Shown piece by piece: positions 1 through 64,000 of a stretch of DNA of 64,000 nucleotides. Source of the DNA: Myxococcales bacterium (GTDB lineage: Bacteria; UBA10199; 2-02-FULL-44-16; JAAZCA01); contig JAAZCA010000014.1 of the NCBI GenBank assembly GCA_012513515.1, positions 1,268 to 65,267 on the forward strand. Direction: 5' to 3'. Within the stretch, counting starts at the first letter, position 1; every line of letters starts with the position of its first letter. A model generated the notes under the pieces. It was not told the origin of the DNA and searched no databases. It saw nothing but the letters and a program-made list of their open reading frames with translations. The position numbers and the translations under genes were made by a program.

Positions 1-1
1 C

Positions 2-1237
2 GGATCGGATTTTGTCGAGATGTTCGTCGGCGTCGGCGCCTCAAGGGTGCGCGATCTCTTCGAACAGGGAAAGAAGAATGCTCCATGCATCATCTTCATA
101 GATGAGATCGATGCGGTGGGCAGGCATCGCGGCGCCGGCTTGGGCGGCGGGCACGATGAGAGGGAACAGACCCTCAACCAACTCCTCGTTGAGATGGACG
201 GATTCGAGTCTAACGAGGGAGTCATAATAATGGCCGCCACTAACAGGCCCGATGTTCTCGATCCGGCTCTGCTTCGCCCCGGCAGATTCGATAGGAGGGT
301 GATAGTTCCGCCGCCGGATGTCGGGGGGCGCGAAGCGATACTCAAGGTGCACGCAGCAAACAAGCCTCTGGCCGCGGACGTCAAACTTGAGATCATCGCG
401 AAAGGAACGCCGGGTTTCTCAGGGGCGGATCTTGAAAATCTTGTCAATGAGGCGGCCCTTCTTGCCGCGCGAGCCTGTAAAAAGAAGATCGACATGTCTG
501 ATTTTGAAATAGCCAAGGACAAGGTCCTCATGGGCACGGAGAGAAAGAGCATGATCATCTCCGAGGAAGAAAAGAAGAACACGGCATATCACGAGGCAGG
601 ACATACCCTCGTCGCAAAATATCTCCCCGGCGCCGATCCGATACATAAAGTTACGATCATTCCGAGAGGGGCGGCCCTGGGCCTTACTCAACAGCTGCCT
701 ACCGACGACAGGTACACCCAGAACAAGAGGTTCTGCGAAAACAGCCTCGTACTTCTTATGGGCGGAAGGGCTGCCGAGGAACTCGTATTCAATCAGCCTA
801 CGACAGGGGCCGGAAACGATATCGAACGAGCCACCCACCTCGCCAGGAAGATGGTCTGCGAGTGGGGAATGAGCGAAAAACTGGGACCGCTTGCCTTCGG
901 CAAAAAGGAGGAGGCGATATTCCTGGGCAGAGAGCTTTCCCGTCACTCCGATTACAGCGAGGAGACCGCGAGAGAAATAGACGGTGAGATTCGCCGCCTG
1001 GTGACTTCCAACTACGAAAAGGCGAAGAGCATAATATCGGAACACAGGGATCAGCTCGAAAGCCTGGCTCAGGCCCTTCTGAAACACGAATCCTTAAACG
1101 GCGAGCAGATCGACCAGGTCATGCGCGGTGAGGAGGTCGTCATCCAGCAACAAGAGATTCGCAGGGACATCCTCAAGGAACAGCAAGAAGAGGGAAAAGC
1201 GGTAAAGCAGAACCCCGCAGCCGACACATCTTTTTAA
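2..1237 (+). CDS. ftsH: ATP-dependent zinc metalloprotease FtsH, C-terminal part (5' end lies outside the window)
   Basis: ORF 20..1237 is open to the window edge. It shows an AAA second region of homology, an M41 protease domain with an HEAGH zinc motif, and the conserved ftsH-folP-glmM gene order. Confidence 0.93.
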
Positions 1238-2059
1238 ATGAAGATACGAAATCTGGAAATAGGCGCCGGTCCCATGCCAGCGATAATGGGGATCTTAAAC
1301 GTAACCCCGGATTCCTTTTCGGATGGCGGTCTTCATTTTTTGCCTTCCGATGCGATCTCTCACGCCTTGAAGCTCATCGATGAAGGAGCGGATATAATCG
1401 ATATAGGGGGCGAGTCGACCCGCCCCGGTTCATCCCCAGTTTCAGAGGATGAAGAGATCGACAGGGTAATTCCTATAATAGAAGGGCTAAGGAGTAGGTC
1501 CGAGATCCCCATATCAATAGATACGTCGAAATCCGCAGTTGCAAAGGCCGCCATCGAGGCAGGGGCCGACTTGATCAACGATATAAGCGCCGGTCGCTTC
1601 GACCCTGAAATATTTGAACTCGCGGCCCTGCATAAAAAACCGATTTGCCTCATGCATATGAAGGGTTTGCCCAAAAATATGCAGGATAACCCCCATTATG
1701 ACGATCTTATCTTCGAAATTAGCGGTTTTTTGTCTGAAGCGGCCTCTTTTGCAATATCAAAGGGGGTCCCATCGGAGCTCATCATTCTCGATCCCGGGAT
1801 AGGTTTTGGCAAGAGCGCCGACGATAACTTATCTATACTTCGCAATATCGGCTCCTTTAAATCTCTAGGTTTTCCTTTACTCATAGGTACATCAAATAAA
1901 TCCTTTATTGGAAAGAAGTTAGGCTTGGATGTTAAAGATAGACTTGAAGCAAGCTTAGCGACGATTCCTGCTTGTATGAATGGCGGGGCCTCAATCTTGA
2001 GGATGCATGATGTAAAAGCAACAAAGCGCTTTTTGGATATGTACCTCCTACTGCAGTAA
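1238..2059 (+). CDS. folP: dihydropteroate synthase
   Basis: The ATG directly follows the ftsH stop. It carries the pterin-binding motifs GILNVTPDSFSDGG and ...IDIGGESTRPG. Confidence 0.92.
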   Translation: MKIRNLEIGAGPMPAIMGILNVTPDSFSDGGLHFLPSDAISHALKLIDEGADIIDIGGESTRPGSSPVSEDEEIDRVIPIIEGLRSRSEIPISIDTSKSAVAKAAIEAGADLINDISAGRFDPEIFELAALHKKPICLMHMKGLPKNMQDNPHYDDLIFEISGFLSEAASFAISKGVPSELIILDPGIGFGKSADDNLSILRNIGSFKSLGFPLLIGTSNKSFIGKKLGLDVKDRLEASLATIPACMNGGASILRMHDVKATKRFLDMYLLLQ

Positions 2060-2157
2060 CCCATATCGCACAAAACTTCTATTTGCTTGATATTTATGTA
2101 AATTTTTTGTACAAGCTCTCGCCTCTAAATTTATACGATTCTCAGGAACAGGGCGAT

Positions 2158-3522
2158 ATGGCAGAACTATCAAATAGAATCTTCGGCACGGATGGAATCA
2201 GGGGAAAGGCCAATTTTTATCCGATAGACTCCGAAACGGCGCTCGCCTTGGGGCGGGCCGTGGCATATCTCTTTAAAAACGGTACAAATCGTCATCGAAT
2301 AGTCATCGGCAAGGATACCCGCTTATCGGGCTACATGATCGAGACTGCGCTTGCCTCCGGGATATGTTCGATGGGGGCGGATGTCATGCTAGTCGGACCT
2401 CTGCCGACCCCGGGGGTGGCATTCATATCCAGGAGCATGAGGGCGGATGCGGGAATAGTGATATCCGCTTCGCATAATCCATTCGACGATAACGGAATTA
2501 AGTTCTTCGACAGGGATGGGTTTAAGCTCAGCGATTCCATGGAGCTCGATATCGAGGAGTTGGTGAAAAGCGGGATTCCCCGCGAAAAATGGCCCAGCGG
2601 AAACCTGATAGGAAAGGCGCAGCGAATAGATGACGCTGGTGGCAGGTATATACAGTTCCTAAAGGACGTACTTTCTTACTCCATCTCATTGGATGGTTTT
2701 CGCATCGTGGTGGACTGCGGCAATGGCGCAGGCTATCGCGTCGCTCCCAGCGTATTTCAGGAGCTGGGAGCCGAAGTCATAGAGCTCGGGACTTCACCAG
2801 ATGGCACCAACATCAATTGCGCTTGCGGTTCCATGCATCCGGAACGGATGTGCAACCTCGTTCGAAAGATGGGAGCCGATGCCGGAATCGCTCTGGATGG
2901 AGATGCTGACAGGGTTATCATGTGCGACGAGCATGGGAACATCGTCGATGGCGATGTCATCATGGCTCTTGCTGCAATAGACCTGAAGAAGCAGGGCAAA
3001 CTGGCGAAAAACACCTTGGTCGCCACCATAATGAGCAATATGGCTCTGGATGGTGCGATGCGCGCTGAGGGTATAAATCTAATCAGGACGCGCGTCGGCG
3101 ACAGACATGTAATATCCACGATGCGCGACAATGGCCTGAACCTGGGCGGCGAACAATCGGGGCATCTCATCTTTCTTGATCACAATACAACCGGAGACGG
3201 AATCGTCGGAGGCCTGAAGGTTCTTGCATCGATGGTTCGCTCCGGCAAGCCGCTTTCCGAGCTGGCGAGTGTTTTTGAGCCATACCCGCAGGTCAAAGTG
3301 GATGTGAACGTTTTGAAGAAGGTCGATCTTTCAGCTATTCCTCAGCTGCAAAAGGCCCTCGATAGTTACAGGGTGGAGCTCGGGAATTCCGGACGGCTGC
3401 TGCTGCGTTTTTCAGGAACTGAGAATATCGCCAGGGTTCTTGTGGAAGGACCCAATCGCGAGCGCATAAGGTGCATGGCAAGCGAGCTTGCGGGGCTGCT
3501 GACTGATCATCTCGCTAACTGA
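2158..3522 (+). CDS. glmM: phosphoglucosamine mutase
   Basis: Carries the GTDGIRG motif, the active-site SASHNPFDDNGIKF motif and the GEQSGH motif. The start was moved to the internal ATG at 2158 (MAELSN...) from the ORF-track start at 2083. Confidence 0.9.
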   Translation: MAELSNRIFGTDGIRGKANFYPIDSETALALGRAVAYLFKNGTNRHRIVIGKDTRLSGYMIETALASGICSMGADVMLVGPLPTPGVAFISRSMRADAGIVISASHNPFDDNGIKFFDRDGFKLSDSMELDIEELVKSGIPREKWPSGNLIGKAQRIDDAGGRYIQFLKDVLSYSISLDGFRIVVDCGNGAGYRVAPSVFQELGAEVIELGTSPDGTNINCACGSMHPERMCNLVRKMGADAGIALDGDADRVIMCDEHGNIVDGDVIMALAAIDLKKQGKLAKNTLVATIMSNMALDGAMRAEGINLIRTRVGDRHVISTMRDNGLNLGGEQSGHLIFLDHNTTGDGIVGGLKVLASMVRSGKPLSELASVFEPYPQVKVDVNVLKKVDLSAIPQLQKALDSYRVELGNSGRLLLRFSGTENIARVLVEGPNRERIRCMASELAGLLTDHLAN

Positions 3523-3538
3523 TTCAACGGAGGAGCGC

Positions 3539-4270
3539 TTGATAAAATTAGGAGTAAATGTCGATCACGTTGCCACCTTAAGACAGGCTAGAGGGACCTC
3601 TTACCCCGACCCGATAGAAGCCGCACTCCTGGCAATAGAAGGGGGCGCCGACCAGATAACGATTCATCTGAGGGAAGACCGCAGGCATATTCAGGATCAT
3701 GACCTGGTTCGAATGAAGTCATCCATAGATGTTCCCTTGAATCTGGAAATGGCCGCTGCAGATGACATCATCGCCGCCGCCGTCAAGATCAGACCCGATA
3801 CCGTCACTCTGGTTCCGGAAAAGAGAAACGAGCTGACGACCGAAGGAGGTCTGGATGTGGTCTCTGCACCTTCCAAACTTAGCGAATGCGTATCAAAACT
3901 CAGAGATTCGGGGATTTTGGTCAGCATGTTCATAGATCCGGAGGCCTCTCAGGTCGATGCCTCGATCTCCATCGGAATAACCGCCGTCGAATTTCACACC
4001 GGTTCATTCTGTGATGCGGTGAATGAAATTCGCGCCTCTGCGGAATTGGAGCGCCTCCTCTTGGCATCCAGATACGCGGCATCGAAGGGGCTCAAGGTGT
4101 GTGCCGGTCATGGTCTCAATACAAAAAACACACCGACGGTGGTCAGGGCGATTCCCGAGATAGTTGAATACAATATTGGGCATTCGATTATAGCCAGATC
4201 CGTCTTTGTCGGGATGCGTGAGGCGGTAAGGGAGATGAAGGAAATTCTTTTTGCAGGCGGGAGGAAATAA
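3539..4270 (+). CDS. pdxJ: pyridoxine 5'-phosphate synthase
   Basis: The MIKLGVNVDHVATLRQARG N-terminus is typical of PdxJ. It uses a TTG start with an AGGAG Shine-Dalgarno upstream. Confidence 0.9.
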   Translation: MIKLGVNVDHVATLRQARGTSYPDPIEAALLAIEGGADQITIHLREDRRHIQDHDLVRMKSSIDVPLNLEMAAADDIIAAAVKIRPDTVTLVPEKRNELTTEGGLDVVSAPSKLSECVSKLRDSGILVSMFIDPEASQVDASISIGITAVEFHTGSFCDAVNEIRASAELERLLLASRYAASKGLKVCAGHGLNTKNTPTVVRAIPEIVEYNIGHSIIARSVFVGMREAVREMKEILFAGGRK

Positions 4271-4346
4271 TTCTCGGGGGAATTGCCCGAAAGAGACCGC
4301 CGATTTTTGCCGGTTGTTCATCGAGGGTATAAAAACTGGGGGGAGA

Positions 4347-4721
4347 ATGATTATCGGAATCGGAATTGATCTGGTTGACGTAAGAAGGTTCGAATCTATC
4401 ATCTTCAGGTGGCGCGACAGGTTTCTAAAGAGGGTTTTTACCGACAAGGAAATCAAATACTGCAATACGAAGAAGCATCCTGCCCAGCGTTTTGCAGCCA
4501 GGTTCGCTGCGAAGCAGGCCTTCATCAAGGCCTTTTTCCCAAAGGGGCACAAGGGAATACGGATGCAGGATATCGAGATAGACCAGAAGGATTCGCGGCC
4601 GGTTATAAATCTTTACGGCATTGCAAAGGAGGCGGCCGATAAGGTCAAGGTCAGCGGCACTCACCTCATGCTTTCCCACGATGGCGATTATTGCATAGCC
4701 AATGTAGTTCTGGAATGGTGA
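4347..4721 (+). CDS. acpS: holo-[acyl-carrier-protein] synthase
   Basis: The MIIGIGIDLVDVRRFE N-terminus is an AcpS signature. The start is the internal ATG at 4347 preceded by GGGAGA, giving a length of about 125 aa. Confidence 0.88.
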   Translation: MIIGIGIDLVDVRRFESIIFRWRDRFLKRVFTDKEIKYCNTKKHPAQRFAARFAAKQAFIKAFFPKGHKGIRMQDIEIDQKDSRPVINLYGIAKEAADKVKVSGTHLMLSHDGDYCIANVVLEW

Positions 4722-4744
4722 TCGATTCTCATCGAGATTTTAAA

Positions 4745-6319
4745 ATGAAACTACTCTCCTCCTCACAGATGCGCTCGCTGGACGAAAGCGCTATAACCCA
4801 GCATCGGATTCCATCCATGGAACTCATGGAAAACGCTGGAAGGGCGCTCGCCGATGTAGCCGCAACCTCTCGTCCTTCCCGGGCAGCAGTCGTATGCGGC
4901 AGAGGGAATAACGGCGGTGATGGGCTCGTGGCTGCGAGGTATCTGATCGGCATGGGGATCGATGTAGCCGTCCTGATTCTGGCCTCGCCTCAGGAGCTCT
5001 CCCCCGACGCTAGGGCGAACTGGGAGAGGCTGGTGAGGATATCCACGAGGGTCTTCCCCTGTACGGATGCTTCGTATTTGAGCAGTCATGCCTCGATCTT
5101 GGCGGAGGCCGATCTCATCGTGGACGCTATTTTCGGAACAGGTCTCAGGGACGAAGTGAAGGGGATATCCCTTCATGCCATAGAGATGATCAACGCGATG
5201 AAGGGGCGAAAGTCGCGCGTGGTATCTGCCGATATCCCGTCGGGGCTTTCATCCGATACCGGCATGCCTCTGGGAGGATCCGTCGTTGCTGATGATACGG
5301 TTACATTTGCTCTGCCAAAACTCGGCCTTTGTCTCGGGAGGGGGTTGGAGTATTGCGGAAATATTCATGTCGTCGATATAGGTATTCCGCCGGAGGAGGC
5401 GGAGAAGATCCCTTCTAAATATTCTCTAATAGTCGGGGATGATGTGCGTCGTTCGTTTTTACCGAGAAGAATGAATTCCCATAAGGGGACCTTCGGACAT
5501 GTGGCGATATTCGCCGGATCGCGAGCCAAGATCGGAGCGGGGTATCTCTCCTCGAGGGCGGCGCTGAGAAGCGGTTCCGGCCTCGTCACCTATGCGATGC
5601 CGGAAAGCGCCTTCGCATTTTTCGATTCGAATTATTCTGAGGTGATGTGCGAACCTCTTCCCGATAACGGTAAGGCATTTTTTTGTCATGAATCGCTGGA
5701 TAAAGCGTTGCATCTTGCGCAGGACAAGAGCGCCGTCGCGATAGGTCCGGCGATCGGGACGGAGGAGGCGACGCGCGCTTTTCTCAACGCCTTTGTGAGG
5801 GATCTCAAAACCAGCTTGGTCATCGATGCCGACGGGCTGAACCTGCTCGATCTCTCTTCCCTCAGGATGAGGGGGGCGGCGACCGTTTTGACGCCGCATC
5901 CGGGGGAGATGGCCAGGCTCACCAAAAGCGATACCGGATTGGTCAATGCGAACAGGACGCAGGCGGCGATCTCTCTTGCGGCTTCCTGTGGGGCAATTGT
6001 GGTCCTCAAGGGGATGGGAACGGTAGTCGCTGCTCCCGATGGACGCTGTGCGATAAATCGAACCGGGAACTCAGGGATGGCATCGGCCGGAATGGGGGAC
6101 GCACTCACAGGGATCATCCTCTCCCTTCTCGGTCAGGGGCTGGACCCATTCGATGCGGCCTGCGCCGGAGTTTTCGTTCATGGAATGGCCGGCGACTTTG
6201 CCGCTTCGGAAATAGGAGAGCGCGCGCTGATAACTTCCGATTTGATAAAAAATCTTCCGCGTGTTTTTTCGAGCATCGAAACTCATAGTCATTCCCGCGG
6301 AATAGAACTGGATCCCTGA
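4745..6319 (+). CDS. nnr: bifunctional NAD(P)H-hydrate repair enzyme Nnr (epimerase/ADP-dependent dehydratase)
   Basis: It has an N-terminal YjeF_N domain (GRGNNGGDG) and a C-terminal carbohydrate-kinase-like domain (GPAIG, GMGD). The last ~12 codons and the stop codon are read through a repeat element. Confidence 0.88.
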   Translation: MKLLSSSQMRSLDESAITQHRIPSMELMENAGRALADVAATSRPSRAAVVCGRGNNGGDGLVAARYLIGMGIDVAVLILASPQELSPDARANWERLVRISTRVFPCTDASYLSSHASILAEADLIVDAIFGTGLRDEVKGISLHAIEMINAMKGRKSRVVSADIPSGLSSDTGMPLGGSVVADDTVTFALPKLGLCLGRGLEYCGNIHVVDIGIPPEEAEKIPSKYSLIVGDDVRRSFLPRRMNSHKGTFGHVAIFAGSRAKIGAGYLSSRAALRSGSGLVTYAMPESAFAFFDSNYSEVMCEPLPDNGKAFFCHESLDKALHLAQDKSAVAIGPAIGTEEATRAFLNAFVRDLKTSLVIDADGLNLLDLSSLRMRGAATVLTPHPGEMARLTKSDTGLVNANRTQAAISLAASCGAIVVLKGMGTVVAAPDGRCAINRTGNSGMASAGMGDALTGIILSLLGQGLDPFDAACAGVFVHGMAGDFAASEIGERALITSDLIKNLPRVFSSIETHSHSRGIELDP

Positions 6320-6411
6320 TAGAACCATTCGGGGATGACAATCATAGTGTCATTTCCGCGGTCTTAAGCCGCCGCTAACGCGGGGCAAACGGGAATCCCG
6401 TGGAATAGAAA
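6288..6411. repeat. composite intergenic repeat (modules GTCATTCCCGCGG / GGATCCC / CGGGGATGAC / AAGCCGCCGCTAACGCGGGG)
   Basis: It shares modules with at least 13 other loci in the window. It overlaps the 3' end of nnr. Confidence 0.8.
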
Positions 6412-6417
6412 TACAAG

Positions 6418-6864
6418 ATGATAAAACGAAAAACAAAATCTCCGGTAGAAACACAGGAATTTGCCGCCGAATTTTCGGCGCGTCTAAGGCCGGGGGACCT
6501 TGTCGCGCTCATCGGGGATCTTGGCGCAGGCAAGACCCATTTTGTCCAAGGGCTTGCAGCGGGTTTTTCCGTTCCGGAAAAAATCTACGTTCGCTCTCCT
6601 TCCTTTGCGTTGATAAACGAATATCTTGGCGGTCGCCTCCCTCTATACCATTTTGATTTTTACAGGCTTTCGGATCCCTCCGAAACAGAGGGGCTTGGAA
6701 TGGAGGAATACTTTTACGGTGAAGGGGTAACGGCTGTCGAATGGGCCGATCATTTTCCTGAACTCATCCCCGCGTCCGCGTATTGGGTGGAATTTAAAAT
6801 CCTCGGCGATAGGGAGAGGGAGATAACGATTACGGGAAAAGATGACGTCATTCCCTCGGAATAG
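6418..6864 (+). CDS. tsaE: tRNA threonylcarbamoyladenosine biosynthesis protein TsaE
   Basis: It has the P-loop GDLGAGKT in a YjeE-like fold of about 150 aa. The stop codon TAG lies inside a repeat element. Confidence 0.85.
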   Translation: MIKRKTKSPVETQEFAAEFSARLRPGDLVALIGDLGAGKTHFVQGLAAGFSVPEKIYVRSPSFALINEYLGGRLPLYHFDFYRLSDPSETEGLGMEEYFYGEGVTAVEWADHFPELIPASAYWVEFKILGDREREITITGKDDVIPSE

Positions 6865-6898
6865 AACTGGATCCCCGATTAAAGCACTCGGGGATGAC
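6847..6898. repeat. REP-like hairpin repeat (GTCATTCCCTCGGAATAGAACTGGATCCCCGAT...CACTCGGGGATGAC)
   Basis: It belongs to the same family and supplies the tsaE stop codon. Confidence 0.8.
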
Positions 6899-6921
6899 GA
6901 ACGCGTCGATAAGGAGGCACA

Positions 6922-8298
6922 ATGTACGATCTCGCTGTAATAGGGGCCGGGCCCGGCGGTTACGTCGCCGCGATTTCAGCGGCTAAACATGGCGCAAAGG
7001 TTTTGCTCATTGAGCGCGAACAAGTTGGCGGCGTATGCCTCAACAGGGGCTGCATACCGACCAAGGCTTATATAGCCTCAGCCCACGCTCTTCACGCCAT
7101 TCATAAATCCTCTGAATTCGGAATCGAACTCGCCGGAGCTGCGGCGATCAATTTCGCAAAAGCCAAGAGTCGCAAGGATGAAGTCGTCTCAACTCTTCGG
7201 GGCGGAATAGAGACCCTTCTCAAGGGAAACAAAATCGAGCTAGTCAGGGGAAGCGCAACCTTTGTGGATTCAGGGCTCAGGATCGGAGAGAGGGAGGTCG
7301 ATGCGAAAAATATCATCATCGCCACGGGATCCGATTGGATCGATCTTCCAGGGATAAAGCGCGATGGCGAAAAAATAGTAACCAGCGACGAAGTTCTCGA
7401 ATGGGACTCTCTCCCCAAAAGTTTGGCGATCATAGGTGGTGGAGTGGTCGGGTGTGAGTTCGCATGTATGCTTTCCGAAATGGGCGTCGCTGTGACCATA
7501 ATCGAAGCGACTCCCTCTATCCTGCCCCCCGTCGAGGCCGGCATATCGCGCCTGCTCGCGCGTTCGATGAAATCCCGTGGAATAGAAATCCTGACATCCA
7601 CCTTTGCCAACTCGGCATCTGTAACCGCCTCCGGCGTTTCGATATCCCTTTCAACCGGCAACTCCATAGAGGTTGAAAAAGTCATGGTGGCGGTCGGCAG
7701 GCGTCCTTTTGTCGAAGGGCTTTCGCTGGCATCGGCAGGAATCGAGACCGACGGGCGGGGCTATATCATCGTGGATGAAAATTTCATGACCAGGAGAAAG
7801 AATTGCTACGCTATCGGGGATGTCAAAGGGGGCTTCATGCTCGCGCATCAGGCCAGCGCGGAAGGGGAGGCGCTCTCGGAATATCTCTTTGGCGGCAGCG
7901 AAAGGCTTCGCGATATCGGTCCTATTCCAAAGCCGATCTTCACCTACCCGGAGGTAGCCTCCGTGGGATTGACTTCGGAAGAGTTGAAGCGCGACGGGAT
8001 AAAATTTTCAACCGGAAGATTTCCGTATGCTGCGTGTGGCAAGGCGCTTTGCGACGGCGAAACGGAAGGACAGGTCCTTGTTCATGGAGATGAAGACGAA
8101 AAAGTTCTCGGCGTTCATGCCTTCGGCGAAGGTGCGACGCTTATGATAGCGGAGGCCGCGCTTGCCATGAAGGCCGGGCTCTCCGTAAGACAGATAGCGC
8201 AGACTGTTCACTCTCATCCGACCATCTCCGAAACGCTTGCAGAGGCCGCAGCCGACGTGTATGGCAGCGCAGTGCATAAGATGGGGAGGAAATCGTAG
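6922..8298 (+). CDS. lpd: dihydrolipoyl dehydrogenase
   Basis: It has a GAGPGGY FAD site, the redox-active GGVCLNRGCIPTK motif and a C-terminal HSHPTISE interface motif. Confidence 0.88.
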   Translation: MYDLAVIGAGPGGYVAAISAAKHGAKVLLIEREQVGGVCLNRGCIPTKAYIASAHALHAIHKSSEFGIELAGAAAINFAKAKSRKDEVVSTLRGGIETLLKGNKIELVRGSATFVDSGLRIGEREVDAKNIIIATGSDWIDLPGIKRDGEKIVTSDEVLEWDSLPKSLAIIGGGVVGCEFACMLSEMGVAVTIIEATPSILPPVEAGISRLLARSMKSRGIEILTSTFANSASVTASGVSISLSTGNSIEVEKVMVAVGRRPFVEGLSLASAGIETDGRGYIIVDENFMTRRKNCYAIGDVKGGFMLAHQASAEGEALSEYLFGGSERLRDIGPIPKPIFTYPEVASVGLTSEELKRDGIKFSTGRFPYAACGKALCDGETEGQVLVHGDEDEKVLGVHAFGEGATLMIAEAALAMKAGLSVRQIAQTVHSHPTISETLAEAAADVYGSAVHKMGRKS

Positions 8299-8300
8299 AT

Positions 8301-8335
8301 GAACTGGATCCCCGATAAAAACGCTCGGGGATGAC
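8301..8335. repeat. REP-like repeat (GAACTGGATCCCCGATAAAAACGCTCGGGGATGAC)
   Basis: It belongs to the same family and lies immediately after the lpd stop. Confidence 0.75.
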
Positions 8336-8356
8336 ACACAGATTGGTCGGAGTAAA

Positions 8357-9574
8357 ATGAATATTATCGTTCAAAAATATGGCGGGACATCGGTGGCGGA
8401 TCTGGAAAAGATCCGCGCCATAGCCGGGCGAATCGCGAAACGCCGGGAGGATGGGGAGGGGATAGCGGTCGTCCTCTCCGCCATGGGGGATTCCACGGAT
8501 CAACTCGTCGGGATGGCAAATGAAATATCAAAGGCACCGGATCCTTGCGCGATGGATCTCCTGCTTGCCACCGGCGAGCAAATTTCAATAGCGCTGATGG
8601 CAATGACTCTAAAGGAGCTGGGAGTGCCATGCGAAACCTTCATGGGCTTCGAGGCAGGTTTTTCCACCAGCGGCGATCACTGCAAGGCGAGGATAAGAAG
8701 GGTGGACCCCTCCGCGGTCAAGGCATCCATCGAATCCGGCAAAGTTGCAATAGTCGCCGGTTTTCAGGGGATTTCGGAGTCGAATGAAATCACGACGATA
8801 GGAAGAGGGGGCTCGGATACCACCGCGGTAGCGCTTGCGGCGGCGCTGGGCGCGGGCCGCTGCGAAATTTACACCGATGTCGATGGCGTCTTCACCGCGG
8901 ATCCAAGCCTTTGCAAAGACGCAAAGCTTCTGGAAAAGAGCTCCTATGAAGAGATGATGGAACTCGCCGATGCCGGCGCCAAGGTTCTTCACAGCCGCTC
9001 TGTGGAGATAGCGGCGAAATACGGCGTGGTTCTGGAGGTTCGTTCCTCATCTACGGGAAGGCCCGGGACATCGCTAATCCCCGAAAGTGAAATTTCAGAG
9101 GGGAGTGTCATATCCGGGATATCTTGCAATCTAGATGAGGCGAAGGTCTCTATAAGGAAGGTTCCGGACAAAGTCGGAGTAACCGCGGCAATCTTCAAGC
9201 CGATTGCGAGGGCGGGGATAGATGTCGATCTCATCATCCAGACGGTTTCTGAGGAGGGCTTCACCGAGCTCAGCTTTACCGTCCCCAAGGAGGACCTTCG
9301 TCGCGCGATGACTCTGGCGGAGGTCGTCGCAAGGGAGGTCGATGCCGGCAAGGTAACCGCATCCGGCGATATCGCTAAAATCTCAATCGTCGGTTTGGGG
9401 ATGCGCAGCCATGCCGGGGTCGCACACAGGATGTTCGATGCGCTCGCGCGGGAGGGGATATCCATCCAGATGATTGGTACCTCCGAGATCAAGGTCTCGG
9501 TGGTCATCGATATGCGCCGCGCAGAGGATGCCGTGAAGATACTTCACCGTGAATTTGGATTGGCGGACCGTTGA
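8357..9574 (+). CDS. lysC: aspartate kinase
   Basis: It starts MNIIVQKYGGTSV, has an amino-acid kinase fold and two C-terminal ACT domains. Confidence 0.92.
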   Translation: MNIIVQKYGGTSVADLEKIRAIAGRIAKRREDGEGIAVVLSAMGDSTDQLVGMANEISKAPDPCAMDLLLATGEQISIALMAMTLKELGVPCETFMGFEAGFSTSGDHCKARIRRVDPSAVKASIESGKVAIVAGFQGISESNEITTIGRGGSDTTAVALAAALGAGRCEIYTDVDGVFTADPSLCKDAKLLEKSSYEEMMELADAGAKVLHSRSVEIAAKYGVVLEVRSSSTGRPGTSLIPESEISEGSVISGISCNLDEAKVSIRKVPDKVGVTAAIFKPIARAGIDVDLIIQTVSEEGFTELSFTVPKEDLRRAMTLAEVVAREVDAGKVTASGDIAKISIVGLGMRSHAGVAHRMFDALAREGISIQMIGTSEIKVSVVIDMRRAEDAVKILHREFGLADR

Positions 9575-9585
9575 CCTAAAAAACA

Positions 9586-9650
9586 GGTTGAGGCTGAGGT
9601 TAAGGTTAAGAAAAATCATTTTCGCTCAACCTTAACCTAAACCTTAACCT
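9586..9650. repeat. hairpin built from tandem hexamers (GGTTAA)n / (TTAACC)n downstream of lysC
   Basis: GGTTGAGGCTGAGGTTAAGGTTAAG ... CTCAACCTTAACCTAAACCTTAACC forms the hairpin and may act as a terminator. Confidence 0.7.
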
Positions 9651-9661
9651 TTCGAATTTTT

Positions 9662-9790
9662 CGGTCGATGGTCAAAAACCGTGCGATAATACGATAGTGC
9701 AATAGTGCGATAAAAGCATGTCATCCCCGAGTGATGAGAAGGTTGTCATCCCCGAGTGGTGTAGTCGGGGATCCAGCAATAAGCGTGACT
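9662..9790. repeat. composite intergenic repeat (GGTCGATGGTCAA, GTCATCCCCGAGTG x2, CGGGGATCC, GCGTGACTCG modules)
   Basis: It belongs to the same family. Confidence 0.75.
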
Positions 9791-9822
9791 CGATATAAAA
9801 ATAAAGATATATTAACTTGACT

Positions 9823-9850
9823 ATGCAGGTTGATATATATTAACCTGCAT
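9823..9850. promoter_or_regulatory. putative operator palindrome ATGCAGGTT-GATATATAT-TAACCTGCAT upstream of the HTH/Doc pair
   Basis: It has 9/10 matching arms around an AT-rich core resembling a -10 element, and it sits directly upstream of the Shine-Dalgarno and ATG of the HTH gene. Confidence 0.55.
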
Positions 9851-9862
9851 AAAGAGGTTAAT

Positions 9863-10117
9863 ATGACCATCAAAAACTTCGTGTCGACGACGGAAGCCGC
9901 TAAAATCCTCGGAATAAGCACGGTAGCTGTCTTTAAAAAAATCAAGAATGGTCAGCTTCCAGCGCAGAGGGTCGGTAGAAATTATCTGATCGACATAAAA
10001 AACCTCGGTCTTAAAGATTCCAAGCCCAATAAAAAAACAAAAAAGCTGATCAGCGAAGCGGTGAAACGCGCGGTTTCTGAATATGGAGAAGCGTTGAAAA
10101 AACTGGGGGAAGAGTAG
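9863..10117 (+). CDS. excisionase/MerR-type helix-turn-helix DNA-binding protein, putative antitoxin
   Basis: A Xis-family HTH (AAKILGISTVAVFKKIKNGQLPAQRVGRNYLI) is preceded by an AGAGG Shine-Dalgarno, with an operator-like palindrome at 9823..9850. Its stop overlaps the start of the downstream Doc gene. Confidence 0.75.
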   Translation: MTIKNFVSTTEAAKILGISTVAVFKKIKNGQLPAQRVGRNYLIDIKNLGLKDSKPNKKTKKLISEAVKRAVSEYGEALKKLGEE

Positions 10118-10536
10118 TGCATATACTTTCTCTTCAGGAAGTTCGCGATATAGCATTCGAGCTCGCCAGAGAGAGTATGGCATGGGACGAACCTATTCCG
10201 GATTTTGACACCCGATTTCCTAACGTCCTGGAAAGCTGTCTATCGGCACCTTTTCAAACCTTTGACAAAAAAAATCTTTACAAAGGGTTGCTCGAAAAGA
10301 GCGCAATACTTTTCTATCTCATGATAAAGAATCATCCCTTTGCAAATGGCAACAAACGCATAGCGGTTACAGCTCTGCTTGTTTTCTTGGCTCTAAATGG
10401 GAAATGGTTGGAGGTAAGCAATCAGGAACTGTATAATTTTGCGGTTTGGGTGGCAAGCAGCCCGCCGCAACTCATGAACGAAACCGCTGATGCTATAGAG
10501 GGTTTTCTGACAAAAAATATCGTCTGTTACAGTTGA
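10117..10536 (+). CDS. doc: Doc/Fic-family toxin (death-on-curing type)
   Basis: It carries the exact Doc motif HPFANGNKR (HxFx[DN]GNKR). It uses a GTG start overlapping the upstream stop (TAGTG). Confidence 0.85.
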   Translation: MHILSLQEVRDIAFELARESMAWDEPIPDFDTRFPNVLESCLSAPFQTFDKKNLYKGLLEKSAILFYLMIKNHPFANGNKRIAVTALLVFLALNGKWLEVSNQELYNFAVWVASSPPQLMNETADAIEGFLTKNIVCYS

Positions 10537-10544
10537 AGGACTGG

Positions 10545-10745
10545 CAAATTGACCATGGACCATAGTGCGATAAAAGCCTGTCATCCCCGAGTGATTTTAT
10601 CGGGGATCCCGTAACGACCGTGACTGGTGGAAAAACAGAGGCTAGAGGTGAGATGTTAGAAACTAGAAAAAAACGGGCTCGTAAAAATCTCGTTTCTCAC
10701 TTCTAGATTCTAGCTTCTTGATGTCGGTCGATGGTCAATTGTCGG
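10545..10745. repeat. composite intergenic repeat plus CTAGA-type tandem-repeat hairpin (10630..10720)
   Basis: It carries the modules TTGACCATGGACCA, GTCATCCCCGAGTG, CGGGGATCCCG, CGACCGTGACTGGTG and GGTCGATGGTCAATTG. A hairpin GGCTAGAGGTGAGA...TCTCACTTCTAGATTCTAGC lies inside it. Confidence 0.75.
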
Positions 10746-10981
10746 GTTTAGGATGCATATCCCTGAAAAGAGCTGTTGGCATATTCGTTCAGATATTGTT
10801 AGAATGGGCGCCATCATTATTTAAGATTCGGGGTCCCTTTTATGCGTCAGAAAACGGATGCGCGCCTTATCATAACGAGAATGCCTGTTTCGATTTTTTC
10901 GCGTAATCACTTGAAATTATTCATTATTAGCTAAATCGGCTTTGGCATATAGGTTGCAACGTTATACGCCTGGAGGTTCTT

Positions 10982-13900
10982 ATGAAGAAAATAACCATAC
11001 TAATTCTTTCCGTGATCGCGATCGCCGCGGCCTATCCGCTTTTCGCCGCACAGGATTTTGGGTTTTCCGATCCGATACCGGTCGTCGGGGATAACCCAAA
11101 TGATCCAGGCGGGACGAGTGCTGTGAGGATGTATTTTTTCAATCATCCGGCATACACGGGGGACTCTAACTTCTCATCCTCATATGAGATCGATAAAAAA
11201 GTGAGCGATGTGATTGCAGTTCCGGGATCTGTTAGGATTGGAGAGCCTACTGCTATCTATTTACCCGCTTTTGGCTATGATAAGTCAAATATGCCGAAGT
11301 TAAAATCAACTTTAGGTTTAGGGCCTAGGAATTTGACTCTAAAGTTTGCTGAAGATAAGGAAATTACGCGTTATTTAGTGATGAGACCCTCCACCAAACC
11401 TAACCGACATGGAAGGTCAGTAGTGCTTGCAGATATCAGAAAAACGAAGTCAGGCGAATACCAATCACTTTCACTCGGAAATGACCGCCAATATATCGGC
11501 TATGCAGGCAACTATATTGCCCCATACTTGAGCGCTTCAGGGAAGAGCGATCATCCGGCATTATTTAAAAGTGCCAGCTCTGCTTACTTCAAATGGTGTT
11601 CCAGATCCAATAACATGGGTATCTACTTCGAATGTGCCGAAGAGGATACAATAGAAGAGATAGATGATATATTAGCGTACGACCTGGTTCCGCCTGTTGA
11701 TGCCTCTTTGATGATAACCCCCGTTTTTGATCCATTGCAGATACATGTGGGCGGTACAACTGCTGAACGTGGGTACTTGCTGAAAAACGGCCAAAGCACC
11801 AAGGGTTTTTATGCACTGAACGCAGCTACTACGGGTGCAGAACAACGAAAAGGCGAATTTAGAAAAGGCGAATTTAACTTTGCCTTAATTTCTCCTCTAA
11901 GTTTCTTTTACAAAGGCAACTACGACAAATATCGTTTTTTGGGGTACTCAAGTCTTCAGGACTACGTGATAGACATGACAGCGTTTCCTGAGAACAACTC
12001 ATCACTAGGGGGACTTAATCCAGAAGATTGGTTCGACTTACTCTATAAAAAGGTTGACGAACCTAAGGACTTTAGCTCAATTTTTATGTTGTATTCTTTA
12101 GGTTTAATAAATCTTCCCTATGCCACAGCTAACACTGTTTCGTCCGAGACACGTACCGCAGAATCACTACAGACGATCAGCGATATAATAGCGCCTGCCT
12201 ACATCACCAACCCATGGTTTCCGGTGGCGGCCAACCCTGTGGCAGTTGTCAGGGATTCTAGCCAGGATGTAGCTACCCTTTATTACAACACACTCTTTAG
12301 TTGGAATGATTTTTTGCTTACCCCTTATGGGCGTCCGACAATTTTCAAGGACATGGATGTTCACAGAATGAAGGAACTCGTCGGTTTTAAAAAAACAGAC
12401 GGATCCTTTACTTCTCTGGAAGACTGGTCTGGATATGAGTTCTTTTATCCGAGCAAGGTGGTAGTGCCGGTGGTGATATGGGGAGTCGGTGATGTAGATA
12501 TTGCGCAGTATGAGACATCCAATCCATCTTCGATAATTACGCCGAAAACGGTAGCTCTCGTGGATTATGGCGCCTCCAGCCACCCTGGAATTTTCAATAT
12601 GGCACATTTGCAGGACAGATCAAGAATTCCTAAAGACTATCTTCTTCTTCCCTCATCCATCGCTAACAATCGTGGCTTTGCCGGCATGATATACGTCATC
12701 GATAAAAATGACACGGAAAGCCAGCTTCATATGAAGAGTTGGAAATGGACCGAAGAACTAGGAAATGCTGACGATGTCAGAAAACGATTCGCCCTAAGGC
12801 CAAGAGAAGAAATATATACGGAAATTCCGTTCAGGGTTCCTTCCAAGGCTATTATGATTCCTCCCTATGATGGAGATCCAAACGTGGTCCCTTATCAACT
12901 TGCCACGGGAAACCTTGATGGAGATTCCTGTCAGGATATCGTGGTAAGTTATCGAAGCGCCGAGATGGTAACAGATATCCCAACTAAAAATTACACTGAC
13001 TTTCACGTATCCTATCCAAACCTGTTCAGCATCATATTCAGGAGCCCGCTCAAAGATGGTAGCTGCCCATTTTCCACTAGTGATAAATATTGGGATCCTG
13101 ATGGCATTACTGTTGTTCACAAAACTTTGCCGATTTTGGGTGGGAATACGGCCGGCAATGCCGCTGTTTCAGCGGTTTCAATAGGCAATTTCGTGGGAGA
13201 ACTTGGAAATAAAAAAAGAAACGATATAGCCGTCGGAAACCTAAATCTCGAGAAGGACGCCGATGGCAATTTTGCCGGCTTTGTCTACGTCTTTGCGAAT
13301 TCGGAAGATGACATTGATCGTACAACCGGAAAGCCGATCTTTAGTTCGCCAAACACAGGATATGACCCAACTACGGGCATTGGCGCCATCAGAATTAAGG
13401 CCGGTTTTAAATCTCATCCCGATAGCACAGATAAGTGGGGCGTGGGTTATTTGACGACTGACAGCGTTAGTGTTGAAGAATACGACAACATAGGTGCCAT
13501 AAGCGGACTTCCGCTGATCCTCCCATCCCTGGCATGTCCAGTAAGCGGCAGCGATACAACCAGGGCAGTTAGCGTCCATGAAGGAATGCTCGCCACCCTA
13601 TATGCGAGAATGAGTGAAAGCATAGGATGTGATGAGATAATATCAGCTAACGAAAATAATTTAAACCAAAGCTCATGCATGGACTCCACTCATAAAATGG
13701 AATACCCTTTTCAAAAATTCGGCATGCCATTGCCTCAGCGCTGTGCGCCCAGAGAAGGGGTATGTGGAGCTGGTCTTGTTGAAGAAGCAACTAATTACAA
13801 ACTTCCGTTGTGGAGTGATATAGATTGCCCAACCCAATGCTCAAAATGGGAAAATCTATGCTTACTTAGCCAGATGGACCAAAATCTTACGTCATCTTCA

Positions 13901-16285
13901 GAACCTTATATGGGGCTTGGCGGAAATTTTTGTATGGTAAGAGATGACATTCATGGCCAACCTCTTAATCCAATGGCTTACCTTTGTATGCAGCAGCTAA
14001 ATGCTGTGCGCGAGCCGGTGAATAAGCAAGACAGCTTTGCGTATTTAACCGACTTAGGCGGCATTGCCGATGGATCGCAGACGGAAAATGCATTCTATTA
14101 TTTTGCGCCACTATTTCCGCCCGATGAAGAAACAAGTCTTAGTGTATATTCTACACTTTTTACTGGAAATAATCGCTATGCGCCAATTACGTTTATGGAC
14201 AATTTGGTCAATGCGAGCAATGCTTGGACGTTCTATCTGCCATCTACGGCAAGTGCCCAGTATAATCCCACTTACCCAGAGCGTGTGCAACCGTTCCCAA
14301 GTGGCGCAGCCGGATGTTCCCTCTTACCTCCTTCTCAGCAGAACGTAGTCAGCCAGGATAGAGAGATGTCCGTGCCATTTGCATATGATTTTCTCGATCC
14401 AAAGATGCCGCTGGAGGATAACCCCCTGTTCAATAAAATAAGCCCTCCGAGCGGCTCTCAGGCCGAGACAACCTACTATCCCTCGACTATAGATTATAAA
14501 AAAATCCCCCTTATAAAGGGGCGTGAGATGCCGGGACCTAGGGAGATGACCGTGATACTGGGGGCCGCTGCGCCATGCGGCAATGGATCTGTAGATGTGT
14601 ATCTTGGCGAGCAATGCGATCCTATTGCTGACGACCCAAGTTCCTCATGTAAGAGCTTGGGATTTGGAGATTCGAGCTCATGCAATGCAAATTGCATGTG
14701 TAGCGGATGTGGTGATGGTACGGTGGATTCGAATGCGGGAGAGGAATGCGATCTGGGTTCAGAGAATTTTTCAGATACCGATCGTGACGGATGTCGAACC
14801 GGATGCAAGTTGCACTCATGCGGTGATGAAGTGGTTGATTCCGACGAGCAGTGCGAAGGAAATCAGACGCAGGAAGGGTCACACTGCGATCCTGACAAAT
14901 GCCAGTGGGTTTCAAATACCTGCGGAGATGGGATCTTTTCACAGGACGCGACTTACAGCGAAGAATGTGATTACTCAGCCGGTGAAGAGGGCGCCTGCAA
15001 AACTGCTGGTTTTGAATGTAGCCAAAGTTGCATATGTGAACCTATTTGCGGCGACAATATCGTAGCAGGCGCTGAGGTTTGCGATGGTACCGCCGGCTGT
15101 CAGTCAGGATACACCTGTAACGAAGAATGCAGCGTATGCGAAAAGGTGCCGGTCTGCGGCGATGGAACTGTCGACCCCGGGGAAACCTGCGGAGAGCTGG
15201 GGCTTTCATGTGCTGAAGGTTTTGAATGCATCGCCCAAGGGCAACCTAATGCCTGCACATGTACGCCGGTGCCGGACTCGTTTTCATCCGACTGCGAGGT
15301 GAAGTGCGTAAGCTTCGCAGACGAAGCGGAGAAGCTCTATTACGATTCACTTAACGAGACCTATTTCCGCGCTCCATCGGGAAGAAAGGACGATTTCTTC
15401 TGCCCGAACAACTCCGTCATCCAGATGTCCTGCCTTGTCGCAGATGCTGCATTCAACGGATCCGTCGGCCCTTGGATGATGGTCCAGAGCAAGGGAATGG
15501 TGCTGCATGACATGGCCAAGATCACATCATCGGATTTTCCGTTCGATGTCGTAGCCCCGCAGAGCCCGATTCGAATCGCTCCTCTCGCATCCTCCGCGAG
15601 CTCCGGCGGAAAAGCCGCTGCGGTCGTCCTCCCGAACCTGGCCTCGATTCGAGGGAATCTGGAGTTTTCAACCAGCGGAGTCTCGCCGATGGCGGCGACA
15701 TCTGTGATGGAAAGCACGGCCGGCATAATGACGATCAACAACATGATAGAGCATCGTGCAGTCGCTCTAATGCCTTCGAGTTCAAAATCGCAGTCGAGGG
15801 ATGCTGGCAAGGCTGCTGCGGCCCCTGCCGTACATTACACGAGGCTTCGGGCCTATCCGGAACCGACCCACACTACGATAGAGAGCTGGCCGAAGGATCT
15901 CGATCCTGAGAAGCTCTATGTCGAGAATCGGCTGAAACCGGATTATGTCAGGAGCATAATTGAAACTCGTAAAAAGGAAGGGGCAAAGGGAACCCGCGAT
16001 ATCGCCCTGGGAATTTCTGACGATGTCGGCATATACGAGATGTCGATATTGCAGGAGACCTATGGTGAAAAGAGCAGCGGCACTACGGCGGTCAACTATT
16101 CATTCTATGCTGGGCCCGTATCTTCGATCTCCGAAGGGGGCGCAGGATGCGGAAAGTGCTCGATATCCGAGAATTCTGGCTTCAATGCCAGGGCCGCCAC
16201 ACCTATATTGCTGGCAGTGCTGTTGTCGGCACTCGCCCTTGGCGCAGTAAGGGTGAGGGTTAGCGTGAGGTCGAAAAGGAAGTAG
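10982..16285 (+). CDS. giant secreted/cell-surface protein (1767 aa) with FG-GAP-like repeats, Myxococcus-type CGDG cysteine-rich repeats and a C-terminal sorting-like anchor
   Basis: It has a GGAGG Shine-Dalgarno and an N-terminal signal peptide (MKKITILILSVIAIAAAYPLFAAQ). Five CGDG...EECD repeats fall at residues ~1230-1400, FG-GAP-like segments (GNFVGELGNKKRNDIAVGNLN) are present, and the protein ends GAGCGKCS...PILLAVLLSALALGAVRVRVSVRSKRK. A terminator hairpin follows at 16309..16357. Confidence 0.85.
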   Translation: MKKITILILSVIAIAAAYPLFAAQDFGFSDPIPVVGDNPNDPGGTSAVRMYFFNHPAYTGDSNFSSSYEIDKKVSDVIAVPGSVRIGEPTAIYLPAFGYDKSNMPKLKSTLGLGPRNLTLKFAEDKEITRYLVMRPSTKPNRHGRSVVLADIRKTKSGEYQSLSLGNDRQYIGYAGNYIAPYLSASGKSDHPALFKSASSAYFKWCSRSNNMGIYFECAEEDTIEEIDDILAYDLVPPVDASLMITPVFDPLQIHVGGTTAERGYLLKNGQSTKGFYALNAATTGAEQRKGEFRKGEFNFALISPLSFFYKGNYDKYRFLGYSSLQDYVIDMTAFPENNSSLGGLNPEDWFDLLYKKVDEPKDFSSIFMLYSLGLINLPYATANTVSSETRTAESLQTISDIIAPAYITNPWFPVAANPVAVVRDSSQDVATLYYNTLFSWNDFLLTPYGRPTIFKDMDVHRMKELVGFKKTDGSFTSLEDWSGYEFFYPSKVVVPVVIWGVGDVDIAQYETSNPSSIITPKTVALVDYGASSHPGIFNMAHLQDRSRIPKDYLLLPSSIANNRGFAGMIYVIDKNDTESQLHMKSWKWTEELGNADDVRKRFALRPREEIYTEIPFRVPSKAIMIPPYDGDPNVVPYQLATGNLDGDSCQDIVVSYRSAEMVTDIPTKNYTDFHVSYPNLFSIIFRSPLKDGSCPFSTSDKYWDPDGITVVHKTLPILGGNTAGNAAVSAVSIGNFVGELGNKKRNDIAVGNLNLEKDADGNFAGFVYVFANSEDDIDRTTGKPIFSSPNTGYDPTTGIGAIRIKAGFKSHPDSTDKWGVGYLTTDSVSVEEYDNIGAISGLPLILPSLACPVSGSDTTRAVSVHEGMLATLYARMSESIGCDEIISANENNLNQSSCMDSTHKMEYPFQKFGMPLPQRCAPREGVCGAGLVEEATNYKLPLWSDIDCPTQCSKWENLCLLSQMDQNLTSSSEPYMGLGGNFCMVRDDIHGQPLNPMAYLCMQQLNAVREPVNKQDSFAYLTDLGGIADGSQTENAFYYFAPLFPPDEETSLSVYSTLFTGNNRYAPITFMDNLVNASNAWTFYLPSTASAQYNPTYPERVQPFPSGAAGCSLLPPSQQNVVSQDREMSVPFAYDFLDPKMPLEDNPLFNKISPPSGSQAETTYYPSTIDYKKIPLIKGREMPGPREMTVILGAAAPCGNGSVDVYLGEQCDPIADDPSSSCKSLGFGDSSSCNANCMCSGCGDGTVDSNAGEECDLGSENFSDTDRDGCRTGCKLHSCGDEVVDSDEQCEGNQTQEGSHCDPDKCQWVSNTCGDGIFSQDATYSEECDYSAGEEGACKTAGFECSQSCICEPICGDNIVAGAEVCDGTAGCQSGYTCNEECSVCEKVPVCGDGTVDPGETCGELGLSCAEGFECIAQGQPNACTCTPVPDSFSSDCEVKCVSFADEAEKLYYDSLNETYFRAPSGRKDDFFCPNNSVIQMSCLVADAAFNGSVGPWMMVQSKGMVLHDMAKITSSDFPFDVVAPQSPIRIAPLASSASSGGKAAAVVLPNLASIRGNLEFSTSGVSPMAATSVMESTAGIMTINNMIEHRAVALMPSSSKSQSRDAGKAAAAPAVHYTRLRAYPEPTHTTIESWPKDLDPEKLYVENRLKPDYVRSIIETRKKEGAKGTRDIALGISDDVGIYEMSILQETYGEKSSGTTAVNYSFYAGPVSSISEGGAGCGKCSISENSGFNARAATPILLAVLLSALALGAVRVRVSVRSKRK

Positions 16286-16308
16286 GGCGTTAAAATAGAA
16301 GTATCTTC

Positions 16309-16357
16309 TTCGGGGGAGATGTAATCGCTTCGTGCGGCCGTGTCCCCCGAGTTTTTT
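16309..16357 (+). terminator. rho-independent terminator after the giant gene
   Basis: CTTCGGGGGAG ... TGTCCCCCGAG forms a stem followed by TTTTTT. Confidence 0.7.
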
Positions 16358-16372
16358 CAGGCATTCTTAAAA

Positions 16373-16560
16373 TCGACCATGGACAATTGGCCTCTGTTTT
16401 TTCCAGTCACGGCTGTTGCTGGAGGGGGTCGAATCCTGATCGCTGATCCCTGATCTTTGATCAGCATTTTGTAAGATTAGCTTATATTCGAAAACATCCT
16501 TATTAAGATTAAGATCAGGATCAAGATTAAGATGAAGATTAAGATTAAGAGGAAGATTAA
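16373..16560. repeat. composite repeat: CGACCATGGACAATTGGCC module + ~105-bp MITE-like element (copy A) + (AAGATT)n hexamer tract
   Basis: The 105-bp core is nearly identical to 17343..17447, with 2 mismatches. Confidence 0.8.
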
Positions 16561-16911
16561 TCAAAATATCGGATTAAATTTTTTCATATTGATGATCATA
16601 GCATAAGCCCTGCGAAGCAGCGTTTTTAGTTCTTCCTGATACTTGGCGGATATATATCCATAAGCCGATAGGATATCGATGATCGAGGCGACCTCGGCTA
16701 TTGAGCCTGGGGAGATATCGAAAAACCGATTTCTGTCTTTTTGGGACTTTCTGCCATTTCCTTCCGCTAAGTTAAGCAGGGTGCTGGAAAGGGCTCGTTT
16801 AAGCTGATCCTCCAGATAGTAATTTCCCCTTGGAAGAGATCCTATTAGCTCTGGCATTCTTTTTGCGACCGAAAGCAAAAGTCCGTAGCAGTTAAGCCGC
16901 TGATGATTCAT
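16561..16911 (-). CDS. four-helix-bundle protein (TIGR02436-like, '23S rRNA intervening-sequence protein' family)
   Basis: It is 116 aa and starts MNHQRLNCYGLLLSVAKRMPELIG...NLAEGNGR. A GGAGG Shine-Dalgarno precedes it, and a paralog is encoded divergently. Confidence 0.8.
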   Translation of the reverse strand: MNHQRLNCYGLLLSVAKRMPELIGSLPRGNYYLEDQLKRALSSTLLNLAEGNGRKSQKDRNRFFDISPGSIAEVASIIDILSAYGYISAKYQEELKTLLRRAYAMIINMKKFNPIF

Positions 16912-16926
16912 TTAAAACCTCCTCCT

Positions 16927-16984
16927 TGTGATTTTAATTTCAAAACCTCCCGACCGGCTGAGAGGTTTTGAAATTAAAATCACA
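16927..16984. promoter_or_regulatory. perfect 23-bp inverted repeat (TGTGATTTTAATTTCAAAACCTC - 12 nt - GAGGTTTTGAAATTAAAATCACA) between the divergent four-helix-bundle genes
   Basis: Both arms were read directly from the sequence. The element sits between the two Shine-Dalgarno sequences. Confidence 0.8.
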
Positions 16985-16996
16985 GATGGAGGGGTT

Positions 16997-17332
16997 ATGT
17001 TCGGACATCAGCGGCTTTACTGCTACAATCTTTGCCTTGGGGTGGCAAAAAGGATGCCAGAGCTAATCGGATCATGGCCATCGGGGTCAGGATATCTCGT
17101 GGATCAGCTTAAACGGGCCCTTTCGAGCGTTATACTGAATATCGCTGAAGGAAATGGTAGAAAGTCGATAAAGGAGAGAAGACGGTTTTTCGATATCGCG
17201 ATAGGTTCTGCTGCCGAAGTATCCTCTATCTTCGATGTCGCCAGAGCTTATGGATATATCACCGAGCCAGTCTATGAGGAGCTTCAGTCGGAGCTGCTTC
17301 AGGTGGTGAGGATGCTATACAAGCTGAAGTAA
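16997..17332 (+). CDS. four-helix-bundle protein (TIGR02436-like), paralog of 16561..16911
   Basis: MFGHQRLYCYNLCLGVAKRMPELIG...NIAEGNGR is roughly 60% identical to its neighbour by eye. A GGAGGGG Shine-Dalgarno precedes it. The ORF-track start at 16928 lies inside the palindrome, so the start was reset to the ATG at 16997. Confidence 0.8.
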   Translation: MFGHQRLYCYNLCLGVAKRMPELIGSWPSGSGYLVDQLKRALSSVILNIAEGNGRKSIKERRRFFDIAIGSAAEVSSIFDVARAYGYITEPVYEELQSELLQVVRMLYKLK

Positions 17333-17337
17333 TCCTC

Positions 17338-17552
17338 GAATCCTGATCCCTAATCCCTGATCTTTGATCAGCATTTTGTAAGATTAGCTTATATTCGAAA
17401 ACATCCTTATTAAGATTAAGATCAGGATCAAGATTAAGATTCGGGGATGACACCATGAATGTCATTCCCGCATGCTGTAAGCCGCCGCTAACGCGGGGCA
17501 AACGGGAATCCCTTGCCAATCGTTCAGCAGTTACGAGTCACCAGTCACAGCT
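17338..17552. repeat. composite repeat: ~105-bp MITE-like element (copy B) + CGGGGATGAC / GTCATTCCCGC / AAGCCGCCGCTAACGCGGGG / CACCAGTCAC modules
   Basis: It is a direct repeat of 16426..16530. Confidence 0.8.
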
Positions 17553-17643
17553 TTTTACCCAATAATCTCTTGTAATCATTGACTTCTTTCTTTTTCTCAA
17601 TAAGATCACCGCAAATTCAAGAAGTTAAAGCGGGGGAGGAAAA

Positions 17644-18966
17644 ATGGCGAAAGTACGAGTCGTGTTGGTTCTTGCAGTGGCGGTTTTTGCGGCCGTCCTC
17701 TTTATCTCAAAAGCGGTCGAAGCGGGACACAGCCCGGATGTGGTGACCTTCAACCCGGTCACGGATGGCGGAAAGTACAACGTCATCCACCAGTCGAAAA
17801 CCTTGCCACAGTGGGGATTCAACGTCGGAATGACCTTCGATTATGCCTACGAGCCGTATGAAAAAGCCACCGCCGCCGGAACGAGGATAATCGGGATAGT
17901 TGACGACCTCATGATGACCAACGTCCACGGGGCTATCGGCTGGACCGACTGGTGGTCGATGGGCGCAAATCTTCCTGTCGCGATTTGGCAAACCTGGTTT
18001 GATCCAAACCTTCCCATTGCCACCGTGCAAAAGGAGAACAAATACGGAAAACTCGGCGATGCGCGCCTCGAGATGAAATTTCGCCTTCTCGACATCGAAA
18101 GACACCACGTCGGCTTGGCGCTGGTTCCCTATATGTATTTTCCAACCGGACATTGGCAGACCTATCTCGGCAACGATATGTGGAGCCCCGGCGGAACTCT
18201 GGTTTTCGATGCCGATATAAAGAACCGCGTCTTTCTCTCTCTGAACGTCGGTTACAGGATGTATAAATATGTCCGTTACGATACGACAAACCCGAATGCG
18301 TTTCTTGATGACACCCTCAGCATGGGGGGAGGGATAAATGTCAGAATCAATGACACCTGGGCAATCACCGGTGAGGCATGGAGCGAGTCAGTCATAAAAT
18401 CCCTCTTCAAGAACCAGCTTCAGAATCCCTCGGAGTTTTTGGTCGGGACCAAAATCACTCCGCAAGGTGCGGCGAAGGGGTTGGGAATCACAGTCGGCGG
18501 AGGAAGGGCGATCACTACCGGCATAGGCGATCCTGATTTTCGCGTCCTGGTCGGCGTAAACTATCGCTACGATCGTGAGCCGCCGCCGCCGCCGCCAGTT
18601 GAAGTTGAAGCAGCGGTAGAAGAAAAGATCATCATCACCCAGAAGATTCACTTCGAGTTCAACAAGGCCGTCATAAGGCCAGTTTCTTATCCAATTCTCG
18701 ACGATGTCGTGATGTTGCTGCAGCAGAATCCGCAGCTGGGGCTTATCCGTGTTGAAGGCCACACCGACTGGATCGGGAACGATGCCTACAACCAGCGGCT
18801 GTCGGAAAAGAGGGCGAACTCCGTCCGCGAGTATCTGATCAGCAAGGGGATAGAGCCGTACAGGCTTCAGGCTGTCGGATATGGCGAGTCCAGGCCGATC
18901 GCCGACAACAATACCACAAAGGGGCGCGCCCGCAATAGGCGAACGGAATTTACGGTCGTGCAGTAA
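17644..18966 (+). CDS. OmpA-family outer-membrane protein (N-terminal beta-barrel, poly-Pro linker, C-terminal OmpA peptidoglycan-binding domain)
   Basis: It has a signal peptide, a PPPPPPVEVEAAVEE linker and a C-terminal OmpA_C domain (NQRLSEKRANSVREYL ... NRRTEFTVV). Confidence 0.85.
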   Translation: MAKVRVVLVLAVAVFAAVLFISKAVEAGHSPDVVTFNPVTDGGKYNVIHQSKTLPQWGFNVGMTFDYAYEPYEKATAAGTRIIGIVDDLMMTNVHGAIGWTDWWSMGANLPVAIWQTWFDPNLPIATVQKENKYGKLGDARLEMKFRLLDIERHHVGLALVPYMYFPTGHWQTYLGNDMWSPGGTLVFDADIKNRVFLSLNVGYRMYKYVRYDTTNPNAFLDDTLSMGGGINVRINDTWAITGEAWSESVIKSLFKNQLQNPSEFLVGTKITPQGAAKGLGITVGGGRAITTGIGDPDFRVLVGVNYRYDREPPPPPPVEVEAAVEEKIIITQKIHFEFNKAVIRPVSYPILDDVVMLLQQNPQLGLIRVEGHTDWIGNDAYNQRLSEKRANSVREYLISKGIEPYRLQAVGYGESRPIADNNTTKGRARNRRTEFTVVQ

Positions 18967-18987
18967 ATTTCAAGAAGCAAACTAACT

Positions 18988-19136
18988 TCGACCATGGACA
19001 ATTGACCTCTGTTTTTCCCAGTCACGCTTGTTACGGGATCCCCGATAGAACCATTCGGGGATGACGACCTTTTCGACACTCGGGGATGACAATCACGCCG
19101 TCATTCCCGCGGTTTTAAGCCGCCGCTAACGCGGGG
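18988..19136. repeat. composite intergenic repeat (CGACCATGGACAATTGACCTCTGTTTTTCCCAGTCACG + GGGATCCCCGAT + CGGGGATGAC x2 + GTCATTCCCGCGG + AAGCCGCCGCTAACGCGGGG)
   Basis: It belongs to the same family. Confidence 0.8.
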
Positions 19137-19192
19137 TTCCGACTGTTTCTTAACCTTGATTTTCACTGAAAAATCGATTCTACCTGGCCAGG

Positions 19193-21334
19193 ATGGCTAA
19201 TAAATTCACAGAACGGGCTCCACTTGCGACCCCTGTGCAGTACGTAAAAGGGGTTGGTCCGGTCTTGGCAGGGAAGCTCCTCAAGATGGGGATCTTGACC
19301 GTTGGAGATCTCCTCGCGGTAACTCCCATCAGATATCTTGACCGCAGGAATCTCATCAAGATTTCAGAACTCACTCCCGGGAAGGATCGAACGATCGCCG
19401 GCGAGATAGTGAGAAGCAATATAGCTTTTATGGGACGGCGTAAAAAAAGAATTTATGAACTGGTTGTCGATGACGGCACCGGCAAGGTCTCCGCGAAATT
19501 TTTTCATTTCAGGCAGAGCTATTTCGAAGATCGTTACAGGGTTGGAAGCCGGATTCTGCTATCCGGAGAGGCGAGCGCATTTTCGCAGCGCCTGCAATTC
19601 ATCCATCCGGAAACGGAAATTCTGGGGGAAGGGGATGATGCCGCCTCGATAGGAAGAATAATCCCGGTTTATCCCCTGACCGAGGGACTCTACCAAAAGA
19701 CCATGCGCAAGATAATCAGAAATGCATGGGACAGATTCAACGGGCACATAAAGCCGATCTTCCCAGAAAAATTTACCGAAAAATTCAATTTGGCCGATCC
19801 TTGGAAGTGCCTTCAGGAGATGCATTTCCCGTCGAACGATCTCGACCCGGAGCTGCTTACCATAGGGCGTTCGATAGCGCACAGGACGCTTATATTCGAC
19901 GAGTTTTTCTTTCTGGAACTTGGGCTGGCGCTTCGAAGAAAAAATCATTCGGTGAAACCGGGGATCGCGTTTCCAAGGAATGATGAAATTCACAGCAAAT
20001 TCATATCATCTCTGCCTTTCGAACTTACGGCGGCTCAGAAGAGGGTGACAGACGAAATATTCAACGACATGAGTTCCCCAAGGCCGATGAACCGGCTCCT
20101 GCAGGGGGACGTCGGCAGCGGCAAGACGGTCGTGGCCCTCATTGCCGCCCTCAGGGCGATATCGGCGGGATATCAGGCTGCGATAATGGCCCCAACAGAA
20201 ATTCTGGCGGAACAGCATTTTTTGACGATAGATCGCTTCGCTAAAAACGGCGGATTCAACTATGCGCTTTTGACCAGCTCGGTGAAGGGCTTCGAGCGGG
20301 AAAAAATTATCGCAGGCCTCGCAGACGGATCGATATCGCTTGCGGTTGGAACGCATGCGCTGATTCAGGAAGGGGTTAAATTTCAAAAGCTTGGCTTTAT
20401 AACGGTGGACGAGCAGCACAGATTCGGCGTCATGCAGCGCGCTGAGATCAGGGATAAGGGTTCTCCTGAAAACGCCGATCGCGGCTGGCCGGACATACTC
20501 ATAATGACTGCGACTCCTATACCGAGGACGCTGGCGATGACTCTCTACGGAGACCTCGATGTTTCGGTGATAGATGAACTTCCAAAGGGAAGAAAGCCGA
20601 TTGTTACTCGCTTATACGAGGAGCATAATCGAAAGAAGCTCTATGACGGTATGCTGCATGAATTGAAAAGCGGCAGACAGGTGTACGTAGTCTATCCTCT
20701 TATAGAGGAGAGCGAAAAGGTCGATCTGAAAAATGCGACCGACATGTCAAAGGAAATTGCGCGCATCTTCGAACCGCAGTTTAAAGTTGAGCTGCTCCAC
20801 GGGAGGATGGCTGGCGAGCGCAAAGAGGAGATCATGCGCGCATTCAAGGAAAATCGCGTTCATATTCTTGTGGCGACTTCGGTCGTAGAAGTTGGCGTCG
20901 ATGTTCCCAACGCATCGGTGATGGTGATCGAACACGCCGAGCGCTTCGGCCTTTCGCAGCTCCATCAGCTGCGCGGTCGCGTCGGTCGCAGCGAGCACCA
21001 GTCCTATTGCATATTGATGACCAATTACAGGAGAACCGAGGAGTCGGGGACCAGGCTCGCCGTTATGCTTGAGACGACCGACGGCTTCAAAATCGCGGAG
21101 GAGGATCTCGCTATAAGGGGGCCCGGGGAATTTCTCGGCACGAGACAGTCCGGACTTCCACCATTTAGAATTGCAAACCTTGCGCGCGATGTTGGAATAC
21201 TGTCGCAGGCGAGGCAGGCGGCTTTCGATTTGATAGCCGCCGACCCCAAACTTTCAGCTGCGGAAAATTTGCGGATAAAAGAAGTTCTGCTGTCGCGCTG
21301 GGCTGGAAGGATGAATCTGGCGGATATATCGTGA
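19193..21334 (+). CDS. recG: ATP-dependent DNA helicase RecG
   Basis: It has an N-terminal wedge domain and helicase motifs I (GDVGSGKT), DEQHRFG and QLRGRVGR. Confidence 0.92.
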   Translation: MANKFTERAPLATPVQYVKGVGPVLAGKLLKMGILTVGDLLAVTPIRYLDRRNLIKISELTPGKDRTIAGEIVRSNIAFMGRRKKRIYELVVDDGTGKVSAKFFHFRQSYFEDRYRVGSRILLSGEASAFSQRLQFIHPETEILGEGDDAASIGRIIPVYPLTEGLYQKTMRKIIRNAWDRFNGHIKPIFPEKFTEKFNLADPWKCLQEMHFPSNDLDPELLTIGRSIAHRTLIFDEFFFLELGLALRRKNHSVKPGIAFPRNDEIHSKFISSLPFELTAAQKRVTDEIFNDMSSPRPMNRLLQGDVGSGKTVVALIAALRAISAGYQAAIMAPTEILAEQHFLTIDRFAKNGGFNYALLTSSVKGFEREKIIAGLADGSISLAVGTHALIQEGVKFQKLGFITVDEQHRFGVMQRAEIRDKGSPENADRGWPDILIMTATPIPRTLAMTLYGDLDVSVIDELPKGRKPIVTRLYEEHNRKKLYDGMLHELKSGRQVYVVYPLIEESEKVDLKNATDMSKEIARIFEPQFKVELLHGRMAGERKEEIMRAFKENRVHILVATSVVEVGVDVPNASVMVIEHAERFGLSQLHQLRGRVGRSEHQSYCILMTNYRRTEESGTRLAVMLETTDGFKIAEEDLAIRGPGEFLGTRQSGLPPFRIANLARDVGILSQARQAAFDLIAADPKLSAAENLRIKEVLLSRWAGRMNLADIS

Positions 21335-21335
21335 C

Positions 21336-21450
21336 AGCCGTGACTCGTAACTGGTGAACGGTTGGAACCCCGCGGTAGCGGCGGCTTAATGCCGCGGGAA
21401 TGACATTCATAGTGTCATCCCCGAATGACGAGAAGGTCGTCATCCCCAGT
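21336..21450. repeat. composite intergenic repeat (inverted orientation of the CCGCGG/GTCATTCCC/GTCATCCCC modules)
   Basis: AGCCGTGACTCGTAACTGGTGAACGG ... CCCCGCGGTAGCGGCGGCTTAATGCCGCGGGAATGAC ... GTCATCCCC x2. Confidence 0.78.
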
Positions 21451-21572
21451 GTAAACAGAGATCTTGTTGTAACATGCTGAAATTAAACGATAAATCTGCA
21501 TTATAAGCTTGTTATATGGTATGATATGTTAGTAATTGATTTTTTTACAGTATTATAATATAGTAGTGATCT

Positions 21573-23033
21573 ATGAGCGAACAAGTTCAAATCTATCTTA
21601 ATAACCAAATATCTAAAATACCTGCGTTTTTAGACGCTTATCTCCATGATCGCAGCGGTAAATTATATGCAAAACGCCATCTTTTTGACCGTGTAATGAG
21701 CCGTGTGAACAATTTTCTACAAAATCGTTCTGAGGTGAGATTTATTGGCATTTCAGGGCTTAGAGGGGTTGGCAAGACCACCTTGCTCGCTCAACTGTCT
21801 AAAGAAATTATCTCAAAATACCCAAAGGATTTTCTTTATTTGACGATGGATGAGGTGACAGGAGTCCTTCAGAGCGATTTGTTGGAAGTTCTAACGGAAT
21901 ATGAAAAAATTATAGGTTGTTCTTTCGAAGAAATTAAACGGCCTGTTTTTATTTTTATTGATGAAGTTCATTTTGATGAAAAATGGACGCTGGCATTGAA
22001 AACTATTTACGATAAATCTAAACATATATTTGTTATATGTACAGGCTCGTCCGCGCTTTCTTTGCGCGCGACTCCAGATCTTGCAAGAAGAATCTTATTT
22101 GAAAAACTTTATCCGATGAAATTTTCAGAATATATTTTTCTTAAAAATCACGACGATATTGTTTTAAATCAAAAAAAGTTAAATGGTAGTGTGTCAAACG
22201 ACTTGAGCGCAAAGATTGTTCAGGCTTTGTTGTACAGTCCAAGCGGAAAATCTTGTTATGAATCTTTTTTGAAGCTTGAAAAGGATATTAAAGAGTTTTG
22301 GTATGGGTTGAACGCTTTGGAAATGGAAAGATTCCTAAAATTTGGCAATCTGCCTTTTGCATTAAAAGAAACAGAGGAATTCGATTGTTTAAAATTGATT
22401 TTAGAAATTATCGACAGGATTGTTGAAAAGGATATTCCAGCACTAGGAAAGTTTAAAATTGAAACTTTGTCTCGAGCAAAAAATATTCTTTTAATGTTGG
22501 CTTCCGGTGACGAAACTAGTTTTACGAGTTTTGCCAAAAGTTTAAATAATATTTCAATAATCACTCTTCAAGATTTGTTTGATGCGTTTGAAAAAGCTGA
22601 GATTTTGTTTCGTGTTTATCCCTATGGTTCGGCTTTTAAAAAGGTGAGAAAGCCGTCCAAGTATCTCTTTATGTCTCCATCCCTTCGTTATGCATTGCTT
22701 AGTGTCGTAGAGGGGCGCAATGCTTATTTAACCCATAAAGGAAAATATTTGGAAGATGTTGTGTGTATGACATTAATTTCAAGCGCTGAGGATATTATTG
22801 TGAAATCCCTTTTTTACGATAGCTCAAAAGGTGGCGCTGATTTTATTATAAAAATTGGAGATAAAAAAATTGTATTAGAGGTCGGTTTTGGGGAAAAAGG
22901 TAATGATCAAATTTTATATACGATGAGAAGGACGAAGGCGAATTATGGGGTTTTAATATCAGAAACAGAATTAAATTTTGATAGTGAGAACAATATCGTA
23001 AAAATACCGCTGCAAACGTTTTTAAGCATATAA
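21573..23033 (+). CDS. AAA+ superfamily ATPase (COG1373-like, DUF4143 C-terminal domain)
   Basis: It has the Walker A GISGLRGVGKTTLL and the Walker B FIFIDEVH. The gene and its upstream region are markedly AT-rich compared with the flanking DNA. Confidence 0.8.
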   Translation: MSEQVQIYLNNQISKIPAFLDAYLHDRSGKLYAKRHLFDRVMSRVNNFLQNRSEVRFIGISGLRGVGKTTLLAQLSKEIISKYPKDFLYLTMDEVTGVLQSDLLEVLTEYEKIIGCSFEEIKRPVFIFIDEVHFDEKWTLALKTIYDKSKHIFVICTGSSALSLRATPDLARRILFEKLYPMKFSEYIFLKNHDDIVLNQKKLNGSVSNDLSAKIVQALLYSPSGKSCYESFLKLEKDIKEFWYGLNALEMERFLKFGNLPFALKETEEFDCLKLILEIIDRIVEKDIPALGKFKIETLSRAKNILLMLASGDETSFTSFAKSLNNISIITLQDLFDAFEKAEILFRVYPYGSAFKKVRKPSKYLFMSPSLRYALLSVVEGRNAYLTHKGKYLEDVVCMTLISSAEDIIVKSLFYDSSKGGADFIIKIGDKKIVLEVGFGEKGNDQILYTMRRTKANYGVLISETELNFDSENNIVKIPLQTFLSI

Positions 23034-23040
23034 TTTGAAC

Positions 23041-23165
23041 AGCCGTGACTGGTGAGACAAGAAGGTCGTCATCACCGAATGGTTCTATCGGGGATCCCGC
23101 AACGACCGTGACTTGTGACTAGTGACTCGTAACTGGTGAACGGTTGGAACGGGATCCCGCAACAA
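23041..23165. repeat. composite intergenic repeat (AGCCGTGACTGGTGA, GTCATCACCGA, CGGGGATCCCGCAACGACCGTGACT, GTAACTGGTGAACGGTTGGAAC, GGGATCCCGC)
   Basis: It belongs to the same family. Confidence 0.78.
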
Positions 23166-23185
23166 CAGTAGTGAGTGATACGCAT

Positions 23186-24052
23186 ATGAATAAACTAACG
23201 CACACACGACTTCCCGAATGGCTCAAGAATCGCTGTGGAAATGTCGCATCGACTCATGATTTGAAATCGCGCCTGCGAAAAAGAGGGCTCCGTACCGTAT
23301 GCGAAGCTGCCAAATGCCCCAATATTGGAGAATGCTTCGAGCGTGGGACGGCGACATTCATGATAATGGGCGATCTCTGCACGAGAAACTGCAGGTTTTG
23401 CAATGTAAAGCATGGGCTGCCGCAGCCTCTCGATCGGGAGGAACCTGTGCGGGTTGCTGCGGAAATTTCAGAACTAAAACTTCGTCATGCGGTGATCACA
23501 TCGGTCACGCGCGATGACCTTCCGGACGGCGGAGCAGCGCACTTTCGCAAAACTATCGAGGCCATCCGTTCGCATTCTCCTAAAACTACTATAGAAGTTC
23601 TCACACCAGATTTCGAGGGGCGTGAAAAGGAGATATCCGAGGTTTGTTCCGCTGCTCCGCAGATATTCAACCACAATATTGAAACCGTAGAGCGCCTCAC
23701 GCCATCCATAAGAAGCATGGCAAGCTACCGAAGGTCGCTCTCCGTCCTTGAATTCGCAAAGAGGAATTATCCTGACATTCTGGTGAAGAGCGGAATCATC
23801 GTAGGTCTTGGTGAACGCCGGGAGGAAATACTTGAGACTCTAGCCGATCTGAAAACGCTTGGCTGCGATATAGTCACAATCGGCCAGTATTTGAGGCCTT
23901 CCAGGAAAGCGATTGCTGTCCACGAATATCTCGAACCGGAATATTTTACAAAACTGGAAGAAGATGGCAAAAAGCTCGGGTTTAAATATATATTTGCGGG
24001 TCCTCTGGTGAGAAGTTCATATATGGCGGAAATGGTTTTAAAGGAGTTCTAA
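23186..24052 (+). CDS. lipA: lipoyl synthase
   Basis: It has both Fe-S cysteine clusters (CEAAKCPNIGEC and CTRNCRFC). The start was reset to the ATG at 23186 because the ORF-track start at 23144 lies inside a repeat element. Confidence 0.9.
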   Translation: MNKLTHTRLPEWLKNRCGNVASTHDLKSRLRKRGLRTVCEAAKCPNIGECFERGTATFMIMGDLCTRNCRFCNVKHGLPQPLDREEPVRVAAEISELKLRHAVITSVTRDDLPDGGAAHFRKTIEAIRSHSPKTTIEVLTPDFEGREKEISEVCSAAPQIFNHNIETVERLTPSIRSMASYRRSLSVLEFAKRNYPDILVKSGIIVGLGERREEILETLADLKTLGCDIVTIGQYLRPSRKAIAVHEYLEPEYFTKLEEDGKKLGFKYIFAGPLVRSSYMAEMVLKEF

Positions 24053-24054
24053 AA

Positions 24055-24480
24055 ATGGTCACTGTCGAAAAATCGATACTCATAGGATCCCCGCGCGAAA
24101 AGGTCTTTGATGTAATATCGGCCTTTGAAGAGTACCCCGAATTTTTGGATGAAGTTACAAGGGCGAAAATAATCAAAAAATCGCCCAAGGGATCAACCGC
24201 TCAGTTTACGATGAACGTGATGCAGGAGGTTTCCTACACCTTGAAATTCTCCTCCGATAAACCTGAGAAACTTTCATGGAGCTTTATCGAGGGAGACAAA
24301 CTTCTAAAGGATAACCGCGGTTGGTGGGGGCTTAAATCTAAAAACAGGAAGGCTACTGAACTTACCTATCACATAGACCTCGAGTTTTCTATCTGGCTTC
24401 CGGAGTCGATGGTTTTGGGGTTGCTTTCCGAACACGTCGAGAAGATGCTGGCAAAAGTCAAGGCGCGGGTGGAAAAATGA
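24055..24480 (+). CDS. SRPBCC-family protein (polyketide cyclase/RatA/CoQ-binding-like)
   Basis: It is 141 aa with a START/Bet-v1-like profile, and it is translationally coupled to lipA. Confidence 0.7.
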   Translation: MVTVEKSILIGSPREKVFDVISAFEEYPEFLDEVTRAKIIKKSPKGSTAQFTMNVMQEVSYTLKFSSDKPEKLSWSFIEGDKLLKDNRGWWGLKSKNRKATELTYHIDLEFSIWLPESMVLGLLSEHVEKMLAKVKARVEK

Positions 24481-24494
24481 CAGCCTCTTCACCA

Positions 24495-24570
24495 CTCACC
24501 AGTCACGGCTGTTACGGGATCCCCGATAAAAGCACTCGGGGATGACACCATGAATGTCATTCCCGCATGC
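24495..24570. repeat. composite intergenic repeat between convergent genes (CACCAGTCACGG, GGGATCCCCGAT, CACTCGGGGATGAC, GTCATTCCCGC)
   Basis: It belongs to the same family. Confidence 0.78.
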
Positions 24571-24571
24571 T

Positions 24572-26650
24572 TTATACTTCTTTCCCAGGGCTGAGCTCCT
24601 TGGCATATCTCCCAAGTGCCAGAAGAGGAAAGTAGTGGCGGTATCCGTGATATCTGATGTAGAAATGCCTCTCGAATCCGGTCCCCGTATAATGCTTCTC
24701 ATCCCATCCGCCCTCTGCATTGCGGTTGTTCAGAAGCCAGGCAGCCCCGCGACTTGCGGCCTTTCCCTTGGCGCGACCGCCGGCAATCAGCCCCATGAGG
24801 GCCCAGGCAGTCTGCGATGGGAGGCTGACGTTATAGCCGGAAAACTCTTTGACATCCTCGTATGTAATAGGGGATTCACTCCAGCCCCCATCTGCCCTTT
24901 GGATTGACTCCAGCCAATTCAGGGCCTTCACTATGCGCTCATCGGATGGATCTACGCCGATAGCGGAAAGGCCCATAAGTACATTCCAGGTCCCGTAGAT
25001 GTAATTTACGCCCCATCTGCCGAACCATGCGCCGAAGGGTTTCTGGCGGTTCCAGATGAACTCTATTGCGCGGGCGACGCGAGGGTCATCCTTCGTATAA
25101 CCTTTTGTGACAAGGTACTCGAGCATCCTTCCGGTGATATCCGGGGTCGAGGGGTCGAGGCATGCCTTGTGGTCCGAAAAGGGTATTCGATTGACGAGCT
25201 GCTGATTCTGGTTGATATCGAAGGCCCCCCAGCCGCCATCCTTGCATTGCATGGAGAGCATCCAGTCTATGCCAACGGCAACCGCCTCAGATTTTTCCTC
25301 CTCCGGAATAGCTGTCCTGTCTATGGCCGTGAGGACCTCTATCGTGTCATCGACGTCAGGAAAATAGTCATTCTCAAATTCGAAGGACCACCCGCCTGGT
25401 TTTGCAAGGGGGTTTTTGATCTTCCAGTCGCCTTTTACTGTTCTTATCTGTTTCCCTATGAGCCATCTGGCTGCCTTGAGAAGGGCGGGGTGGTCAGGAG
25501 GGAGTCCCGTCTCGAGAAGCGCCATCATCATCCATGGCGTATCCCATACCGGCGATATGCAGCACTGCTGATGTATCCTATTTCCGTCGCTTTTGGAAAC
25601 AAATGGGTCCTTGCCAATCTCACGAATTTTCGACGGGCGTGCTGCAGGGGTGTCGCGAATTTCATCCGGAAGCGCAGGTATTTCAGCTGTCGCATAACGC
25701 TGTTGAAACATTTTTAGCGCCTGGAAGGGCTTTCTTATCTGCGGCGAATCGTTGTGATATCCGATGGCTTTGAATGCAAGGGCACAGTAAGCCAGCGCGG
25801 GATATATGTCCTCGGTCCTCTTTACATGCTCCCATGTCCATTCAGAACACTTTGAAATCGCATACTTACGTAGTGGACTAATAGGTATTTTGTTAAGGAT
25901 CTTTAAAGCTTTATCTGTGATTAGGAACATATTTTCAATAGAGATAAGGCCTTTTTCATGCTTAAACCGAAACTTTCTCTGTTCAGGTTTATCTCTAAAG
26001 AGCTCGTCTAATGTTATGTTATTAGGAGCTTTTTTATTTTTTTTCAGCGTCATGAAAATTAGCAGAGGCACGATCGTAGCGCGCGCCCAGCTGGAGAACT
26101 CGTATATGTTAAATGGTATCCAGTTCGGCATCAGTATAAACCATGCCGGCATCTCAGGGCATGCCGACCACGGGATGATGCCGAACATGGCAAGGTGTAT
26201 CTTTGTGAAAACACGACATTCCTCTATTCCGCCATTTTTGACGATGTATTGTCTGGCTTTGACCATATTTTCATCATCGGCCGGGACGCCGGCTATGCGC
26301 AATGCGAAATAAGACTCGATCGTCGTGGAGAGATCGGGAGGGCCATCGTGATAGATAGCCCAGGTTCCATCTGAACGCTGGACATCGAGGATTCGGTTTT
26401 TGATTCCTTCCTGAATTTCAGCATCGACCTCGCCGAGATAGTGCATGAGGTATATAAACTCCGCTCCGATCGTCTCGTTGGCCTCAAGGGAATACCACCA
26501 GTATCCATCCTGGCGCTGCTGGGAAAGAAATCGTTCGACGGTGGGGGCGAGTGAGGAGAGCAGCCCATCCCGCGTAAGCTCTTTAGCGTCAGCGGGTGTC
26601 GGTTCGAGATCCCTTGAAATGCTCTCTTTTATAGCTGCGTTATCCTTCAT
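24572..26650 (-). CDS. shc: squalene-hopene cyclase
   Basis: It has QW repeats (QRQDGYWW, DGGWG, DGGW) and the DVDDT catalytic motif (FPDVDDTIEV). The start ATG at 26650 follows a GGAGG Shine-Dalgarno, whereas the ORF-track start at 26665 is a TTG. Confidence 0.9.
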   Translation of the reverse strand: MKDNAAIKESISRDLEPTPADAKELTRDGLLSSLAPTVERFLSQQRQDGYWWYSLEANETIGAEFIYLMHYLGEVDAEIQEGIKNRILDVQRSDGTWAIYHDGPPDLSTTIESYFALRIAGVPADDENMVKARQYIVKNGGIEECRVFTKIHLAMFGIIPWSACPEMPAWFILMPNWIPFNIYEFSSWARATIVPLLIFMTLKKNKKAPNNITLDELFRDKPEQRKFRFKHEKGLISIENMFLITDKALKILNKIPISPLRKYAISKCSEWTWEHVKRTEDIYPALAYCALAFKAIGYHNDSPQIRKPFQALKMFQQRYATAEIPALPDEIRDTPAARPSKIREIGKDPFVSKSDGNRIHQQCCISPVWDTPWMMMALLETGLPPDHPALLKAARWLIGKQIRTVKGDWKIKNPLAKPGGWSFEFENDYFPDVDDTIEVLTAIDRTAIPEEEKSEAVAVGIDWMLSMQCKDGGWGAFDINQNQQLVNRIPFSDHKACLDPSTPDITGRMLEYLVTKGYTKDDPRVARAIEFIWNRQKPFGAWFGRWGVNYIYGTWNVLMGLSAIGVDPSDERIVKALNWLESIQRADGGWSESPITYEDVKEFSGYNVSLPSQTAWALMGLIAGGRAKGKAASRGAAWLLNNRNAEGGWDEKHYTGTGFERHFYIRYHGYRHYFPLLALGRYAKELSPGKEV

Positions 26651-26731
26651 ATGACAATCCTCCAATCTCGGGGCCGAACTCCTGATATCCCCGTAAAGAC
26701 GTATAAGAAATATTATGTCTGGTAGCGCGGC

Positions 26732-27640
26732 TCAGCGCCGAAGGGTCTCCACCTCTATACCGCTCTCCTTGAAGAAACCCTTCAATCTTTCTATCAGGCG
26801 CTCCTCTATTTGTCTAACCCTTTCTTTTGATATGCCAAATTGCTCGGCGATCTCCTTTAGCGTCAGCGGAACTTCGGAGAGCAACCTCTCCTTAAAAATC
26901 TTTTTTTCACGATCACTTAGCGTCTCAGAGAACTCGGCGAACTTATCTTTAAGAAGTTGCTCCGTCTGATGCTCGGCCAGCGCTACGTCCGGAGTCGCCG
27001 CCGCCGAGGCTATAGTATCCTGCCAGCGCCCGCCTTCATTATCATCCTGTTTTCTGATCGGTGCCTCGAGAGCTAGCTCAGGCGTAGTCAGGCGCCTATG
27101 CATATCCTCCACCGCATCCGCATCTACCCCCAGCCTCTTTGAAAGCTCTACGGGTGTAGCTACATAACCCATTGATTCTAAACGTTCTTTTTCGCGTATC
27201 AGATTGTAGAAGAGTTTTTTCTGTTCCTTGGTCGTGCCTATTTTGATCATCCTGAAGTTATCTATTATATACTTTAGGATGTACGACCTGATCCACCATG
27301 TCGCATAATGAGCCAGCCTTGAGCCCTTGTCGGGCTGAAAGTGTTTTACCGCCTGAAGAAGCCCTATGCTCCCCTCTTGTATCAGGTCATGGACGTTATA
27401 GTTGGCGCTACGATACTCCATGGCTATCTTGGCAACCAATCGCAGATGTGAAATTACGAGCTGCTTGGCGGCCTCGATGTCCCCATGTTCGCGGTACCTC
27501 TTAGTGAGCTCGAGCTCCTCCGCATGAGTGAGCATCGGATAGCTCGCGACCTCCTGCATATACCTCTGCAGAGGATCGAGGGCCACCAACGATTCCACCC
27601 GCCCACATTTGGGTTTATTGGTGTTTCCTGAGCTGATCAT
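26732..27640 (-). CDS. rpoH: RNA polymerase sigma-70 family factor, RpoH (sigma-32)-like
   Basis: It has region 2 (LVISHLRLVAKIAMEY), an RpoH-box-like QKKLFYNLIR motif, and a 4.2 HTH region (LKEIAEQFGISKERVRQIEE). Confidence 0.8.
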   Translation of the reverse strand: MISSGNTNKPKCGRVESLVALDPLQRYMQEVASYPMLTHAEELELTKRYREHGDIEAAKQLVISHLRLVAKIAMEYRSANYNVHDLIQEGSIGLLQAVKHFQPDKGSRLAHYATWWIRSYILKYIIDNFRMIKIGTTKEQKKLFYNLIREKERLESMGYVATPVELSKRLGVDADAVEDMHRRLTTPELALEAPIRKQDDNEGGRWQDTIASAAATPDVALAEHQTEQLLKDKFAEFSETLSDREKKIFKERLLSEVPLTLKEIAEQFGISKERVRQIEERLIERLKGFFKESGIEVETLRR

Positions 27641-27694
27641 CGGGCGATAGCTCTATAATATCAAGGAATTAGGAGCAAGATAATTGTGCCCCGT

Positions 27695-28987
27695 TCAATT
27701 GAGCTCTATTAGTGTATCTGAAAGGCAGGTGGCGTGGATTTTCCCAAAACTCTCCATCCCAGCAAAGGGACAGTTTCTGGACTTGGAATGAAAGCGCTCC
27801 GGATCTATTACAACCCTCGCACTCGGATCGAAGATCGTGAACTCAGCCGGCATCCCAACCATTAGGCCGGCTGGTGCGCGACCCATGACCCTGCGAGGGC
27901 CGCTCGTAAAAAGTTCCAGGAGCCTTTTTAGATCCAGGAGGTCATCGCTTACAAGCTTCATGCAGACGGGAAAGGCACTCTCCATCCCTATAACGCCAAA
28001 TGGAGCAGAGACCAAATCTCTTTTTTCGAAGTCTGCATGCGGGGCATGATCGGTTGCTATCGCATCCACCGTGCCATCGAGTATGCCGTCGATTAGGGCG
28101 AGCCGGTCTGCTTCGGTTCGAAGCGGAGGGCTCATCTTTCCATTTGCTCCCAGGTGCAACACGTCCTCTTCGGTGAGGATTATATGATGCGGGGTAACTT
28201 CGCAGGTTACGCGGATTCCCTCCCGCTTCGCCATTCTCACATAATCCATTCCCTCCGCCGTGCTTACGTGCCCAAGATGAAGGCGCGCCCCGCTTTTTCT
28301 GCAGAGCTCTATGTCCCGCCTTATTACGGAATTCTCCGCCTCGCGGTCGATTCCTTTTACATTCAGTTGGCGTGCGACAGGGCCGTCATTTATCGCCCCT
28401 CCAGCGGTGATCTTGGTATTTTCCGGATGAGTGCTGATGACAAGCGAAAGCTCTTTCGCAATTTCCATAGCGCGCAGCATGATTCCGTCATCGTCGACGC
28501 TGCGCCCGTCATCGGAGATCATTTCGATCCCCTCCTTTTTAAAGGATGCAAGGTCGGTGAGTTCGCTTCCGGAAATAGCGCGCGTAATCGCCGCAACTGG
28601 GCTGACGTTAGTAAGCGCTGCCTCACAGGCACGCGAATTTACAAGACGGATAGTTTCAAGAGAATCCTGAGCGGGTCTCGTGTTCGGCATGCAATAAATT
28701 TTTGTAAATCCACCTGCAGCCGCTGCCTTGCTTCCGGAAAGGATATCCTCCTTGTACTCAAAGCCGGGTTCGCGGAGATGGACATGCAGATCATGAAACC
28801 CGGGAGAGAGAAATAAGCCGGAAGCGTCATAGACTCGCAGCTCCGGCTTCGGGCGCCTTCCCCCTATTTCGGAGATCACGCCATTCTCGATAAAGAGATT
28901 GGCAACCTCGTCCAAGCCTATTGCGGGATCTACGAGTCTCGCACCTACGATTGCGTCTATCTTCCTCTTTTGTAAATCAGGTCCCAT
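27695..28987 (-). CDS. pyrC: dihydroorotase
   Basis: It has the metal-binding motif HDLHVHLREPG and an amidohydrolase fold. It overlaps pyrB by 11 nt. Confidence 0.88.
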   Translation of the reverse strand: MGPDLQKRKIDAIVGARLVDPAIGLDEVANLFIENGVISEIGGRRPKPELRVYDASGLFLSPGFHDLHVHLREPGFEYKEDILSGSKAAAAGGFTKIYCMPNTRPAQDSLETIRLVNSRACEAALTNVSPVAAITRAISGSELTDLASFKKEGIEMISDDGRSVDDDGIMLRAMEIAKELSLVISTHPENTKITAGGAINDGPVARQLNVKGIDREAENSVIRRDIELCRKSGARLHLGHVSTAEGMDYVRMAKREGIRVTCEVTPHHIILTEEDVLHLGANGKMSPPLRTEADRLALIDGILDGTVDAIATDHAPHADFEKRDLVSAPFGVIGMESAFPVCMKLVSDDLLDLKRLLELFTSGPRRVMGRAPAGLMVGMPAEFTIFDPSARVVIDPERFHSKSRNCPFAGMESFGKIHATCLSDTLIELN

Positions 28988-29969
28988 AGGGCTCCGTTAT
29001 CTCCTTATCTATTCCGAATATCTTGGCGATCAGTGCGACGCGGGTCCACATGCCATTGCGTTCCTGCCGCCAGTATTTTGCGCGCGGATCATCATCCACT
29101 CTGATATCAATTTCCGTCCTTCTTGGCAGAGGGTGCATGATAATGGCGCTCTTTTTCAGAACCTTCATATGCTCGTATCTGAAGTGAAATTTGCCGTAAT
29201 CGACTCCCTTCGACTCGCCTTCCGTATCATATTCATCCTGAATCCTCGTCATGTAGATCGCGTCGGCTTTCGGGATGACGGATTCGAAATCGTCGGTTTC
29301 GGAATATTTCATATTATTCTGATCGAGATATGACCTCAGATCATTTTCTATCCGCAGCGTTTCCGGAGATACGAATATAAGTTCGGTATCTTTGAAGTGT
29401 CGCATTAGACGGCTGAGCGAGCGCACAGTTCTTCCCCTCTTAACATCGCCGACCATCACTATCGTTTTTCCATCTATGTCGCCTCCGTTTTTCCCGAACG
29501 AGCGGCGAAGGGTGTAGATATCCAGAAGCGCCTGCGTCGGATGTTCATCCTTCCCCGATCCGCCGTTGATCACGGGAACCCTCCTGGGGGTCCTGTCCAG
29601 AAGATCCGCTATGGACTGTGCAAGCCCGGCCTTTGGTGAACGCATGATGATCATATCGACGTAGCTGCTGAAAGTCCGGATGGCGTCTTCCGCTGTTTCC
29701 CCTTTCATTTCGGAGGATGTGTTTGAATCCCTGATTTCGGATGTCTGCATGCCGAGTATTTGGCAGGCATTCAAAAAAGAGAGGAAGGTTCTGGTCGAGG
29801 GCTGTGTGAAATATAGCATTGCCCTTTTTTCCGACATCAGTTTGCGCAGATAATCGGCGCCTCGCTTTGTCCTGGAAATCTTGCGCAGGTTGTTGGTTAT
29901 CGCATAGAGTTCATCCAAAAACTTTTTGTCGAACTGGTCCGAGCGTAAAACATGGAATATTTCAGACAT
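28977..29969 (-). CDS. pyrB: aspartate carbamoyltransferase catalytic subunit
   Basis: It has the STRTR motif (YFTQPSTRTFLSF) and an HPLP motif. Confidence 0.9.
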   Translation of the reverse strand: MSEIFHVLRSDQFDKKFLDELYAITNNLRKISRTKRGADYLRKLMSEKRAMLYFTQPSTRTFLSFLNACQILGMQTSEIRDSNTSSEMKGETAEDAIRTFSSYVDMIIMRSPKAGLAQSIADLLDRTPRRVPVINGGSGKDEHPTQALLDIYTLRRSFGKNGGDIDGKTIVMVGDVKRGRTVRSLSRLMRHFKDTELIFVSPETLRIENDLRSYLDQNNMKYSETDDFESVIPKADAIYMTRIQDEYDTEGESKGVDYGKFHFRYEHMKVLKKSAIIMHPLPRRTEIDIRVDDDPRAKYWRQERNGMWTRVALIAKIFGIDKEITEPYGT

Positions 29970-29973
29970 CAGA

Positions 29974-30507
29974 TCATCCTTTCACTATGACTTCGTTGAT
30001 GCCGTCGGTGCTATGAAAGCGAACCTTCACATTCTGAGTAGCGAGAGTTTTTATGGTTTTTGCGGCATAGTCGGCCTGTATGGGGAGTTCGCGCCAGCCC
30101 CTGTCGACCATGACCATGAGCTTGATGAATTTCGGTCTGCCGATATCGACTATGGCGTCTAGAGCGGCCCGCGTCGTTCTGCCTGTGTACAACACATCGT
30201 CCACCAGGATGACCCCCCTCCCGCTGATGGGAAATTGAAGCTCGGACTTCTTTACGACCGGCTGGTATCCCACCTCGCTGAGATCATCCCTGTATAGATT
30301 TATATCGATGCTGCCTACATCTACTGGCTTGTCTCTGAGGGAGCGTATCTTTTTGGCGAGCCATTCGGCAAGGGGAACACCGCGCGTTTTTATCCCTACC
30401 AGTGCGATGTCGTCCAACCCATCCGCTACTATCTTTCTTGCGACATTGAGTATCGCCCGGTCCATCGATGCCTCATTTAGTAGCAATTTTGCGTTGGCCT
30501 CTGCCAT
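29974..30507 (-). CDS. pyrR: bifunctional pyrimidine operon regulator / uracil phosphoribosyltransferase PyrR
   Basis: It has a PRTase motif (VILVDDVLYTGRTTRAA). The start was moved to the ATG at 30507 behind a GAGGGGGGG Shine-Dalgarno. A leader hairpin with a U-run lies upstream. Confidence 0.85.
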   Translation of the reverse strand: MAEANAKLLLNEASMDRAILNVARKIVADGLDDIALVGIKTRGVPLAEWLAKKIRSLRDKPVDVGSIDINLYRDDLSEVGYQPVVKKSELQFPISGRGVILVDDVLYTGRTTRAALDAIVDIGRPKFIKLMVMVDRGWRELPIQADYAAKTIKTLATQNVKVRFHSTDGINEVIVKG

Positions 30508-30525
30508 ATCCCCCCCTCGATCCCT

Positions 30526-30560
30526 AAAAAAAAGGCCTCCCGAATTGCTTCGGAAGGCCT
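30526..30560 (-). terminator. leader terminator/attenuator hairpin upstream of pyrR
   Basis: On the minus strand the sequence reads AGGCCUUCCGAAGCAAUUCGGGAGGCCUUUUUUUU. Confidence 0.6.
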
Positions 30561-30734
30561 GTTTGGTGCTATATTTTTTTCCTCTCCATTTGTCAGCATC
30601 CCCCAATTTTGCGGGCCGTTAAGCCAGATAATGAAAAAATAGTCAATGAAAAGTTAGTGTTTCTACGGAATGGTCGAAACAGGATCTCTGTAATTACTTC
30701 AGGAATTTCTGAAAAGCTAGCTGCAACAATAACT

Positions 30735-30812
30735 TCGACCATGGACGATTGACCTCTGTTTTTCCCAGTCACGCTTGTTACGGGATCCCCGATTACACCA
30801 CTCGGGGATGAC
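30735..30812. repeat. composite intergenic repeat (CGACCATGGACGATTGACCTCTGTTTTTCCCAGTCACG + GGGATCCCCGAT + CACTCGGGGATGAC)
   Basis: It is near-identical to 18988..19060. Confidence 0.8.
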
Positions 30813-30860
30813 AAGCGCATAGTTTTTAGAGGTGCCCTGAATTTGCTGATTTCTCAGAGA

Positions 30861-31610
30861 TTACTTAATCCATCTTCCAAACTCGCGCCATCTTATGCCG
30901 CCGTGATCCTTGTCTATGGAAAGCCACACGAACATCGCCTTTCCCTTTATATTTCCATCGGGAACAAAACCCCACTCCCTGCTGTCGGCGGAATTATCTC
31001 TATTGTCACCCATCACGAAATAATATCCCGGAGGGACAACGAGATCATAGGAGTTCCTATCCAGATATCTCTCGTACTGGACGATATGATCTGAATCCCC
31101 AGCCAGTTCATTATAAAAATCGAAATCACGCCAGCCTCTTACGAATGGGATTGCGCGCTCTGCCGAGTTTTTTACTAGGAGTTTTCTTTTGTCCCCGGGA
31201 TATTCCTTCACGCTCAGCTTGTGTCGGGGCAGGTTTTCTCCATTTACCGAAACATCCTCGCCATAAATTTTCACCCTGTCCCCCGGCAGGCCGATAACGC
31301 GTTTGATGAAATCCTTGCTCTCATCTTCGGGATATATAAAGACGAGGACATCCCCGCGTTTGGGCTCCGTAAACCTAAAAAAACGATGCCTGGTCAGTGG
31401 AATTCTAAGACCGTAGATGAACTTATTCACGAAGATATGATCCCCGATGGAAAGGGTCGGTATCATCGACCCGGATGGAATCTTGAATGCCTCGATCCCA
31501 AAAGATCTTATAAAGAGAGCGGCGATAACCGCTATGAGTAGGGCCTCGAAGTACTCCCGAAATGCCCCCTTCTTTTTCTGATGTTTAGGATTAGGTTCTG
31601 CTGACATCAC
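30861..31610 (-). CDS. lepB: signal peptidase I
   Basis: It has an N-terminal transmembrane segment, the SGSMIPTL catalytic-Ser box, and a GDNRDNSADSR box. Confidence 0.9.
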   Translation of the reverse strand: MMSAEPNPKHQKKKGAFREYFEALLIAVIAALFIRSFGIEAFKIPSGSMIPTLSIGDHIFVNKFIYGLRIPLTRHRFFRFTEPKRGDVLVFIYPEDESKDFIKRVIGLPGDRVKIYGEDVSVNGENLPRHKLSVKEYPGDKRKLLVKNSAERAIPFVRGWRDFDFYNELAGDSDHIVQYERYLDRNSYDLVVPPGYYFVMGDNRDNSADSREWGFVPDGNIKGKAMFVWLSIDKDHGGIRWREFGRWIK

Positions 31611-31697
31611 CCCTCCAAATAACGTCTTTTTACTTCAAGTAATGCTTTAATGTATCGTCCCCTGCGAGCGGACGAAGGGAAATCCCGTTCATTCGAC

Positions 31698-33494
31698 CTA
31701 TTTTATTTTCAAAACGCTCAAAAAGGCTTCCTGTGGAATATCGACGCTGCCGACCTTCTTCATCCTCTTCTTCCCCTCTTTCTGTCTTTCGAGGAGTTTT
31801 CGTTTTCTTGTGACATCGCCGCCATAGCATTTCGAGGTAACGTCTTTGCGATAAGCCTTGACCGTCTCCCGGGCAATTATTTTGCCACCTATCGCAGCCT
31901 GTATGGCGATATCATACATCTGTCTCGGTATCAGGGTTCGTAACTTTGATACAAGCTCCCGTCCTTTGTACTGCGCATCATCCCTGTGCACGATTACCGA
32001 AAGGGCGTCGACGGGATCGCCGTTGATCAGGACAGTGAGCTTTACAAGGCGCGCAGCCCGATAGCCGATGATTTCATAATCCAGCGAGGCATATCCCCTT
32101 GAGACCGATTTGAGATTATCAAAAAAATCGAACATCATTTCGGAAAAAGGCATTTCGTACTGGACCATAATTCTCTCGCGGCCGAAGAACTCCAGGTTTT
32201 TCTGTTCCGCCCTTCTCTCCTGGCAGAGCTTCATTATACCTCCGAGCGAATCGGATGGAGCGAGTATGGAGGCCTTGGCGTAGGGCTCTCGAATCTCTTC
32301 GATATTCTGAGGCTCGGGAAGCTTGGCTGGGCTATCGACCATGATCTTTTCACCTTTGGTCGTGATCACTTCATATACGACCGTCGGAGCGGTTGAAACA
32401 AGCTCGAGGTTATACTCTCTTTCAAGCCTCTCTTGAACTATCTCCAGATGCAGGGACCCGAGAAAACCCGCTCTGAATCCAAAGCCAAGGGCGGTTGAGC
32501 TTTCAGGTTCGTAGCTAAACGCCGAATCGTTCAGCTTCAACTTTTCGAGGGCCTCCTTCAATTCGTCGTATTGCCCCGGATCCGCCGGATAGAGCCCTGC
32601 GAAAACCATGGCCTTCAAGTCCTGAAATCCTGAAAGGGGTTTTGATGCCGGGTTGGAAGAGAGCGTAATCGTATCGCCAACCTTGGTATCTTTGACCTCT
32701 TTGATTCCGGCTACCACTATTCCCACCTCTCCGGATTTGAGAGCCTCTACATCTCGAAGATGGGGATTGTAAATGCCGAGGCGAAGAACTTCGAAGTTCT
32801 TTCCAACGTTCATGAGAAGAATCCGTTGGCCTACCCTGATTTCGCCGTCCACTACGCGAATCAGTGCGACGGCACCCATGTAGCTGTCGAACCAGCTGTC
32901 GAATATGAGCGCACGCAGCGTCGCTTTCTCGTTTCCCGTTGGTGGCGGAAGATGCTTCACTATCGCTTCAAGTAGATCCTTTATTCCTTCCCCGGTTTTT
33001 GCCGAAACCGCAACGGCGTTGTCGGCAGGAATAGCCAGAATCTCTTCGCATTGTTCCTTGGCGGATTCAACGTCTGCGCTTGGAAGGTCGATCTTGTTTA
33101 TCACCGGCACTATGGCCAGATCGTTGTGCATTGCCAGAAGGGCGTTGGCAAGCGTTTGCGCCTGTACCCCCTGAGTGGCGTCTATGACCAGGAGAGCTCC
33201 GTCACAGGCTGCGAGCGAGCGACTGACCTCGTAATGAAAATCCACATGCCCGGGAGTGTCTATGAGGTTGAGTTCGTAGGATTTGCCATCTTCTGCGTTG
33301 TACGTGATTTGCACGCTCTGGGCCTTGATAGTGATTCCGCGTTCACGCTCCAAGTCCATCTTGTCCAGGAATTGGTCCATGTGCTCGCGCTTGCTGAGCG
33401 CACCGGTATGTTCAAGGATTCTGTCGGCCAGCGTCGACTTTCCATGATCTATATGTGCGATGATGCAAAAATTTCTGATGTGCGATTGGGACAT
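31698..33494 (-). CDS. lepA: elongation factor 4 (LepA)
   Basis: It has GTPase motifs ([18 protein letters not shown]) and the LepA-specific C-terminal domain. Confidence 0.93.
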
Positions 33495-33501
33495 AGAAAA
33501 G

Positions 33502-34341
33502 TCACTGCTCGTTCAAGACGACAAGAGCCTCCACATTTTCACGCGTTTGAAGTTCCTTCAGATAATGGGCGGCATCCTCCCTGTTTTCAAAACCACCAAG
33601 TCTGACCCTGTACCACCGGCCTCGATCCGGTATGTCAGCGATCATCATGTAGGCCGGATACCCCTTCCCCTTCCAACGCTCGACGATCTGGGTTCCTTCC
33701 TGCATGCTTGGGTAGGAACCTATCTGAACCGAGTATCTAGCGTTGGAACCCGACTTCACCCTGATCACGCTGGAATCGTTTGTCTGGGCAAGGTCCGCAG
33801 ATGATATTGAACCGGGTTGTTGGGCCGGCTGAACGGCTGCAAGTTCTTCGGCAAAAGGCTGCTGTGCCGGAGCGCTTTCGATGACCTTGGGAAAATCCTG
33901 TGAAGGATCGGGCTCTGCCTGCGGCTGATCCGATATTCTTTTTTCTATAACGACGGGCTTTTCAGCGCGTAAACTTCTGTCCCCCGATGCACCATCTATC
34001 ATCTGCCTTATACGTTCCTTGAGTTCAGGAGTCTTAGCTTCTTTGATGAGTTCCCTGGCTATTTGTTGTGCCTCCGGATCGCTGGTGGTCAGCACCTTCG
34101 GCTTTTGAAGATCCTGAGCAGTCTCGGAAATTTCATTTTCAGCATCAGCACGGAGCGTGCTTCCATCCATTCCCAAAAGCTCGCGTCCATAGCGCGCACC
34201 GAGGTAAAAGACGAAGAATATCGTAAAAACTTCCATGACCAGCAACGCGAAGAACTGCCCAAATGTAAAACGGCAGAAGAAACCATCGCTTCCTGCTGCG
34301 CCATTTTCCTGTTTTCTTCGGTTTCTGATATAATCAGACAT
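33502..34341 (-). CDS. SPOR-domain protein (membrane-anchored, septal peptidoglycan-binding)
   Basis: It has an N-terminal transmembrane segment, a low-complexity linker and a C-terminal SPOR domain (YSVQIGSY...[16 protein letters not shown]). Confidence 0.75.
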
Positions 34342-36067
34342 CTGCTTCCTCCATCCGCTTCATTTCAGAAGGCGCGGAAATTCCGAGAATTCTCAGGGAG
34401 TTTTGTATCACAACCTGTATGTTTTTCAAGAGATAGAGCTTGGCCAGCGTTCTCTCCGCATCGGTGCTGATGACCCTGTAGCGTTCATCCCGCTTTCCCT
34501 GGCTGTAATAGGATTGGAACATCCTTGAAAGCTCGAGCAGATAAAAGGAAAGCTTGTGCGGCTCGAGTTCCTCGGCGCATTCCGATATGATGTTCGGAAG
34601 GGAGGATGCCATCCTGGAGAGCTTTATTTCTTCGGGAAGATCGAGCTTTGAAAGATCTACTTCTTCATTCGAAGGTAAAGTGAAACCGGCCTCTTCAGCT
34701 TTTCTGAATATGCTGCATATCCTAGCGTGGGCGTACTGTATGTAGAAGACCGGGTTGTCCGGCGTCTCTTTTTTAGCGAGATCCAGATCGAAATCGAGCT
34801 GGGCGTTGTGGGATCTCATCAGAAAGAAATATCTGCAGGCGTCCCTCCCGACTTCATCTCTGACATTTTCCAGGGTTTCGTAAGTCGCGGACCTGGTGGA
34901 CATCGAAATCGATTCCCCACCGCGCATCAGATTGACGAGCTGTATGAGGACGACGTCTAGATTTTTCGGATCATATCCCATGGCCTCCACAGCTGCCTTC
35001 ATCCTTGCGACGTATCCGCCGTGGTCCGCCCCCCATATATCTATAACTCGGTGAAATCCGCGATCGAACTTGTTTTTATGGTAGGCGATATCGGCTGCGA
35101 AATATGTGAGTGAACCGTCAGCCTTTCGCAGCACCCTGTTCTTGTCATCTCCGAATTTCATTGTATTAAACCAAAGCGCGCCCCCCTCTTCGTAGGTATG
35201 TCCGTTCTTTTTCAAAAACCTGAAAGCGCTGTCTATCGCAGAGTCGGCATGCAGGTTATTTTCGTGAAAGTAGGTATCGTGGATCACGCCAGTTTCGGCA
35301 AGGTCGCGCTTGATCCTGTCCAAAATTTTCACTCCAGCATACTCCCCGCAGTACATTATCGCATCTTCTTCTGTCATCGAATCTATCTTGCAGGAAGCTT
35401 TCTCCTCTATCTCGGTCGCTATCTCCGCTATGTATGAGCCTTGATAACATTCCTTTGGAAATTCGACGCTAGAACCTTTTTTTTGCAGGTAGCGCAGATA
35501 GACCGAACGCCCGAGGGTCTTTATCTGGTTGCCGGTATCATTCACATAATATTCCTTCGTAACCTCGTAGCCGGCCGCCGAAAGAACGCTGGCCAGAGCA
35601 TCGCCGTACACCGCGCCCCTGCCGTGTCCTATGTGGAGCGGCCCGGTGGGATTTGCGCTCACGAATTCTATCTGAACTTTTTTTCCCGATCCCAGGTCAA
35701 CTGATCCGTATCTCTCGCCTTGAACCGATATATCCCTCAGCATTTCCAGATAGACTTTTGTATCGATCTTAAAGTTGATAAAGCCCGGGCCCGCTATTTC
35801 AACTTTCTCGACGCCCTCCGTACCTAGCGGGATCTTGGCTGCAATTATTTCAGCCGCCTTTCTTGGGGGTATTTTGGCGCGCGAGGCTACGACTAGAGCT
35901 ATGTTGGTTGTAAAATCTCCGTGTGCTTCGGACTTGGGAACGGAAATTTCTATTTCCATCTTGCCGTCAAGGCCTGACAGAAGTCCTTCCTGAACGGATG
36001 AAAGGATCGCAGCTTTAACTAGTTCTCTAATTTTATTTTCAAGCATATCATTCCTCGGTCGGACCAA
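34334..36067 (-). CDS. argS: arginine--tRNA ligase
   Basis: It has the class I motifs ANPTGPLHIGHGR and a KMSTR-like motif (SMSTR), plus a DALR anticodon-binding domain. Confidence 0.92.
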   Translation of the reverse strand: MVRPRNDMLENKIRELVKAAILSSVQEGLLSGLDGKMEIEISVPKSEAHGDFTTNIALVVASRAKIPPRKAAEIIAAKIPLGTEGVEKVEIAGPGFINFKIDTKVYLEMLRDISVQGERYGSVDLGSGKKVQIEFVSANPTGPLHIGHGRGAVYGDALASVLSAAGYEVTKEYYVNDTGNQIKTLGRSVYLRYLQKKGSSVEFPKECYQGSYIAEIATEIEEKASCKIDSMTEEDAIMYCGEYAGVKILDRIKRDLAETGVIHDTYFHENNLHADSAIDSAFRFLKKNGHTYEEGGALWFNTMKFGDDKNRVLRKADGSLTYFAADIAYHKNKFDRGFHRVIDIWGADHGGYVARMKAAVEAMGYDPKNLDVVLIQLVNLMRGGESISMSTRSATYETLENVRDEVGRDACRYFFLMRSHNAQLDFDLDLAKKETPDNPVFYIQYAHARICSIFRKAEEAGFTLPSNEEVDLSKLDLPEEIKLSRMASSLPNIISECAEELEPHKLSFYLLELSRMFQSYYSQGKRDERYRVISTDAERTLAKLYLLKNIQVVIQNSLRILGISAPSEMKRMEEADV

Positions 36068-37421
36068 GCATCAGGATCTTTATTCCGTCCGGATGTAAAT
36101 ACTTTGAGGCTGCATCTTCAACATCATCTTTCGAAACGCGGGCTATTCCTTCGTAAGCCTTGATCCAATAGTTTGATGGATAACCGTAAAACATGAAGCG
36201 GGCTCTGTCAGAAACTATCTTGAATGAACCGTCCAGTTCGAAAATCGAGGAGGCTAGTAGCGATCTCTTCGCCAGATCCAGCTCTTCGTCAGAGATCTCC
36301 CCGTGCTTTGAAAGCTTTTTTATCTGTTCCTTGGCCAGATTTATCGCAGCATATGCGTTGTCGGCCGATGTGCTCATCTTGACCGTGAAGAGACCGTAGT
36401 CGGTCGCCTGCGATATCCCGCCCGACACGCTATAGGCCATCCCCCTCTTTACGCGAATCTCCTCGACGAGCCGACTTTTGAACCCGCTGGACCCGAGTAC
36501 CTGGCTAAGGAGATAGATCGAATACCAATCAGGGTTATGCCGCTTTACCCCCAGATGCCCCATCCTTATGAAGGTCTGTGTTTTGGGCCCTTTCACCACC
36601 CTCAAATCCGGAAGGAATGAGGGCTTCAGCTCTGGCACATTCGGGAATTCCACCTTCTTGCCGGATTCTTTGGGAAAATATTTTTTCAACTGTTCAACGA
36701 GATCTCGAGTTTTGAAATCCCCGGCAGCGGCAAGGATCATATTCGAAGGTACAAAATAGCTGGCGTGAAAGTTTTTTATATCCTCTTCCCCTATCGATGT
36801 CAGCAAATCCGGATCCGGCCTTCTGGCCCACGGGCTGTTTTTGCCGTAGACGAGCTGGGAAAAGAGTATCGATGCGAAGAGATTGGGTTCGTCCTTGTCG
36901 CGTCTCAACGACTCCGCAAGCTTGTGCCTTGCAATAGCGACTCTGCCTTTGTCAAATCTGGGTTTGAAGAGGAGATCGGAAAGAAGTCCGACCCCTTTTT
37001 CCATGTCCTCAGAAAGTATTGCGAGATATACCGAACCGCTTTCGGTTCCGATTGAGGATGATAATTCTGCCCCCATTGAATCAATAAGCAGATCCAAATC
37101 TTCGGGCGAAAGTTCACCGGCCCCCGCGCTTCTAACTGCGGAGCCGGTGATTGAAGCCAGTCCCAACTTATCGGCAGGCTCGTAAATGCTGCCTGTTTTT
37201 ATGGTGACCTGAATCTGTATTATGGGCAGAGACCGATCTTCTTTGATAAAGCAGGTCATGCCGTTTGGCAGAACCACTTTATCTACGGAGGGAACAGTCA
37301 TCTTCGGGAGTTCTTTTCCTTCCAACCCCTTCAAATATTCCGAATCGGCGGCAGCTCCACCTGGGAATGCGATGGCTAGAACGATCGCGGCAGCTATGGC
37401 TATGTAGAATTTTTTTATCAT
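36048..37421 (-). CDS. M16-family (pitrilysin-like) peptidase subunit, probably non-catalytic
   Basis: It has a signal peptide and an M16 fold but lacks the HxxEH motif. It overlaps the upstream catalytic M16 gene by 4 nt. Confidence 0.75.
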   Translation of the reverse strand: MIKKFYIAIAAAIVLAIAFPGGAAADSEYLKGLEGKELPKMTVPSVDKVVLPNGMTCFIKEDRSLPIIQIQVTIKTGSIYEPADKLGLASITGSAVRSAGAGELSPEDLDLLIDSMGAELSSSIGTESGSVYLAILSEDMEKGVGLLSDLLFKPRFDKGRVAIARHKLAESLRRDKDEPNLFASILFSQLVYGKNSPWARRPDPDLLTSIGEEDIKNFHASYFVPSNMILAAAGDFKTRDLVEQLKKYFPKESGKKVEFPNVPELKPSFLPDLRVVKGPKTQTFIRMGHLGVKRHNPDWYSIYLLSQVLGSSGFKSRLVEEIRVKRGMAYSVSGGISQATDYGLFTVKMSTSADNAYAAINLAKEQIKKLSKHGEISDEELDLAKRSLLASSIFELDGSFKIVSDRARFMFYGYPSNYWIKAYEGIARVSKDDVEDAASKYLHPDGIKILMLGPTEE

Positions 37422-38896
37422 CTGGATTTCACCCTCTCCACGACTATCCTGTCATCTTTTGTCATGAACTTATTGGAAACCTTTATTACATCTTCAGGGG
37501 TGACCGCTGAGATCATTTCCGGATAATCCGCTAAAATCCTCCAGTCGCCAAATACTGCATCGAAACGTCCAAGGGCCATACCGAGCGATCGATTATCATC
37601 CAGAGCGAACATGATCTCTGCAAGCACCTGTTTTCTGACTCTTGCCAGATCGCCCGCAGATGCCGGAGAAGTTCTTAAAATTTCAATTTCTTCTTCGACA
37701 GCAGAAAGAATTTTTTTGGAAGGAACTCCTGTAAGTGGTTCTATCCACAGTATCAAGAGATTGTCCAAACGCGAGCCCGGATATCCGTTAGAACAGGAAA
37801 TGCCTCTGGCAAGTTTTTCATCGTAGACAAGTTTTTTTTCCAACCTGCTCGATCTTCCTTCGCAAAGAAGAGAGGTGATGACGTCGAAGACATATTCATC
37901 TTTATCCGGAAGAGTCGGCTTATGATACGCAATCGCGATGGAAGGCTCCGAGTTGAAGGCAAATCGCTCGTATGTCCCGCGCTTCCACTCCCCAGAGTGA
38001 AGAGGTGCTTCGGGCAAGGGCCTTCGTTCGTAGCCGCCGAAGACCTTCTGAATTATTTTTTTAGCGTTGGTAATACTCACATCGCCGACTATTATACCGA
38101 CCATATTCCCCGGGACATAGTAGCGACGATGAAATTCTCTCGCGTCGGCTATCGTCAGATTTTCTATGTCTTCCATGGATCCTATCGTCGAAGATCTGTA
38201 AGGACCGTCCTTGTAGGCGGCTCGAAGGATCCTTTCAGCCATCTCTCCGTTCGGATTGTTTTCTGTGAGAGACCTCCTCTCATCGGCTACAACATCTCGC
38301 TCTATATAGAATTCGCGAAACACGGGATCGAATACCATCTCGGCAGCGACCCGCGCCCAGAGTTCCAACCTGTTTTTGGGCATGCTGGCATAGTATGCTG
38401 TCATGTCCTTTGAGGTAAAGGCGTTGATTTCGTTCGCCCCGTTTCGCATCAGTATTTCCCAGACTTCATTTTTTAAGCGATACTCATCTGCTTCCTTCTC
38501 GAAATTTTTTATCCAGAGATCGATCTGCTCAATTTTCATCCGATCCGGTTTTTTGGAGCGTTCCTCCTCCTCTCGAAGTTCGCCAAGATCCTCAATCATC
38601 CTGAGCAACGGTTTTTCCTGATCATAATCTTTGGTGCCGAGGCGCGTCGAACCCTTGAATGCCATGTGTTCGAACATGTGGGCGAGCCCGGTTTTGCCCG
38701 GCGTTTCATTGAGACCGCCCACCCTGAGGATCACCGCACCAAAAAATACGGGAGCGCCGGTACGCCTGACTATGAGCCATTTCATACCGTTTTTTAGCTG
38801 TACCTCATGTACCCTCTGGGAAAGATTGGAGGCTTCCGCTGAAAAAGCGAAAAAAATGATAAAAACCGCAGCGATAAATCGTAAAAATATGCGCAT
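37418..38896 (-). CDS. M16-family zinc peptidase (catalytic subunit)
   Basis: It has a signal peptide and the inverted zinc motif HMFEHMAFKGS (HxxEH). Confidence 0.8.
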   Translation of the reverse strand: MRIFLRFIAAVFIIFFAFSAEASNLSQRVHEVQLKNGMKWLIVRRTGAPVFFGAVILRVGGLNETPGKTGLAHMFEHMAFKGSTRLGTKDYDQEKPLLRMIEDLGELREEEERSKKPDRMKIEQIDLWIKNFEKEADEYRLKNEVWEILMRNGANEINAFTSKDMTAYYASMPKNRLELWARVAAEMVFDPVFREFYIERDVVADERRSLTENNPNGEMAERILRAAYKDGPYRSSTIGSMEDIENLTIADAREFHRRYYVPGNMVGIIVGDVSITNAKKIIQKVFGGYERRPLPEAPLHSGEWKRGTYERFAFNSEPSIAIAYHKPTLPDKDEYVFDVITSLLCEGRSSRLEKKLVYDEKLARGISCSNGYPGSRLDNLLILWIEPLTGVPSKKILSAVEEEIEILRTSPASAGDLARVRKQVLAEIMFALDDNRSLGMALGRFDAVFGDWRILADYPEMISAVTPEDVIKVSNKFMTKDDRIVVERVKSR

Positions 38897-39147
38897 AACT
38901 CCTCACTTTTAGCGTATCTCGGTAGCAAATTGGACGTACCATAACAAGTGAAATATATAGCTATTCATAGATATGAATTAACTTAATATTTCATATATCA
39001 TCTTGACTTTATATAAAATATTTTTAAAATATACTTAAATTAAGCATAATTAAGTATAAACTAAGTCTGCTTTTGCTTTGATATTTCAATGACTTATTGC
39101 CTGCTTGGCACCCTAAGGCCGCCAAAGCTGATCCTAAAGGGGGATAT

Positions 39148-39339
39148 ATGGATCCAGCTCTCAAGGCACTTTGTATTGAAGTTTTAGACGGCGATGTTGA
39201 CGGGGACGAATTTGCCACCCTGCTGATGGAGACCGGGGTCGATCTCGACGATTTTGAGTGGAATGTAGCAAGCAGGCTTCTCGAGCGCGGTGACGTCATG
39301 AATTTCCTTACCAGGCGTTATGGATATACCTTGCAGTGA
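39148..39339 (+). CDS. small acidic hypothetical protein (~63 aa)
   Basis: The ORF 39097..39339 contains an internal ATG at 39148 (MDPALKALCIEV...). No family was recognised. It is flanked by an AT-rich tract and a repeat element. Confidence 0.35.
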   Translation: MDPALKALCIEVLDGDVDGDEFATLLMETGVDLDDFEWNVASRLLERGDVMNFLTRRYGYTLQ

Positions 39340-39461
39340 CCCACCCTTACCTTTCTCAATGCACAAAAACAGTTTTGATCAACGGGATAAGTTCTAAGTT
39401 TTCAGTGAATTAACCTTCGAAAAATCAGCAAATTCAGGGCACCTCCAAAAGCCATGCGCTT

Positions 39462-39586
39462 GTCATCCCAGCAACAACCGTGACTGGTGAATCGTAACTG
39501 GTGAACGGCGGATCAAAGATCAGCGACAATGGACCATTGACCAGCTACGATCGGTGGTTTTTGTCGATGGTCAATTGTCCATTAGC
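39462..39586. repeat. composite intergenic repeat (GTCATCCCAGC, CCGTGACTGGTGA, GTAACTGGTGAACGG, CAATGGACCATTGACC / GGTCAATTGTCCATT inverted pair)
   Basis: It belongs to the same family. Confidence 0.72.
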
Positions 39587-40458
39587 TTTTCAGATATTCC
39601 TGAATTATTTAGATATGCGATAGCCTTATAGCCGAGCTTGGCTGCCAGAAAGTCGCATGCGTGGAGATTCGCTATCGGCGCGAGCTCGACTATGTCCATC
39701 CCGACCACAGTCTTTTTTGCAAAAAGTTCATTCATGAAATCTACCGCATCGTACCATCCTATTCCTCCCGGCTCCGGAGTTCCGGTGGCAGGCATGAGAG
39801 AGGAATCGAATCCATCCAAGTCGAAAGTTATATAGACCTCTTCACTCTTGATCGAGTCGAGTGCTTTTTTGATCCAACCTCTGTCATGATGAATCTGATG
39901 GGCGTAGAATATCTTGTACTTTTTCTCCCGTGCGAGTTTTGCCTCCGGTTCAGAGAGATTGCGTATGCCTATTTGTATGGCATCCTTTACGATTTCCCTC
40001 ACCCGAGCCATCGCGCATGCGTGGTTCATCTTCGATCCTTCGTAGGAATCGCGCAGGTCAGCGTGGGCATCGAACTGAACGACAGTCACATCGGGAAACT
40101 TTTTCTGGACCGCCTTGACAACTGGAGGGGTAATGGAGTGCTCGCCGCCAAGGAGGAGCGGCCACTTGTCGTCGGCCAAAATCTTTGAAACCGCTGGCGT
40201 GATTAGGTCCCCTATCCTCTCGTGACTTATTCCTGAAAAGTCAAGGGGAGGAAGGGTTGCTACGCCGATTTGATAAGGTTCGCATCCTGTCTGTTCGTCA
40301 TAGAGCTCGACCTGCGTTGAAGCATCGAGTATCGCAGCCGGTCCCAACGCAGTTCCCTTGCCGTAGCTCACGGTAGCTTCGTATGGAATCGGAAGAACCA
40401 CCACCTTCGACTCTTCGTAGGAAGGAGAGAATTCATTATTTCCGAGATATCTTATCAT
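39571..40458 (-). CDS. speB: agmatinase (arginase family)
   Basis: It has the Mn-binding motifs GGEHS, DAHADL and TFDLDGFD. Confidence 0.88.
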   Translation of the reverse strand: MIRYLGNNEFSPSYEESKVVVLPIPYEATVSYGKGTALGPAAILDASTQVELYDEQTGCEPYQIGVATLPPLDFSGISHERIGDLITPAVSKILADDKWPLLLGGEHSITPPVVKAVQKKFPDVTVVQFDAHADLRDSYEGSKMNHACAMARVREIVKDAIQIGIRNLSEPEAKLAREKKYKIFYAHQIHHDRGWIKKALDSIKSEEVYITFDLDGFDSSLMPATGTPEPGGIGWYDAVDFMNELFAKKTVVGMDIVELAPIANLHACDFLAAKLGYKAIAYLNNSGISEKLMDN

Positions 40459-40465
40459 CTACTGT

Positions 40466-41017
40466 TCATGGAACGAATATTGCGCCGGCAATAACTGTGG
40501 TCCAAAGGCCCTTCGGATCCGCAACCGCTGACTGAGTGACGTTCATGGTCCTGACTATTTCGCCGGAAATTGTCCACGTTCCCTTTCTGTCGTTCCAAGA
40601 TTTATCTGGATCGAATGGAACGCCAAGGACGGTCGCTAGCATCTCGGCGGCCAAATCCTCAGCATAGTCGCCAGCCTGTTTTTCATTCTGCCCGTAGGCA
40701 TGATGTTCAGAAAGATAGCCATGATTGTCCGGATTCTTCGGCGTTGAAAGTCCGACCGAAGCCGCAAGCAAACGATGTGGTTCATTTGTTGCGATGTCGG
40801 AGAGGACGCAATAGACAATCTGGCCGGGGTTCAGCTGATTTACTCCCTCGTTCCTGCTTATGATCTTGCAGTTAGGGGGATAAATGCTCGACACGCGCAC
40901 CAGATTGAATTGCGCTATTCTTGCATGTCTGAGAGCCATTTCAAAGCTCTGAAGTTTTTCGCGATGTCTGCCGACTCCCTTGGTAAGAAAGACCTTGTTC
41001 GGAACAAATGCTGACAT
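40466..41017 (-). CDS. pdaD: pyruvoyl-dependent arginine decarboxylase
   Basis: It is a PvlArgDC-family protein of about 180 aa that starts MSAFVPNKVFLTKGVGRH. It sits immediately upstream of speB. Confidence 0.82.
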   Translation of the reverse strand: MSAFVPNKVFLTKGVGRHREKLQSFEMALRHARIAQFNLVRVSSIYPPNCKIISRNEGVNQLNPGQIVYCVLSDIATNEPHRLLAASVGLSTPKNPDNHGYLSEHHAYGQNEKQAGDYAEDLAAEMLATVLGVPFDPDKSWNDRKGTWTISGEIVRTMNVTQSAVADPKGLWTTVIAGAIFVP

Positions 41018-41204
41018 TTAAAACCTCCCTTCAAAATCATCCTGAAAATTCGATGAGCGCAGCTAACACATATGGATAGGTGAAACAAGATAAAATGGAG
41101 GATCATGTAAAATATTTTCACCGAGAGATCGCTCACGGCTTTTACTGGATCCCAAGCCGCCTCGCTGTAGGCGGTGTGATTAAAGCACTCAAGGCAAGGG
41201 GGAA

Positions 41205-41230
41205 TAAAAAAGGAGCCTCAAGAGGCTCCC
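41205..41230 (-). terminator. rho-independent terminator downstream of the Lys/Ala-repeat gene
   Basis: On the minus strand the stem GGGAGCCUC-UUGA-GGCUCC is followed by UUUUUU. Confidence 0.65.
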
Positions 41231-41256
41231 TTTTATGTCTGCATCTTCGAAAAGAA

Positions 41257-41409
41257 CTACTTCCTGGTCTTTCTCCTCGGGGACGCCTTCTTCTTTGCTA
41301 CTTTTTTCTTCTTCACTACCTTTTTCTTCTTTGCCACTTTTTTCTTCTTCACTACCTTTTTCTTCTTCGCCACCTTCTTTTTCTTCGCTACTTTCTTCTT
41401 GCAAACCAT
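41257..41409 (-). CDS. histone H1-like Lys/Ala-repeat basic protein (~50 aa)
   Basis: MVCKKKVAKKKKVAKKKKVVKKKKVAKKKKVV... is built from 18-nt tandem DNA repeats. A strong GGAGGGGG Shine-Dalgarno precedes the ATG at 41409, and a terminator hairpin lies downstream at 41205..41230. Confidence 0.7.
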   Translation of the reverse strand: MVCKKKVAKKKKVAKKKKVVKKKKVAKKKKVVKKKKVAKKKASPRRKTRK

Positions 41410-41657
41410 TTTCCCCCTCCTTTGCAAAAAAGGTTGTAAATCAAGTACTTCTGCCAAATCCAAGGTAATTATATGGATTTACAGGGAGATAGTCAAACAG
41501 ATTTTATCAAATTATATTCAATTTAGCTTAATTATGTATATGAGTTCTCAAAGAGGGAATTTTTTTGTCGAACTTTTTTCATGGCAAGCGCATCAGGAAT
41601 TGCGTTTGCGGGAATTTTGAGCTGCACGATATGATAGATGGAAGGGCGGCAAAAAAA

Positions 41658-42416
41658 TCACTCCGACTTCAATTTTCTAAGAATTCTGAGGGCGGCGCAT
41701 GCGGCCCCGAATCCATTGTCGATGTTCATGACTGTAATTCCTTCGGAACAGCCGTTGAGCATCGCGAGAAGTGCGGTAACTCCTCTGAAACTTGTGCCAT
41801 AGCCTACGCTGGTCGGAACAGCGATGATCGGAGCATCGATCAATCCTCCAAGCACGCTCGGCAAAGCCCCTTCCATCCCGGCAGCAACGATAACACAGTC
41901 GAGTTCCCGGATGGAGGGAATCGATTTCAGAAGTCTGTGAAGTCCTGCTACGCCTACATCATAAAATCGGCTGGGCTCGGAGCCAAAAAATTCGGCTGTC
42001 TTCGCGGCTTCCTCTGCCACGGCGATATCGGCTGTCCCGGCGCAGACTATCGCTAGACGCCCCGAAAGCTTCTCGATGCCTCTGTTTATGATGGAAAAGG
42101 TCCTGCTCCGCTGATCTATCATAGCGCGTGGAAATCGCTGCGAAACCTCGGAAAGAAGTGAGGGGGCTGCGCGAGTCGCGAGGAGATTGGAGCCTTTTTC
42201 GCTCACTGATTCGACTATCTTAAATAGATCTTCGGTCTGTTTCCCCTCGCAGAATATCACCTCGGAAAATCCGTTCCTTAGAGGACGATGAAAATCGTGC
42301 TTTGCTATCTCAATATCCGAGTAAGGCATCTCGCGAAGGGAATCGAGAGCCGCATCGACAGATATGCTTCCAGCGGCGACTTGTTCTATGATCTTTTTTA
42401 TATCCGATCTGTTCAT
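41658..42416 (-). CDS. larB: nickel-pincer cofactor biosynthesis protein LarB (PurE-like carboxylase/hydrolase)
   Basis: It has a PurE-like C-terminal domain and the LarB-type N-terminal extension. Confidence 0.8.
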   Translation of the reverse strand: MNRSDIKKIIEQVAAGSISVDAALDSLREMPYSDIEIAKHDFHRPLRNGFSEVIFCEGKQTEDLFKIVESVSEKGSNLLATRAAPSLLSEVSQRFPRAMIDQRSRTFSIINRGIEKLSGRLAIVCAGTADIAVAEEAAKTAEFFGSEPSRFYDVGVAGLHRLLKSIPSIRELDCVIVAAGMEGALPSVLGGLIDAPIIAVPTSVGYGTSFRGVTALLAMLNGCSEGITVMNIDNGFGAACAALRILRKLKSE

Positions 42417-43234
42417 CCCCTGCTCCCCCCGGTTCTATAGCCGATGATATCGAGCGTTATGAATTTCCAGCCGAGGCGTTTTAGCTCTTTATGAACGAAT
42501 TCTCCGGCTTCAATACAAATTCCGAATTCGTCCCGCCTTATTTCTATTCGCGCGAGTTCTCCGTGGTGCCTGACTCTGACCTGTGAAATTCCCAGCGAGC
42601 GAAGAAAATCTTCCGCTCTGTCGATTCTCGACATGAGTTCGGGGCTCAATGAAAGGCCGGTCGGAATTCGCGAGGCCAAGCATGCAGAGGATGGCTTCTC
42701 CGCCGAAGGGAGTGAAAACTCCCTGGCCACGGCGCGTACATCTTCCTTTGTAAATTCACAATCTATCAGAGGGGTCACCACGCGCGGATTTTCCTTTGAC
42801 GCCTGATACCCCGGCCTGTCCCCTCCCAAATCTTCAAGATTCGTCCCCTCGACGAGGAGATCAAGTCCAAGGTGATCGGCGAGCTTCACGAAAGCGCCGT
42901 ACAGATTCTTTTTGCAGAAATAACATCTGTCGTCCAGGTTGGCGATAAATGCGGGATCTTTGAACTCAGTTGTTTCTATGATTCTCAGATCGACTTTAAA
43001 GTCTGAACAAAACTTTTTAACCTGCAAAAGATCAGAAGATGGGTAGCTCGGAGATATGGCTGTTGCAGCTACAAAGTTCCCCGGAATTGTCCTCCTCGCG
43101 GCCTCCACGAGGAGCATGGAATCGACTCCTCCGGAAAATGCAACAACGGCGCTCCCAATCTCCCGGAAGCGCCGCATGAGAAGATCTATCTTTTCGGCTA
43201 TTTTTTTGTTCATGGTACAGCGTTCAAAAGGCAC
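42413..43234 (-). CDS. larE: ATP-dependent sacrificial sulfur transferase LarE (PP-loop ATP pyrophosphatase)
   Basis: It has the PP-loop AFSGGVDSMLL and a conserved Cys in SACLASRIP. It overlaps larB by 4 nt. Confidence 0.78.
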   Translation of the reverse strand: MPFERCTMNKKIAEKIDLLMRRFREIGSAVVAFSGGVDSMLLVEAARRTIPGNFVAATAISPSYPSSDLLQVKKFCSDFKVDLRIIETTEFKDPAFIANLDDRCYFCKKNLYGAFVKLADHLGLDLLVEGTNLEDLGGDRPGYQASKENPRVVTPLIDCEFTKEDVRAVAREFSLPSAEKPSSACLASRIPTGLSLSPELMSRIDRAEDFLRSLGISQVRVRHHGELARIEIRRDEFGICIEAGEFVHKELKRLGWKFITLDIIGYRTGGSRG

Positions 43235-43869
43235 TGGCGAAGCTCGCCGACCGTCTCAGCGATATGATCAGCGCCCGCGCTCACAAGCTCATCCTTGGTG
43301 CCATACCCGTAGGAGACACCGATCGACTTCAGCTGGCATTTCTTCGCCGCCTCGATGTCGATTCCCCGATCGCCTATTACGAAGGCATCCTTTATCTTTT
43401 CCTTCGCGCAGATATGTTTCAACAGATCACCCTTGTTGGAATTTTTTCCGCCGAGATCGGCACCGTACACCGAGGTAAACATCGGCCTGATGCCCAAGTG
43501 ATCGAGGACCATCTCGCATGATACCTGCGGCTTTGTCGAAGCGATGACCAGCGTGCCGGCCTTGGATGCAGCCTCGAGCAGGCCGACGATCCCCGGATAG
43601 AGGCGGTGCTCCGCGATCCCTTCTTTGTGGAAGCGCTCGCGATAGGTCTCGACGCACTGCTTTATGAAGCGCTTGTCCTTTCGCTTGGTGATCTCTTGGA
43701 AGATAGAATCGAGGCTGAAACCTATATAGCGCTTGAGCCGTTCGATTGGTACGGACTTTACGCCGAATTTCTGAAGGGCGTGATTTATGCACCTTGGAAT
43801 CGCAGTGCCGGGGTTTACCACGGTTCCATCCAGATCAAAAATGAAGTACGTCCTCTTTTTTGTATTCAT
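43210..43869 (-). CDS. HAD-superfamily hydrolase (phosphoglycolate phosphatase-like)
   Basis: It has the HAD motif I FIFDLDGTVVN. The start was reset to the ATG at 43869. Confidence 0.78.
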   Translation of the reverse strand: MNTKKRTYFIFDLDGTVVNPGTAIPRCINHALQKFGVKSVPIERLKRYIGFSLDSIFQEITKRKDKRFIKQCVETYRERFHKEGIAEHRLYPGIVGLLEAASKAGTLVIASTKPQVSCEMVLDHLGIRPMFTSVYGADLGGKNSNKGDLLKHICAKEKIKDAFVIGDRGIDIEAAKKCQLKSIGVSYGYGTKDELVSAGADHIAETVGELRQCLLNAVP

Positions 43870-44287
43870 AGGGCGGGCCTTATATATGAAGTGGCGGAGC
43901 ACTTTCAAGCTTAAACTTCTATCTAATTGATATTTATGACATATTAGCGTATTTTTAGAATCCAGCCGGCGTCGAAAAAATGGCCATATTCAGCTAAAAT
44001 CGTCAAAATTATACCACCACCGACTAGGCCTATTAAGATAAAATCCCTGCCTTTTTATGCGGGGGTGGGTAGTTTGATTGATCTCAGCAAGACCATCACC
44101 TTCTACCCGAGCCCTCATCGCTCATATTCGCTTCGCCAGAGCAATTGTGTACTCCAAAACAGCAAACTCCAACTGCAACAGAGGTATGGGAATACCCTAT
44201 CTCTATAAAAGCTACCTATTGATTTATTTCCATAAATGTGAGAGTTAGCCGCGCTCAGGTTATTTAAACCCGTCTGCGAGGATTCAG

Positions 44288-44749
44288 ATGAATCTCAAGA
44301 AGATATTTACGGCGGGCTCGGTGACGGTCGATCTGCATGGCGGCAACAAGCAGGAAATTATCAGGGAGCTGATGCTCCTAATGGTGAGCTCGGGCCGGGT
44401 CAGATCATCGGATCTCGAAGGCGTAATCGACGCTATCGTAAAACGCGAGCTGCGCATGTCCACTGGCATGCAGGATGGGATAGCCATCCCTCATGCAAAG
44501 AGCAAGGCGGTCAAGAGTCTCGCTGCGGTTTTGGGGATCAAAAAAAACGGCATCGACTTCGATTCCATCGATGGAAAACCTTCGACCATCTTCATAGCGA
44601 CCCTTTCGCCGGAAGAAAATCCCATCCCACACGTTCAATTTTTGGCTGAAATTAGCAAGAGGCTCCGAAGCGCTAACTTCAGAACGAACCTAATCAACTC
44701 GAACTCGGATGAGGAGCTGCTCGCCAACCTCATCGAAGGCTCGAAATGA
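44288..44749 (+). CDS. ptsN: PTS IIA-like nitrogen-regulatory protein (EIIA-Ntr)
   Basis: It has a PTS EIIA type-2 fold with a phosphorylatable His in GIAIPHAKS. Confidence 0.82.
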   Translation: MNLKKIFTAGSVTVDLHGGNKQEIIRELMLLMVSSGRVRSSDLEGVIDAIVKRELRMSTGMQDGIAIPHAKSKAVKSLAAVLGIKKNGIDFDSIDGKPSTIFIATLSPEENPIPHVQFLAEISKRLRSANFRTNLINSNSDEELLANLIEGSK

Positions 44750-44768
44750 CAATCGAAAAGAACAGGCC

Positions 44769-46460
44769 ATGAAAAAAACTTTATTTTTTCTTTTGCTTCT
44801 CATTTTTCCACCCCTCCTCCTTGCCTCAGACGGTTCGACCAGTTCAGATATGGGGGAGAGGATGACGCGCCTAATCCTCGAACTCGCTCTCATCATAATA
44901 GTGGCGAGGGGTTTTGGATATTTCTTCACAAGGGTTCTTAAGCAGCCGGCAGTGCTTGGCGAGCTTTGCGCAGGAATGATCATAGGTCCCTATGCGCTTG
45001 GATCACTTCCCCTGCCATTTATAGGCCCGCTCTTCATGCCCCATCACTCCTCGATTATTCCTCTTAGCGCCGAATTGTATGGAATCGCGACACTTGCCTC
45101 CATAATTTTACTTTTCCTTGTCGGTTTAGAAACGGACGTAACGGCCTTTCTGAAATACTCCGTTGCTGGAACGTTCGTAGGAATCGGCGGGCTTTTATTT
45201 TCATTCATATTCGGAGATCTGCTGGCAATCTTCTTCGGCGTCGCCGACAGCTTTCTGGATCCGAAGGCGCTTTTCTTGGGAGCGATATTGACAGCAACAT
45301 CGGTAGGAATAACAGCCCGAGTTCTCTCCGATCAGAAGAAGCTCGATTCCCCTGAAGGCGTTACGATTTTGGCAGGAGCTGTCATCGACGACGTCTTCGG
45401 CATAATAGTTTTGGCCATAGTCGTCGGTATCAGCAAGGCATCCGGCATGGGAGAAGGCGACATAGAATGGAAGAGCATATCGATGATCGCGATCAAAGCC
45501 TTCGGATTCTGGATAATATGTACCGCGCTTGGGCTTTTGCTCGCCAGAAAGATAACGAAGGTACTGAAGTGGTTCAAATCCACCGACCTGATCGCCAGCC
45601 TTTCGCTGGGCTTGGCGCTTTTGCTCGCCGGCCTTTCGGAATTGGCGGGTCTAGCGATGATAATCGGCGCCTACATAGTGGGGCTTTCCTTGTCGCGCAC
45701 GGATCTGGTCAACGAGGTGCACAATCACCTGAAGGGAATTTATTCCATACTGGTTCCGATATTTTTCTGCACGATGGGAATGCTGGTCGATTTTCAAGCG
45801 ATGAAAGGAGTAATTCTCTTCGGGCTTGTGTATACAGCCTTTGCCTTTGCCGGAAAAATATTCGGGTGCGGAATCCCAGCGCTTTTCATGGGTTTTAACT
45901 TAAGAGGGGCTGCGAGGATAGGAATCGGAATGCTTCCGCGTGGAGAGGTCGCTCTTATCATAGCAGGTATCGGACTTTCATCCGGCATAGTCGGACCTGA
46001 GATATTCGGCGTTGCCATTATGATGACGCTTATGACGACCATCGCGGCCCCGCCGGCGATGATGAAGGTATTCAAGGGAGACTCCGGTCTCAGAAAGCCC
46101 CTCACAGCTGAGGAAACACAGCTTGAAAAAATCACCATCACCCTTCCCAATGCCGATATCGCGGAGTTCGTGACGACAAGGCTCGTAACGGCCTTTCGCA
46201 ATGAGGAATTTTTCGTGCATAGAGCCGATTCTCGCCTCAGACTATTTCAGATAAGGAAGGATGACATAGTCATGACTTTGACTCAAAGGGGCGGCGTTAT
46301 AACTGTAGAAACAAAAAGCAAATATGAGTCTCTGGCGAGGTTCGTCATGGCAGAGGAAATGCTGGATCTCGAAGGGGTCTTTGAAGCGATAGAGGGGATT
46401 GTCTGCGCAAGGAAGATAAGCGCCGACCTCATCTCCGGTGCACTAAATTGGAAGGCCTGA
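44769..46460 (+). CDS. cation:proton antiporter (CPA2/Kef-type) with C-terminal soluble domain
   Basis: It has about 12 transmembrane segments in a Na_H_Exchanger fold plus a C-terminal cytoplasmic domain of about 150 aa with no GxGxxG motif. Confidence 0.8.
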   Translation: MKKTLFFLLLLIFPPLLLASDGSTSSDMGERMTRLILELALIIIVARGFGYFFTRVLKQPAVLGELCAGMIIGPYALGSLPLPFIGPLFMPHHSSIIPLSAELYGIATLASIILLFLVGLETDVTAFLKYSVAGTFVGIGGLLFSFIFGDLLAIFFGVADSFLDPKALFLGAILTATSVGITARVLSDQKKLDSPEGVTILAGAVIDDVFGIIVLAIVVGISKASGMGEGDIEWKSISMIAIKAFGFWIICTALGLLLARKITKVLKWFKSTDLIASLSLGLALLLAGLSELAGLAMIIGAYIVGLSLSRTDLVNEVHNHLKGIYSILVPIFFCTMGMLVDFQAMKGVILFGLVYTAFAFAGKIFGCGIPALFMGFNLRGAARIGIGMLPRGEVALIIAGIGLSSGIVGPEIFGVAIMMTLMTTIAAPPAMMKVFKGDSGLRKPLTAEETQLEKITITLPNADIAEFVTTRLVTAFRNEEFFVHRADSRLRLFQIRKDDIVMTLTQRGGVITVETKSKYESLARFVMAEEMLDLEGVFEAIEGIVCARKISADLISGALNWKA

Positions 46461-46462
46461 AA

Positions 46463-47587
46463 ATGAAAAATCAAACCTTGATTGAAACTGTAATGTCCAA
46501 AATTCCAATTCCTGAAACCGCAGCAAGTGCCGGTCTATTTCTGGTCGCCATTTTCATCAGCAGAGTTTTTGGAAAATGGTTGGAAAGGAGGCTGGCAAGG
46601 TCGCAGAGTGAGGGTTTTATTGGCGAGTTCTTAACCAAGGAAAAGAAACTGCTCATACACAGCATCAGAATAATCGTATGGTTCGCATTTATCGTATTCC
46701 TATCGATGATATGGGCGGATTACATCGAAAAAATATTCTCCTCTGCGAAGTCTTTGTACGCTCCTATCATCAAGGGAGTAGTAATCGTCGTAATCGCACT
46801 GATGCTTTACAGGGCGATACATCTTGCCACCGAGATTTTGCTCTCCCGCCTCACCCCGGTTGCCGAGAAAGCGACCCTTCGCGGAAAACAGCGAATGAAC
46901 AGCATCAGCCAGATATTCCGCTACGGATCATCAGCATTCATATTCTTCGTTGCCTCGCTGATGCTCCTTGAGACATTCGGAATCGATCTCAAGGCTATAC
47001 TTGCGACGATAGGAGTTGGAAGTCTCGCGGTAGGCTTCGGCGCGCAGAGCCTTGTCAAGGATGTAATCGGAGGGGTATTCATACTCTGTGAAGACCAGTT
47101 CGGTGTCGGAGATATCGTGGACATAAACGGCGAAGGTGGTTTGGTTGAAAGGATGACATTGAGGATCACGCAGTTGAGAAATTCGGAAGGAACTCTCATA
47201 ACAGTTCCAAACGGGTCGATAGTGAATGTCAAAAACTTCACCAACGAGTGGTCGAGGGTTGACTACAAGATATGCGTTGCGCTTAAAACGGATCTGGAGT
47301 TTGCGATCAAGGTGCTTTCTGATGAAGCCGAAAAATTAAAAAACGATATGCCTGAAGATATCACGGATAACCCTGAAGTTTTAGGTGTGGATGAGTTTCA
47401 GGACTCCGCTGTGGTTCTGCGCCTGTGGTTCAAGACGGCTCCGCTCAGGCAATGGGTGGTTCGGCGAGAGTTTAATAAGAGGGTCCATAAGCGTTTCAAA
47501 GAGGAAGGAATTAGCATCCCCTTCCCTCAGAGAACTCTCTGGGTAAAACCCGAGGGAATTACACTTCCACCCGGTGCAGAAAAATAG
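46463..47587 (+). CDS. mechanosensitive ion channel, MscS family
   Basis: It has N-terminal transmembrane helices and the MscS beta-domain, matching the conserved MscS-family region that spans the third TM helix (IFILCEDQFGVGDIVDI). Confidence 0.82.
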   Translation: MKNQTLIETVMSKIPIPETAASAGLFLVAIFISRVFGKWLERRLARSQSEGFIGEFLTKEKKLLIHSIRIIVWFAFIVFLSMIWADYIEKIFSSAKSLYAPIIKGVVIVVIALMLYRAIHLATEILLSRLTPVAEKATLRGKQRMNSISQIFRYGSSAFIFFVASLMLLETFGIDLKAILATIGVGSLAVGFGAQSLVKDVIGGVFILCEDQFGVGDIVDINGEGGLVERMTLRITQLRNSEGTLITVPNGSIVNVKNFTNEWSRVDYKICVALKTDLEFAIKVLSDEAEKLKNDMPEDITDNPEVLGVDEFQDSAVVLRLWFKTAPLRQWVVRREFNKRVHKRFKEEGISIPFPQRTLWVKPEGITLPPGAEK

Positions 47588-47642
47588 AACTCGGATAAAC
47601 TTGACAGGAAGCGGAGGATGGTATATCCGCCTACCTCCATAT

Positions 47643-47716
<74 letters not shown>

Positions 47717-47721
47717 CAAAA

Positions 47722-47751
47722 AGCCTCCAGTCGATCGGCTGGAGGCTTTTG
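47722..47751. terminator. bidirectional rho-independent terminator between the tRNA and a convergent gene
   Basis: AGCCTCCAG-TCGATCGG-CTGGAGGCT is flanked by AAAAA on the left and TTTT on the right. Confidence 0.7.
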
Positions 47752-47778
47752 ATTTTCTGAATAGAAAGCATATCCGAT

Positions 47779-49608
47779 CTAGCGCATTATCAGAGCAGGA
47801 GCTCTCATAAATGACAGCGATGAAGCGATAAAGGGCTGAGTCAGTCCGATCATTGCAGAGCTCGCCATCCCCGTCCCGCCTTGGACTGGACCCGGGATGG
47901 GCGTGCCCTGCGGAGTCTGCATTCCGAGCGATTGAAGTTTTGCTGGAATGGTAACCTGAAATTCGGTCCCTGCGTTGAAAAGTCCATAACTCTTCAAGTG
48001 TTTGTAGGTCATTATCAAGCCGGCTTTTTCGGCCAGTTCGTGGGCGGCCTTTAGCTCTATGCCAAGGCCTGGTGCCATATCCGGACGTTCTCTCTTCCCT
48101 CCCATTGCGGAGGCAGGGTCCCTAAAACCGACACCGTTATCCTTTACAGTAAATGTCAGGTTGTCATCGCTGACCGATGATGAAAACTCAACCATCGCAT
48201 CGGATCCACGCCTCGCAGGATCCGAAAAATTGATGGCGTTATCCAAGAGGGTATTCAGTATTTTGAATAGATCAATTTGGATCTCCTGAGGAATCGCTAG
48301 GTCTGTCTCAGCAGTTGTCATCTCAACCCGCACTCCAAGCTTCTTCGCCAAATGGTTCTTGAACCCGAGGACCTTACTCATCATTCCGCTCGCAGTGCCC
48401 ATACCATGGTAAATGCGCAGCAGCCTCAAAGACCAGCTCTGGCGATCCTCATATGAACGATGGAGCCCTATCTGTTCGATGAGAGAAAGGTTTCCATCTA
48501 CTTGGCGGAGTGCCTTTTCCATATTTGTTTCCGTGGCGAGAATCGTATGGAGCCAGTTGGCATTGAAGGTCGGATCCGTAACGAACGCACTGGCAAGCTG
48601 ATTCACCATCCCCCGAAGGCCCCGATTCGCATCGAGCAGCGCTACAACGGCCTCCCTAAATCTTTCAGTTTCCTTTCTGGCGAGATCGAGCTCTTCTTCC
48701 GTTGGGATCCTGTCCACAGGAAGAAAATGTCCGGCCAGAATAGATGGAAGATTTTTTTCAATCACCCATATCGTCTTTTGATAGCTGTGCAGAATCTGCT
48801 CGGCATCTGAAAAGAATCTTTGATGAAGTGCCGCCACCGTCGGTGCTCGTTCTCCTCCCATAAGGAAAGACAGATTGACCGACTGAAGATCGCTTGCTTT
48901 GTCAGGATGTTCAGATTCCTCCAGGTTCAAAAGAAAATTATTCAGCTTCTCCTGCGTGGAGGCAAGCAGCCCTCTAACAACGCCCCACTCCTGAGAAACA
49001 TTCTTTTCTGCACTTTCTTTAATCTTATCTTCCTCGGCGATGCTTTCACCTCGGTATCTGGAATATATTCTGTAGAGACCATTCCAGAATGCTTTTAGCC
49101 TCCCGCCGGTTCCCCTGGCGTTACGAAGGGCTTCGATCGCCCTGAATGCCTCATCGACCACATCGCGAGCCCCCTTCGGCCTGTTGAAAAATCTGATTAT
49201 GATGGCGACCAAAAAAGCTCCAAGCCCGCCAAGCGTACCCCATATCCAACCGCGGAACTCCTCTATTTTTTCGTGATACTTAAGGACTCTGCGATTGCAC
49301 TCTTCATTTATCATGATGAGTCTTTCCATCCGCTCCTTGCAAATCGGCCTTTCCTCATCACTTACATCGGCACAGAGCCTTTCCCTTTCGGATTTACCTT
49401 CGAGGATCCTTTTAAAGCCTCTGCATAGTTCAACCGCAGGTTGGCGCTCATCAACCATAAAATCCGGGATGAAGCTACGCATCAGACTATATTCCTGATC
49501 GATATTGAAATCTTTCGGATTGCCCATGCAATAAGGGGCAACGAGAACTCCGCCACAGAGGTGCCTGCTATAGAATTTTATTTCCGATCCGGGTATCTGG
49601 GCCGACAT
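47779..49608 (-). CDS. membrane-anchored histidine-kinase-like ATPase (HATPase_c) protein, atypical
   Basis: It has a C-terminal GHKL ATPase domain (NTLLDNAINFS...DNGVGF...GLGIELKAAHE). It also has a single transmembrane segment (WIWGTLGGLGAFLVAIII) and a Cys-rich N-terminal region of about 125 aa. No canonical H-box was found. Confidence 0.65.
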   Translation of the reverse strand: MSAQIPGSEIKFYSRHLCGGVLVAPYCMGNPKDFNIDQEYSLMRSFIPDFMVDERQPAVELCRGFKRILEGKSERERLCADVSDEERPICKERMERLIMINEECNRRVLKYHEKIEEFRGWIWGTLGGLGAFLVAIIIRFFNRPKGARDVVDEAFRAIEALRNARGTGGRLKAFWNGLYRIYSRYRGESIAEEDKIKESAEKNVSQEWGVVRGLLASTQEKLNNFLLNLEESEHPDKASDLQSVNLSFLMGGERAPTVAALHQRFFSDAEQILHSYQKTIWVIEKNLPSILAGHFLPVDRIPTEEELDLARKETERFREAVVALLDANRGLRGMVNQLASAFVTDPTFNANWLHTILATETNMEKALRQVDGNLSLIEQIGLHRSYEDRQSWSLRLLRIYHGMGTASGMMSKVLGFKNHLAKKLGVRVEMTTAETDLAIPQEIQIDLFKILNTLLDNAINFSDPARRGSDAMVEFSSSVSDDNLTFTVKDNGVGFRDPASAMGGKRERPDMAPGLGIELKAAHELAEKAGLIMTYKHLKSYGLFNAGTEFQVTIPAKLQSLGMQTPQGTPIPGPVQGGTGMASSAMIGLTQPFIASSLSFMRAPALIMR

Positions 49609-49902
49609 AATGACCTCCCTATGCTACCCCCGCCCGAATCCTAATAGAAGTCGTATAAAATTTTCAAGGGATTATTGAAAAAAATGAGGATTTCGTCAAA
49701 TTTCGTTACAAACTCCGTCAGACGGAGCAAAATTTAACCCTCCCTTTCCCTCTGGTGTAGATTTAAAGCTTAGAATTAAACTATCAAAATAAGTATTTGT
49801 TATATATTGCTTTTTAAATATTTTATCCCTTATGGAATCGACTTGCCCTAAAGAGCAGGCCCTGATATTAGCACGGGCCAGTCAAAGAACAGGAGAAGGC
49901 AA

Positions 49903-50826
49903 ATGACACGATCACTCAGGACCCTGAAGGATATCACATCGCAGGAATTCACCCAGATACTGGAGAGGACTGGAAGGGTTAAAGCTGCCATAAAGAGCAG
50001 GAAGCCAATAGGAAGTCTCGACAATCGGGTCGTCGCCCTTCTCTTCGAAAAGCCCTCGACGAGAACCCGAGCAAGCTTTGAATCGGCCATTGCAAGGCTC
50101 GGCGGAACCCCGGTTTACCTCCCTTCTGCCGACCTTCAGATGAAACGCGGCGAACCGGTCAAGGACACTGCACGCATGTTCGGCAACTATTTTGATGCTA
50201 TCGTTGCAAGGGTTTACAGCCACCAGACCATCCTTGAATTGGATGAATTCGCAGGAGTACCTATAATCAACGGCCTATGCAACCTGGCACATCCAACACA
50301 GGCCATCTGCGACCTGTTCACGGTAAAAGAGGTTAAAGGCGACCTGAAGGGTTTGACGCTGGCCTACATAGGCGATGGCAACAACGTCTGCCATTCCCTT
50401 CTCCTTGCCTGCGCGCACGCCGGCATGAACATCAACGTCGGCTGCCCTGATGCATACGGGCCAAAAGAGGAATTTGTAAATTATGCGAAGGATATCGCTC
50501 AAAAGAGCGGTTCCAAGATCGCTATAATGAGCGATCCGCGGGAAGCGGCTTGTAGCTCCGATGTTCTCTATACCGACACTTGGGTGAGCATGGGTGAAGA
50601 ATCGGAGAAGGAAAAGAAGTTGAAAGATTTCCAGGGATATCAGATCAACAAGGAACTTCTGGGACTCGCCAACAGGGGCGCAATAATCATGCACTGCCTG
50701 CCCGCTTATCGTGGGTACGAAATAACCGAGGAAGTGATGGAAGGACCGAACTCCGTTATCTGGCAACAGGGCGAAAACAAGATGCACGCCGCAGCCGGAG
50801 TCCTCGATTTCTTCTTCGGCAAATGA
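49903..50826 (+). CDS. argF: ornithine carbamoyltransferase
   Basis: It has STRTR, DxxxSMG-like (WVSMGEE) and HCLPA motifs. Confidence 0.88.
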   Translation: MTRSLRTLKDITSQEFTQILERTGRVKAAIKSRKPIGSLDNRVVALLFEKPSTRTRASFESAIARLGGTPVYLPSADLQMKRGEPVKDTARMFGNYFDAIVARVYSHQTILELDEFAGVPIINGLCNLAHPTQAICDLFTVKEVKGDLKGLTLAYIGDGNNVCHSLLLACAHAGMNINVGCPDAYGPKEEFVNYAKDIAQKSGSKIAIMSDPREAACSSDVLYTDTWVSMGEESEKEKKLKDFQGYQINKELLGLANRGAIIMHCLPAYRGYEITEEVMEGPNSVIWQQGENKMHAAAGVLDFFFGK

Positions 50827-50843
50827 TCACGGCCAAATTCTTT

Positions 50844-51797
50844 TCATCTTCTGCGATCAGAATTTTCTTCGTATCCCTCCTCGTTTAATTCCCTTATTAT
50901 GGAATCTATCTTTTCCTGTGATAGAACGTCGGAGGCGACGAAAGATTTGGAATAATCCTCAATCCTCCTCTCGTATATTCTGAGAGCGCTATTTCTGGCG
51001 ACAAATTTACCAGAGGCGGCACCTACCAGAGATTCACACATCCCAAGAATAAGTTTTCCCCCCGGGTTCAGGCATTCGCAGAGTTTTAACTGGGTTTCCT
51101 CCTGCAGCTCCTTATTGAAGTATATGAAGGTGTTTCTGCAGAAAATTATATCGTTGAAGCGAAAGGGCCTATCGGTAACCACGTCATGCCGTTTAAAATG
51201 CACCATCTTCCTGATGGACGGCGCAACTTCAAAGTCATCGCCGGATTTGATAAAATATTTATCACGACGTTTTCGCCCTATTTCCTTTAAATCAGAAAAT
51301 CCAAAGACCCCCGCCCTCGCCTTCGTTATCGCCGAGATGTCTATGTCGGTGGCGACAATGGAACAGGAGATTTTTGAGCCTAAACCTTCTATGCAATCAG
51401 ATACGGCTATCGCTATGGAATATGGCTCCTGTCCGGTGGAACATCCGCAACTCCAGATCCTTATCATCCTGTGTTTTTTTGTCAGTTTTTCCTCGATGAT
51501 GTTGGGAAAAACTACCCTCTCAAGCTCATCGAACAGCTCAGGATTTCTAAACATCCCGGTGACGTTTATTGATATCGCATCGAGCAGCTTTGACTGTTCG
51601 GAGGGATCTGTTCGCAAGCGTTCGGCATAGTCAGAATACTTGGAAAGCTCAAGGGCCCGCATCCTGCCGACGATCCTTCGGTTTAGAGTTCCTTCCTTGT
51701 ACAGGGAAAAGTCGAACCCCGTCCTTTCATGGATGACCTTCAGTATTTCGATAATATCGCTGTTCAAAAGACACCGCCTGTCAAATTGCGCCATCAA
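50844..51797 (-). CDS. cheR: chemotaxis protein methyltransferase CheR
   Basis: It has CheR N- and C-terminal SAM-dependent methyltransferase domains. Confidence 0.85.
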   Translation of the reverse strand: MMAQFDRRCLLNSDIIEILKVIHERTGFDFSLYKEGTLNRRIVGRMRALELSKYSDYAERLRTDPSEQSKLLDAISINVTGMFRNPELFDELERVVFPNIIEEKLTKKHRMIRIWSCGCSTGQEPYSIAIAVSDCIEGLGSKISCSIVATDIDISAITKARAGVFGFSDLKEIGRKRRDKYFIKSGDDFEVAPSIRKMVHFKRHDVVTDRPFRFNDIIFCRNTFIYFNKELQEETQLKLCECLNPGGKLILGMCESLVGAASGKFVARNSALRIYERRIEDYSKSFVASDVLSQEKIDSIIRELNEEGYEENSDRRR

Positions 51798-52398
51798 CGC
51801 CGAGAGCCACCATTATATTCTTGAAAGATTCCGCGTCGGGCATGAAGAGAAAATACGTCTGCAGCTTTTCACCTTTTATCGAAAACTCGGTATCCACAAC
51901 CAATATATCATCAACATCTCTGCAAAATTCTGCAAGGATGACATCTGAAAGAGCTCCTGCCATGTCACTGGCATACTCCGGAACTGATTGCATTACCTGG
52001 AAATTTACAATCTTGGATATCGCGATCAGATAAGATCCGGAAATGATGCTCATCGTTTCTTTGATCGAAGATATTCCCACCTCATCGCAGGAGGATGAAC
52101 TACCCGGCGCTCTGCCGCTCAAGATATCGGCTAGGGAAAGAACTGTCTCATAGTCAAAGGTCATCATCATAGCGCCCGATATTCCCTCGCTAAGGCGCAT
52201 GTACACCGCAGATATGGCGGACTCCGCACCGCCGAAAATTTCGGTAAAATCGGAGATATTTCGCAAACGCACGGAAGGAACAGAAAGATCAACCCGCCTT
52301 TTCAGAAGGGAGGAAAGTGCCGTAGCAGCATTTCCAGCGCCTATAGTCATGACCTCTCTCAGGGCATCAATTTGGGCGGAAGTTATCGATTTTTCCAT
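51781..52398 (-). CDS. cheC: CheC-family CheY-P phosphatase
   Basis: It has a CheC/CheX/FliY fold, starting ...ALREVMTIGAGNAATALSSLL. Confidence 0.75.
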   Translation of the reverse strand: MEKSITSAQIDALREVMTIGAGNAATALSSLLKRRVDLSVPSVRLRNISDFTEIFGGAESAISAVYMRLSEGISGAMMMTFDYETVLSLADILSGRAPGSSSSCDEVGISSIKETMSIISGSYLIAISKIVNFQVMQSVPEYASDMAGALSDVILAEFCRDVDDILVVDTEFSIKGEKLQTYFLFMPDAESFKNIMVALGVDGAI

Positions 52399-52532
52399 CT
52401 CATCTCTCCTGTTAAAAATAATTAGCGATTAGACTTCATAAAACGACTGGCTATATTTAGCAATTCCTTGCCGTAAACCGGCTTATCGTCTATAGCCAAC
52501 ACAGCCCATTCAGATGCCATCAATCCCCCGGC

Positions 52533-53126
52533 TCAAGCTTTAAGAGAATAAAGCAAGGTATCCACTGAATCTTTGGAAGGACTAAAAACAATATATGCCT
52601 CTATTTTTGCGTCGAGCTGCATAAATTCGGTCTTTATACATATCACCTCATCCATCCCCTTTCCAGAGGTCTTCAATGACAAAGATATATCCGACAAGTT
52701 TCCTCTGAAAATATTGGGGGAAGTTATGTTAAATTTGAGACCTGCCAGTTCAGAGAGCGAATTCAAGTAGGCAGCTAAAACGATATTGCCCACCTCTGAA
52801 ATAACGGAGAGTTCGTAAGCATTAACATCTTCCTTGCCGCGCTCTTTTAGAACTGGCATGAGAGAAACCAGATGCCGCGCATAGTCATTTTTCATAAAAA
52901 ATGAAATATGCCCGCGTATATCTCCGCTTATGCCGGTATTTAAAAGAAGATACTCCGATAATTTATCCATCGATCCTGCGAGGACGTCTATCGCCATGAC
53001 CTCTACAGATGGTATGGCGATCATTATCTTTCTATTCATCAGCTTGGACAGGGCTATCGCTGCATGACCGGAACCTATGTTGGCAGCTTCAGAAAGGGCG
53101 CTTTTCTGCATCTCAGTTAAGTACAT
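52533..53126 (-). CDS. cheC: CheC-family CheY-P phosphatase (second copy)
   Basis: It is a CheC-like protein starting ...SEAANIGSGHAAIALSKLM. Confidence 0.75.
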   Translation of the reverse strand: MYLTEMQKSALSEAANIGSGHAAIALSKLMNRKIMIAIPSVEVMAIDVLAGSMDKLSEYLLLNTGISGDIRGHISFFMKNDYARHLVSLMPVLKERGKEDVNAYELSVISEVGNIVLAAYLNSLSELAGLKFNITSPNIFRGNLSDISLSLKTSGKGMDEVICIKTEFMQLDAKIEAYIVFSPSKDSVDTLLYSLKA

Positions 53127-53128
53127 AT

Positions 53129-55072
53129 TCAGGCATCCTCCTTGATTGGAATTGTAAAATAAAAACAGGAACCCTTTCCATACTCGGACTCAGCCCATAT
53201 CTTACCCCCATGTAGCTCTACAATCTCCTTGGAAATCGACAAACCGAGGCCGGTGCCGCCGGGCTTCCTTGTCGTCGAAGTATCGAGCTGTTCGAATTTT
53301 CTGAACAGCCTGTGCATGTTCTCTTTTTTGATTCCAATTCCATTGTCCCTTACCGATACGACCAGCGAGTTCTTGAGCTTGGCAAAGACCTTTGCATCTC
53401 TAAGAAAGGAAGGAAATTTTCTCGAGCTCGAAAGAAAAGTTGAGATATCAATGGAGCCTCCCTCTTTGGTAAATTTTATTGCGTTGCTCAGCAAGTTAAC
53501 CAAAACTTGGGAAATACGGTCACGATCGAGAAGTGTTTTTGGCAGTTTTAGATTAGCATCGTATTTAATATTTATGTTCCTCGTCGTAGCCAGAATCTTA
53601 ATTGCACCTGCAACTTCCGCAATCAATTTGTTTATATCCGCACTAACCAAATTAAGATGTAATTCCCCGGTCTCTATCCTCGAAAGATCGAGCAGATCGC
53701 TTATAAGCTGAGCGAGACGGTCTATGTTTCTCATCGCTATAGAAAGAAAGCGCTTTTGGGGCTCCGACGCTCTCCCTGCTGTCTCATCCTGAAGCAGCAT
53801 CACCGACTCTTTGATGGCAGTAAGAGGAGTTCTGAGCTCATGAGATGCGGTGGAAATAAATTCAGATTTCAGCCTGTCGACTTCTCTCGCCTTTGTAACA
53901 TCCGAGATCAGGATAACCCATCCGCTCTTACGCCCAAGCACATCGGCCATAGGAGTGATGGTCAATTCCATGATAACTTCCACATTATTCCTGTCGAACC
54001 TGATCTCCCTTCGCGCTATACCCTCCAAGGATGAAAAGTCCTTAAGGATGGAATAGATCTGACCGATCTTGACAGTATCCCATATCGGAAATCCGTATTT
54101 AAACTCCGTTATGCCGAGCAAATTTTTTGCAGAGGGATTGATCAGCGTCAGATTATATTGGTTATCTATCGCTATCACACCTTCAGCCATGGCATTGAGA
54201 ATTGATTCCAAACCGATTTTTGAATCCGCAAGGTGCCTCTTTACGCTATCATAGTCTGAAAACATCGCGAGAACCTGCGCGAACACTCCAATGACTACCA
54301 TATCATCGTCTGATAAGAAGCGGGAATCTCCTGTGGATATCAGCAGATAGCCGACTGTTCTGTCGGCTATCCTCAGCGGGACCACCCTCTTGTTTTTAAG
54401 AGAAAGCCTGGATGAATCGCATTTCCTGAGATTTGTGGATATAACGTTGAGAGGGAATCTCACATCCCTGTCAAGTTCTCCAGCATTGCTCTCATCGAGA
54501 ATAGAAGCGTGTATCGATTCGACATCTTTGTCTGATGGTTTCGAATCGCAGGCAAGTATGAGAGTATCCGAGTGTTCATTTCGTGTGAATATTGCAAAGA
54601 GTTCGACCGGATATGAATCCTTAAGAATCTCAAAAACAGGTAGAACTACATTGTTGATGTCATACCCGGAAGAGAGGACCGTTGAAAGTCTGTTTATGAG
54701 ACTGAATTGATCTACTTTTTTTGCCTTTTCCCTGGATAGGGCGACATCTACAAGCAGCTCCACTGCGTGCGAATCCACTATTCTGGTTTCTTTTGGAACG
54801 ATGGAGTAGAGAGTCTTCTGATATTCTCTGGAACCCGAGAGCTCCATTATTACATCGATCTTCTCTTTCCCTACGAAATCGAGTATATTGGTTCCGGTTT
54901 TTACCCCTCGAGCATCCGCATTTATCATAGCCTTGGAACTTTTTGTCGTATCGCAGAGCCCAACGACTTCAACGGAATCTATATCGAGGAGCATGTCCAG
55001 AAGGAACGGTACTCCGTCGCCGCCACCCACAATAAGAATCCTTGACTTTGAAGCGGATGACATTTTTTTCAA
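53129..55072 (-). CDS. sensor histidine kinase (N-terminal Rossmann-like module, GAF/PAS sensory region, HisKA, HATPase_c)
   Basis: It has the H-box [16 protein letters not shown] and G-boxes DNGIGI / [11 protein letters not shown]. It also has a PAS-like segment and the N-terminal motif [10 protein letters not shown]. Confidence 0.82.
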
Positions 55073-55194
55073 TTCCCCCTGTTATGCGGTCGAGTTTTCT
55101 TGCAAGTTGTTAATCACCACTTCACATACTGATTCACAGGAACATCACCATTTGTAGCAACACCGACAATGTTATGCCCCTTCCGCTTCCTAAT

Positions 55195-57177
55195 TCAATT
55201 CAGAGTGAGAACGTCAACAACGAGGGCGATTGAACCGCTGCCTAGTATCGTGGCTCCGGCAATGCCCTTGACCCCCTTGAACTCTTTGGAAAGTTGCTTT
55301 ATGACTATGTCCTGTTGGTTGAGCAGCCTGTCCACCATCGCTGCGTATTTGCGCTCTCCGTCGTCAACTATGAGAGCGTAACCCTTTGAAGATTTTTCAC
55401 ATGGTGCATCGGCGACTGACAGTTTGGTGGAAAGAATTTCATTTATTCGCATGAGAGGAATAACTTCTCCTCTATGCACTATGGTTTCGGCATTTTCTAT
55501 CGACCTAATATTTAAACTGGTAACCGGCGCTATTTCAACCACGCTGGATATTGGAAAAGCAAAAAATCTCTCTTCAACACCTACTATGAGAGATTTTACA
55601 ACGGCAGTAGTGATGGGAATCTTCATGCTTATCTTAGTGCCAAGATGCGCTTTGGATTCTATCAGGATGGTTCCGCCGAGCATCTCCGCTTTATTTTTTA
55701 CAACATCCATTCCGACGCCTCTGCCCGATATCTCCGAAACGGATCTTGCAGTGCTGAATCCTGGCATGGCTATTATCATTAAAATTTCGTCATCGGACAT
55801 TTGAGAAAGCTGCGCCTCAGTGGCAAGCCCCCTTTCTATTGCACCCATCTTAACGGCTGATATATCCACCCCTTCTCCATCATCAGAGACCGATATGACC
55901 ACATAGTTTTTCTCACGGACAGCGGACAGCATCACCCTGCCTTCCTCCGCTTTTTTATTTCTTTTTCTTTCTTCAGGTTTGGCAATCCCATGATCTACCG
56001 CATTTCTAATCAAATGAATCAATGGGTCGGCTATTTCATCTAAGACCGCTCTATCGAGCTCTATATCTCCACCGATCATTTCAAACCTGATTTTTTTACT
56101 CTCTTTCATCGCAAGATCCCTGACGACCCTGGGAAACCTGTCGAAAATCTGTGCGACCGGGACTAGCCTCGCCTGCATAATCTCGTTCTGAAGGTCATCA
56201 ACGAGTCTGTTGAGCGGATCTATGGAAGCTTTAAGGTCGGCCTCTCCAAGGCGATCGGCTATTTCTCCAATTCTCAGCTTCGCTATCGCGAGTTCCTCCA
56301 CCAAATTCATCAGTCTGTCTAGCCTCTGCACATCAATCCTGACACTGGAAATTCTCTTTATTTGCTCAGCTTGCTGGCCGGTTTTTTTTCTAGCATCTTC
56401 GACAGAGAATTGGCTCGAAGAATCATCATAACCGTACCAGTCATCTTCCACGGGTATTTCGTAAACCTCCACCTCGGCAATTTCCAATATATCGGCAACC
56501 CTCTCCTTTACAGAGTTGGGAGGTTCTCTGGTTATAAACACACATCCAAAGGAAAGATCGAATTTGTCAGCTTCAATAGACTCGCTGTCCGGAAAGGACT
56601 TTATCACCTCTCCAACCTCATGAAGAGTTCTGAAAACCATGAACGCCCTGACGTTTTTCAAAACACAGCCTTTGTCGAGAGTCACCTTGACATGATAGCA
56701 GTTATATCCGTCTCTTTTCACCCTGGCCAGGGTCCTCTTTTCAAAAACATTGAGGCTTATATCTTCGGATATTTTTTCTTCCTCAAAAACATGCTCCTTC
56801 TTGATGGAGGAGTTAAGAGAGTTGATCAGCGAAGCGACATCGCCATCAAATGCCTTGGATTCAGCTGTAGCTGCCACCATTCTTTCAAGGGTATCGACGC
56901 ATGAAAAAAGAGTAGTGATTTCTTTTTCATCCAGAGCGCTCTCCCCGTCCCTCACTTGCGAGAGCAGATCCTCCATCTTATGAGAAAGATCTGAGATGTC
57001 GTTATATCCCATGCTGGCGGAGATGCTTTTTAGCGTATGAGCTGCGCGAAAGATCGAGTTTAACGCCTCTACGTTGGCTCGATCTTTCTCTAGAATCAAA
57101 AGGCTCGAATTGAGCAGCTGCAGAAGCTCATCCGATTCCTGCAGATATATTTTTTTGTATTCCTCTTTCCCAGACAT
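55195..57177 (-). CDS. cheA: chemotaxis histidine kinase CheA
   Basis: It has an Hpt domain (AAHTLKSISASMGY), a dimerization domain, a HATPase_c domain and a C-terminal CheW-like domain. Confidence 0.9.
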   Translation of the reverse strand: MSGKEEYKKIYLQESDELLQLLNSSLLILEKDRANVEALNSIFRAAHTLKSISASMGYNDISDLSHKMEDLLSQVRDGESALDEKEITTLFSCVDTLERMVAATAESKAFDGDVASLINSLNSSIKKEHVFEEEKISEDISLNVFEKRTLARVKRDGYNCYHVKVTLDKGCVLKNVRAFMVFRTLHEVGEVIKSFPDSESIEADKFDLSFGCVFITREPPNSVKERVADILEIAEVEVYEIPVEDDWYGYDDSSSQFSVEDARKKTGQQAEQIKRISSVRIDVQRLDRLMNLVEELAIAKLRIGEIADRLGEADLKASIDPLNRLVDDLQNEIMQARLVPVAQIFDRFPRVVRDLAMKESKKIRFEMIGGDIELDRAVLDEIADPLIHLIRNAVDHGIAKPEERKRNKKAEEGRVMLSAVREKNYVVISVSDDGEGVDISAVKMGAIERGLATEAQLSQMSDDEILMIIAMPGFSTARSVSEISGRGVGMDVVKNKAEMLGGTILIESKAHLGTKISMKIPITTAVVKSLIVGVEERFFAFPISSVVEIAPVTSLNIRSIENAETIVHRGEVIPLMRINEILSTKLSVADAPCEKSSKGYALIVDDGERKYAAMVDRLLNQQDIVIKQLSKEFKGVKGIAGATILGSGSIALVVDVLTLN

Positions 57178-57184
57178 GGCCCGT

Positions 57185-58237
57185 TTACCTCAAAATTCGA
57201 TGAATTTCCTGTGCTATCCCACTCAGTGGCAGAACTTTGTCCGCAAGATTCGCAGATACCACGCTCTTAGGCATTCCATATATGACCGAACTGGCTTCAT
57301 CCTGGGCTATCACAACGCCACCTGCGCTTTTAATCGCCGACGAGCCCAAAGTCCCATCGCTTCCCATTCCTGTCAGTACTACTCCAACCACCATGTTAGA
57401 AAAAGAAGCCGCGGCAGACTTCATCGTAAAGTCAGCACAGGGTCTCAGACCGAAAACAGGAGGTGCATCACTCAGGGTGATTATCGGTGTTTGCAATGTA
57501 CCGGATATTTCCAGATGAGAACCACCCTTTGCCACCACCGCCTCTCCAGCGTGCAAAATCATTCCGTTTGCGGCCTCACGAACTGATATCTGGGATATTT
57601 TATCTAATCTTTCAGCCAGGGACTTTGTAAATCCTGCCGGCATGTGTTGCACAACCAGGATGGCAGCGGGAATATCTTTCTCGATGGCAGGCAGAAGTAT
57701 AGCCAAAGCCTGGGTTCCGCCAGTTGAAGATGCTATAATGATAATTCTTTTCATGTGCTCGACCTTGCCGGTTTTTTTTGCAGCGCACTTGCTAGCTTCG
57801 GCATAGATGAGTTTTAATTTGTTCACCGGGACCCGGGCGGCGTTTTTAACCTTGGCAAGAATATTTGCCGCAACTTCATCGATATTTAACGAGATCACAC
57901 CGCTTGGCTTGGTCACAAAATCCACAGCCCCGTACTCCAGCGCTTTCAAAGTTTGTTCGGAGTCTTTGGCCGTAAAAGCACTAATTATCACGCACGGAGT
58001 GGGCATTTCGCTCATGATGTAGCCAAGAGCATCAAGGCCGCTCATCACCGGCATCTCGATATCAAGGGTTATAACATCAGGTTTAAGTGAATTGGCGCTT
58101 TCGATGGCTTCCTTACCATCCTTTGCAACGGCGATAACATTTATATCAGGATCCGAAGAGAGTATCTCCACTATCTTCTTGCGCATGAAAGCGCTGTCAT
58201 CCGCAACCAAGACTCTTATCTTACTTTTTTCTATCAT
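57185..58237 (-). CDS. cheB: protein-glutamate methylesterase/deamidase CheB (REC + CheB catalytic domain)
   Basis: It has an N-terminal receiver domain (VLVADDSAFMRK, phospho-acceptor Asp in LDIEMP) and a C-terminal methylesterase domain (GASTGG, GMGSDG). Confidence 0.9.
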   Translation of the reverse strand: MIEKSKIRVLVADDSAFMRKKIVEILSSDPDINVIAVAKDGKEAIESANSLKPDVITLDIEMPVMSGLDALGYIMSEMPTPCVIISAFTAKDSEQTLKALEYGAVDFVTKPSGVISLNIDEVAANILAKVKNAARVPVNKLKLIYAEASKCAAKKTGKVEHMKRIIIIASSTGGTQALAILLPAIEKDIPAAILVVQHMPAGFTKSLAERLDKISQISVREAANGMILHAGEAVVAKGGSHLEISGTLQTPIITLSDAPPVFGLRPCADFTMKSAAASFSNMVVGVVLTGMGSDGTLGSSAIKSAGGVVIAQDEASSVIYGMPKSVVSANLADKVLPLSGIAQEIHRILR

Positions 58238-58249
58238 TGATCCCCTCTG

Positions 58250-58615
58250 TCACTCGCCTATGACACGAACCACTTCTTCGATTAGGACTTCAGGCCGAAA
58301 CGGCTTTATGATGAAACCTTTTGCACCAGCCTGTATTGCTTCAACAACCATCCCCTGATTGCCAAGGGCGCTGACGACGAGAATTTTTGCATTTGGATCG
58401 AATGACATTATTTCGCGGGTCGCCTCTATACCGTTTTTATCGTTCATGACTATATCCATGGTGATGATATCCGGACGATGTTCCCTATATTTTTTCAAGG
58501 CGTCATCACCGCTCACCGCCTCTGCAACGATCTGATATCCATGTTTCAGCAAGATATCCTTGATCAGCTCCCTCATAAAACTTGCATCATCGGCAACTAG
58601 AACCCTTTTTTGCAT
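58250..58615 (-). CDS. cheY: chemotaxis response regulator CheY
   Basis: It is a stand-alone REC domain of 121 aa. Confidence 0.85.
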   Translation of the reverse strand: MQKRVLVADDASFMRELIKDILLKHGYQIVAEAVSGDDALKKYREHRPDIITMDIVMNDKNGIEATREIMSFDPNAKILVVSALGNQGMVVEAIQAGAKGFIIKPFRPEVLIEEVVRVIGE

Positions 58616-58629
58616 ACGTCCTCCGCCAA

Positions 58630-59124
58630 TCAGGTGGTTTTGTCTGCGGCATTTATACTCTTTATTAACATCTGCAAAGTTTTCGTAAAAAACAAAACCG
58701 AGCGCCCGTAATTGCCACCTACATCTGAGGCCACCAGAGGTATTCCAAGGTCATCCAAAACTGCCAGCGCAGTCTCATAGTTCCTGGCGCCTATGCCAGG
58801 CGCCGAACTCTGAATTGAAGGAAACATATTTGCGCCGCCGGCGATTTTCGCCCTCAGGTTAAGGCGTTTTCCTCCAATTTTTAAAATTCCATCCACCAAC
58901 TCTCTAATGCCGGAATCGACGAACTTCGAATTCTTGTGACGGGCGGAAGATCTGGCTGCTGATCTTTCCGGCAACATAGCATGCAGAAGCCCGGCTGAAT
59001 GCGCCACACAATCATATATAGCAACGCCGAGACAGGAGCCCAATGCCTTGGTTTCAAGAACGAGAGGAACTCTCACGACAGCGCTCTCAGCTATTCCGAC
59101 AATAACATTTCCTTCAAGAGTCAT
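58630..59124 (-). CDS. cheD: chemoreceptor glutamine deamidase CheD
   Basis: It belongs to the CheD family and contains the conserved ...LGSCLGVAIYD segment. Confidence 0.85.
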   Translation of the reverse strand: MTLEGNVIVGIAESAVVRVPLVLETKALGSCLGVAIYDCVAHSAGLLHAMLPERSAARSSARHKNSKFVDSGIRELVDGILKIGGKRLNLRAKIAGGANMFPSIQSSAPGIGARNYETALAVLDDLGIPLVASDVGGNYGRSVLFFTKTLQMLIKSINAADKTT

Positions 59125-59133
59125 CTCAAATGA

Positions 59134-59523
59134 TCACCTTGCAAGTTTTTCGACTGCAGCAAGAATTCTGGCGGATTCGAAAGGCTTTACTACAAAGTCT
59201 TTCGCGCCAGCCTGTATTGCTTCAACAACAAGTTGTTGCTGCCCCATGGCGCTTACAACCAGTATCACCGCGCGTTCATCGGATTCGATTATTTGTTTGA
59301 CCGCATCAATCCCATTCATTTCGGGCATTATGATATCCATCGTAACAAGGTCAGGTTTTAGCTTCGTGTACATTTCAACCGCTTCCTTTCCGTTGGCGGC
59401 CTCTCCAGCTATGCGATGTCCGGCTTCCTTGAGAATATCTGAAAGCATCTTCCTCATGAATATTGCATCATCTACAATTAAAATATTCATTTTCTTCTTA
59501 GTCATGACGCCCTCCGGTTTCAT
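59134..59523 (-). CDS. CheY-like response regulator (receiver only)
   Basis: It is a REC domain of 129 aa. Confidence 0.82.
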   Translation of the reverse strand: MKPEGVMTKKKMNILIVDDAIFMRKMLSDILKEAGHRIAGEAANGKEAVEMYTKLKPDLVTMDIIMPEMNGIDAVKQIIESDERAVILVVSAMGQQQLVVEAIQAGAKDFVVKPFESARILAAVEKLAR

Positions 59524-59923
59524 CCTTTCTACTGGTTCTATCTGTCGGCCAATCGGACAATCCTATGAATTCATACATCCTGGCGAAACAGAAGTCGGCG
59601 AAGAGGCGCCTTGCCTCATTGCTGATATTTTCAAATGCAATGCCATACTCATGTCGTCCAGTGGAATTTTCCGATGTGCGTACTATACGCCCTCTTATCT
59701 TGAGAGATTCTCCACCTGAATCTCCGAGTAATATTTCAAGGTCTATCAGAGAATCGGATGGAAGATCTTCCTCAGCAATGAGGAGACAGCCTCCTGCGCT
59801 TATATTACCCGACTTGGCAGCGCGTTTCTCCCCGCCTCCGGAAACGGAATAAAGAACCTCGATGGGTATATCGAGTCTTGCGCTCTTCCTTCGTTCACCT
59901 TCGCTGTTTCGGGAATCGGTCAT
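59498..59923 (-). CDS. PilZ-domain protein (putative c-di-GMP receptor)
   Basis: It has the PilZ motifs RRKSARLD...GNISAGGCLL. Confidence 0.75.
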   Translation of the reverse strand: MTDSRNSEGERRKSARLDIPIEVLYSVSGGGEKRAAKSGNISAGGCLLIAEEDLPSDSLIDLEILLGDSGGESLKIRGRIVRTSENSTGRHEYGIAFENISNEARRLFADFCFARMYEFIGLSDWPTDRTSRKDETGGRHD

Positions 59924-59937
59924 TTGGAATCTGCCTT

Positions 59938-60423
59938 TTATTGTTCCGTCTGCACTGGAAGATGTGCGCTCTCTTCCTTGCTGAGTATGCTACCAGCATC
60001 CAGGACAATGATGAGCCTATCCTGAAACTTACCAACACCCTTTATGAATTCCGCATGGACTTTGGATTCAATCATCGCAGGAGTCGGCTCCATATCATTT
60101 AAGGGCATGCGAATAACCTCTGGTACCTCGTCCACTATTAAGCCTATTTTGCTATCCCCAACTTCGACAATTATTATTCTGGCGATATCCGTTCTTAGCG
60201 AATTTTTGATGGCGAAGCGTTGCGCCAGATCCATAACAGCCACTATCTGCCCTCTCAAGTTCAGCACCCCGGTTATAAAGTCGGGGGCCTTGGGCATGGG
60301 AGTTATTTCCTGCATTCTGATAATTTCCCTGACTTGCGATATGTCCAAAGCAAACTCTTCATCAGCAAGCCTGAAGACCACCAATTGGAGCTCTTCGGAT
60401 ACGGATTTATTTTTGTCATTCAT
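59938..60423 (-). CDS. cheW: chemotaxis coupling protein CheW
   Basis: It is a CheW-like domain of 161 aa. Confidence 0.88.
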   Translation of the reverse strand: MNDKNKSVSEELQLVVFRLADEEFALDISQVREIIRMQEITPMPKAPDFITGVLNLRGQIVAVMDLAQRFAIKNSLRTDIARIIIVEVGDSKIGLIVDEVPEVIRMPLNDMEPTPAMIESKVHAEFIKGVGKFQDRLIIVLDAGSILSKEESAHLPVQTEQ

Positions 60424-60438
60424 TTAGTTGCTCGCTTT

Positions 60439-62631
60439 TTATAAAGTTTGTGAGTTCTTTTTCGCATGCCTCTTCTGAGGAAGAGCGTCTTCAGGGCCGG
60501 TAGAATCAAGTCTGAATTGTCCCACCATATCTCGCAAGGCTATACCCATGTCAGCGAGTTCTTGAGCGCTGGAAACAAGCTCTTCCATAGAAGCGGTCAT
60601 CTCCTCCGATGAAGCGCTCGCTTCTTCAGTGGCTGCGGCGGTCTCTTCAGCTACCGAAGCTATATCAGAGACGGCTTTAGCGACCTGTTTTGCGCTGGAA
60701 GCCTGTTCCTGGTTAGCAGAGGAAACATCTTCCACCATCGCAGCGAGCCTTTCAGAACTCTTCACAATCTCAATAAGCCCTGAGCCGAGCCTTTTGGTGA
60801 TCTCGTTTATCTCTTCCGCATCCTGGGCGGCACCCTGTATGCTGAGAACCGCGTCGCCTGTATCCTGTTGTACATCTTTTATGAGCTTTTCGATCTCTTC
60901 GGCAGATTTAGCGGATGCCTCTGCAAGTTTTCTGACTTCCTCTGCAACGACGGCAAAACCTCGACCATACTCACCAGCCCTTGCTGCCTCTATGGCCGCG
61001 TTTAAGGCCAGCAGGTTTGTCTGATCTGCAATGCTGGTTATCACGTCCACTATTTCTCCTATCTGATCGGACCTCTCCCCGAGTTTTTTTACAGAATCAA
61101 CAGATCTCCCGACAATCTCCGAGATTTTAGTCACCTTCCGTTGGGTTTCTGTAGCAGCTTCGCTCCCTTTTTGAGATATCTTGAGAGAACCGGCAGCCTC
61201 GTTTGCAGCATGCTGCGCGCTAACTGAGACTTGACTTATAGCAGCGGACACATGTTCCATCACCTTTTGAGTTTCATCTATTCTCTGCGCCTGCGACTCG
61301 GTTCCTTTTGATATCTGCTGGACGGTAGATGAAACCTCTTCCGTCGTGGCATTCATCTGCTGAGCGGTCGAAGAAAGCTCCTGTGAAGAGACGGAGATTC
61401 GCTCAGAAGTCCTCAGGATCTGCGAGACCATCCCTCGCAAAGTGGCGATCATATCCTGTAACGATTTTGAAAGATCCCCTATCTCATCGTCGGTTTTTTC
61501 ATCAGGAGAGACAGATAGGTTCCCAGAAGCAACCTGTTTGGCAACCAATGACATCCTTATCATCGGGCCTGCAATTATGCCTGAAAGGTAAAGAGCTGCG
61601 AACGCAACTGCGACAACCGAAAAGACCACGATCAGGATGACCCAATTCCTGAGAGCGAAGACAGGTGCGAAGGCCTCGTCATAGTCCATCTTTGATATTA
61701 TATGCCACCCGAAATCCGTCGCAAAGTTTTCACCGAGCCCAAGAGCCCGATAGCTTTCGATGACCTTGTTGCCCTTATAATCTTTCGCTATCAGATTTCC
61801 GCTGGCATTTTTAATAGCGGATCTTCCAGCATCGGTATCGATTTTTGCTTTCAAAATTCTAAAGGCATTGTCAAATCTCGAATCGCTTCTCACTAAAAGA
61901 TCATCGCCTATCAAGAGCGATTCTCCAGTGCGGCCCAGACCTGTAGCATCATTGACAAGATCGTTTATCCTATCCGTTCCAACCTGAAACGCGATGACGG
62001 CTATCACGGACCCATCGGAAGCCTTAACCGGTACCCCCACAAAAAATGCAGGCGAATTGCTGGGCGCGTAAATTGAAAAATCTTCAAAAACCACTTTTTT
62101 TTGTTTAATGACCTTTGACCAGAGCCTCGCCAATCCAGAATTACTTAAACTGCCGGTCGTAAGATTTGTTCCGAGATCACTTTCCCTTGTATATGTGTGC
62201 ATCACATGACCATGCGTGACGCACATAAAGAACATATCGTAGTAACCAAATGTCTTAGAATAAAAATCAAAAAACGGCGCGATCTCGGCTTGTATTTTTT
62301 TATATTCCTCCGTAGTGATGTCAAAAACGCCACCATCCCTTGCTCCGCTCGAGTCGTGATATCTATTCAACCTTTCAAAGGCCAATCTCGTATTGCCGAG
62401 CTGCGCCAAAAGCGTGGCATTAGCAGAGAGCTCCTCGAAATAATGCAAGACCAACCTCCCTTTTAATTCATTGATGGAGGTAAGCTCCGAAAAAATCTTT
62501 TTCTCCAAAGCATTTCTTGAATTTGAATACGCAAGAACGCTAGTGACGAGAAGAGGAAGCAAGGCTATCAGAAGAAACCACACGAGCAGCTTTCCCTTCA
62601 ATCCACTTAAAAATTTTCTAGTACGCATCAT
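60439..62631 (-). CDS. methyl-accepting chemotaxis protein (dCache-like periplasmic sensor, HAMP, MA signalling domain)
   Basis: It has two transmembrane segments flanking a periplasmic domain of about 280 aa, followed by HAMP and the conserved MCP signalling-domain hairpin ([46 protein letters not shown]). Confidence 0.88.
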
Positions 62632-62655
62632 CCCCCCTAATTTTGGCTGAAACCG

Positions 62656-63495
62656 CTACCCGGATTTACCCTTTCTGAATATCCTCAGATTCGCATCGCT
62701 GAGATCAAACAAACCCCTCATTTCATCAGGTACGCTCTCCACAAGTCCCATTACTAAATATCCATTATCATAAAGTTTTTCAAATATTCGTCGCATAACT
62801 AAAAGCTGTAGATTTCTTTCGAAGTATATAAAGACATTTCGACACAATATCAAATCAAAGATTTCAGCCCTGAGCTCCTTGGTAAGGTCATGGCGCACAA
62901 AATTTACCGATTTTCTGAGTTTTTCAGGGAGCGACCACCCCTCACCCTCCTTCGGCTCGAGATTTTTTCGGCATAAAGCGCGAAAATCTTCCCGCAAACT
63001 TACAATTTCCGAATCAGCAATGCTGAAAGTTCGGGCATCTTCAATTGAATTTTCATCTATATCCGTGCCTAATAGTTTTATTCTATCTGGATCGTAGGAG
63101 CTGCCGAGGATCTCCAGGAGGAGGATCAGAACGGAATATGCCTCGCGTCCGGTTGCACAGGCAGAGCTCCAAATGCGAATTTCTCCGCCGCTTGAATACT
63201 TTTTCAAATTTAAAATTTCGGGAATAACCTTTGTTCGAAGGGAATCGAAGACCTTTGGATCGCGAAACAGTTCGGTAACATTTATAGTGATTTTATCGAC
63301 GAGAAAATCCATCTCCGCAGGATCGGATTCCAAAAGCTCGAGATACTCCTCCAAATTTGGACGCTTTGCCAAAAGCGCTCTGGTTGCTATCCTTCTTGCC
63401 AGAAGAGGCTTCCTATATTGCGAAAAATCGAGACGACGCTCAGATTTGATTTTCTGAATTATAGAATCGATCACTTTTAGATTCTGTTTGACCAT
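62656..63495 (-). CDS. cheR: chemotaxis protein methyltransferase CheR (second copy)
   Basis: It has CheR N- and C-terminal methyltransferase domains. Confidence 0.82.
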   Translation of the reverse strand: MVKQNLKVIDSIIQKIKSERRLDFSQYRKPLLARRIATRALLAKRPNLEEYLELLESDPAEMDFLVDKITINVTELFRDPKVFDSLRTKVIPEILNLKKYSSGGEIRIWSSACATGREAYSVLILLLEILGSSYDPDRIKLLGTDIDENSIEDARTFSIADSEIVSLREDFRALCRKNLEPKEGEGWSLPEKLRKSVNFVRHDLTKELRAEIFDLILCRNVFIYFERNLQLLVMRRIFEKLYDNGYLVMGLVESVPDEMRGLFDLSDANLRIFRKGKSG

Positions 63496-63518
63496 CCATC
63501 TCCATAAGATCGAGACTT

Positions 63519-63887
63519 CTATTTTTTGAGCATAGCGGCTATCTTATCAAGTAGAACCTTTCCGTCGAACGGCTTGGTCATATAGGCGTCGGCACGTACA
63601 TCATCGCCGATATTTTTATCACACTCCTGCCCCCGCGCAGTAAGCATCAGCACCTTGATGTGCATAAATTTGACGTCGAATTTCAGGAGGCGACAAACCT
63701 GGTAACCATCGAGCTTCGGCATCATTACATCCAGTATGATCAAATCGGGCTGGATAGTTTTCGCCTTATTTAACCCCTCCTGACCGTCGTAAGCGGTTTC
63801 AACCTGATACCCCTGTGATTCAAGACGAAACTTAATCGTCTCAACCAGATCAACTTCATCATCGATTATGAGAATCTTTTTGGGCAT
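63519..63887 (-). CDS. CheY-like response regulator
   Basis: It is a REC domain (ILIIDDEVDLVE...LDVMMP) and the first gene of the che cluster. Confidence 0.82.
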   Translation of the reverse strand: MPKKILIIDDEVDLVETIKFRLESQGYQVETAYDGQEGLNKAKTIQPDLIILDVMMPKLDGYQVCRLLKFDVKFMHIKVLMLTARGQECDKNIGDDVRADAYMTKPFDGKVLLDKIAAMLKK

Positions 63888-64000
63888 CTCTCCTCCAAGT
63901 TACGACACACAAAGGCATATTAAAAAAAGATATCTACCCTCTAAAAAGAACCGGCTGACCTATATATTACAATTTTAGATTTCTGTAAAAAGAAAACCCG

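What the first reader, a model, noticed from the sequence alone, without database searches (positions are those of the whole stretch)
6288..39586. Genome-wide modular family of short palindromic intergenic repeats (REP/MITE-like) occupying nearly every accessory junction
At least 14 loci carry shuffled combinations of a few modules (6288, 6847, 8301, 9662, 10545, 16373, 17338, 18988, 21336, 23041, 24495, 30735, 39462 and the flanks of these). The modules are: M1 GTCATCCCCGAGTG / CACTCGGGGATGAC (self-complementary pair); M2 GGGATCCCCGAT; M3 GTCATTCCCGCGG...TTAAGCCGCCGCTAACGCGGGGCAAACGGGAATCCC; M4 CGACCATGGACAATTGACCTCTGTTTTTCCCAGTCACG (with internal GACCATGG/CAATTGACC dyad symmetry); M5 CCGTGACTGGTGA / GTAACTGGTGAACGGTTGGAAC. 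Copies occur in both orientations, nest inside one another, and lie between convergent, divergent and tandem genes. This mosaic architecture resembles enterobacterial BIMEs and Neisseria Correia elements, but the module sequences are distinct. They are not CRISPR repeats because there is no regular spacing and no unique spacers.
Basis: seen in the sequence. Interest (0 to 1): 0.6.

Follow-up and report, generated by a model that had tools for sequence, protein, structure and literature searches.

The report
Known hairpin repeats, targets of Ssn nuclease
The short repeats between genes are real, but their core is an already described hairpin family (CGTC-tagged REPs, the Neisseria dRS3/NTS or "Ssn-related motifs") that a small GIY-YIG nuclease recognises in single-stranded DNA, here as a long-loop version mixed with repeat pieces private to this lineage.

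Summary
M1 has 14 matches against 0.42 expected, and M2, M4 and M5 are similarly enriched.

The "modules" are not independent:
- M1 and M2 are the two arms of one hairpin, (C/T)GTC-ATCCCCGA-[9-nt loop]-TCGGGGAT-CC.
- M3 is a second hairpin with the same tag and an 18-31-nt loop.
- M4, M5, a 105-nt unit and a further unit were found only in this lineage.

The hairpin fits the CGTC-tagged REP superfamily (Di Nocera 2013), which includes Neisseria dRS3/NTS and the Ssn-related motifs (SRM) of Chenal 2025. It occurs in at least 120 stretches from about 15 phyla.

In 80 metagenome loci chosen by protein alone, 71% of ~95-aa GIY-YIG (ssnA-like) genes have such a hairpin beside them. This reproduces the published figure. 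SsnA cuts these hairpins only as single-stranded DNA.

The partner is therefore Ssn, not RAYT. The window holds neither gene.

The repeats lie between housekeeping genes, not accessory junctions. Four presence/absence differences among 93-98% identical relatives show turnover, and two of them are blocks with shared, imperfectly inverted ends.

The published SRM search pattern finds none of the window's hairpins because their loops are too long.

Verdict: a new member of a known kind, of modest interest.

The parts
6288..6339 (.). Dimer with tails facing. A short CGTC hairpin (GTCATTCCCGCGGAAT, + strand) and a long-loop hairpin B (6307-6339, - strand; one C:A mismatch, which is G:T on the other strand). 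It overlaps the last 11 codons and the stop of nnr/yjeF.
6349..6402 (+). M3 hairpin: GTC-ATTTCCG...CGGGAAT-CCC with a ~31-nt structured loop. It faces the previous tag across a 9-nt spacer.
6847..6898 (.). Dimer with tails facing: short hairpin (+ strand) and hairpin B (6866-6898, - strand, CGTC tag, CCAG tail). It supplies the last codons and the stop of tsaE.
8303..8335 (-). Hairpin B (TGTC tag, CCAG tail) in the 58-nt lpd-aspartokinase gap.
9720..9776 (+). A 25-nt half-hairpin unit (GTCATCCCCGAGTG + ATGAGAAGGTT) followed by a full hairpin B. The 25-nt unit is absent in relatives L122, L123 and L126.
10562..10655 (+). Leader ATAGTGCGATAAAAGC, then hairpin B (10580-10611), then the tail module CGTAAC..CGTGACTGG..GAAAAACAGAGG (M4 in reverse).
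16374..16533 (+). M4 (16374-16411) and the first copy of the 105-nt direct repeat (16429-16533).
17336..17552 (.). Second 105-nt repeat copy, a half hairpin B (17438-17451, - strand), a 9-nt spacer, the M3 hairpin (17461-17515, + strand) and M5 heptads (17516-17552, - strand).
18989..19137 (.). Mosaic of M4, hairpin B (19033-19065, - strand), half hairpin (19077-19090, - strand), a 9-nt spacer and M3 with a degenerate 3' arm (19100-19137, + strand).
21339..21451 (.). Mosaic of M5 heptads, M3 (21366-21404, - strand), a 9-nt spacer, the 25-nt half-hairpin unit (21414-21438, + strand) and a truncated tag (21439-21451).
23044..23150 (+). M5 core, hairpin B with one stem mismatch (23068-23099), and tandem GTGACTN heptads (23107-23150).
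24489..24575 (.). M5 (- strand), hairpin B (24514-24546, - strand), a 9-nt spacer and a truncated M3 (24556-24575, + strand). It lies in the 91-nt gap between convergent genes.
30656..30862 (.). Composite block: left end module (30703-30735), M4 (30736-30773), hairpin B (30780-30812, - strand) and right end module (30813-30862). About 190 nt (30656-30847) is absent in relative L218.
39415..39586 (.). Rearranged copy: the end module inverted (39415-39461), a tag with the hairpin deleted (39462-39469), M5 heptads, and a 64-nt palindrome of M4-like arms (39523-39586; fold z = -3.5).

Best explanation
The repeats are a lineage-specific mosaic built around CGTC-tagged REP hairpins. This is the same kind as Neisseria dRS3/NTS and the Ssn-related motifs (SRM). 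The organism is an uncultured anaerobic-digester bacterium, labelled 'Myxococcales bacterium' or 'bacterium ADurb.Bin270' in NCBI.

Each core unit has four parts:
- an unpaired (C/T)GTC tag;
- an 8-bp stem that starts with AT;
- a loop, here 9 nt, or 18-31 nt in M3;
- a C-rich tail.

Most likely mechanism:
1. When the DNA is single-stranded, the hairpin forms on the tag strand.
2. It is bound by a ~95-aa single-domain GIY-YIG nuclease of the Ssn family.
3. The nuclease cuts a few nucleotides 5' of the tag.

This is shown experimentally for Neisseria and Wolbachia homologs. For this organism it is inferred.

The hairpins are the gene-less majority of a system whose gene-carrying form is hairpin-ssnA-hairpin. 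In this lineage they have become joined to private modules (M4, M5, the 105-nt unit and the end modules). At least some are gained or lost as composite blocks of roughly 160-300 nt with imperfectly inverted ends.

Side effects visible here are repeat-encoded C-termini and stop codons of nnr and tsaE, and repeats long enough to confuse assembly or support recombination.
For: Anatomy:
- Tag, AT-first 8-bp stem and CC tail are present in nine full copies.

Same element elsewhere:
These include the isolates Iodobacter arcticus, Iodobacter sp. CM08 and Deefgea salmonis. My own estimate of the chance expectation is about 0.06 hits.
- In those loci it is usually the left half of a dimer, GTCAT-hairpin-CCAG..CTGG-hairpin-ATGAC. 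Tails-facing pairs number 91, against 13 tags-facing and 10 same-orientation.

Family definitions:
- PMC3733652 and PMC11893778.

Partner gene, tested independently:
- The only small ORF family recurring across the hairpin-chosen loci is a ~97-aa GIY-YIG protein.
- Loci chosen by protein alone show the gene lying in the spacer of a hairpin dimer.
- Among 80 metagenome loci, 52 of 73 have a correctly oriented hairpin within 100 nt, and 25 of 73 have one on both sides.
- Hairpin density is 6.4 per kb in the flanks against 0.43 per kb in the rest of the same loci.
- The median gap after the stop codon is 8 nt. The published figures are 71% and 42%.
- The window's own hairpin type flanks ssnA-like genes in L074, L130-133, L140 and L196.

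Stem covariation:
- 6 of 8 pairs show compensatory changes. 43 cells carry a double change, against 7.6 in shuffles (0 of 500 shuffles reach it).

Turnover among relatives:
- Four indel polymorphisms.
- The tilS-ftsH block in L122 has 23-nt ends that are 78% complementary. The window's pyrR-lepB block has recognisably the same end sequences.
Against: - No ssnA homolog lies in the window (tblastn; Pfam scans plus the gene calls on relatives' contigs). Whether this genome has one is unknown.
- The published SRM search pattern gives 0 hits in the window.
- Loops of 9-31 nt exceed the 4-5 nt of the four defined CGTC families.
- In the window most hairpins are not in the canonical tails-facing dimer. 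They are tags-facing across a 9-nt spacer, or joined to M4/M5.
- Cleavage by any Ssn enzyme has not been tested on this hairpin.
- Mobilisation of SRMs by Ssn is a published hypothesis, not a demonstrated step.
- The indels could be deletions rather than insertions.
Confidence: 0.78

Rival explanations
1. The repeats are classical REP/REPIN elements mobilised by a RAYT (IS200/IS605-type tyrosine transposase).
For: They are short palindromes in intergenic DNA, often paired and in mosaic arrays.
Against: - The tag is (C/T)GTC, not GTAG.
- No Y1 transposase was found among the window's proteins.
- No RAYT-like family recurs in the 886 kb of hairpin-chosen loci.
- CGTC repeats were reported as never flanking RAYT genes (PMC3733652).
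- The gene that they do flank is a GIY-YIG gene.
Confidence: 0.04
2. The mosaic blocks are ordinary IS-derived MITEs moved by a conventional transposase that recognises their inverted ends. The CGTC hairpins are only passengers or later insertions.
For: - Two polymorphic blocks share end sequences. In L122 these form a 23-nt, 78% complementary inverted repeat. By my reading of the sequence the window copy's ends are about 70% complementary.
- The blocks are present or absent among 93-97% identical relatives.
Against: - No transposase lies in the window.
- No clear target-site duplication could be read.
- Most hairpin copies in the window (8303, 9745, 6847 and others) lie outside any block with inverted ends.
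- The hairpin itself is pan-bacterial, while the end modules were found nowhere else.
- This rival explains the block movement, not the hairpin family, and can coexist with the main explanation.
Confidence: 0.25
3. The hairpins act mainly in RNA, as terminators, mRNA stabilisers or processing sites, and are kept for that reason.
For: - They lie downstream of genes and inside likely operons, so they are probably transcribed.
- This role has been proposed for REPs in general.
Against: - No T-run follows the stem.
- Both orientations occur relative to the genes.
- Single mismatches show no strand bias: 17 are G:T on the tag strand and 13 on the other strand, p = 0.58.
- SsnA does not bind the RNA form.
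Confidence: 0.1
4. This is a local duplication confined to this region rather than a dispersed family.
For: - M3, M4, M5 and the 105-nt unit were found nowhere in 1.2 Mb of other loci.
- The junction pattern gave nothing in the viral contigs.
- The 41-64 kb part of the window has none.
Against: - The core hairpin is spread over many contigs of many genomes. Examples are six contigs of one Rhodanobacteraceae MAG and four each of three others.
- Relatives carry an extra cluster outside the window, between tilS and ftsH.
- Copies lie at more than 13 separate intergenic sites over 33 kb, with different flanks.
Confidence: 0.05

Closest known systems
Ssn-related motifs (SRM) / Neisseria Transformation Sequence (NTS) with the SsnA GIY-YIG single-stranded-DNA nuclease (Chenal et al. 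2025, Nat Commun 16:2388, PMC11893778)
   Same: - GTC tag directly 5' of the palindrome.
- AT-first stem.
- C directly 3' of the palindrome.
- Hundreds-of-copies intergenic habit, in clusters around genes.
- The same hairpin type brackets ssnA-like genes in other organisms.
   Different: - The loop is 9 nt (18-31 nt in M3), so the published search pattern misses every copy in the window.
- No ssnA lies in the window.
- The host is an uncultured digester bacterium, not a host-associated symbiont.
- Cleavage is untested.
CGTC-tagged REP superfamily, families CGTC-1 to CGTC-4 (Di Nocera, De Gregorio, Rocco 2013, BMC Genomics 14:522, PMC3733652)
   Same: - CGTC/TGTC tag.
- 8-bp stem beginning with AT.
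- CCA-type tail.
- Dimers in inverted orientation.
- No RAYT.
   Different: - Loops of 4-5 nt define the four families. Here they are 9 nt or more.
- In the window the tail is CCCG as often as CCAG.
- The dominant local arrangement is tags-facing across 9 nt.
Neisseria intergenic mosaic elements (NIMEs: RS repeats interleaved with dRS3)
   Same: Arrays in which the tagged hairpins alternate with other, longer repeat modules, between genes and in shuffled combinations.
   Different: The non-hairpin modules (M4, M5, the 105-nt unit, the end modules) were found in no other locus examined and appear private to this lineage. They were not compared with Neisseria RS sequences.
REPIN/RAYT and E. coli BIMEs
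   Same: - A gene-less majority of hairpin dimers plus a rare nuclease gene bracketed by the same hairpins.
- Hairpins recognised in single-stranded DNA.
   Different: The tag is different (GTAG), and so is the enzyme fold (HUH Y1 transposase rather than GIY-YIG).
Neisseria Correia elements
   Same: Only the composite blocks resemble them in outline: 150-300 nt, inverted ends, intergenic, polymorphic.
   Different: The core repeats here are 30-nt tagged hairpins, not elements of about 100-155 bp with long terminal inverted repeats. No sequence relation was seen or tested.

Membership tests
CGTC-tagged REP (Di Nocera 2013) | Unpaired 5' tag CGTC (or TGTC/CCTC) | tested here: met
   CGTC at 6866-6898 and 19033-19065. 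TGTC at the hairpins ending or starting at 8335, 9745, 10580, 24546 and 30812.
CGTC-tagged REP (Di Nocera 2013) | Stem of 8-9 bp whose first two pairs are A-T and T-A | tested here: met
   ATCCCCGA / TCGGGGAT folds as an 8-bp stem. AT closure is invariant in related loci.
CGTC-tagged REP (Di Nocera 2013) | Loop of 4-5 nt | tested here: not met
   The loop is 9 nt in hairpin B and 18-31 nt in M3. The paper itself notes exceptions with other loop lengths.
CGTC-tagged REP (Di Nocera 2013) | Short unpaired 3' tail, consensus CCA | tested here: met
   CCAG in four copies and CCCG in five. CCAG predominates in other genomes.
CGTC-tagged REP (Di Nocera 2013) | Mostly inverted dimers | tested here: inconclusive
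   In other genomes there are 91 tails-facing pairs against 13 and 10 of the other arrangements. In the window only 6288-6339 and 6847-6898 are such dimers. Five junctions are tags-facing across 9 nt.
SRM/NTS-Ssn system (Chenal 2025) | Match to the published SRM search sequence HGTCWYN(0-2)YYVSBRHN(0-5)WNVSBRGN(0-2)RNCYNB | tested here: not met
   0 hits in the window (0.27 expected).
SRM/NTS-Ssn system (Chenal 2025) | GTC directly 5' of the palindrome (needed for cutting) and C directly 3' of it (needed for binding) | tested here: met
   Both are present in all nine full copies.
SRM/NTS-Ssn system (Chenal 2025) | The motif flanks ssnA (cd10448 GIY-YIG) genes | tested here: met
   Met for the hairpin type in other organisms: L074, L130-133, L140, L196, L005 and L083. 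General association: 52 of 73 loci.
SRM/NTS-Ssn system (Chenal 2025) | An ssnA homolog in the same genome | not testable with these tools
   None in the 64-kb window.
SRM/NTS-Ssn system (Chenal 2025) | Strand-specific cleavage of the single-stranded hairpin by the cognate Ssn | not testable with these tools
   This is a biochemical assay. The paper reports that loop identity is dispensable and that the loop can be extended, which favours long-loop copies being substrates.
REP/REPIN-RAYT | GTAG tag and a RAYT gene flanked by the repeats | tested here: not met
   The tag is GTC. No Y1 transposase was found among the window's proteins or among recurrent ORFs near the hairpins.
MITE | Terminal inverted repeats, target-site duplication, and presence/absence polymorphism | tested here: inconclusive
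   Inverted ends of 23 nt at 78% complementarity, and polymorphism at two sites. No clear target duplication was seen. This applies to the composite blocks only.
CRISPR array | Regularly spaced identical repeats with unique spacers | tested here: not met
   Copies are scattered at 13 intergenic sites in both orientations, with no regular spacing.
Rfam RNA families | A match at gathering score | tested here: not met
   Only one tRNA (47643-47716) matched in the whole window.

The most novel reading that the evidence does not exclude
The long-loop hairpin (GTCATCCCCGARTG-YTTYTR-TCGGGGATCC, with a T-rich 9-nt loop) may be a distinct SRM class found across bacteria that the published search pattern cannot see. 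It is nearly identical in about 15 phyla. That would point either to recent spread of Ssn/SRM units between phyla or to a second partner that reads the loop.

In this digester lineage the hairpins travel inside composite blocks with inverted ends that differ between strains. That would give a natural system in which to catch how SRMs are copied, a step that has not yet been shown for the Ssn system.
Probability: 0.2. Interest if true: 0.5.

Novelty: new member of a known kind. Interest (0 to 1): 0.3.

Why it matters
It assigns an unrecognised repeat family in an uncultured digester bacterium to a system with a known enzyme and a tested biochemical mechanism.

It also shows that the published SRM search pattern misses long-loop copies. 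About 13% of the hairpins in protein-chosen Ssn loci have 9-nt loops, so current counts of these motifs are likely underestimates.

The strain-level gains and losses, and the repeat-encoded ends of nnr and tsaE, show that these elements are reshaping housekeeping regions.

If Ssn enzymes accept such loops, this widens the set of natural enzyme/hairpin pairs available as single-stranded-DNA tools.

Tried and rejected
- **Rfam scan of the window.** Only a tRNA matched.
- **A 'new' GIY-YIG/hairpin association.** I found it independently and at first took it to be new, because two literature searches gave nothing. A third search found Chenal 2025, which had already described it. The novelty claim was withdrawn.
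- **RNA-strand test by wobble asymmetry.** No bias was seen.
- **Whether long-loop or type-B hairpins go with a particular Ssn subclade.** They do not: 62% identity within the group against 61% between groups.
- **A universal tags-facing spacer length.** The 9-nt spacer is almost confined to the window (4 of the 5 pattern matches). Other loci peak at 15 nt.
- **Target-site duplication of the composite blocks.** It could not be read with confidence.
- **Reaching other contigs of the same genome.**
  - The junction pattern gave 0 hits in viral contigs.
  - The hairpin itself gave only 3 viral hits.
- **CRISPR, integron attC sites and terminators.** Rejected on anatomy: no regular spacing, and no T-run after the stem.
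Full report
**Observation**

- M1 at up to 2 mismatches: 14 matches against 0.42 expected.
- M2: 7 against 0.68.
- M4: 3 against 0.
- M5 core: 17 against 2.4.

Direct-repeat families tie the loci together. Reading the loci changes the parts list.
- M1 and M2 are the two arms of one hairpin, (C/T)GTC-ATCCCCGA-[9 nt]-TCGGGGAT-CC. It folds as an 8-bp stem (-7.6 kcal/mol, z = -3.2).
- M3 is a second hairpin with the same GTCAT start and a loop of 18-31 nt.
- M4 and M5 share the core CGTGACTGG in opposite orientations.
- There are additional modules: a 105-nt unit present twice at 98% identity, and an end module at 30813-30862 and 39415-39461.

**Context**

The genes around the repeats are housekeeping genes: ftsH, folP, glmM, pdxJ, acpS, nnr/yjeF, tsaE, lpd, aspartokinase, recG, a radical-SAM (LIAS_N) protein, squalene-hopene cyclase, a sigma-70 factor, pyrC/pyrB/pyrR, lepB and lepA.

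No transposase, RAYT or small GIY-YIG gene was found in the window. The evidence is the Pfam scans, the gene calls on relatives' contigs and a tblastn search.

13 of the 25 intergenic gaps of at least 25 nt carry a tag. All 13 lie between 6.3 and 39.6 kb.

NCBI names for identical proteins give the source as 'Myxococcales bacterium' and 'bacterium ADurb.Bin270'.

**The hairpin elsewhere**

My own arithmetic puts the chance expectation at about 0.06.

The hits came from:
- Omnitrophota, Desulfobacterota, Elusimicrobiota, Nitrospirota and Chloroflexota;
- Calditrichota, KSB1, Bacteroidota, Parcubacteria, Planctomycetota and Caldisericota;
- Beta-, Gamma- and Zetaproteobacteria;
- three cultured isolates.

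Several contigs were often hit per genome.

In those loci the hairpin is typically the left half of a dimer, GTCAT-hairpin-CCAG..CTGG-hairpin-ATGAC. There were 91 tails-facing pairs, against 13 and 10 of the other arrangements. M3, M4, M5 and the 105-nt unit occur in none of these loci. The hairpin is almost absent from viral contigs, with 3 hits.

**What family it is**

Di Nocera et al. 2013 defined CGTC-tagged REPs by:
- a CGTC/TGTC tag;
- an 8-9-bp stem starting with AT;
- a 4-5-nt loop;
- a CCA tail;
- mostly inverted dimers.

They equated the Neisseria members with dRS3 and reported no associated transposase. The window's hairpin meets every feature except loop length.

**The partner gene**

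Clustering all ORFs of the 120 hairpin-chosen loci gave only one small recurrent family, a ~97-aa GIY-YIG protein. All four of its copies lie within 400 nt of hairpins.

Loci chosen by protein alone showed the gene sitting exactly in the spacer of a hairpin dimer. The hairpin ends 14 nt before the ATG, and the partner starts 9-12 nt after the stop.

In 80 metagenome loci found by protein similarity:
- 40 of 79 have a correctly oriented hairpin upstream.
- 42 of 74 have one downstream, at a median of 8 nt after the stop.
- 52 of 73 have at least one, and 25 of 73 have both.
- Hairpin density is 6.4 per kb in the flanks against 0.43 per kb elsewhere in the same loci.
- Orientation is 42:6 upstream and 44:12 downstream.

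Stems covary while the tag is fixed. 6 of 8 pairs show compensatory changes, with 43 double-change cells against 7.6 in shuffles (0 of 500), and slid controls are far lower.

The window's own hairpin type flanks such genes in L074, L130-133, L140 and L196.

**This is already published**

Chenal et al. 2025 (PMC11893778) described the following.
- NTS is defined as CGTCATTCCCGCGMAVGCGGGAATCYRG, and the wider 'Ssn-related motifs' (SRM) extend it to other bacteria.
- These motifs associate with ssnA (cd10448 GIY-YIG): 71% of homologs have at least one SRM nearby, and 42% have one on both sides.
- SsnA binds the hairpin only as single-stranded DNA and cuts a few nucleotides upstream.
- The three bases before the palindrome govern cutting.
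- The C after the palindrome governs binding.
- Loop identity is dispensable, and the loop can be extended.
- In N. meningitidis, SsnA restricts incoming NTS-bearing single-stranded DNA during transformation.
- The NTS-ssnA-NTS layout resembles an insertion sequence, and domestication was proposed.

My numbers reproduce theirs in an independent data set. The association is therefore solid and not new.

Their SRM search pattern gives 0 hits in the window.

**Turnover in this species**

Contigs with identical Lpd or AAA-ATPase proteins are 93-99.99% identical to the window. They differ at four repeat sites.
1. The 25-nt half-hairpin unit at 9719 is absent in L122, L123 and L126.
2. A ~116-nt hairpin cluster between pdxJ and acpS is present only in L124.
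3. The ~190-nt mosaic at 30656-30847 is absent in L218.
4. A ~290-nt mosaic between tilS and ftsH is present in L122-L124 and absent in the window's strain.

The last two share end sequences. In L122 these form a 23-nt inverted repeat that is 78% complementary. No clear target duplication could be read.

**How it most likely works**

- Shown elsewhere: Ssn enzymes bind and cut such hairpins in single-stranded DNA.
- Shown here: the window's hairpins carry the tag, stem and 3' C that matter for this. The same hairpin brackets ssnA-like genes in other bacteria. The family is being gained and lost in this species.
- Inferred: a cognate Ssn exists in this genome. The long loops are tolerated. The hairpins and their mosaic blocks spread as non-autonomous elements.

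The RNA-level rival is weak.
- No T-run follows the stem.
- Both orientations occur.
- There is no wobble bias (17 against 13).
- SsnA does not bind RNA.

The RAYT rival fails on the tag and on the absence of the gene.

**Verdict**

This is a real repeat family of a known kind. It is a long-loop member of the CGTC-REP/SRM family, set in a NIME-like mosaic private to the lineage.

It could not be run for M3-M5 in this genome.

Noticed in passing
window 6288-6319 and 6847-6864: The last 11 codons and the stop of nnr/yjeF, and the last codons and stop of tsaE (..VIPSE*), are encoded by the repeat itself. The hairpin dimers have replaced the native 3' ends of two housekeeping genes.
   Followed up: partly
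window 16429-17440: Two divergent genes of the 23S_rRNA_IVP family (PF05635; 16561-16911 on the - strand, 16928-17332 on the + strand) are bracketed by 105-nt direct repeats that are 98% identical. The same 105-nt unit lies inside the polymorphic tilS-ftsH block of relatives (within the L122/L124 insertion aligned).
   Followed up: partly
window 9863-10536: An HTH_17 gene and a Fic/DOC gene, which look like a toxin-antitoxin pair, sit between two repeat clusters (9575-9862 and 10537-10981).
   Followed up: no
window 10982-16285: A 1767-aa ORF has no confident Pfam domain, only a faint DUF4215 match. Its 3' part diverges and carries indels in relatives L217 and L218 (about 95-97% identity).
   Followed up: no
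window ~24480-24575: Gene strand switches from + to - here and the cumulative GC skew peaks. The 91-nt gap between the convergent genes holds a hairpin pair. This could be a replication terminus or only a gene-strand effect.
   Followed up: no
L217 19176-19265 (equivalent to window 30723-30812 and 18977-19065): This scaffold runs from the pyrR side straight into a second, more divergent recG copy through the 90-nt M4-plus-hairpin repeat. It is probably a chimeric assembly across the repeat, or possibly a real rearrangement.
   Followed up: partly
window 41270-41413: Six tandem copies of an 18-nt unit lie inside a 640-nt stretch with no long ORF called on the - strand. On that strand the unit would read as a KSSKEE-like repeat.
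   Followed up: no
window 39523-39586: A strong 64-nt palindrome made of M4-like arms overlaps the 3' end of the arginase-family gene (fold of 39505-39590: -16.1 kcal/mol, z = -3.5).
   Followed up: partly
L127 3741-3919 and 4316-4516: In a high-GC organism the ssnA-like gene is flanked not by short hairpins but by two ~180-nt long palindromes whose tips are GTCATCCCCGG...CCGGGGATGAC.
   Followed up: no
L134 4306-4390: Next to the ssnA-like gene, the tag-proximal half hairpin plus 10-11 nt (GGCGGGAATGAC + AGGGGRAG..) is repeated three times in tandem. This resembles the window's 25-nt half-hairpin unit, which recurs at 9720, 19077 and 21414.
   Followed up: no
IMG/VR loci L227-L229: The hairpin pattern hit only 3 stretches in 2.9 million viral contigs. 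It is essentially a chromosomal element, not a phage-borne one.
   Followed up: no

Follow-up and report, generated by a model that had tools for sequence, protein, structure and literature searches.

The CGTC REPs were defined by Di Nocera, De Gregorio and Rocco 2013 (PMC3733652) and include CGTC-1, which corresponds to dRS3 and RPE-6, and CGTC-4, which corresponds to RPE-4. REPs that adjoin or overlap the 3′ ends of open reading frames and supply their stop codons have already been published (PMC3733652). Here, we analysed a 64,000-nt stretch of a Myxococcales bacterium (contig JAAZCA010000014.1; hereafter the window), for which a preliminary description had proposed that repeats supply the stop codons of three consecutive genes. 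In our best explanation, which as a whole we consider highly probable, the three elements represent copies from one REP family within the CGTC/TGTC-tagged superfamily. The overwriting of gene ends by such widespread REPs is a known side effect rather than a new mechanism, and it affects the last codons of two or three genes.

Read on the opposite strand, head first, the REP consists of a CGTC or TGTC head, an 8-bp stem ATCCCCGA, a 9-nt loop with the consensus RTGYTTTTR, the returning arm TCGGGGAT, and a CCA(G) tail. All 10 canonical copies in the window combine this head with ATCCCCGA, a 9-nt loop and CC(A/C)G. Hairpins of the generic shape number 18, against 2.0 expected from shuffles. Similarly, CTGGATCCCCGA occurs at 9 sites with at most one mismatch (0.50 expected), TCGGGGATGAC at 17 sites with at most one mismatch (1.31 expected), and the 20-mer GTCATTCCCGCGGAATAGAA at 2 sites with at most three mismatches (0 expected). 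The 8-bp stems at the gene ends fold with a predicted −12.8 kcal/mol (z of −1.4 to about −1.8), and the region 6280-6417 folds with a z of −3.4. We regard the family identity of the repeats as established.

Table 1. Genes, repeat units and REP copies in the window, with the make-up of each element.
Feature	Positions	Strand	Basis or content
nnr, bifunctional NAD(P)H-hydrate repair enzyme	4745..6319	+	ATG 4745, TGA 6317-6319
52-nt repeat unit, copy 1	6288..6339	− (REP head-to-tail orientation)	Repeat search, fold; 6288-6307 (GTCATTCCCGCGGAATAGAA), collapsed second-REP remnant and local flank; tail CTGG 6308-6311, arm ATCCCTGA 6312-6319 (holds nnr TGA), loop 6320-6328, arm TCGGGGAT 6329-6336, head GAC(A) 6337-6340; pattern TGTC + ATCCCCGA, loop 9, 1 mismatch, tail CCAG
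nnr-tsaE spacer modules	6340..6412	+	Repeat families D4, D6, D13, D17; 9-nt spacer AATCATAGT, then long-loop REP GTCATTTCCGCGG ... ACGGGAAT CCC, nesting hairpin GCCGCCGC-TAAC-GCGGGGC; closed by GTGGAATAGAAAT, ending 6 nt upstream of tsaE ATG; further module copies at 17461, 19100, 21394(−), 24556
tsaE	6418..6864	+	Last 5 codons (V-I-P-S-E) and TAG in unit copy 2
52-nt repeat unit, copy 2	6847..6898	−	Family D3, 88% to copy 1; fold; GTCATTCCCTCGGAATAGAA (6847-6866) carries tsaE TAG at 6862-6864; tail CTGG 6867-6870, arm 6871-6878, loop TTAAAGCAC 6879-6887, arm 6888-6895, head GAC(G) 6896-6899; pattern CGTC + ATCCCCGA, loop 9, 0 mismatches, tail CCAG
lpd, dihydrolipoyl dehydrogenase	6922..8298	+	Ends TCG TAG; TAG 8296-8298
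Inserted lpd-lysC spacer, REP copy 3	8299..8356	−	Sequence, fold, pattern search; tail CTGG 8304-8307, arm 8308-8315, loop TAAAAACGC 8316-8324, arm 8325-8332, head GAC(A) 8333-8336; pattern TGTC + ATCCCCGA, loop 9, 0 mismatches, tail CCAG
REP copies downstream of lysC	9720..9776	+	Half copy 9720-9730, full copy 9745-9776
REP copy	10580..10611	+	44 nt past Fic gene
REP copies past OmpA-family gene	19034..19090	−	Full copy 19034-19065, 68 nt past the gene; half copy 19080-19090; long-loop REP next
REP copy	23068..23099	+	One stem mismatch; 35 nt past gene 21573-23033
REP copy	24515..24546	−	Between convergent genes, then GTCATTCCCGC (head-to-head dimer)
REP copy	30781..30812	−	Flanked by two minus-strand genes

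The affected genes belong to an operon with the order glmM-pdxJ-acpS-nnr-tsaE-lpd-lysC. The arrangement recurs unchanged in assemblies made independently of other samples (L001-L010) and so is no assembly artefact. The proposal that repeats supply three stops holds for nnr and tsaE, whose TGA and TAG lie inside repeat units (Table 1), but the lpd TAG falls on the junction, so that it is not attributable to the repeat. The nnr frame ends AGT CAT TCC CGC GGA ATA GAA CTG GAT CCC TGA, from 6288 on within the unit. Judged by its orthologues, nnr is native to about 6285 (..SSIET), whereas the codons from 6287 (S-H-S-R-G-I-E-L-D-P) and the TGA are repeat-derived, amounting to about 10 codons rather than the roughly 12 first described. 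NCBIfam and Pfam models of Nnr stop at residue 506-508 of 524. The TGA lies inside the hairpin stem and stems from a C>T change there (CCCCGA>CCCTGA), with an in-frame loop TAG directly after it. Together with the long-loop REP of the following spacer, copy 1 forms a head-to-head dimer (GGGGATGAC-N9-GTCAT).

The tsaE 3′ end, GTC ATT CCC TCG GAA TAG, is the beginning of unit copy 2, and its stop is indeed the TAG of the module. The K-D-D (AAAGATGAC) ahead of VIPSE is likewise unlike the sister lineages (GGEQQ*), and the TsaE domain model stops at residue 140 of 148. The two units, at the nnr and tsaE ends, are the same module in that they are 88% identical over 52 nt, but they are read in different frames, as HSRGIELDP* in nnr and VIPSE* in tsaE. 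Their stops also fall at different positions: the TAG of GGAATAGAA in one frame, and the stem TGA followed by the loop TAG in the other. Since two different frames read through it, the coding of the unit is incidental. At lpd, a third hairpin (CTGGATCCCCGA-TAAAAACGC-TCGGGGATGAC, 8304-8335) does follow the TAG, though 5 nt (ATGAA) past it rather than directly adjacent. The Lpd C-terminus is native except for one Ser codon added before the stop (TIGR01350 matches 1-452 of 458), and the final 21 nt of the lpd-lysC spacer hold a GGAG ribosome-binding site for lysC.

For comparison, we used three sister lineages of about 88-90% nucleotide identity: L132 (ADurb.Bin270), L011 and L133. L132 has an empty lpd-lysC site (...AAA TAG gactgct ATG), with a 7-nt spacer and Lpd ending GRK*, whereas the window has 58 nt including the hairpin and an Lpd ending GRKS*. 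Because Lpd orthologues end in HKxGRK/R, which is thus the native end, the change to Lpd is at most one residue. In L132 and L011, which lack the unit at this site, TsaE ends ITITGGEQQ*; the window protein ends ITITGKDDVIPSE* and that of L133 GKDDVIPTE*. Most of 50 TsaE orthologues stop 0-4 residues past the conserved REIxI strand. In Nnr, the repeat-derived tail takes three different forms among three close relatives (SHSRGIELDP*, SHFRGTELDPRLKPRG* and SHSRMI*), and among the C-termini of 60 homologues the distant orthologues stop shortly past ..IE... The empty site and the alternative Nnr and TsaE tails demonstrate the polarity of insertion and bear out the earlier suggestion that native C-termini were replaced or extended; identical ends were found in no repeat-free genome among the orthologues compared. 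The repeats also turn over by recombination between modules. The pdxJ-acpS spacer is polymorphic between strains, and the orthologous nnr copy in L011 has a compensatory stem variant, CCCCGC/GCGGGG. Strain-mosaic breakpoints do not coincide consistently with repeats.

Beyond these relatives, the hairpin is found verbatim in genomes of many phyla, beside unrelated genes. These include Omnitrophota, Nitrospirota, Elusimicrobia, Calditrichota, Chloroflexota, Parcubacteria and others that are absent from PMC3733652. Of 134 copies in other genomes, 130 have T or C as their free head base and 124 have a CCA tail. Many stem variants, fully paired, also occur there. A partner hairpin from other genomes, GTCATTCCCGCGAAAGCGGGAATCC, is 94% identical over 36 nt to Neisseria gonorrhoeae, at 40 or more places per record, and also occurs in Azospirillum, sphingomonads and Cupriavidus, which are CGTC REP hosts.

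These observations are consistent with a model in which the spacers of a densely packed housekeeping operon are filled by a mosaic of REP copies and a small number of other short modules. Without repeats the operon genes would almost abut, as at the 7-nt empty lpd-lysC spacer, and a tolerated insertion or module exchange would therefore land on the last codons or stop of the upstream gene, before the next ribosome-binding site. The open reading frame would read on into the repeat up to the first in-frame stop, producing short lineage-specific tails (about 10 residues added to Nnr, about 8 replacing 4 in TsaE, and 1 added to Lpd), and the stops supplied by the repeats would be incidental. At the RNA level, a terminating ribosome would need to melt the 8-bp G+C-rich hairpin at or after the stop. 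On the model of E. coli REPs less than 16 nt from a stop, a hairpin 0-9 nt past the stop may slow termination and reduce upstream translation; slower 3′-to-5′ decay of the upstream message is another possible effect. The hairpin is unlikely to act as an intrinsic terminator.

With a copy at most 9 nt from each of three stops in a row, selection for a putative regulatory effect could be at work. This counts against our best explanation, as do the missing match to the strict dRS3 consensus, the lack of a known mobilising enzyme and the absence of clean target-site duplications at the insertions. Copies might be kept near stops to tune operon translation, a stalled terminating ribosome lowering nnr, tsaE and lpd output relative to their neighbors. 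The stem includes the stop in nnr and starts 6 nt past it in tsaE and 9 nt past it in lpd, and the C>T change that created the nnr TGA retains a G-U pair on the mRNA strand. As summarized in PMC12306157, E. coli REPs reduce translation only when the stop codon lies less than 16 nt away (Liang et al. 2015), and it is in E. coli alone that the effect is demonstrated. Elsewhere in the window, 35-150 nt separate the copies from stops, copies are missing or rearranged in sister lineages, and a test for biased G-U pairing on the transcribed strand came out even, with 4 cases on either side. We consider tuning unlikely.

The preliminary description suggested that the hairpins act as transcription terminators or 3′-end stabilisers of the upstream message, so that function sets their position. 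Upstream mRNA is stabilised by E. coli REPs (Newbury et al. 1987, cited in PMC12306157). Every window copy lies in a spacer with a gene 3′ end, and the two purely divergent spacers, 43908-44288 and 49608-49903, hold none; elsewhere, spacers between divergent genes are somewhat depleted of copies (14/78 and 23/160). Several lines of evidence argue against this role, which we regard as improbable. No U tract follows any copy, and a terminator scan gave no match at the copies, whose stems are only 8 bp. The gene-end copies lie between co-directional operon genes, with the next gene 57-98 nt downstream and its ribosome-binding site intact. Sites are empty or built otherwise in lineages about 90% identical, and across 135 copies in other genomes no orientation relative to genes is preferred (++ 22, −− 24, +− 18, −+ 14). 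Finally, a stem containing the stop would melt in each round of termination. The placement at gene ends is more simply explained by near-abutting genes.

A third reading, which appears very improbable, makes the unit a MITE that is bounded by terminal inverted repeats (GTCATTCCCG ... CGGGGATGAC) and moved by an unseen transposase with a target preference for stop-codon regions. The ends of the unit pair over 10 bp in the predicted fold, the extra nnr segment is surrounded by short direct repeats (TCATAGT) relative to L132, and sites show presence/absence polymorphism. To our knowledge, no mobilising enzyme is known for the repeat; a search of 1-52 kb of the window found no transposase, and CGTC REPs are reported without a dedicated one (PMC3733652). 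The insertions resemble segment replacements, with no clean target-site duplications. The unit junction GGAATAGAACTGGATCCC is nowhere else a repeat, its 49 metagenome matches all being unrelated coding sequence, and because the 52-nt unit occurs only twice, 559 nt apart, local duplication or conversion is likelier than MITE movement. That the repeat was instead born from gene ends, with original tails copied through the genome, merits almost no credence and is already contradicted by the empty L132 site and the cross-phylum distribution, as well as by the variable tails missing from orthologues and the two reading frames, although an exact 19-nt match between the end of the module upstream of tsaE (6394-6412) and the lpd interior (7571-7589) means that some exchange between coding sequence and repeats may have occurred.

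Compared with known systems, the REPs at this locus resemble E. coli REP/BIME elements in being transcribed extragenic palindromes in operon spacers, in alternating orientations, many of them at most 15 nt from the stop codon of the upstream gene. They differ from these in lacking the GTAG-type head and the link to a RAYT transposase, and the functional effects known for E. coli would extend to the window family by analogy only. MIRUs are mycobacterial intergenic operon repeats, tandem direct repeats of 46-101 bp without palindromes, and the small ORFs in them overlap the flanking genes at their stop and start codons. No such coupling ORF is seen in the window repeats, but both occupy entire operon spacers, in contact with the stop upstream and with the stretch just ahead of the start downstream; repeat modules make up the nnr-tsaE spacer as far as 6 nt from the ATG.

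As with GTAG REPs that give TAG stops, and with intragenic REPs and Rickettsia palindromic elements (PMC3733652), the repeat is translated in a real protein and provides a stop, and short tails are tolerated in housekeeping enzymes. The stop of GTAG REPs lies in the REP head, whereas here it lies, for tsaE, in a flanking piece of the local 52-nt unit and, for nnr, in stem and loop; the insertions sit at the very C-terminal end rather than in the protein interior. The NIME, dRS3 inverted repeats flanking RS modules (PMC1797815), likewise form spacers that are mosaics of short palindromes and other repeat modules, syntenic arrays vary in module content among close relatives, and the partner hairpin from other genomes matches dRS3. 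In contrast to NIME, the window has no match to the strict dRS3 consensus (ATTCCC-N8-GGGAAT), its arrays are short (50-300 nt), and it shows no link to surface-protein variation or a phage recombinase.

The host, an uncultured anaerobic-digester lineage, is unlike those of the CGTC superfamily, and the stems differ (ATTCCCGC in dRS3, ATCCCCGA here). An observation against the CGTC assignment is the 9-nt loop with its own consensus, compared with 4-5 nt in the four published families. Like the superfamily, exemplified by Neisseria dRS3 and Rickettsia RPE-4 and RPE-6, the REPs described here have an unpaired CGTC/TGTC head, an 8-bp stem starting A-T and a CCA tail, with many copies per genome in several phyla and no transposase nearby. 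Both lie mostly between co-directional or convergent genes near the upstream 3′ end, occasionally overlap an ORF end, and form head-to-head dimers with a second REP type.

In an operon of co-directional housekeeping genes (glmM, pdxJ, acpS, nnr, tsaE, lpd and lysC, from ORF calls and family assignment on a gene map based on Pfam scans), repeat elements overlap the ends of successive genes and supply stop codons, as the preliminary description had proposed. Two copies of a 52-nt unit contain the final 10 nnr codons with their TGA and the final 5 tsaE codons with their TAG; at lpd, where the hairpin part occurs alone, the TAG falls 5 nt short of the copy. Because nnr reads the unit in frame 3 and tsaE reads it in frame 1, no peptide is conserved; the predicted C-terminal peptides end in ...IETHSHSRGIELDP and ...ITITGKDDVIPSE. 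One half of the hairpin occurs at 9 sites in the window versus 0.5 expected, and the other at 17 versus 1.3. The same gene-end arrangement is found in ten independent same-species assemblies from other samples, 2 of them identical to the window over 4745-8356, which rules out an assembly artefact.

Coordinates of the repeats and of neighbouring features, in the window unless a locus is named
Feature	Position	Remark
nnr	4745-6319	ATG 4745, TGA 6317-6319; 3′ end ...ATC GAA ACT CAT AGT CAT TCC CGC GGA ATA GAA CTG GAT CCC TGA
tsaE	6418-6864	3′ end ...GAT GAC GTC ATT CCC TCG GAA TAG
lpd	6922-8298	3′ end ...AGG AAA TCG TAG
52-nt unit, two copies	6288-6339 and 6847-6898	88% identical; GTCATTCCC[G/T]CGGAATAGAA-CTGGATCCC[T/C]GA-N9-TCGGGGATGAC
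Third copy, hairpin part alone	8304-8335	
Hairpin copies	6308, 6867, 8304, 9745, 10580, 19034, 23068, 24515, 30781	
Second REP type after hairpin (starts)	6349, 17461, 19100, 24556; 21394	last one on the minus strand
19-nt exact identity AATCCCGTGGAATAGAAAT	6394-6412 and 7571-7589	module end just 5′ of tsaE; native conserved lpd coding sequence
pdxJ-acpS spacer	4271-4348	
161-nt pdxJ-acpS dimer, assembly L004	7738-7897	also in L006, L007, L008
recG stop TGA	21332-21334	overlaps start of module GACAGCCGTGACTCGTAA (21332-21350)
AAA-ATPase gene	21573-23033	stop 4 nt before a copy of module GACAGCCGTGACTCGTAA (23031-23055)
Small HTH gene and Fic-domain gene	9863-10536	
34-nt direct repeats	9702-9735 and 10562-10595	97% identical; each leads into a REP copy in the same orientation (9702-10611)
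Divergent PF05635 genes	16561-16911(-), 16928-17332(+)	
105-nt direct repeats	16429-16533 and 17336-17440	98% identical
18-nt-period tandem repeat TTCTTCTTYRCYACYTTT	41270-41413	at least 6 units
Hairpin inside long ORF, L012	144-173	
Hairpin inside long ORF, L060	4693-4722	
Hairpin inside long ORF, L049	349-378	
Hairpin inside long ORF, L027, L039, L061, L105		

Whether these C-termini are repeat-derived was addressed by comparison with three sister lineages, L011 and L133 (JGI 3300009673 and GCA_046128295.1) and L132 (bacterium ADurb.Bin270, GCA_002069625.1), whose DNA is ~88-90% identical and whose gene order is common to all. In every relative, nnr enters a GTCAT-type arm after ..SIET, with three different outcomes: SHSRGIELDP* in the window; SHFRGTELDPRLKPRG* in L011 and L133, where the stem CCCCGC/GCGGGG is a compensated variant and the loop has 8 nt; and SHSRMI* in L132, where the site holds only the long-loop REP, without the 9-nt-loop hairpin. 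Nnr homologues at ≤56% identity end a few residues past ..IE.., and Nnr models stop at residue 506-508 of 524. TsaE ends in GKDDVIPSE* or GKDDVIPTE* in the window and L133, where AAAGATGA[C/T]GTCATTCCC[T/A]CGGAATAGAACT precedes the hairpin; in L132 and L011 it ends in ITITGGEQQ*, with a different module between this end and the orthologous hairpin. Most of 50 TsaE orthologues end 0-4 residues past the conserved REIxI strand, and TsaE models stop at residue 140 of 148.

At lpd the change is minimal. The lpd-lysC junction of L132 reads ...AAA TAG gactgct ATG, a 7-nt spacer from which the repeat is absent and before which Lpd ends in GRK*, whereas the window reads AAA TCG TAG followed by 58 nt containing the hairpin and a new GGAG ahead of the lysC ATG. 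Because the C-terminus is HKxGR(K/R)x in >50 homologues, the window Lpd is native apart from one added Ser. Its TAG, which lies at the junction, can be credited neither to the repeat nor to the gene side. The proposal that insertions replaced or extended the native C-termini thus holds strongly for Nnr and TsaE, and for Lpd only to the extent of this single residue. Orthologues in repeat-free genomes do not carry the same tails; the repeats entered the gene ends, not the reverse. The locus offers a natural series of an empty site, three alternative Nnr tails and two TsaE tails, which shows palindromic repeats remodelling the ends of essential genes without harm.

Read on the opposite strand, every full window copy of the hairpin consists of a TGTC or CGTC head, an 8-bp arm ATCCCCGA, a 9-nt loop (sequences include ATGGTTCTA, GTGCTTTAA and GCGTTTTTA), the arm TCGGGGAT and a CCAG or CCCG tail. 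The window holds 10 canonical full copies, plus half copies, and a generic search for the hairpin shape returned 18 versus 2.0 in shuffles. The fold is modest, at -12.8 kcal/mol for the lpd copy and with z-scores of -1.4 to -1.8, and the stem of the nnr copy carries one G-U (ATCCCTGA). Often, 9 nt past its head, a copy is followed by GTCATTCCCGC, which supplies head plus arm for a second REP type, one whose long loop has a small hairpin nested inside. Together the hairpin and the second REP form head-to-head dimers, in which GGGGATGAC-N9-GTCATTCCC is predicted by folding to be able to pair as well. With modules such as CCAGTCACGGCTGTTAC, TTCGACCATGGACAATTGACC, ATAGTGCGATAAAAGC and TTAAGATTAAGAT-type tracts interleaved among the hairpins, the spacers over 6-31 kb are mosaics of short modules.

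At its start the 52-nt unit has GTCATTCCCGCGGAATAGAA, in which head and arm of the second REP type are fused to sequence otherwise found just 5′ of tsaE (GGAATAGAA, 6402). When the unit's junction was sought by metagenome scan, it was not a repeat elsewhere, the matches being unrelated coding sequence. Because the junction is not repeated and the two units lie 559 nt apart, those at nnr and tsaE most likely arose by local duplication or conversion. Separately, the module end just 5′ of tsaE shares a 19-nt exact identity with an lpd stretch that encodes K-S-R-G-I-E-I and of which sister lineages retain 18/19 nt; we estimate the chance of this identity at ~6e-5.

Spacer content also turns over within the species. 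Between pdxJ and acpS, four same-species assemblies carry a 161-nt dimer of both REP types, in place of the 45 nt of unrelated sequence present in the window, L002 (another same-species assembly) and L132; the assemblies with the dimer have a TsaE identical to that of the window. Such spacer changes resemble whole-segment replacement, without clean target duplications. Left of this spacer L004 matches the window at 93% identity, right of it at 99.7%. Over window positions 1-11149, comparison with L002 and L003 gave 0 differences at ~4250-9250 and dense differences at 500-2400 and 9250-9750, a strongly mosaic conspecific divergence that indicates frequent recombination in the population. Repeats acting as recombination breakpoints, as proposed for NIME, were not supported: one strain pair does change in identity at the pdxJ-acpS spacer, but other mosaic boundaries, near 2500 and 9250, miss the repeats.

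Why the copies sit at stop codons can be understood from the layout of the operon. Its genes almost abut where the repeat is absent, so a tolerated insertion must fall on the stop-codon region, before the next ribosome-binding site; the AAGGAGG ahead of lpd is kept in all lineages. All window copies lie in spacers that hold a gene 3′ end, those not at nnr, tsaE or lpd being 35-150 nt from stops and in either orientation. In loci from other genomes, copies show no preferred orientation with respect to the ORFs on either side (++ 22, -- 24, +- 18, -+ 14), and those between divergent genes are only mildly depleted (14/78 and 23/160). Published REPs between co-directional genes likewise sit near the upstream 3′ end, several REP families have members overlapping coding regions, GTAG REPs often provide a TAG stop, and some REPs are translated (PMC3733652). 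Elsewhere in the window, the recG stop overlaps another mosaic module and the stop of an AAA-ATPase gene lies close to a copy of the same module, extending repeat contact beyond nnr, tsaE and lpd.

A role of the hairpins in termination or 3′-end stabilisation, also suggested in the preliminary description, was not supported. Intrinsic terminators combine a G+C-rich stem-loop with a U tract, whereas the sequences that follow the stems here (GACAATCATAG, GACGAACGCG, GACACACAGA) lack one, and a terminator scan found no terminator-like site at any hairpin copy; intrinsic terminators they are therefore not. REPs in E. coli slow exonucleolytic decay, and by analogy the hairpins, where transcribed, could do the same. 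According to the part of PMC12306157 that cites Liang et al. 2015, E. coli REPs <16 nt from a stop lower translation of the upstream gene. The three stems at nnr, tsaE and lpd include the stop or start ≤9 nt after it, within this distance, and we infer by analogy that translation of these genes may be lowered. As to selection at the RNA versus the DNA level, the strand asymmetry of single stem mismatches is divided: 4 cases fit a G-U pair in the mRNA and 4 do not. The sites vary among sister lineages, which argues against a conserved role at these positions.

Several other features lie among or near the repeats. A small HTH gene and a Fic-domain gene stand between 34-nt direct repeats, and together they resemble a cassette that repeat recombination has inserted or framed. 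Two divergent PF05635 genes (23S rRNA intervening-sequence protein, four-helix bundle) occupy a repeat-rich spacer and are flanked by 105-nt direct repeats. The idea that the repeats travel with PF05635 genes was rejected: an iterative HMM search of all ORFs of the 120 loci listed from other phyla, sensitive to relatives of the two seed proteins, gave 1 match. An 18-nt-period tandem repeat, which separates the arginine decarboxylase gene from the gene that follows, probably represents repetitive coding sequence on one of the strands.

Outside this species, when GTDB representative genomes, one per species, were scanned, at least 120 stretches, spread over many phyla, proved to contain the hairpin in its exact form, GGATCCCCGA-N9-TCGGGGATGAC. 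Hosts among the matches listed include Omnitrophota, Nitrospirota, Desulfuromonadales/Geobacter, Elusimicrobia, Calditrichota, Beta- and Gammaproteobacteria, Bacteroidota, Chloroflexota, Parcubacteria and others, with an identical stem and a conserved loop consensus, RTGYTTTTR, across >15 phyla. The 134 copies from other genomes among the matches listed have TGTC (72), CGTC (58) or GGTC (4) as head and CCA as tail in 124, and many listed copies are preceded by GTCATTCCCG-N8-13-CGGGAATCCAG. CGTC REPs had been listed from five phyla in 2013 (PMC3733652), a range that the hairpin exceeds on the basis of the at least 120 stretches listed. In several genomes from other phyla (e.g. Omnitrophota, Auribacterota), ORFs of great length, as predicted by a crude caller, contain the hairpin, at times with a dRS3-like partner; such copies may be intragenic REPs read in frame, as with the RPEs of Rickettsia.

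The gene-end repeats are a phenomenon of a known kind and do not reveal a new mechanism; the main value of the finding is practical. In repeat-rich metagenome-assembled genomes, caution is needed with gene calls and C-terminal comparisons, since many annotated proteins end in repeat translations and spurious small ORFs of repeat sequence must be expected. Interest otherwise centres on the 9-nt-loop hairpin having spread widely with exact sequence (at least 120 stretches listed) and on the mode of REP movement. This spread extends the known CGTC REP range and keeps the question of movement alive. We think it unlikely that the hairpin represents a distinct, undescribed CGTC REP subfamily; such a subfamily would point to ongoing horizontal spread or to a conserved binding or mobilising protein (the "missing" CGTC REP enzyme), and its stop-proximal operon copies would be translation brakes rather than neutral debris.

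Family identity came from the REP literature. Searches of the literature by raw sequence and repeat-derived peptides returned nothing relevant on this repeat, and a keyword search did not find a description of it. Among Rfam 15 covariance models, tRNA-Met alone reached gathering score in the window, and a permissive search of 6200-10700 gave chance-level hits alone, none on hairpin copies. The head differs from that of RAYT-associated GTAG REPs and REPINs (REP/RAYT: PMC2817692), being CGTC or TGTC rather than GTAG, and no Y1 transposase (RAYT) was found in 1-52 kb of the window.

The hairpin resembles CGTC-tagged REPs, which Di Nocera et al. (PMC3733652) define by their head (CGTC/TGTC), their stem (8-9 bp, starting A-T) and their tail (CCA). 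The unpaired head (CGTC, with TGTC/CCTC variants accepted, PMC3733652) is TGTC at nnr, CGTC at tsaE and TGTC at lpd, and one of CGTC or TGTC in 10/10 canonical window copies. The stem ATCCCCGA/TCGGGGAT has 8 bp, A-T occupying positions 1 and 2, and the short unpaired tail is CCAG at the nnr, tsaE and lpd copies and at 9745 and CCCG in the other window copies. Placement agrees too: CGTC REPs are multicopy elements that lie mostly outside genes, in spacers of co-directional or convergent ORFs and close to the 3′ end of the upstream one, and the full and half copies of the window all lie in spacers with a gene 3′ end. The loop departs from the 4-5 nt of published families (with exceptions in some species), having 9 nt in all window copies and in 205/268 hairpins of loci fetched elsewhere, a set biased by the search pattern; 24 partner hairpins in those loci have a 4-nt loop. 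Head-to-head dimers predominate among CGTC REPs, for which a dedicated transposase is not known (PMC3733652), and a search for a transposase or recombinase domain among the genes of 1-52 kb of the window found none.

Within the superfamily, CGTC-1 is dRS3 in Neisseria, and CGTC-1 and CGTC-4 in Rickettsia are RPE-6 and RPE-4 (PMC3733652). The dRS3 20-bp inverted repeat ATTCCC-N8-GGGAAT (consensus from PMC1797815) has 0 matches in the window; its strict pattern stands beside the hairpin in 14 fetched loci from other phyla. When the consensus dimer was compared with phage and plasmid collections, only its dRS3-like half matched, at 94% in N. gonorrhoeae (at least 40 places per record) and also in Azospirillum, sphingomonads, Cupriavidus and one Microcystis phage; the 9-nt-loop hairpin had no match in these collections. 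As in NIME arrays, where palindromes flank 50-150-bp RS modules that vary between relatives, recurrent modules lie among the window hairpins, and syntenic spacers differ in module content between the window and L011, L132, L133 and L004. We therefore place the hairpin, compared with published families by their described features, in the CGTC REP superfamily as a new member or subfamily, and regard its spacers as organised in NIME-like mosaics (cf. PMC1797815).

Follow-up and report, generated by a model that had tools for sequence, protein, structure and literature searches.

Is the DNA between lysC and the recG-linked OmpA-family gene a single acquired island, or does it have a more composite history? 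A sequence-only reading of the window (the whole stretch of 64,000 nucleotides analysed here) had proposed that about 8 kb of purely accessory cargo was inserted between these housekeeping genes, with family repeats as its boundaries and possibly its insertion scaffolds. The window represents a clade of uncultured bacteria that carry the NCBI label Myxococcales bacterium. All of the claimed genes, namely an HTH-Doc pair, a 1767-aa secreted protein, a divergent TIGR02436 pair and the lysC, ompA and recG flanks, were found:

8357..9574, + strand: lysC (aspartate kinase), left housekeeping flank; NF005155 530 bits, cutoff 346
9863..10117, + strand: HTH_17/excisionase-type protein, 84 aa, candidate antitoxin; PF12728 28.6 bits, TIGR01764 34.1 bits
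10117..10536, + strand: Doc-family (Fic fold) toxin, 139 aa, with HPFANGNKR; TIGR01550 62.6 bits, cutoff 38.65
10982-16285, + strand: giant gene for the 1767-aa secreted protein, with signal peptide
16561..16911, - strand: four-helix-bundle (4HB) gene 4HBa, 116 aa; PF05635 67.5 bits against 33.8, TIGR02436 64 bits against 24
16997..17332, + strand: 4HBb, 111 aa; PF05635 78.9 bits, TIGR02436 78.1 bits
17644..18966, + strand: right flank, an outer-membrane protein of the OmpA family distantly homologous to TraB; PF00691 86 bits
19193-21334: recG (gene call), right of the OmpA-family gene

As had been noted before, neither an integrase nor a transposase occurs up to about 10 kb away from the segment in either direction, and a tRNA gene was not found there either. 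Windowed GC bears out the expected dip across most of 9.5-17.5 kb: GC drops at 9.5 kb (0.57 to 0.42-0.47), recovers near 14.5 kb (0.52-0.56) and dips again at 16.5-17.5 kb. The anticipated polymorphism between strains or lineages is also present, in giant gene alleles, in the presence of the toxin-antitoxin (TA) and 4HB genes and in repeat copy number. In our view the interval probably represents a conserved slot on the chromosome, comprising an ancestral, hypervariable giant gene, small TA and 4HB insertions and two kinds of repeats.

The giant gene is divided into three parts and is followed by a terminator-like structure:

10982..11149, + strand: conserved 5' end, signal peptide plus first 56 aa; 92-96% nucleotide identity in all strains
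11150..14818, + strand: hypervariable cassette, aa 57-1279, low GC, breakpoints 11149 and 14819
14819..16285, + strand: conserved 3' third, with Cys-rich CGDG..D..E.CD repeats, C-terminal domain and tripartite tag
16308..16356, + strand: intrinsic-terminator-like hairpin and T-run (CGGGGGAGA...TCCCCCGAG TTTTTT, from folding), kept in the sister lineage L173

Both breakpoints are common to seven other assemblies, and every alignment ends at 11149. The cassette occurs as at least four to five alleles with 41-91% protein identity, within flanks that share 92-100% DNA identity. It is about 57% identical at the nucleotide level to that of L002, where AcpS-Lpd is 100% identical; the 3' third is 95.3% identical to JAKPQK010000048.1 and L181. 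This mosaic pattern of identity between strains shows frequent recombination, and the 3.7 kb that encode the N-terminal part are indeed a replaceable stretch, through allelic exchange and not insertion. Homologous recombination within the conserved 5' end and 3' third would let strains swap the cassette, an exchange that may keep several very old alleles circulating. Synonymous sites are saturated when allele A is compared with B or C (pS ~0.8); lysC dS among the lineages that carry these alleles is 0.44. Cassette dN/dS is 0.32-0.47 versus 0.05-0.06 in neighbouring genes, an elevation that cannot tell relaxed constraint from positive selection. The N-terminal 1,200 residues would be the exposed part of the protein, on which we infer that relaxed or diversifying selection acts.

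Domain and structure searches gave no assignment for the variable part, and DUF4215 reached 22.3 bits on the 3' third, under the cutoff of 27. The C-terminus combines a Cys motif, a transmembrane helix and a basic tail (GCGKC...LLAVLLSALALGAV RVRVSVRSKRK; ortholog consensus GCGC...RVRRRxRK). This parallels MYXO-CTERM (TIGR03901; PMC11980579), our analogy for surface display through a C-terminal tag, in its Cys motif (GCGKC, or GCGC in orthologs), hydrophobic helix and Arg/Lys-rich tail. However, the tag of the window protein reaches no NCBIfam threshold, scoring below reporting level, and the ortholog in L093 scores 17.3 bits against a TIGR03901 cutoff of 20. By this analogy, the protein would be exported via its signal peptide, anchored via the C-terminal motif, helix and tail, and probably displayed on the surface.

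Could the giant protein and its downstream neighbour then form a pair like TraA/TraB of Myxococcus xanthus, which mediates outer-membrane exchange and kin recognition (PMC3325183, PMC6372800)? In such a pair, the TraB-like protein would act as the outer-membrane partner of a giant protein whose variable N-terminus would serve in strain-specific cell-cell recognition. Arguing for this case, the architecture parallels that of TraA (secretion by a signal peptide, polymorphic N-terminus, Cys-rich repeats, C-terminal Cys tag), there are many alleles within one population, the organism carries a Myxococcales label, and both domains of the next gene's product show homology to TraB, its N-terminal 320 aa alone matching TraB model positions 13-291 (E 4.8e-18) ahead of the OmpA domain. 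Counter to this, TraA has about 700 aa against 1767 here, profile searches found neither a PA14 domain nor TIGR04201 repeats, and the OmpA-like protein scores 172 bits against NF033763 (TraB), far under the cutoff of 700. Further, traA and traB overlap, whereas the genes here are separated by a terminator and those in relatives by 179-297 bp. The OmpA-like protein, 66-76% identical in relatives, always adjoins recG; it does so even in the deeper relatives L207 and L208, which keep ompA-recG with no giant gene upstream, and thus behaves as a housekeeping envelope protein. Its linkage to recG is older than its linkage to the giant gene. Phage or predator pressure would also explain a hypervariable surface protein. 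Overall, we regard a TraA/TraB-like pair as unlikely.

That a single 8-kb insertion created the interval is contradicted by synteny in relatives, the test that the earlier reading had itself proposed. In four of them (L012, L013, L093 and L095), where lysC is 65-66% identical, a giant ortholog of 1,600-1,790 aa comes straight after lysC, and neither the TA pair nor the 4HB genes are present. The order is yjeF-tsaE-lpd-lysC-[giant ortholog]-ompA-recG in L012, L093 and L095 and lysC-[giant ortholog]-ompA in L013, and in L172 the 3' end of the giant gene adjoins ompA-recG, again without TA or 4HB genes. Neighbouring genes are 65-76% identical in these five relatives. Given this shared position, 5.3 of the 8 kb are ancestral to the clade, and the giant gene would have been in place, with lysC on one side and the ompA-like/recG pair on the other, from the clade's common ancestor on, evolving fast (24-27% identity between orthologs versus 65-77% for lysC, ompA and recG). 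The synteny is not universal: in L092 (lysC 70%) an unrelated 1324-aa TSP3-repeat protein follows lysC. Since L207 and L208 have no giant gene upstream of ompA-recG, it was itself acquired or moved at an older date. The description of the segment as accessory cargo only is thus apt for the lineage-specific TA and 4HB pairs but not for the ancestral giant gene.

Base composition leads to the same view. The giant gene had been described as AT-richer, which holds for its 5' two thirds (GC3 0.44) but not for its 3' third (GC3 0.57). GC and GC3 of the N-terminal part also lie below those of the gene's own flanks in the orthologs of L012, L093 and L013, and cassette GC is 0.45-0.47 in all alleles, each again lower than its own flanks. 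With the same AT-rich composition in orthologs and every allele, low GC is no sign of recent import; it would be a property of the cassette itself. One horizontally acquired island spanning 9580-17640, with the repeats as scaffolds, is therefore very unlikely. It would account for low GC over most of the interval, accessory-looking cargo, repeats at every junction and the absence of a giant gene ahead of ompA in the deep relatives. However, the giant gene keeps its place without TA or 4HB genes in five relatives, low GC recurs in its orthologs, the parts differ in age (the TA pair is common to the L178/L180 lineages, the 4HB module is missing in L173) and the repeats also lie between core genes.

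Within the conserved slot, the first insertion lies between lysC and the giant gene. The stop codon of the HTH gene shares 1 nt with the start codon of Doc, and a palindromic, operator-like sequence (9826-9851) precedes the HTH gene. The intact catalytic motif of Doc, the small overlapping DNA-binding gene before it and the upstream palindrome all resemble Phd-Doc type II systems; the difference is that the upstream partner is of HTH_17/excisionase type, not a Phd/YefM antitoxin. The pair is flanked by repeats and hairpins:

9589..9650: hairpin H1, arms of 6-nt period (GAGGCT GAGGTT AAGGTT AAG ...), 17-nt loop, no ORF; -31.8 kcal/mol, z -6.0
9702..9794: REP-like composite, direct repeat on the left of the TA module; families D7, D8, D11
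10562..10629: REP-like composite, direct repeat on the right of the TA module; 97% identical to 9702-9735
10637..10720: hairpin H2, long stem, periodic purine-rich/pyrimidine-rich arms, no ORF; -33.7 kcal/mol, z -3.3

The pair and its repeats (~9575-10745) occur in close lineages only, and in all of them; exact Doc copies were found at this locus only (23 contigs). The pair retains 96-100% identity in lineages whose lpd and lysC match at 87-90%. H1, which like H2 is unique in the window, matches L178 at 100%, against just 90% for lysC. The left composite contains a 25-nt unit (9720-9744 and 9745-9769) whose tandem copies differ in number from strain to strain: two in the window, L001 and L004, and one in L002, L003, L005, L178 and L180. 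The ancestor of these close lineages probably acquired the HTH-Doc pair, with its repeats, in the lysC-giant spacer.

The second insertion lies between the giant gene and ompA:

16368..16425: left half of a REP-like composite split by the 4HB module, aligning with intact units
16429..16533: hairpin H3 copy 1, 105 nt, hexamer-periodic arms, just 3' of the 4HBa end
16920..16992: perfect palindrome with ~29-bp arms between the divergent 4HB starts; -45.9 kcal/mol, z -8.6
17336..17440: hairpin H3 copy 2, 98% identical to 16429-16533
17441..17549: right half of the split composite and further REP modules; 100% match to 24536-24571 and 6365-6399

H3 has just these two copies in the window, and their outer arms pair across the module (-33.7 kcal/mol, z -5.8). 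4HBa and 4HBb are 62% identical, and the module makes up a 1-kb palindromic unit with two paralogous genes, bracketed by the hairpins. Intact counterparts of the split composite lie at 18983-19065, 24481-24570 and 30730-30812. Another occupies the site itself in L173, which is missing the 4HB pair (~16425-17440), a lack that could be a deletion there and not an insertion in the window lineage; ompA is 89% and the giant 3' end 96.6% identical at the nucleotide level in L173. Exact 4HBb copies occur at this locus only (12 contigs). The module probably entered the giant-ompA spacer within a REP-like unit, and later than the TA pair, an order that we infer.

Repeats and hairpins are present at all four intervals named by the sequence-only reading, but they are not one shared module, as only the REP-like parts recur; H1, H2 and H3 are mutually unrelated in sequence. 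Two kinds can be distinguished. The first is a species-specific REP-like family, found in many spacers with or without cargo. Its core TCGGGGATGAC occurs 17 times in the window against 1.3 expected (13-fold enrichment) and does not occur at the loci of more distantly related genomes, whose lysC is at most 70% identical. Modules also sit in the yjeF/tsaE, tsaE/lpd, lpd/lysC, ompA/recG, recG/AAA_14 and AAA_14/lipA spacers and at 24.5, 30.7 and 39.5 kb, with copies related to 10562..10629 at 6867-6898, 8306-8336, 19006-19065, 23068-23113, 24497-24547 and 30753-30813. Contrary to what had been supposed, the repeats therefore do not delimit the segment, given that they also separate housekeeping genes. 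They resemble REP/BIME elements in being imperfect palindromes of 30-33 nt (GGATCCCCGA-loop-TCGGGGATGAC) that are extragenic, in both orientations, clustered into composites and species-specific, and in varying between strains in presence (that at 8299-8356 is missing in L178 and L180) and copy number. They differ in that the window has no RAYT transposase and that conserved linker modules, GACCATGGACAATTGACC and CAGTCACGGCTGTTAC, go with the palindromes. As insertion scaffolds they have limited support: the 4HB module splits a unit whose uninterrupted form is seen in L173 and at 24481-24570, and the TA pair sits between direct copies, but cargo-free spacers hold the same repeats and exact Doc and 4HBb copies occur at this locus only.

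The second kind comprises long hexamer-periodic hairpins, with an ORF (H3) or without one (H1, H2), which would be of the same stem type that encloses 4HB genes elsewhere. We give almost no credence to the idea that these are attC-like sites and that the TA, 4HB and AAA_14 genes are integron-type cassettes clustered without an integrase. The genes are indeed small and self-contained, the TA pair included, each beside imperfect hairpins of 60-105 nt. However, no integrase was found within about 10 kb, core genes separate the modules so that there is no array, inspection revealed no RYYYAAC / GTTRRRY cores at the hairpin ends, H1 to H3 are unrelated and the TA pair is preceded by its own promoter-like and operator-like region.

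Virtually negligible is the chance that giant gene diversity was made in place by targeted hypermutation (a DGR) with the 4HB proteins as Avd-like accessory factors: PF05635 proteins are related to Avd (PMC10053308) and one relative has RVT_1 and bAvd ~10 kb from the locus, but the window has neither a reverse transcriptase nor a template/variable repeat pair, the divergence covers 3.7 kb with many indels and synonymous saturation where DGR tracts are ~100-bp and adenine-specific, and the 4HB genes are entirely missing in L173.

For the 4HB module as a small insertion in the slot, a comparison is offered by 23S rRNA intervening sequences, which encode S23p/PF05635 proteins, as in Coxiella burnetii (PMC4990558). 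Both have a protein of the same family, complementary borders able to form a long stem, GC below the surroundings and a sporadic distribution among close relatives. The 4HB module differs in lying in a spacer between protein-coding genes and not in rRNA, in having two paralogs that diverge from a central palindrome, and in ending on each side in a complete hairpin instead of a single arm. Stems similar to the long hexamer-periodic hairpins also flank 4HB genes from other phyla: among seven plasmid 4HB genes from Nostoc, Geminocystis, Stanieria, Pseudanabaena and Azospirillum, six lie between complementary repeats of 6-7-nt period.

We read the stretch between lysC and the ompA-recG block as a conserved slot occupied by a hypervariable surface-protein gene; this describes it better than a single accessory island does. 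The sequence-only reading had listed the genes of the interval in a way that agrees with the genes called and with their family scores:

up to 9574: lysC (left flank)
9863-10117: HTH_17/excisionase-type gene, 84 aa, overlapping the next gene by 1 base
10117-10536: Doc-family gene (TIGR01550, 62.6 bits against a cutoff of 38.65; motif HPFANGNKR)
10982-16285: giant protein gene, 1767 aa, with signal peptide
16561-16911 (-) and 16997-17332 (+): divergent TIGR02436/PF05635 four-helix-bundle genes (4HBa, 4HBb)
17644-18966: OmpA-family gene (ompA), then recG

Loci of relatives were gathered by lysC-anchored scans of a genome collection and of metagenomes, followed by tblastn with the window proteins, and orthologs of the giant protein were reached through these lysC-anchored loci. 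Three relatives with lysC 65-66% identical to that of the window (L012, L093 and L095; L-numbers denote contigs or loci of relatives or conspecific strains) share the order yjeF-tsaE-lpd-lysC, an ORF of 1,611-1,761 aa, then ompA-recG, with lipA and an SRPBCC gene coming next in L093 and L095. A fourth, L013, has lysC, a 1,788-aa ORF and ompA; L172 (ompA 76%) has the 3' end of the giant gene, 230 bp, and then ompA-recG-lipA. We take the long ORFs to be orthologs because they are collinear with the giant protein (24-27% identity), similar in length, marked by invariant residues throughout and joined by a C-terminal consensus, GCGC...RVRRRxRK. The genes next to them are 65-77% identical to their window counterparts. 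In L012 and L093 the spacers that flank the ortholog measure 179-297 bp and contain no hairpins and no HTH, Doc or 4HB gene.

Judged by gene order, the giant gene is most probably ancestral at this position in the clade, and the 8-kb segment is not the single accessory insertion that had been proposed between lysC and ompA-recG. Absence from the same locus in relatives, expected of a genomic island, is not what was found, as the giant gene occurs there in L012, L013, L093, L095 and L172. The synteny comparison that had been suggested as a check thus returns lysC, giant ortholog and ompA in the four relatives with complete ORFs, where only the toxin-antitoxin (TA) and 4HB parts are missing. More varied arrangements also occur. 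In the nearest lysC relative (L092, 70%), the place of the giant gene and ompA after lysC is taken by genes for two unrelated proteins, one of 381 aa and one of 1324 aa with TSP3 repeats, and for a Y1 (IS200/RAYT-like) transposase (5812-12099 of that contig); the 1324-aa protein was considered as a giant-protein homolog and rejected, as it has no homology. L207 (ompA 57%) and L208 (48%) keep ompA-recG, with other genes upstream. An apparent 97% lysC relative (L160) was set aside because its contig is chimeric.

GC content falls from 0.57 to 0.42-0.47 at 9.5 kb, is again 0.52-0.56 near 14.5 kb, and dips a second time at 16.5-17.5 kb. In lysC and ompA GC3 reaches 0.65-0.66; in the giant gene it is 0.44 over the 5' two thirds and 0.57 over the 3' third. 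The local AT-richness described earlier for this gene is therefore real in windowed GC and GC3, but it is confined to the 5' two thirds. The N-terminal part of the ortholog behaves similarly in L012 (GC3 0.69, own flanks 0.77-0.80), L093 (GC 0.55-0.59, flanks 0.65) and L013 (GC 0.41-0.45, flanks 0.54), and other giant-gene alleles of the same species, at GC 0.45-0.47, likewise lie below their own flanks. Given that orthologs and all alleles show the dip, we consider the deviation a property of the gene rather than a mark of recent import. No integrase or transposase is encoded within ~10 kb of the segment, which bears out what had been noted from sequence alone; the sole tRNA is at 47.6 kb in the window, and the repeats at the segment boundaries are generic REP units. 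A GC dip, accessory-looking genes and flanking repeats can mimic an island. The core of the segment is here most probably an old, position-stable locus whose content is swapped allele by allele, and the flanking spacers have probably collected REP-like repeats, the TA pair and a 4HB module resembling an rRNA intervening sequence (IVS) at different times.

Identical LysC, Doc or 4HBb proteins are encoded on contigs of many independent assemblies (ENA, JGI, NCBI, Logan), all with the same gene order. The DNA of these contigs is 92-100% identical to the window up to 11149 and from 14819 on, and unalignable between; we call this part of the giant gene (11150-14818, aa 57-1279) the cassette. L002, for example, matches the window at 100% from acpS to lpd and at 98.9-99.8% over lysC and the TA pair, but within the cassette at only ~57% for DNA and 43% for protein. 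There are at least four to five alleles, with protein identities of 41-91%.

Alleles of the giant gene (protein identity)
Allele A: window, L001, L004; reference
Allele B: L002, L003; 43% to A
Allele B': L193, L196, L181; 79% to B
Allele B'': L191; 91% to B
Allele C: JAKPQK010000048.1 (1736 aa), L192; 41-53% to A, 60-70% to B

The segment is therefore polymorphic between strains in part, as the earlier reading had proposed to check: the cassette is multi-allelic and the 4HB module is missing in one contig (L173), but the position of the giant gene is fixed.

Synonymous sites are saturated (pS ~0.8) when allele A is compared with B or C; dS of lysC and ompA among the same lineages is 0.44-0.53. 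For lysC, ompA and doc dN/dS is 0.05-0.06; the conserved 3' third of the giant gene has 0.34 and the cassette 0.32-0.47. The cassette is best read as the putatively exposed, fast-evolving part of a surface protein. Identity to L002 is itself mosaic over window positions 1-11149 (FtsH 90%, FolP 83.5%, GlmM 97.7%, PdxJ 96.4%, acpS through lpd 100%), a pattern that points to a freely recombining population with frequent homologous recombination involving divergent donors. On the preferred reading, old cassette alleles are swapped via recombination in the conserved 5' and 3' ends of the gene. The locus is a candidate strain marker for this uncultured group, and its product is possibly a recognition or phage-receptor determinant. 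As the breakpoints at 11149 and 14819 are exact, allele frequencies can be read from metagenomes. Two assemblies merit separate mention. In L191 (4866-8420; ERZ2648087 NODE_1506) gene calling splits the giant gene into four ORFs (334, 279, 134 and 759 aa), on a contig with a truncated lpd and coverage of ~5x, which reflects either pseudogenisation of the allele or a misassembly. GCA_029973575.1 combines a lysC contig (L178) 90% identical to the window DNA with an ompA-recG contig (L008) at 99%; the bin either mixes strains or represents a recombinant genome.

The giant protein has an N-terminal Sec-type signal peptide and Cys-rich repeats of the form CGDG..D..E.CD (DUF4215, 22.3 bits against a cutoff of 27); it also has FG-GAP-like motifs, which in the orthologs are weak and below cutoff. 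Neither the full-length protein nor its halves, its orthologs or allele B scored above cutoff in Pfam, NCBIfam or PADLOC, where weak matches to FG-GAP and DUF4215 were the only ones; a PDB search with a profile built from six orthologs was negative, and no Rfam family matched in the region. The C-terminus comprises a GCGKC motif, a hydrophobic helix and a basic tail, the same tripartite layout as the MYXO-CTERM tags of lipid-anchored surface display in Myxococcota (PMC11980579). The corresponding model, TIGR03901 (cutoff 20), does not match the window tail; the L093 ortholog comes nearest, at 17.3 bits.

The neighbouring OmpA-family protein scores 172 bits against the TraB model NF033763, below curated membership (cutoff 700). 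Its N-terminal 320 aa alone match model positions 13-291 (E 4.8e-18) and its OmpA domain (residues 326-439) matches positions 385-498, so that by profile comparison it is a distant TraB homolog over both domains. In myxobacterial outer-membrane exchange TraA is the polymorphic receptor and TraB its partner (PMC3325183, PMC6372800), and an N-terminal region polymorphic within a population is common to TraA and the giant protein, with its four to five alleles at least. Unlike TraA, which combines a PA14-like variable domain with TIGR04201 Cys-rich repeats, the giant protein has neither in Pfam or NCBIfam searches. The genes of the traAB operon overlap and are co-transcribed, whereas giant gene and ompA are separated by 179-297 bp in relatives and by 1.36 kb in the window, with a terminator-like hairpin between. 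The likeness to TraAB is notable, but these differences, together with the loci that have ompA-recG and lack the giant gene, argue against TraAB membership and weaken a functional pairing.

The repeats that were thought to bound the segment are present in all four intervals where they had been described, but they are not specific to it, since they also lie between core genes. They are 30-33-nt imperfect palindromes with conserved linkers, extragenic and in both orientations, and there are 17 copies of the core TCGGGGATGAC where 1.3 would be expected. The same modules are found in the spacers yjeF/tsaE, tsaE/lpd, lpd/lysC, ompA/recG, recG/AAA_14 and AAA_14/lipA, and at 24.5, 30.7 and 39.5 kb. 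Strains differ in having one or two copies of a 25-nt unit, and the lpd-lysC copy is missing in two close lineages (L178, L180), where the spacer is 7 bp. At loci of more distant relatives (lysC identity <=70%) no such palindromes were found. The elements fit a REP/BIME-type assignment in their sequence features, sharing with that class short, imperfect, extragenic, repeated and bidirectional palindromes. No RAYT (Y1 transposase) was found among genes called within ~10 kb of the segment; the relative L092 has a Y1_Tnp gene. The palindromes that occupy these spacers in relatives belong to different families of their own (L175 1-740, with CCTCCCCTTTGTAAGGGGAGG and GTCATTCCCGAGTGTCTTAATCGGGAATCC; L013 4935-5678, where the repeats yield spurious peptides such as AISVITRFAWDCHVALRA), and window positions 41270-41413 hold an 18-nt-period tandem repeat with six copies of TTCTTCTTTGCTACTTTT-like units. 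Integron cassettes were rejected, with no integrase within ~10 kb, no R''/R' cores of attC sites by inspection, and modules separated by core genes, as was a diversity-generating retroelement (DGR), with no RT gene and no TR/VR repeat pair in the window.

Every close lineage, L178 and L180 included, has the HTH-Doc pair with its flanking repeats (about 9575-10745), and all relatives at <=76% identity lack them. In L178 and L180, identity to the window DNA is only 87-90% for lpd and lysC, but 99.6-100% for the lysC-HTH spacer and 96-100% for the TA genes. We rejected this near-identity as proof of mobility because the population is mosaic elsewhere (FolP against AcpS-Lpd); given that general mosaicism, it is best read as a probable recombination tract, not as proof of autonomous mobility. 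The Doc protein matches the family motif HxFx[DN][AG]NKR. Doc systems have a Phd/YefM-type antitoxin upstream; here the HTH_17/excisionase-type gene takes that place and is a candidate antitoxin, which its overlap with doc and its small size would fit. The module is enclosed by direct REP composite copies (9702-9794, 10562-10629) and by H1 (9589-9650) and H2 (10637-10720), long hairpins that are each unique in the window. The 237 bp directly upstream of the giant gene equal the ancestral spacer in length and include a promoter-like site (10776-10805).

For the 4HB module a sister lineage provides the empty site. L173, of the same lineage as L180 (ompA 89%, giant 3' end 96.6% identical in DNA), has a giant-ompA spacer of 308 bp without 4HB genes, in which window positions 16359-17551 are replaced by 139 bp of REP-like sequence. 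By alignment, L173 and window 24481-24570 each have an uninterrupted copy of the composite CCAGTCACGGCTGTTACNGGATCCCCGA-loop-TCGGGGATGAC-...-GTCATTCCCGCATG; the copy in the giant-ompA spacer of the window is split by ~1,015 bp (16425-17440). The insert consists, in order, of a copy of the hairpin H3, 4HBa (-), a perfect palindrome with 29-bp arms, 4HBb (+) and a second H3 copy 98% identical to the first (16429-16533 and 17336-17440). The two proteins are 62% identical to each other and exceed curated cutoffs (TIGR02436 64 and 78 bits against 24; PF05635 67.5 and 78.9 against 33.8), and exact 4HBb copies were found only at this locus. A hexamer-periodic, pyrimidine-rich arm directly follows each 4HB stop codon, and the outer H3 arms pair across the module (-33.7 kcal/mol, z -5.8).

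Plasmid TIGR02436 genes are similarly framed: six of seven (L200-L206; Nostoc, Pseudanabaena, Geminocystis, Calothrix, Azospirillum, Stanieria) have a purine-rich 6-7-nt-period repeat on the upstream side and the complementary repeat on the downstream side, as with (GGGAGTA)n and (TCCCTAC)n, and flank duplex z-scores of -2.8 to -11. One of these loci (L201 326-2490, Pseudanabaena galeata pPg_01) has the 4HB gene between cas6 and cas4. Intervening sequences of 23S rRNA that encode S23p are considered selfish elements (PMC4990558), and in them, as in the 4HB module and those six plasmid genes, an ORF is enclosed by complementary terminal sequences. They differ in lying in an rRNA helix from which RNase III excises them; the 4HB module lies between protein-coding genes, and the window has no rRNA. 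As H1 and H2 have arms of the same kind without an ORF, we infer that H1-H3 are IVS-like stems with or without a 4HB gene. They could be ORF-bearing and ORF-less forms of an IVS-like cassette that seeds intergenic repeats far outside rRNA genes. Complementary flanks alone were rejected as a 4HB signature, because recG is also flanked by inverted REP composites. These 100-nt flanks (18983-19136, 21340-21447) pair at -103 kcal/mol (z -10.6), so complementary flanks also arise from REP clusters in this genome. Cyanobacteria, Azospirillum and a Myxococcales-labelled organism thus have TIGR02436 genes within complementary short-period repeats, and the periodic brackets with the empty site give a handle on whether such genes are selfish stem-bounded cassettes. 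Two linked readings seem to us distinctly improbable: that the multi-allelic, MYXO-CTERM-like giant protein and the TraB homolog form a strain-specific cell-cell recognition device, and that H1-H3 are forms of a mobile IVS-like 4HB cassette. If true, the device would be a much larger TraAB analogue without PA14 in an uncultured Myxococcales-labelled lineage.

The recG-lipA spacer, immediately beyond the interval, has a third small insertion in this style. There a perfect 29-nt direct repeat (21340-21368, 23122-23150) and REP modules flank an AAA_14/DUF4143 ATPase gene (486 aa, 21573-23033; GC 0.34, GC3 0.31), a match to PADLOC's candidate family PDC-S01. The gene is missing from this spacer in L093, L095, L172, L175 and L207. 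Elsewhere in relatives, RVT_1 and bAvd (DGR) genes occur beyond the squalene-hopene cyclase (SHC) gene on a JGI 3300072015 contig with P0007, a VapB-PIN pair lies between the SRPBCC gene and SHC (L175 6419-7014), and L207 has a HEPN/nucleotidyltransferase pair at 1590-2296.
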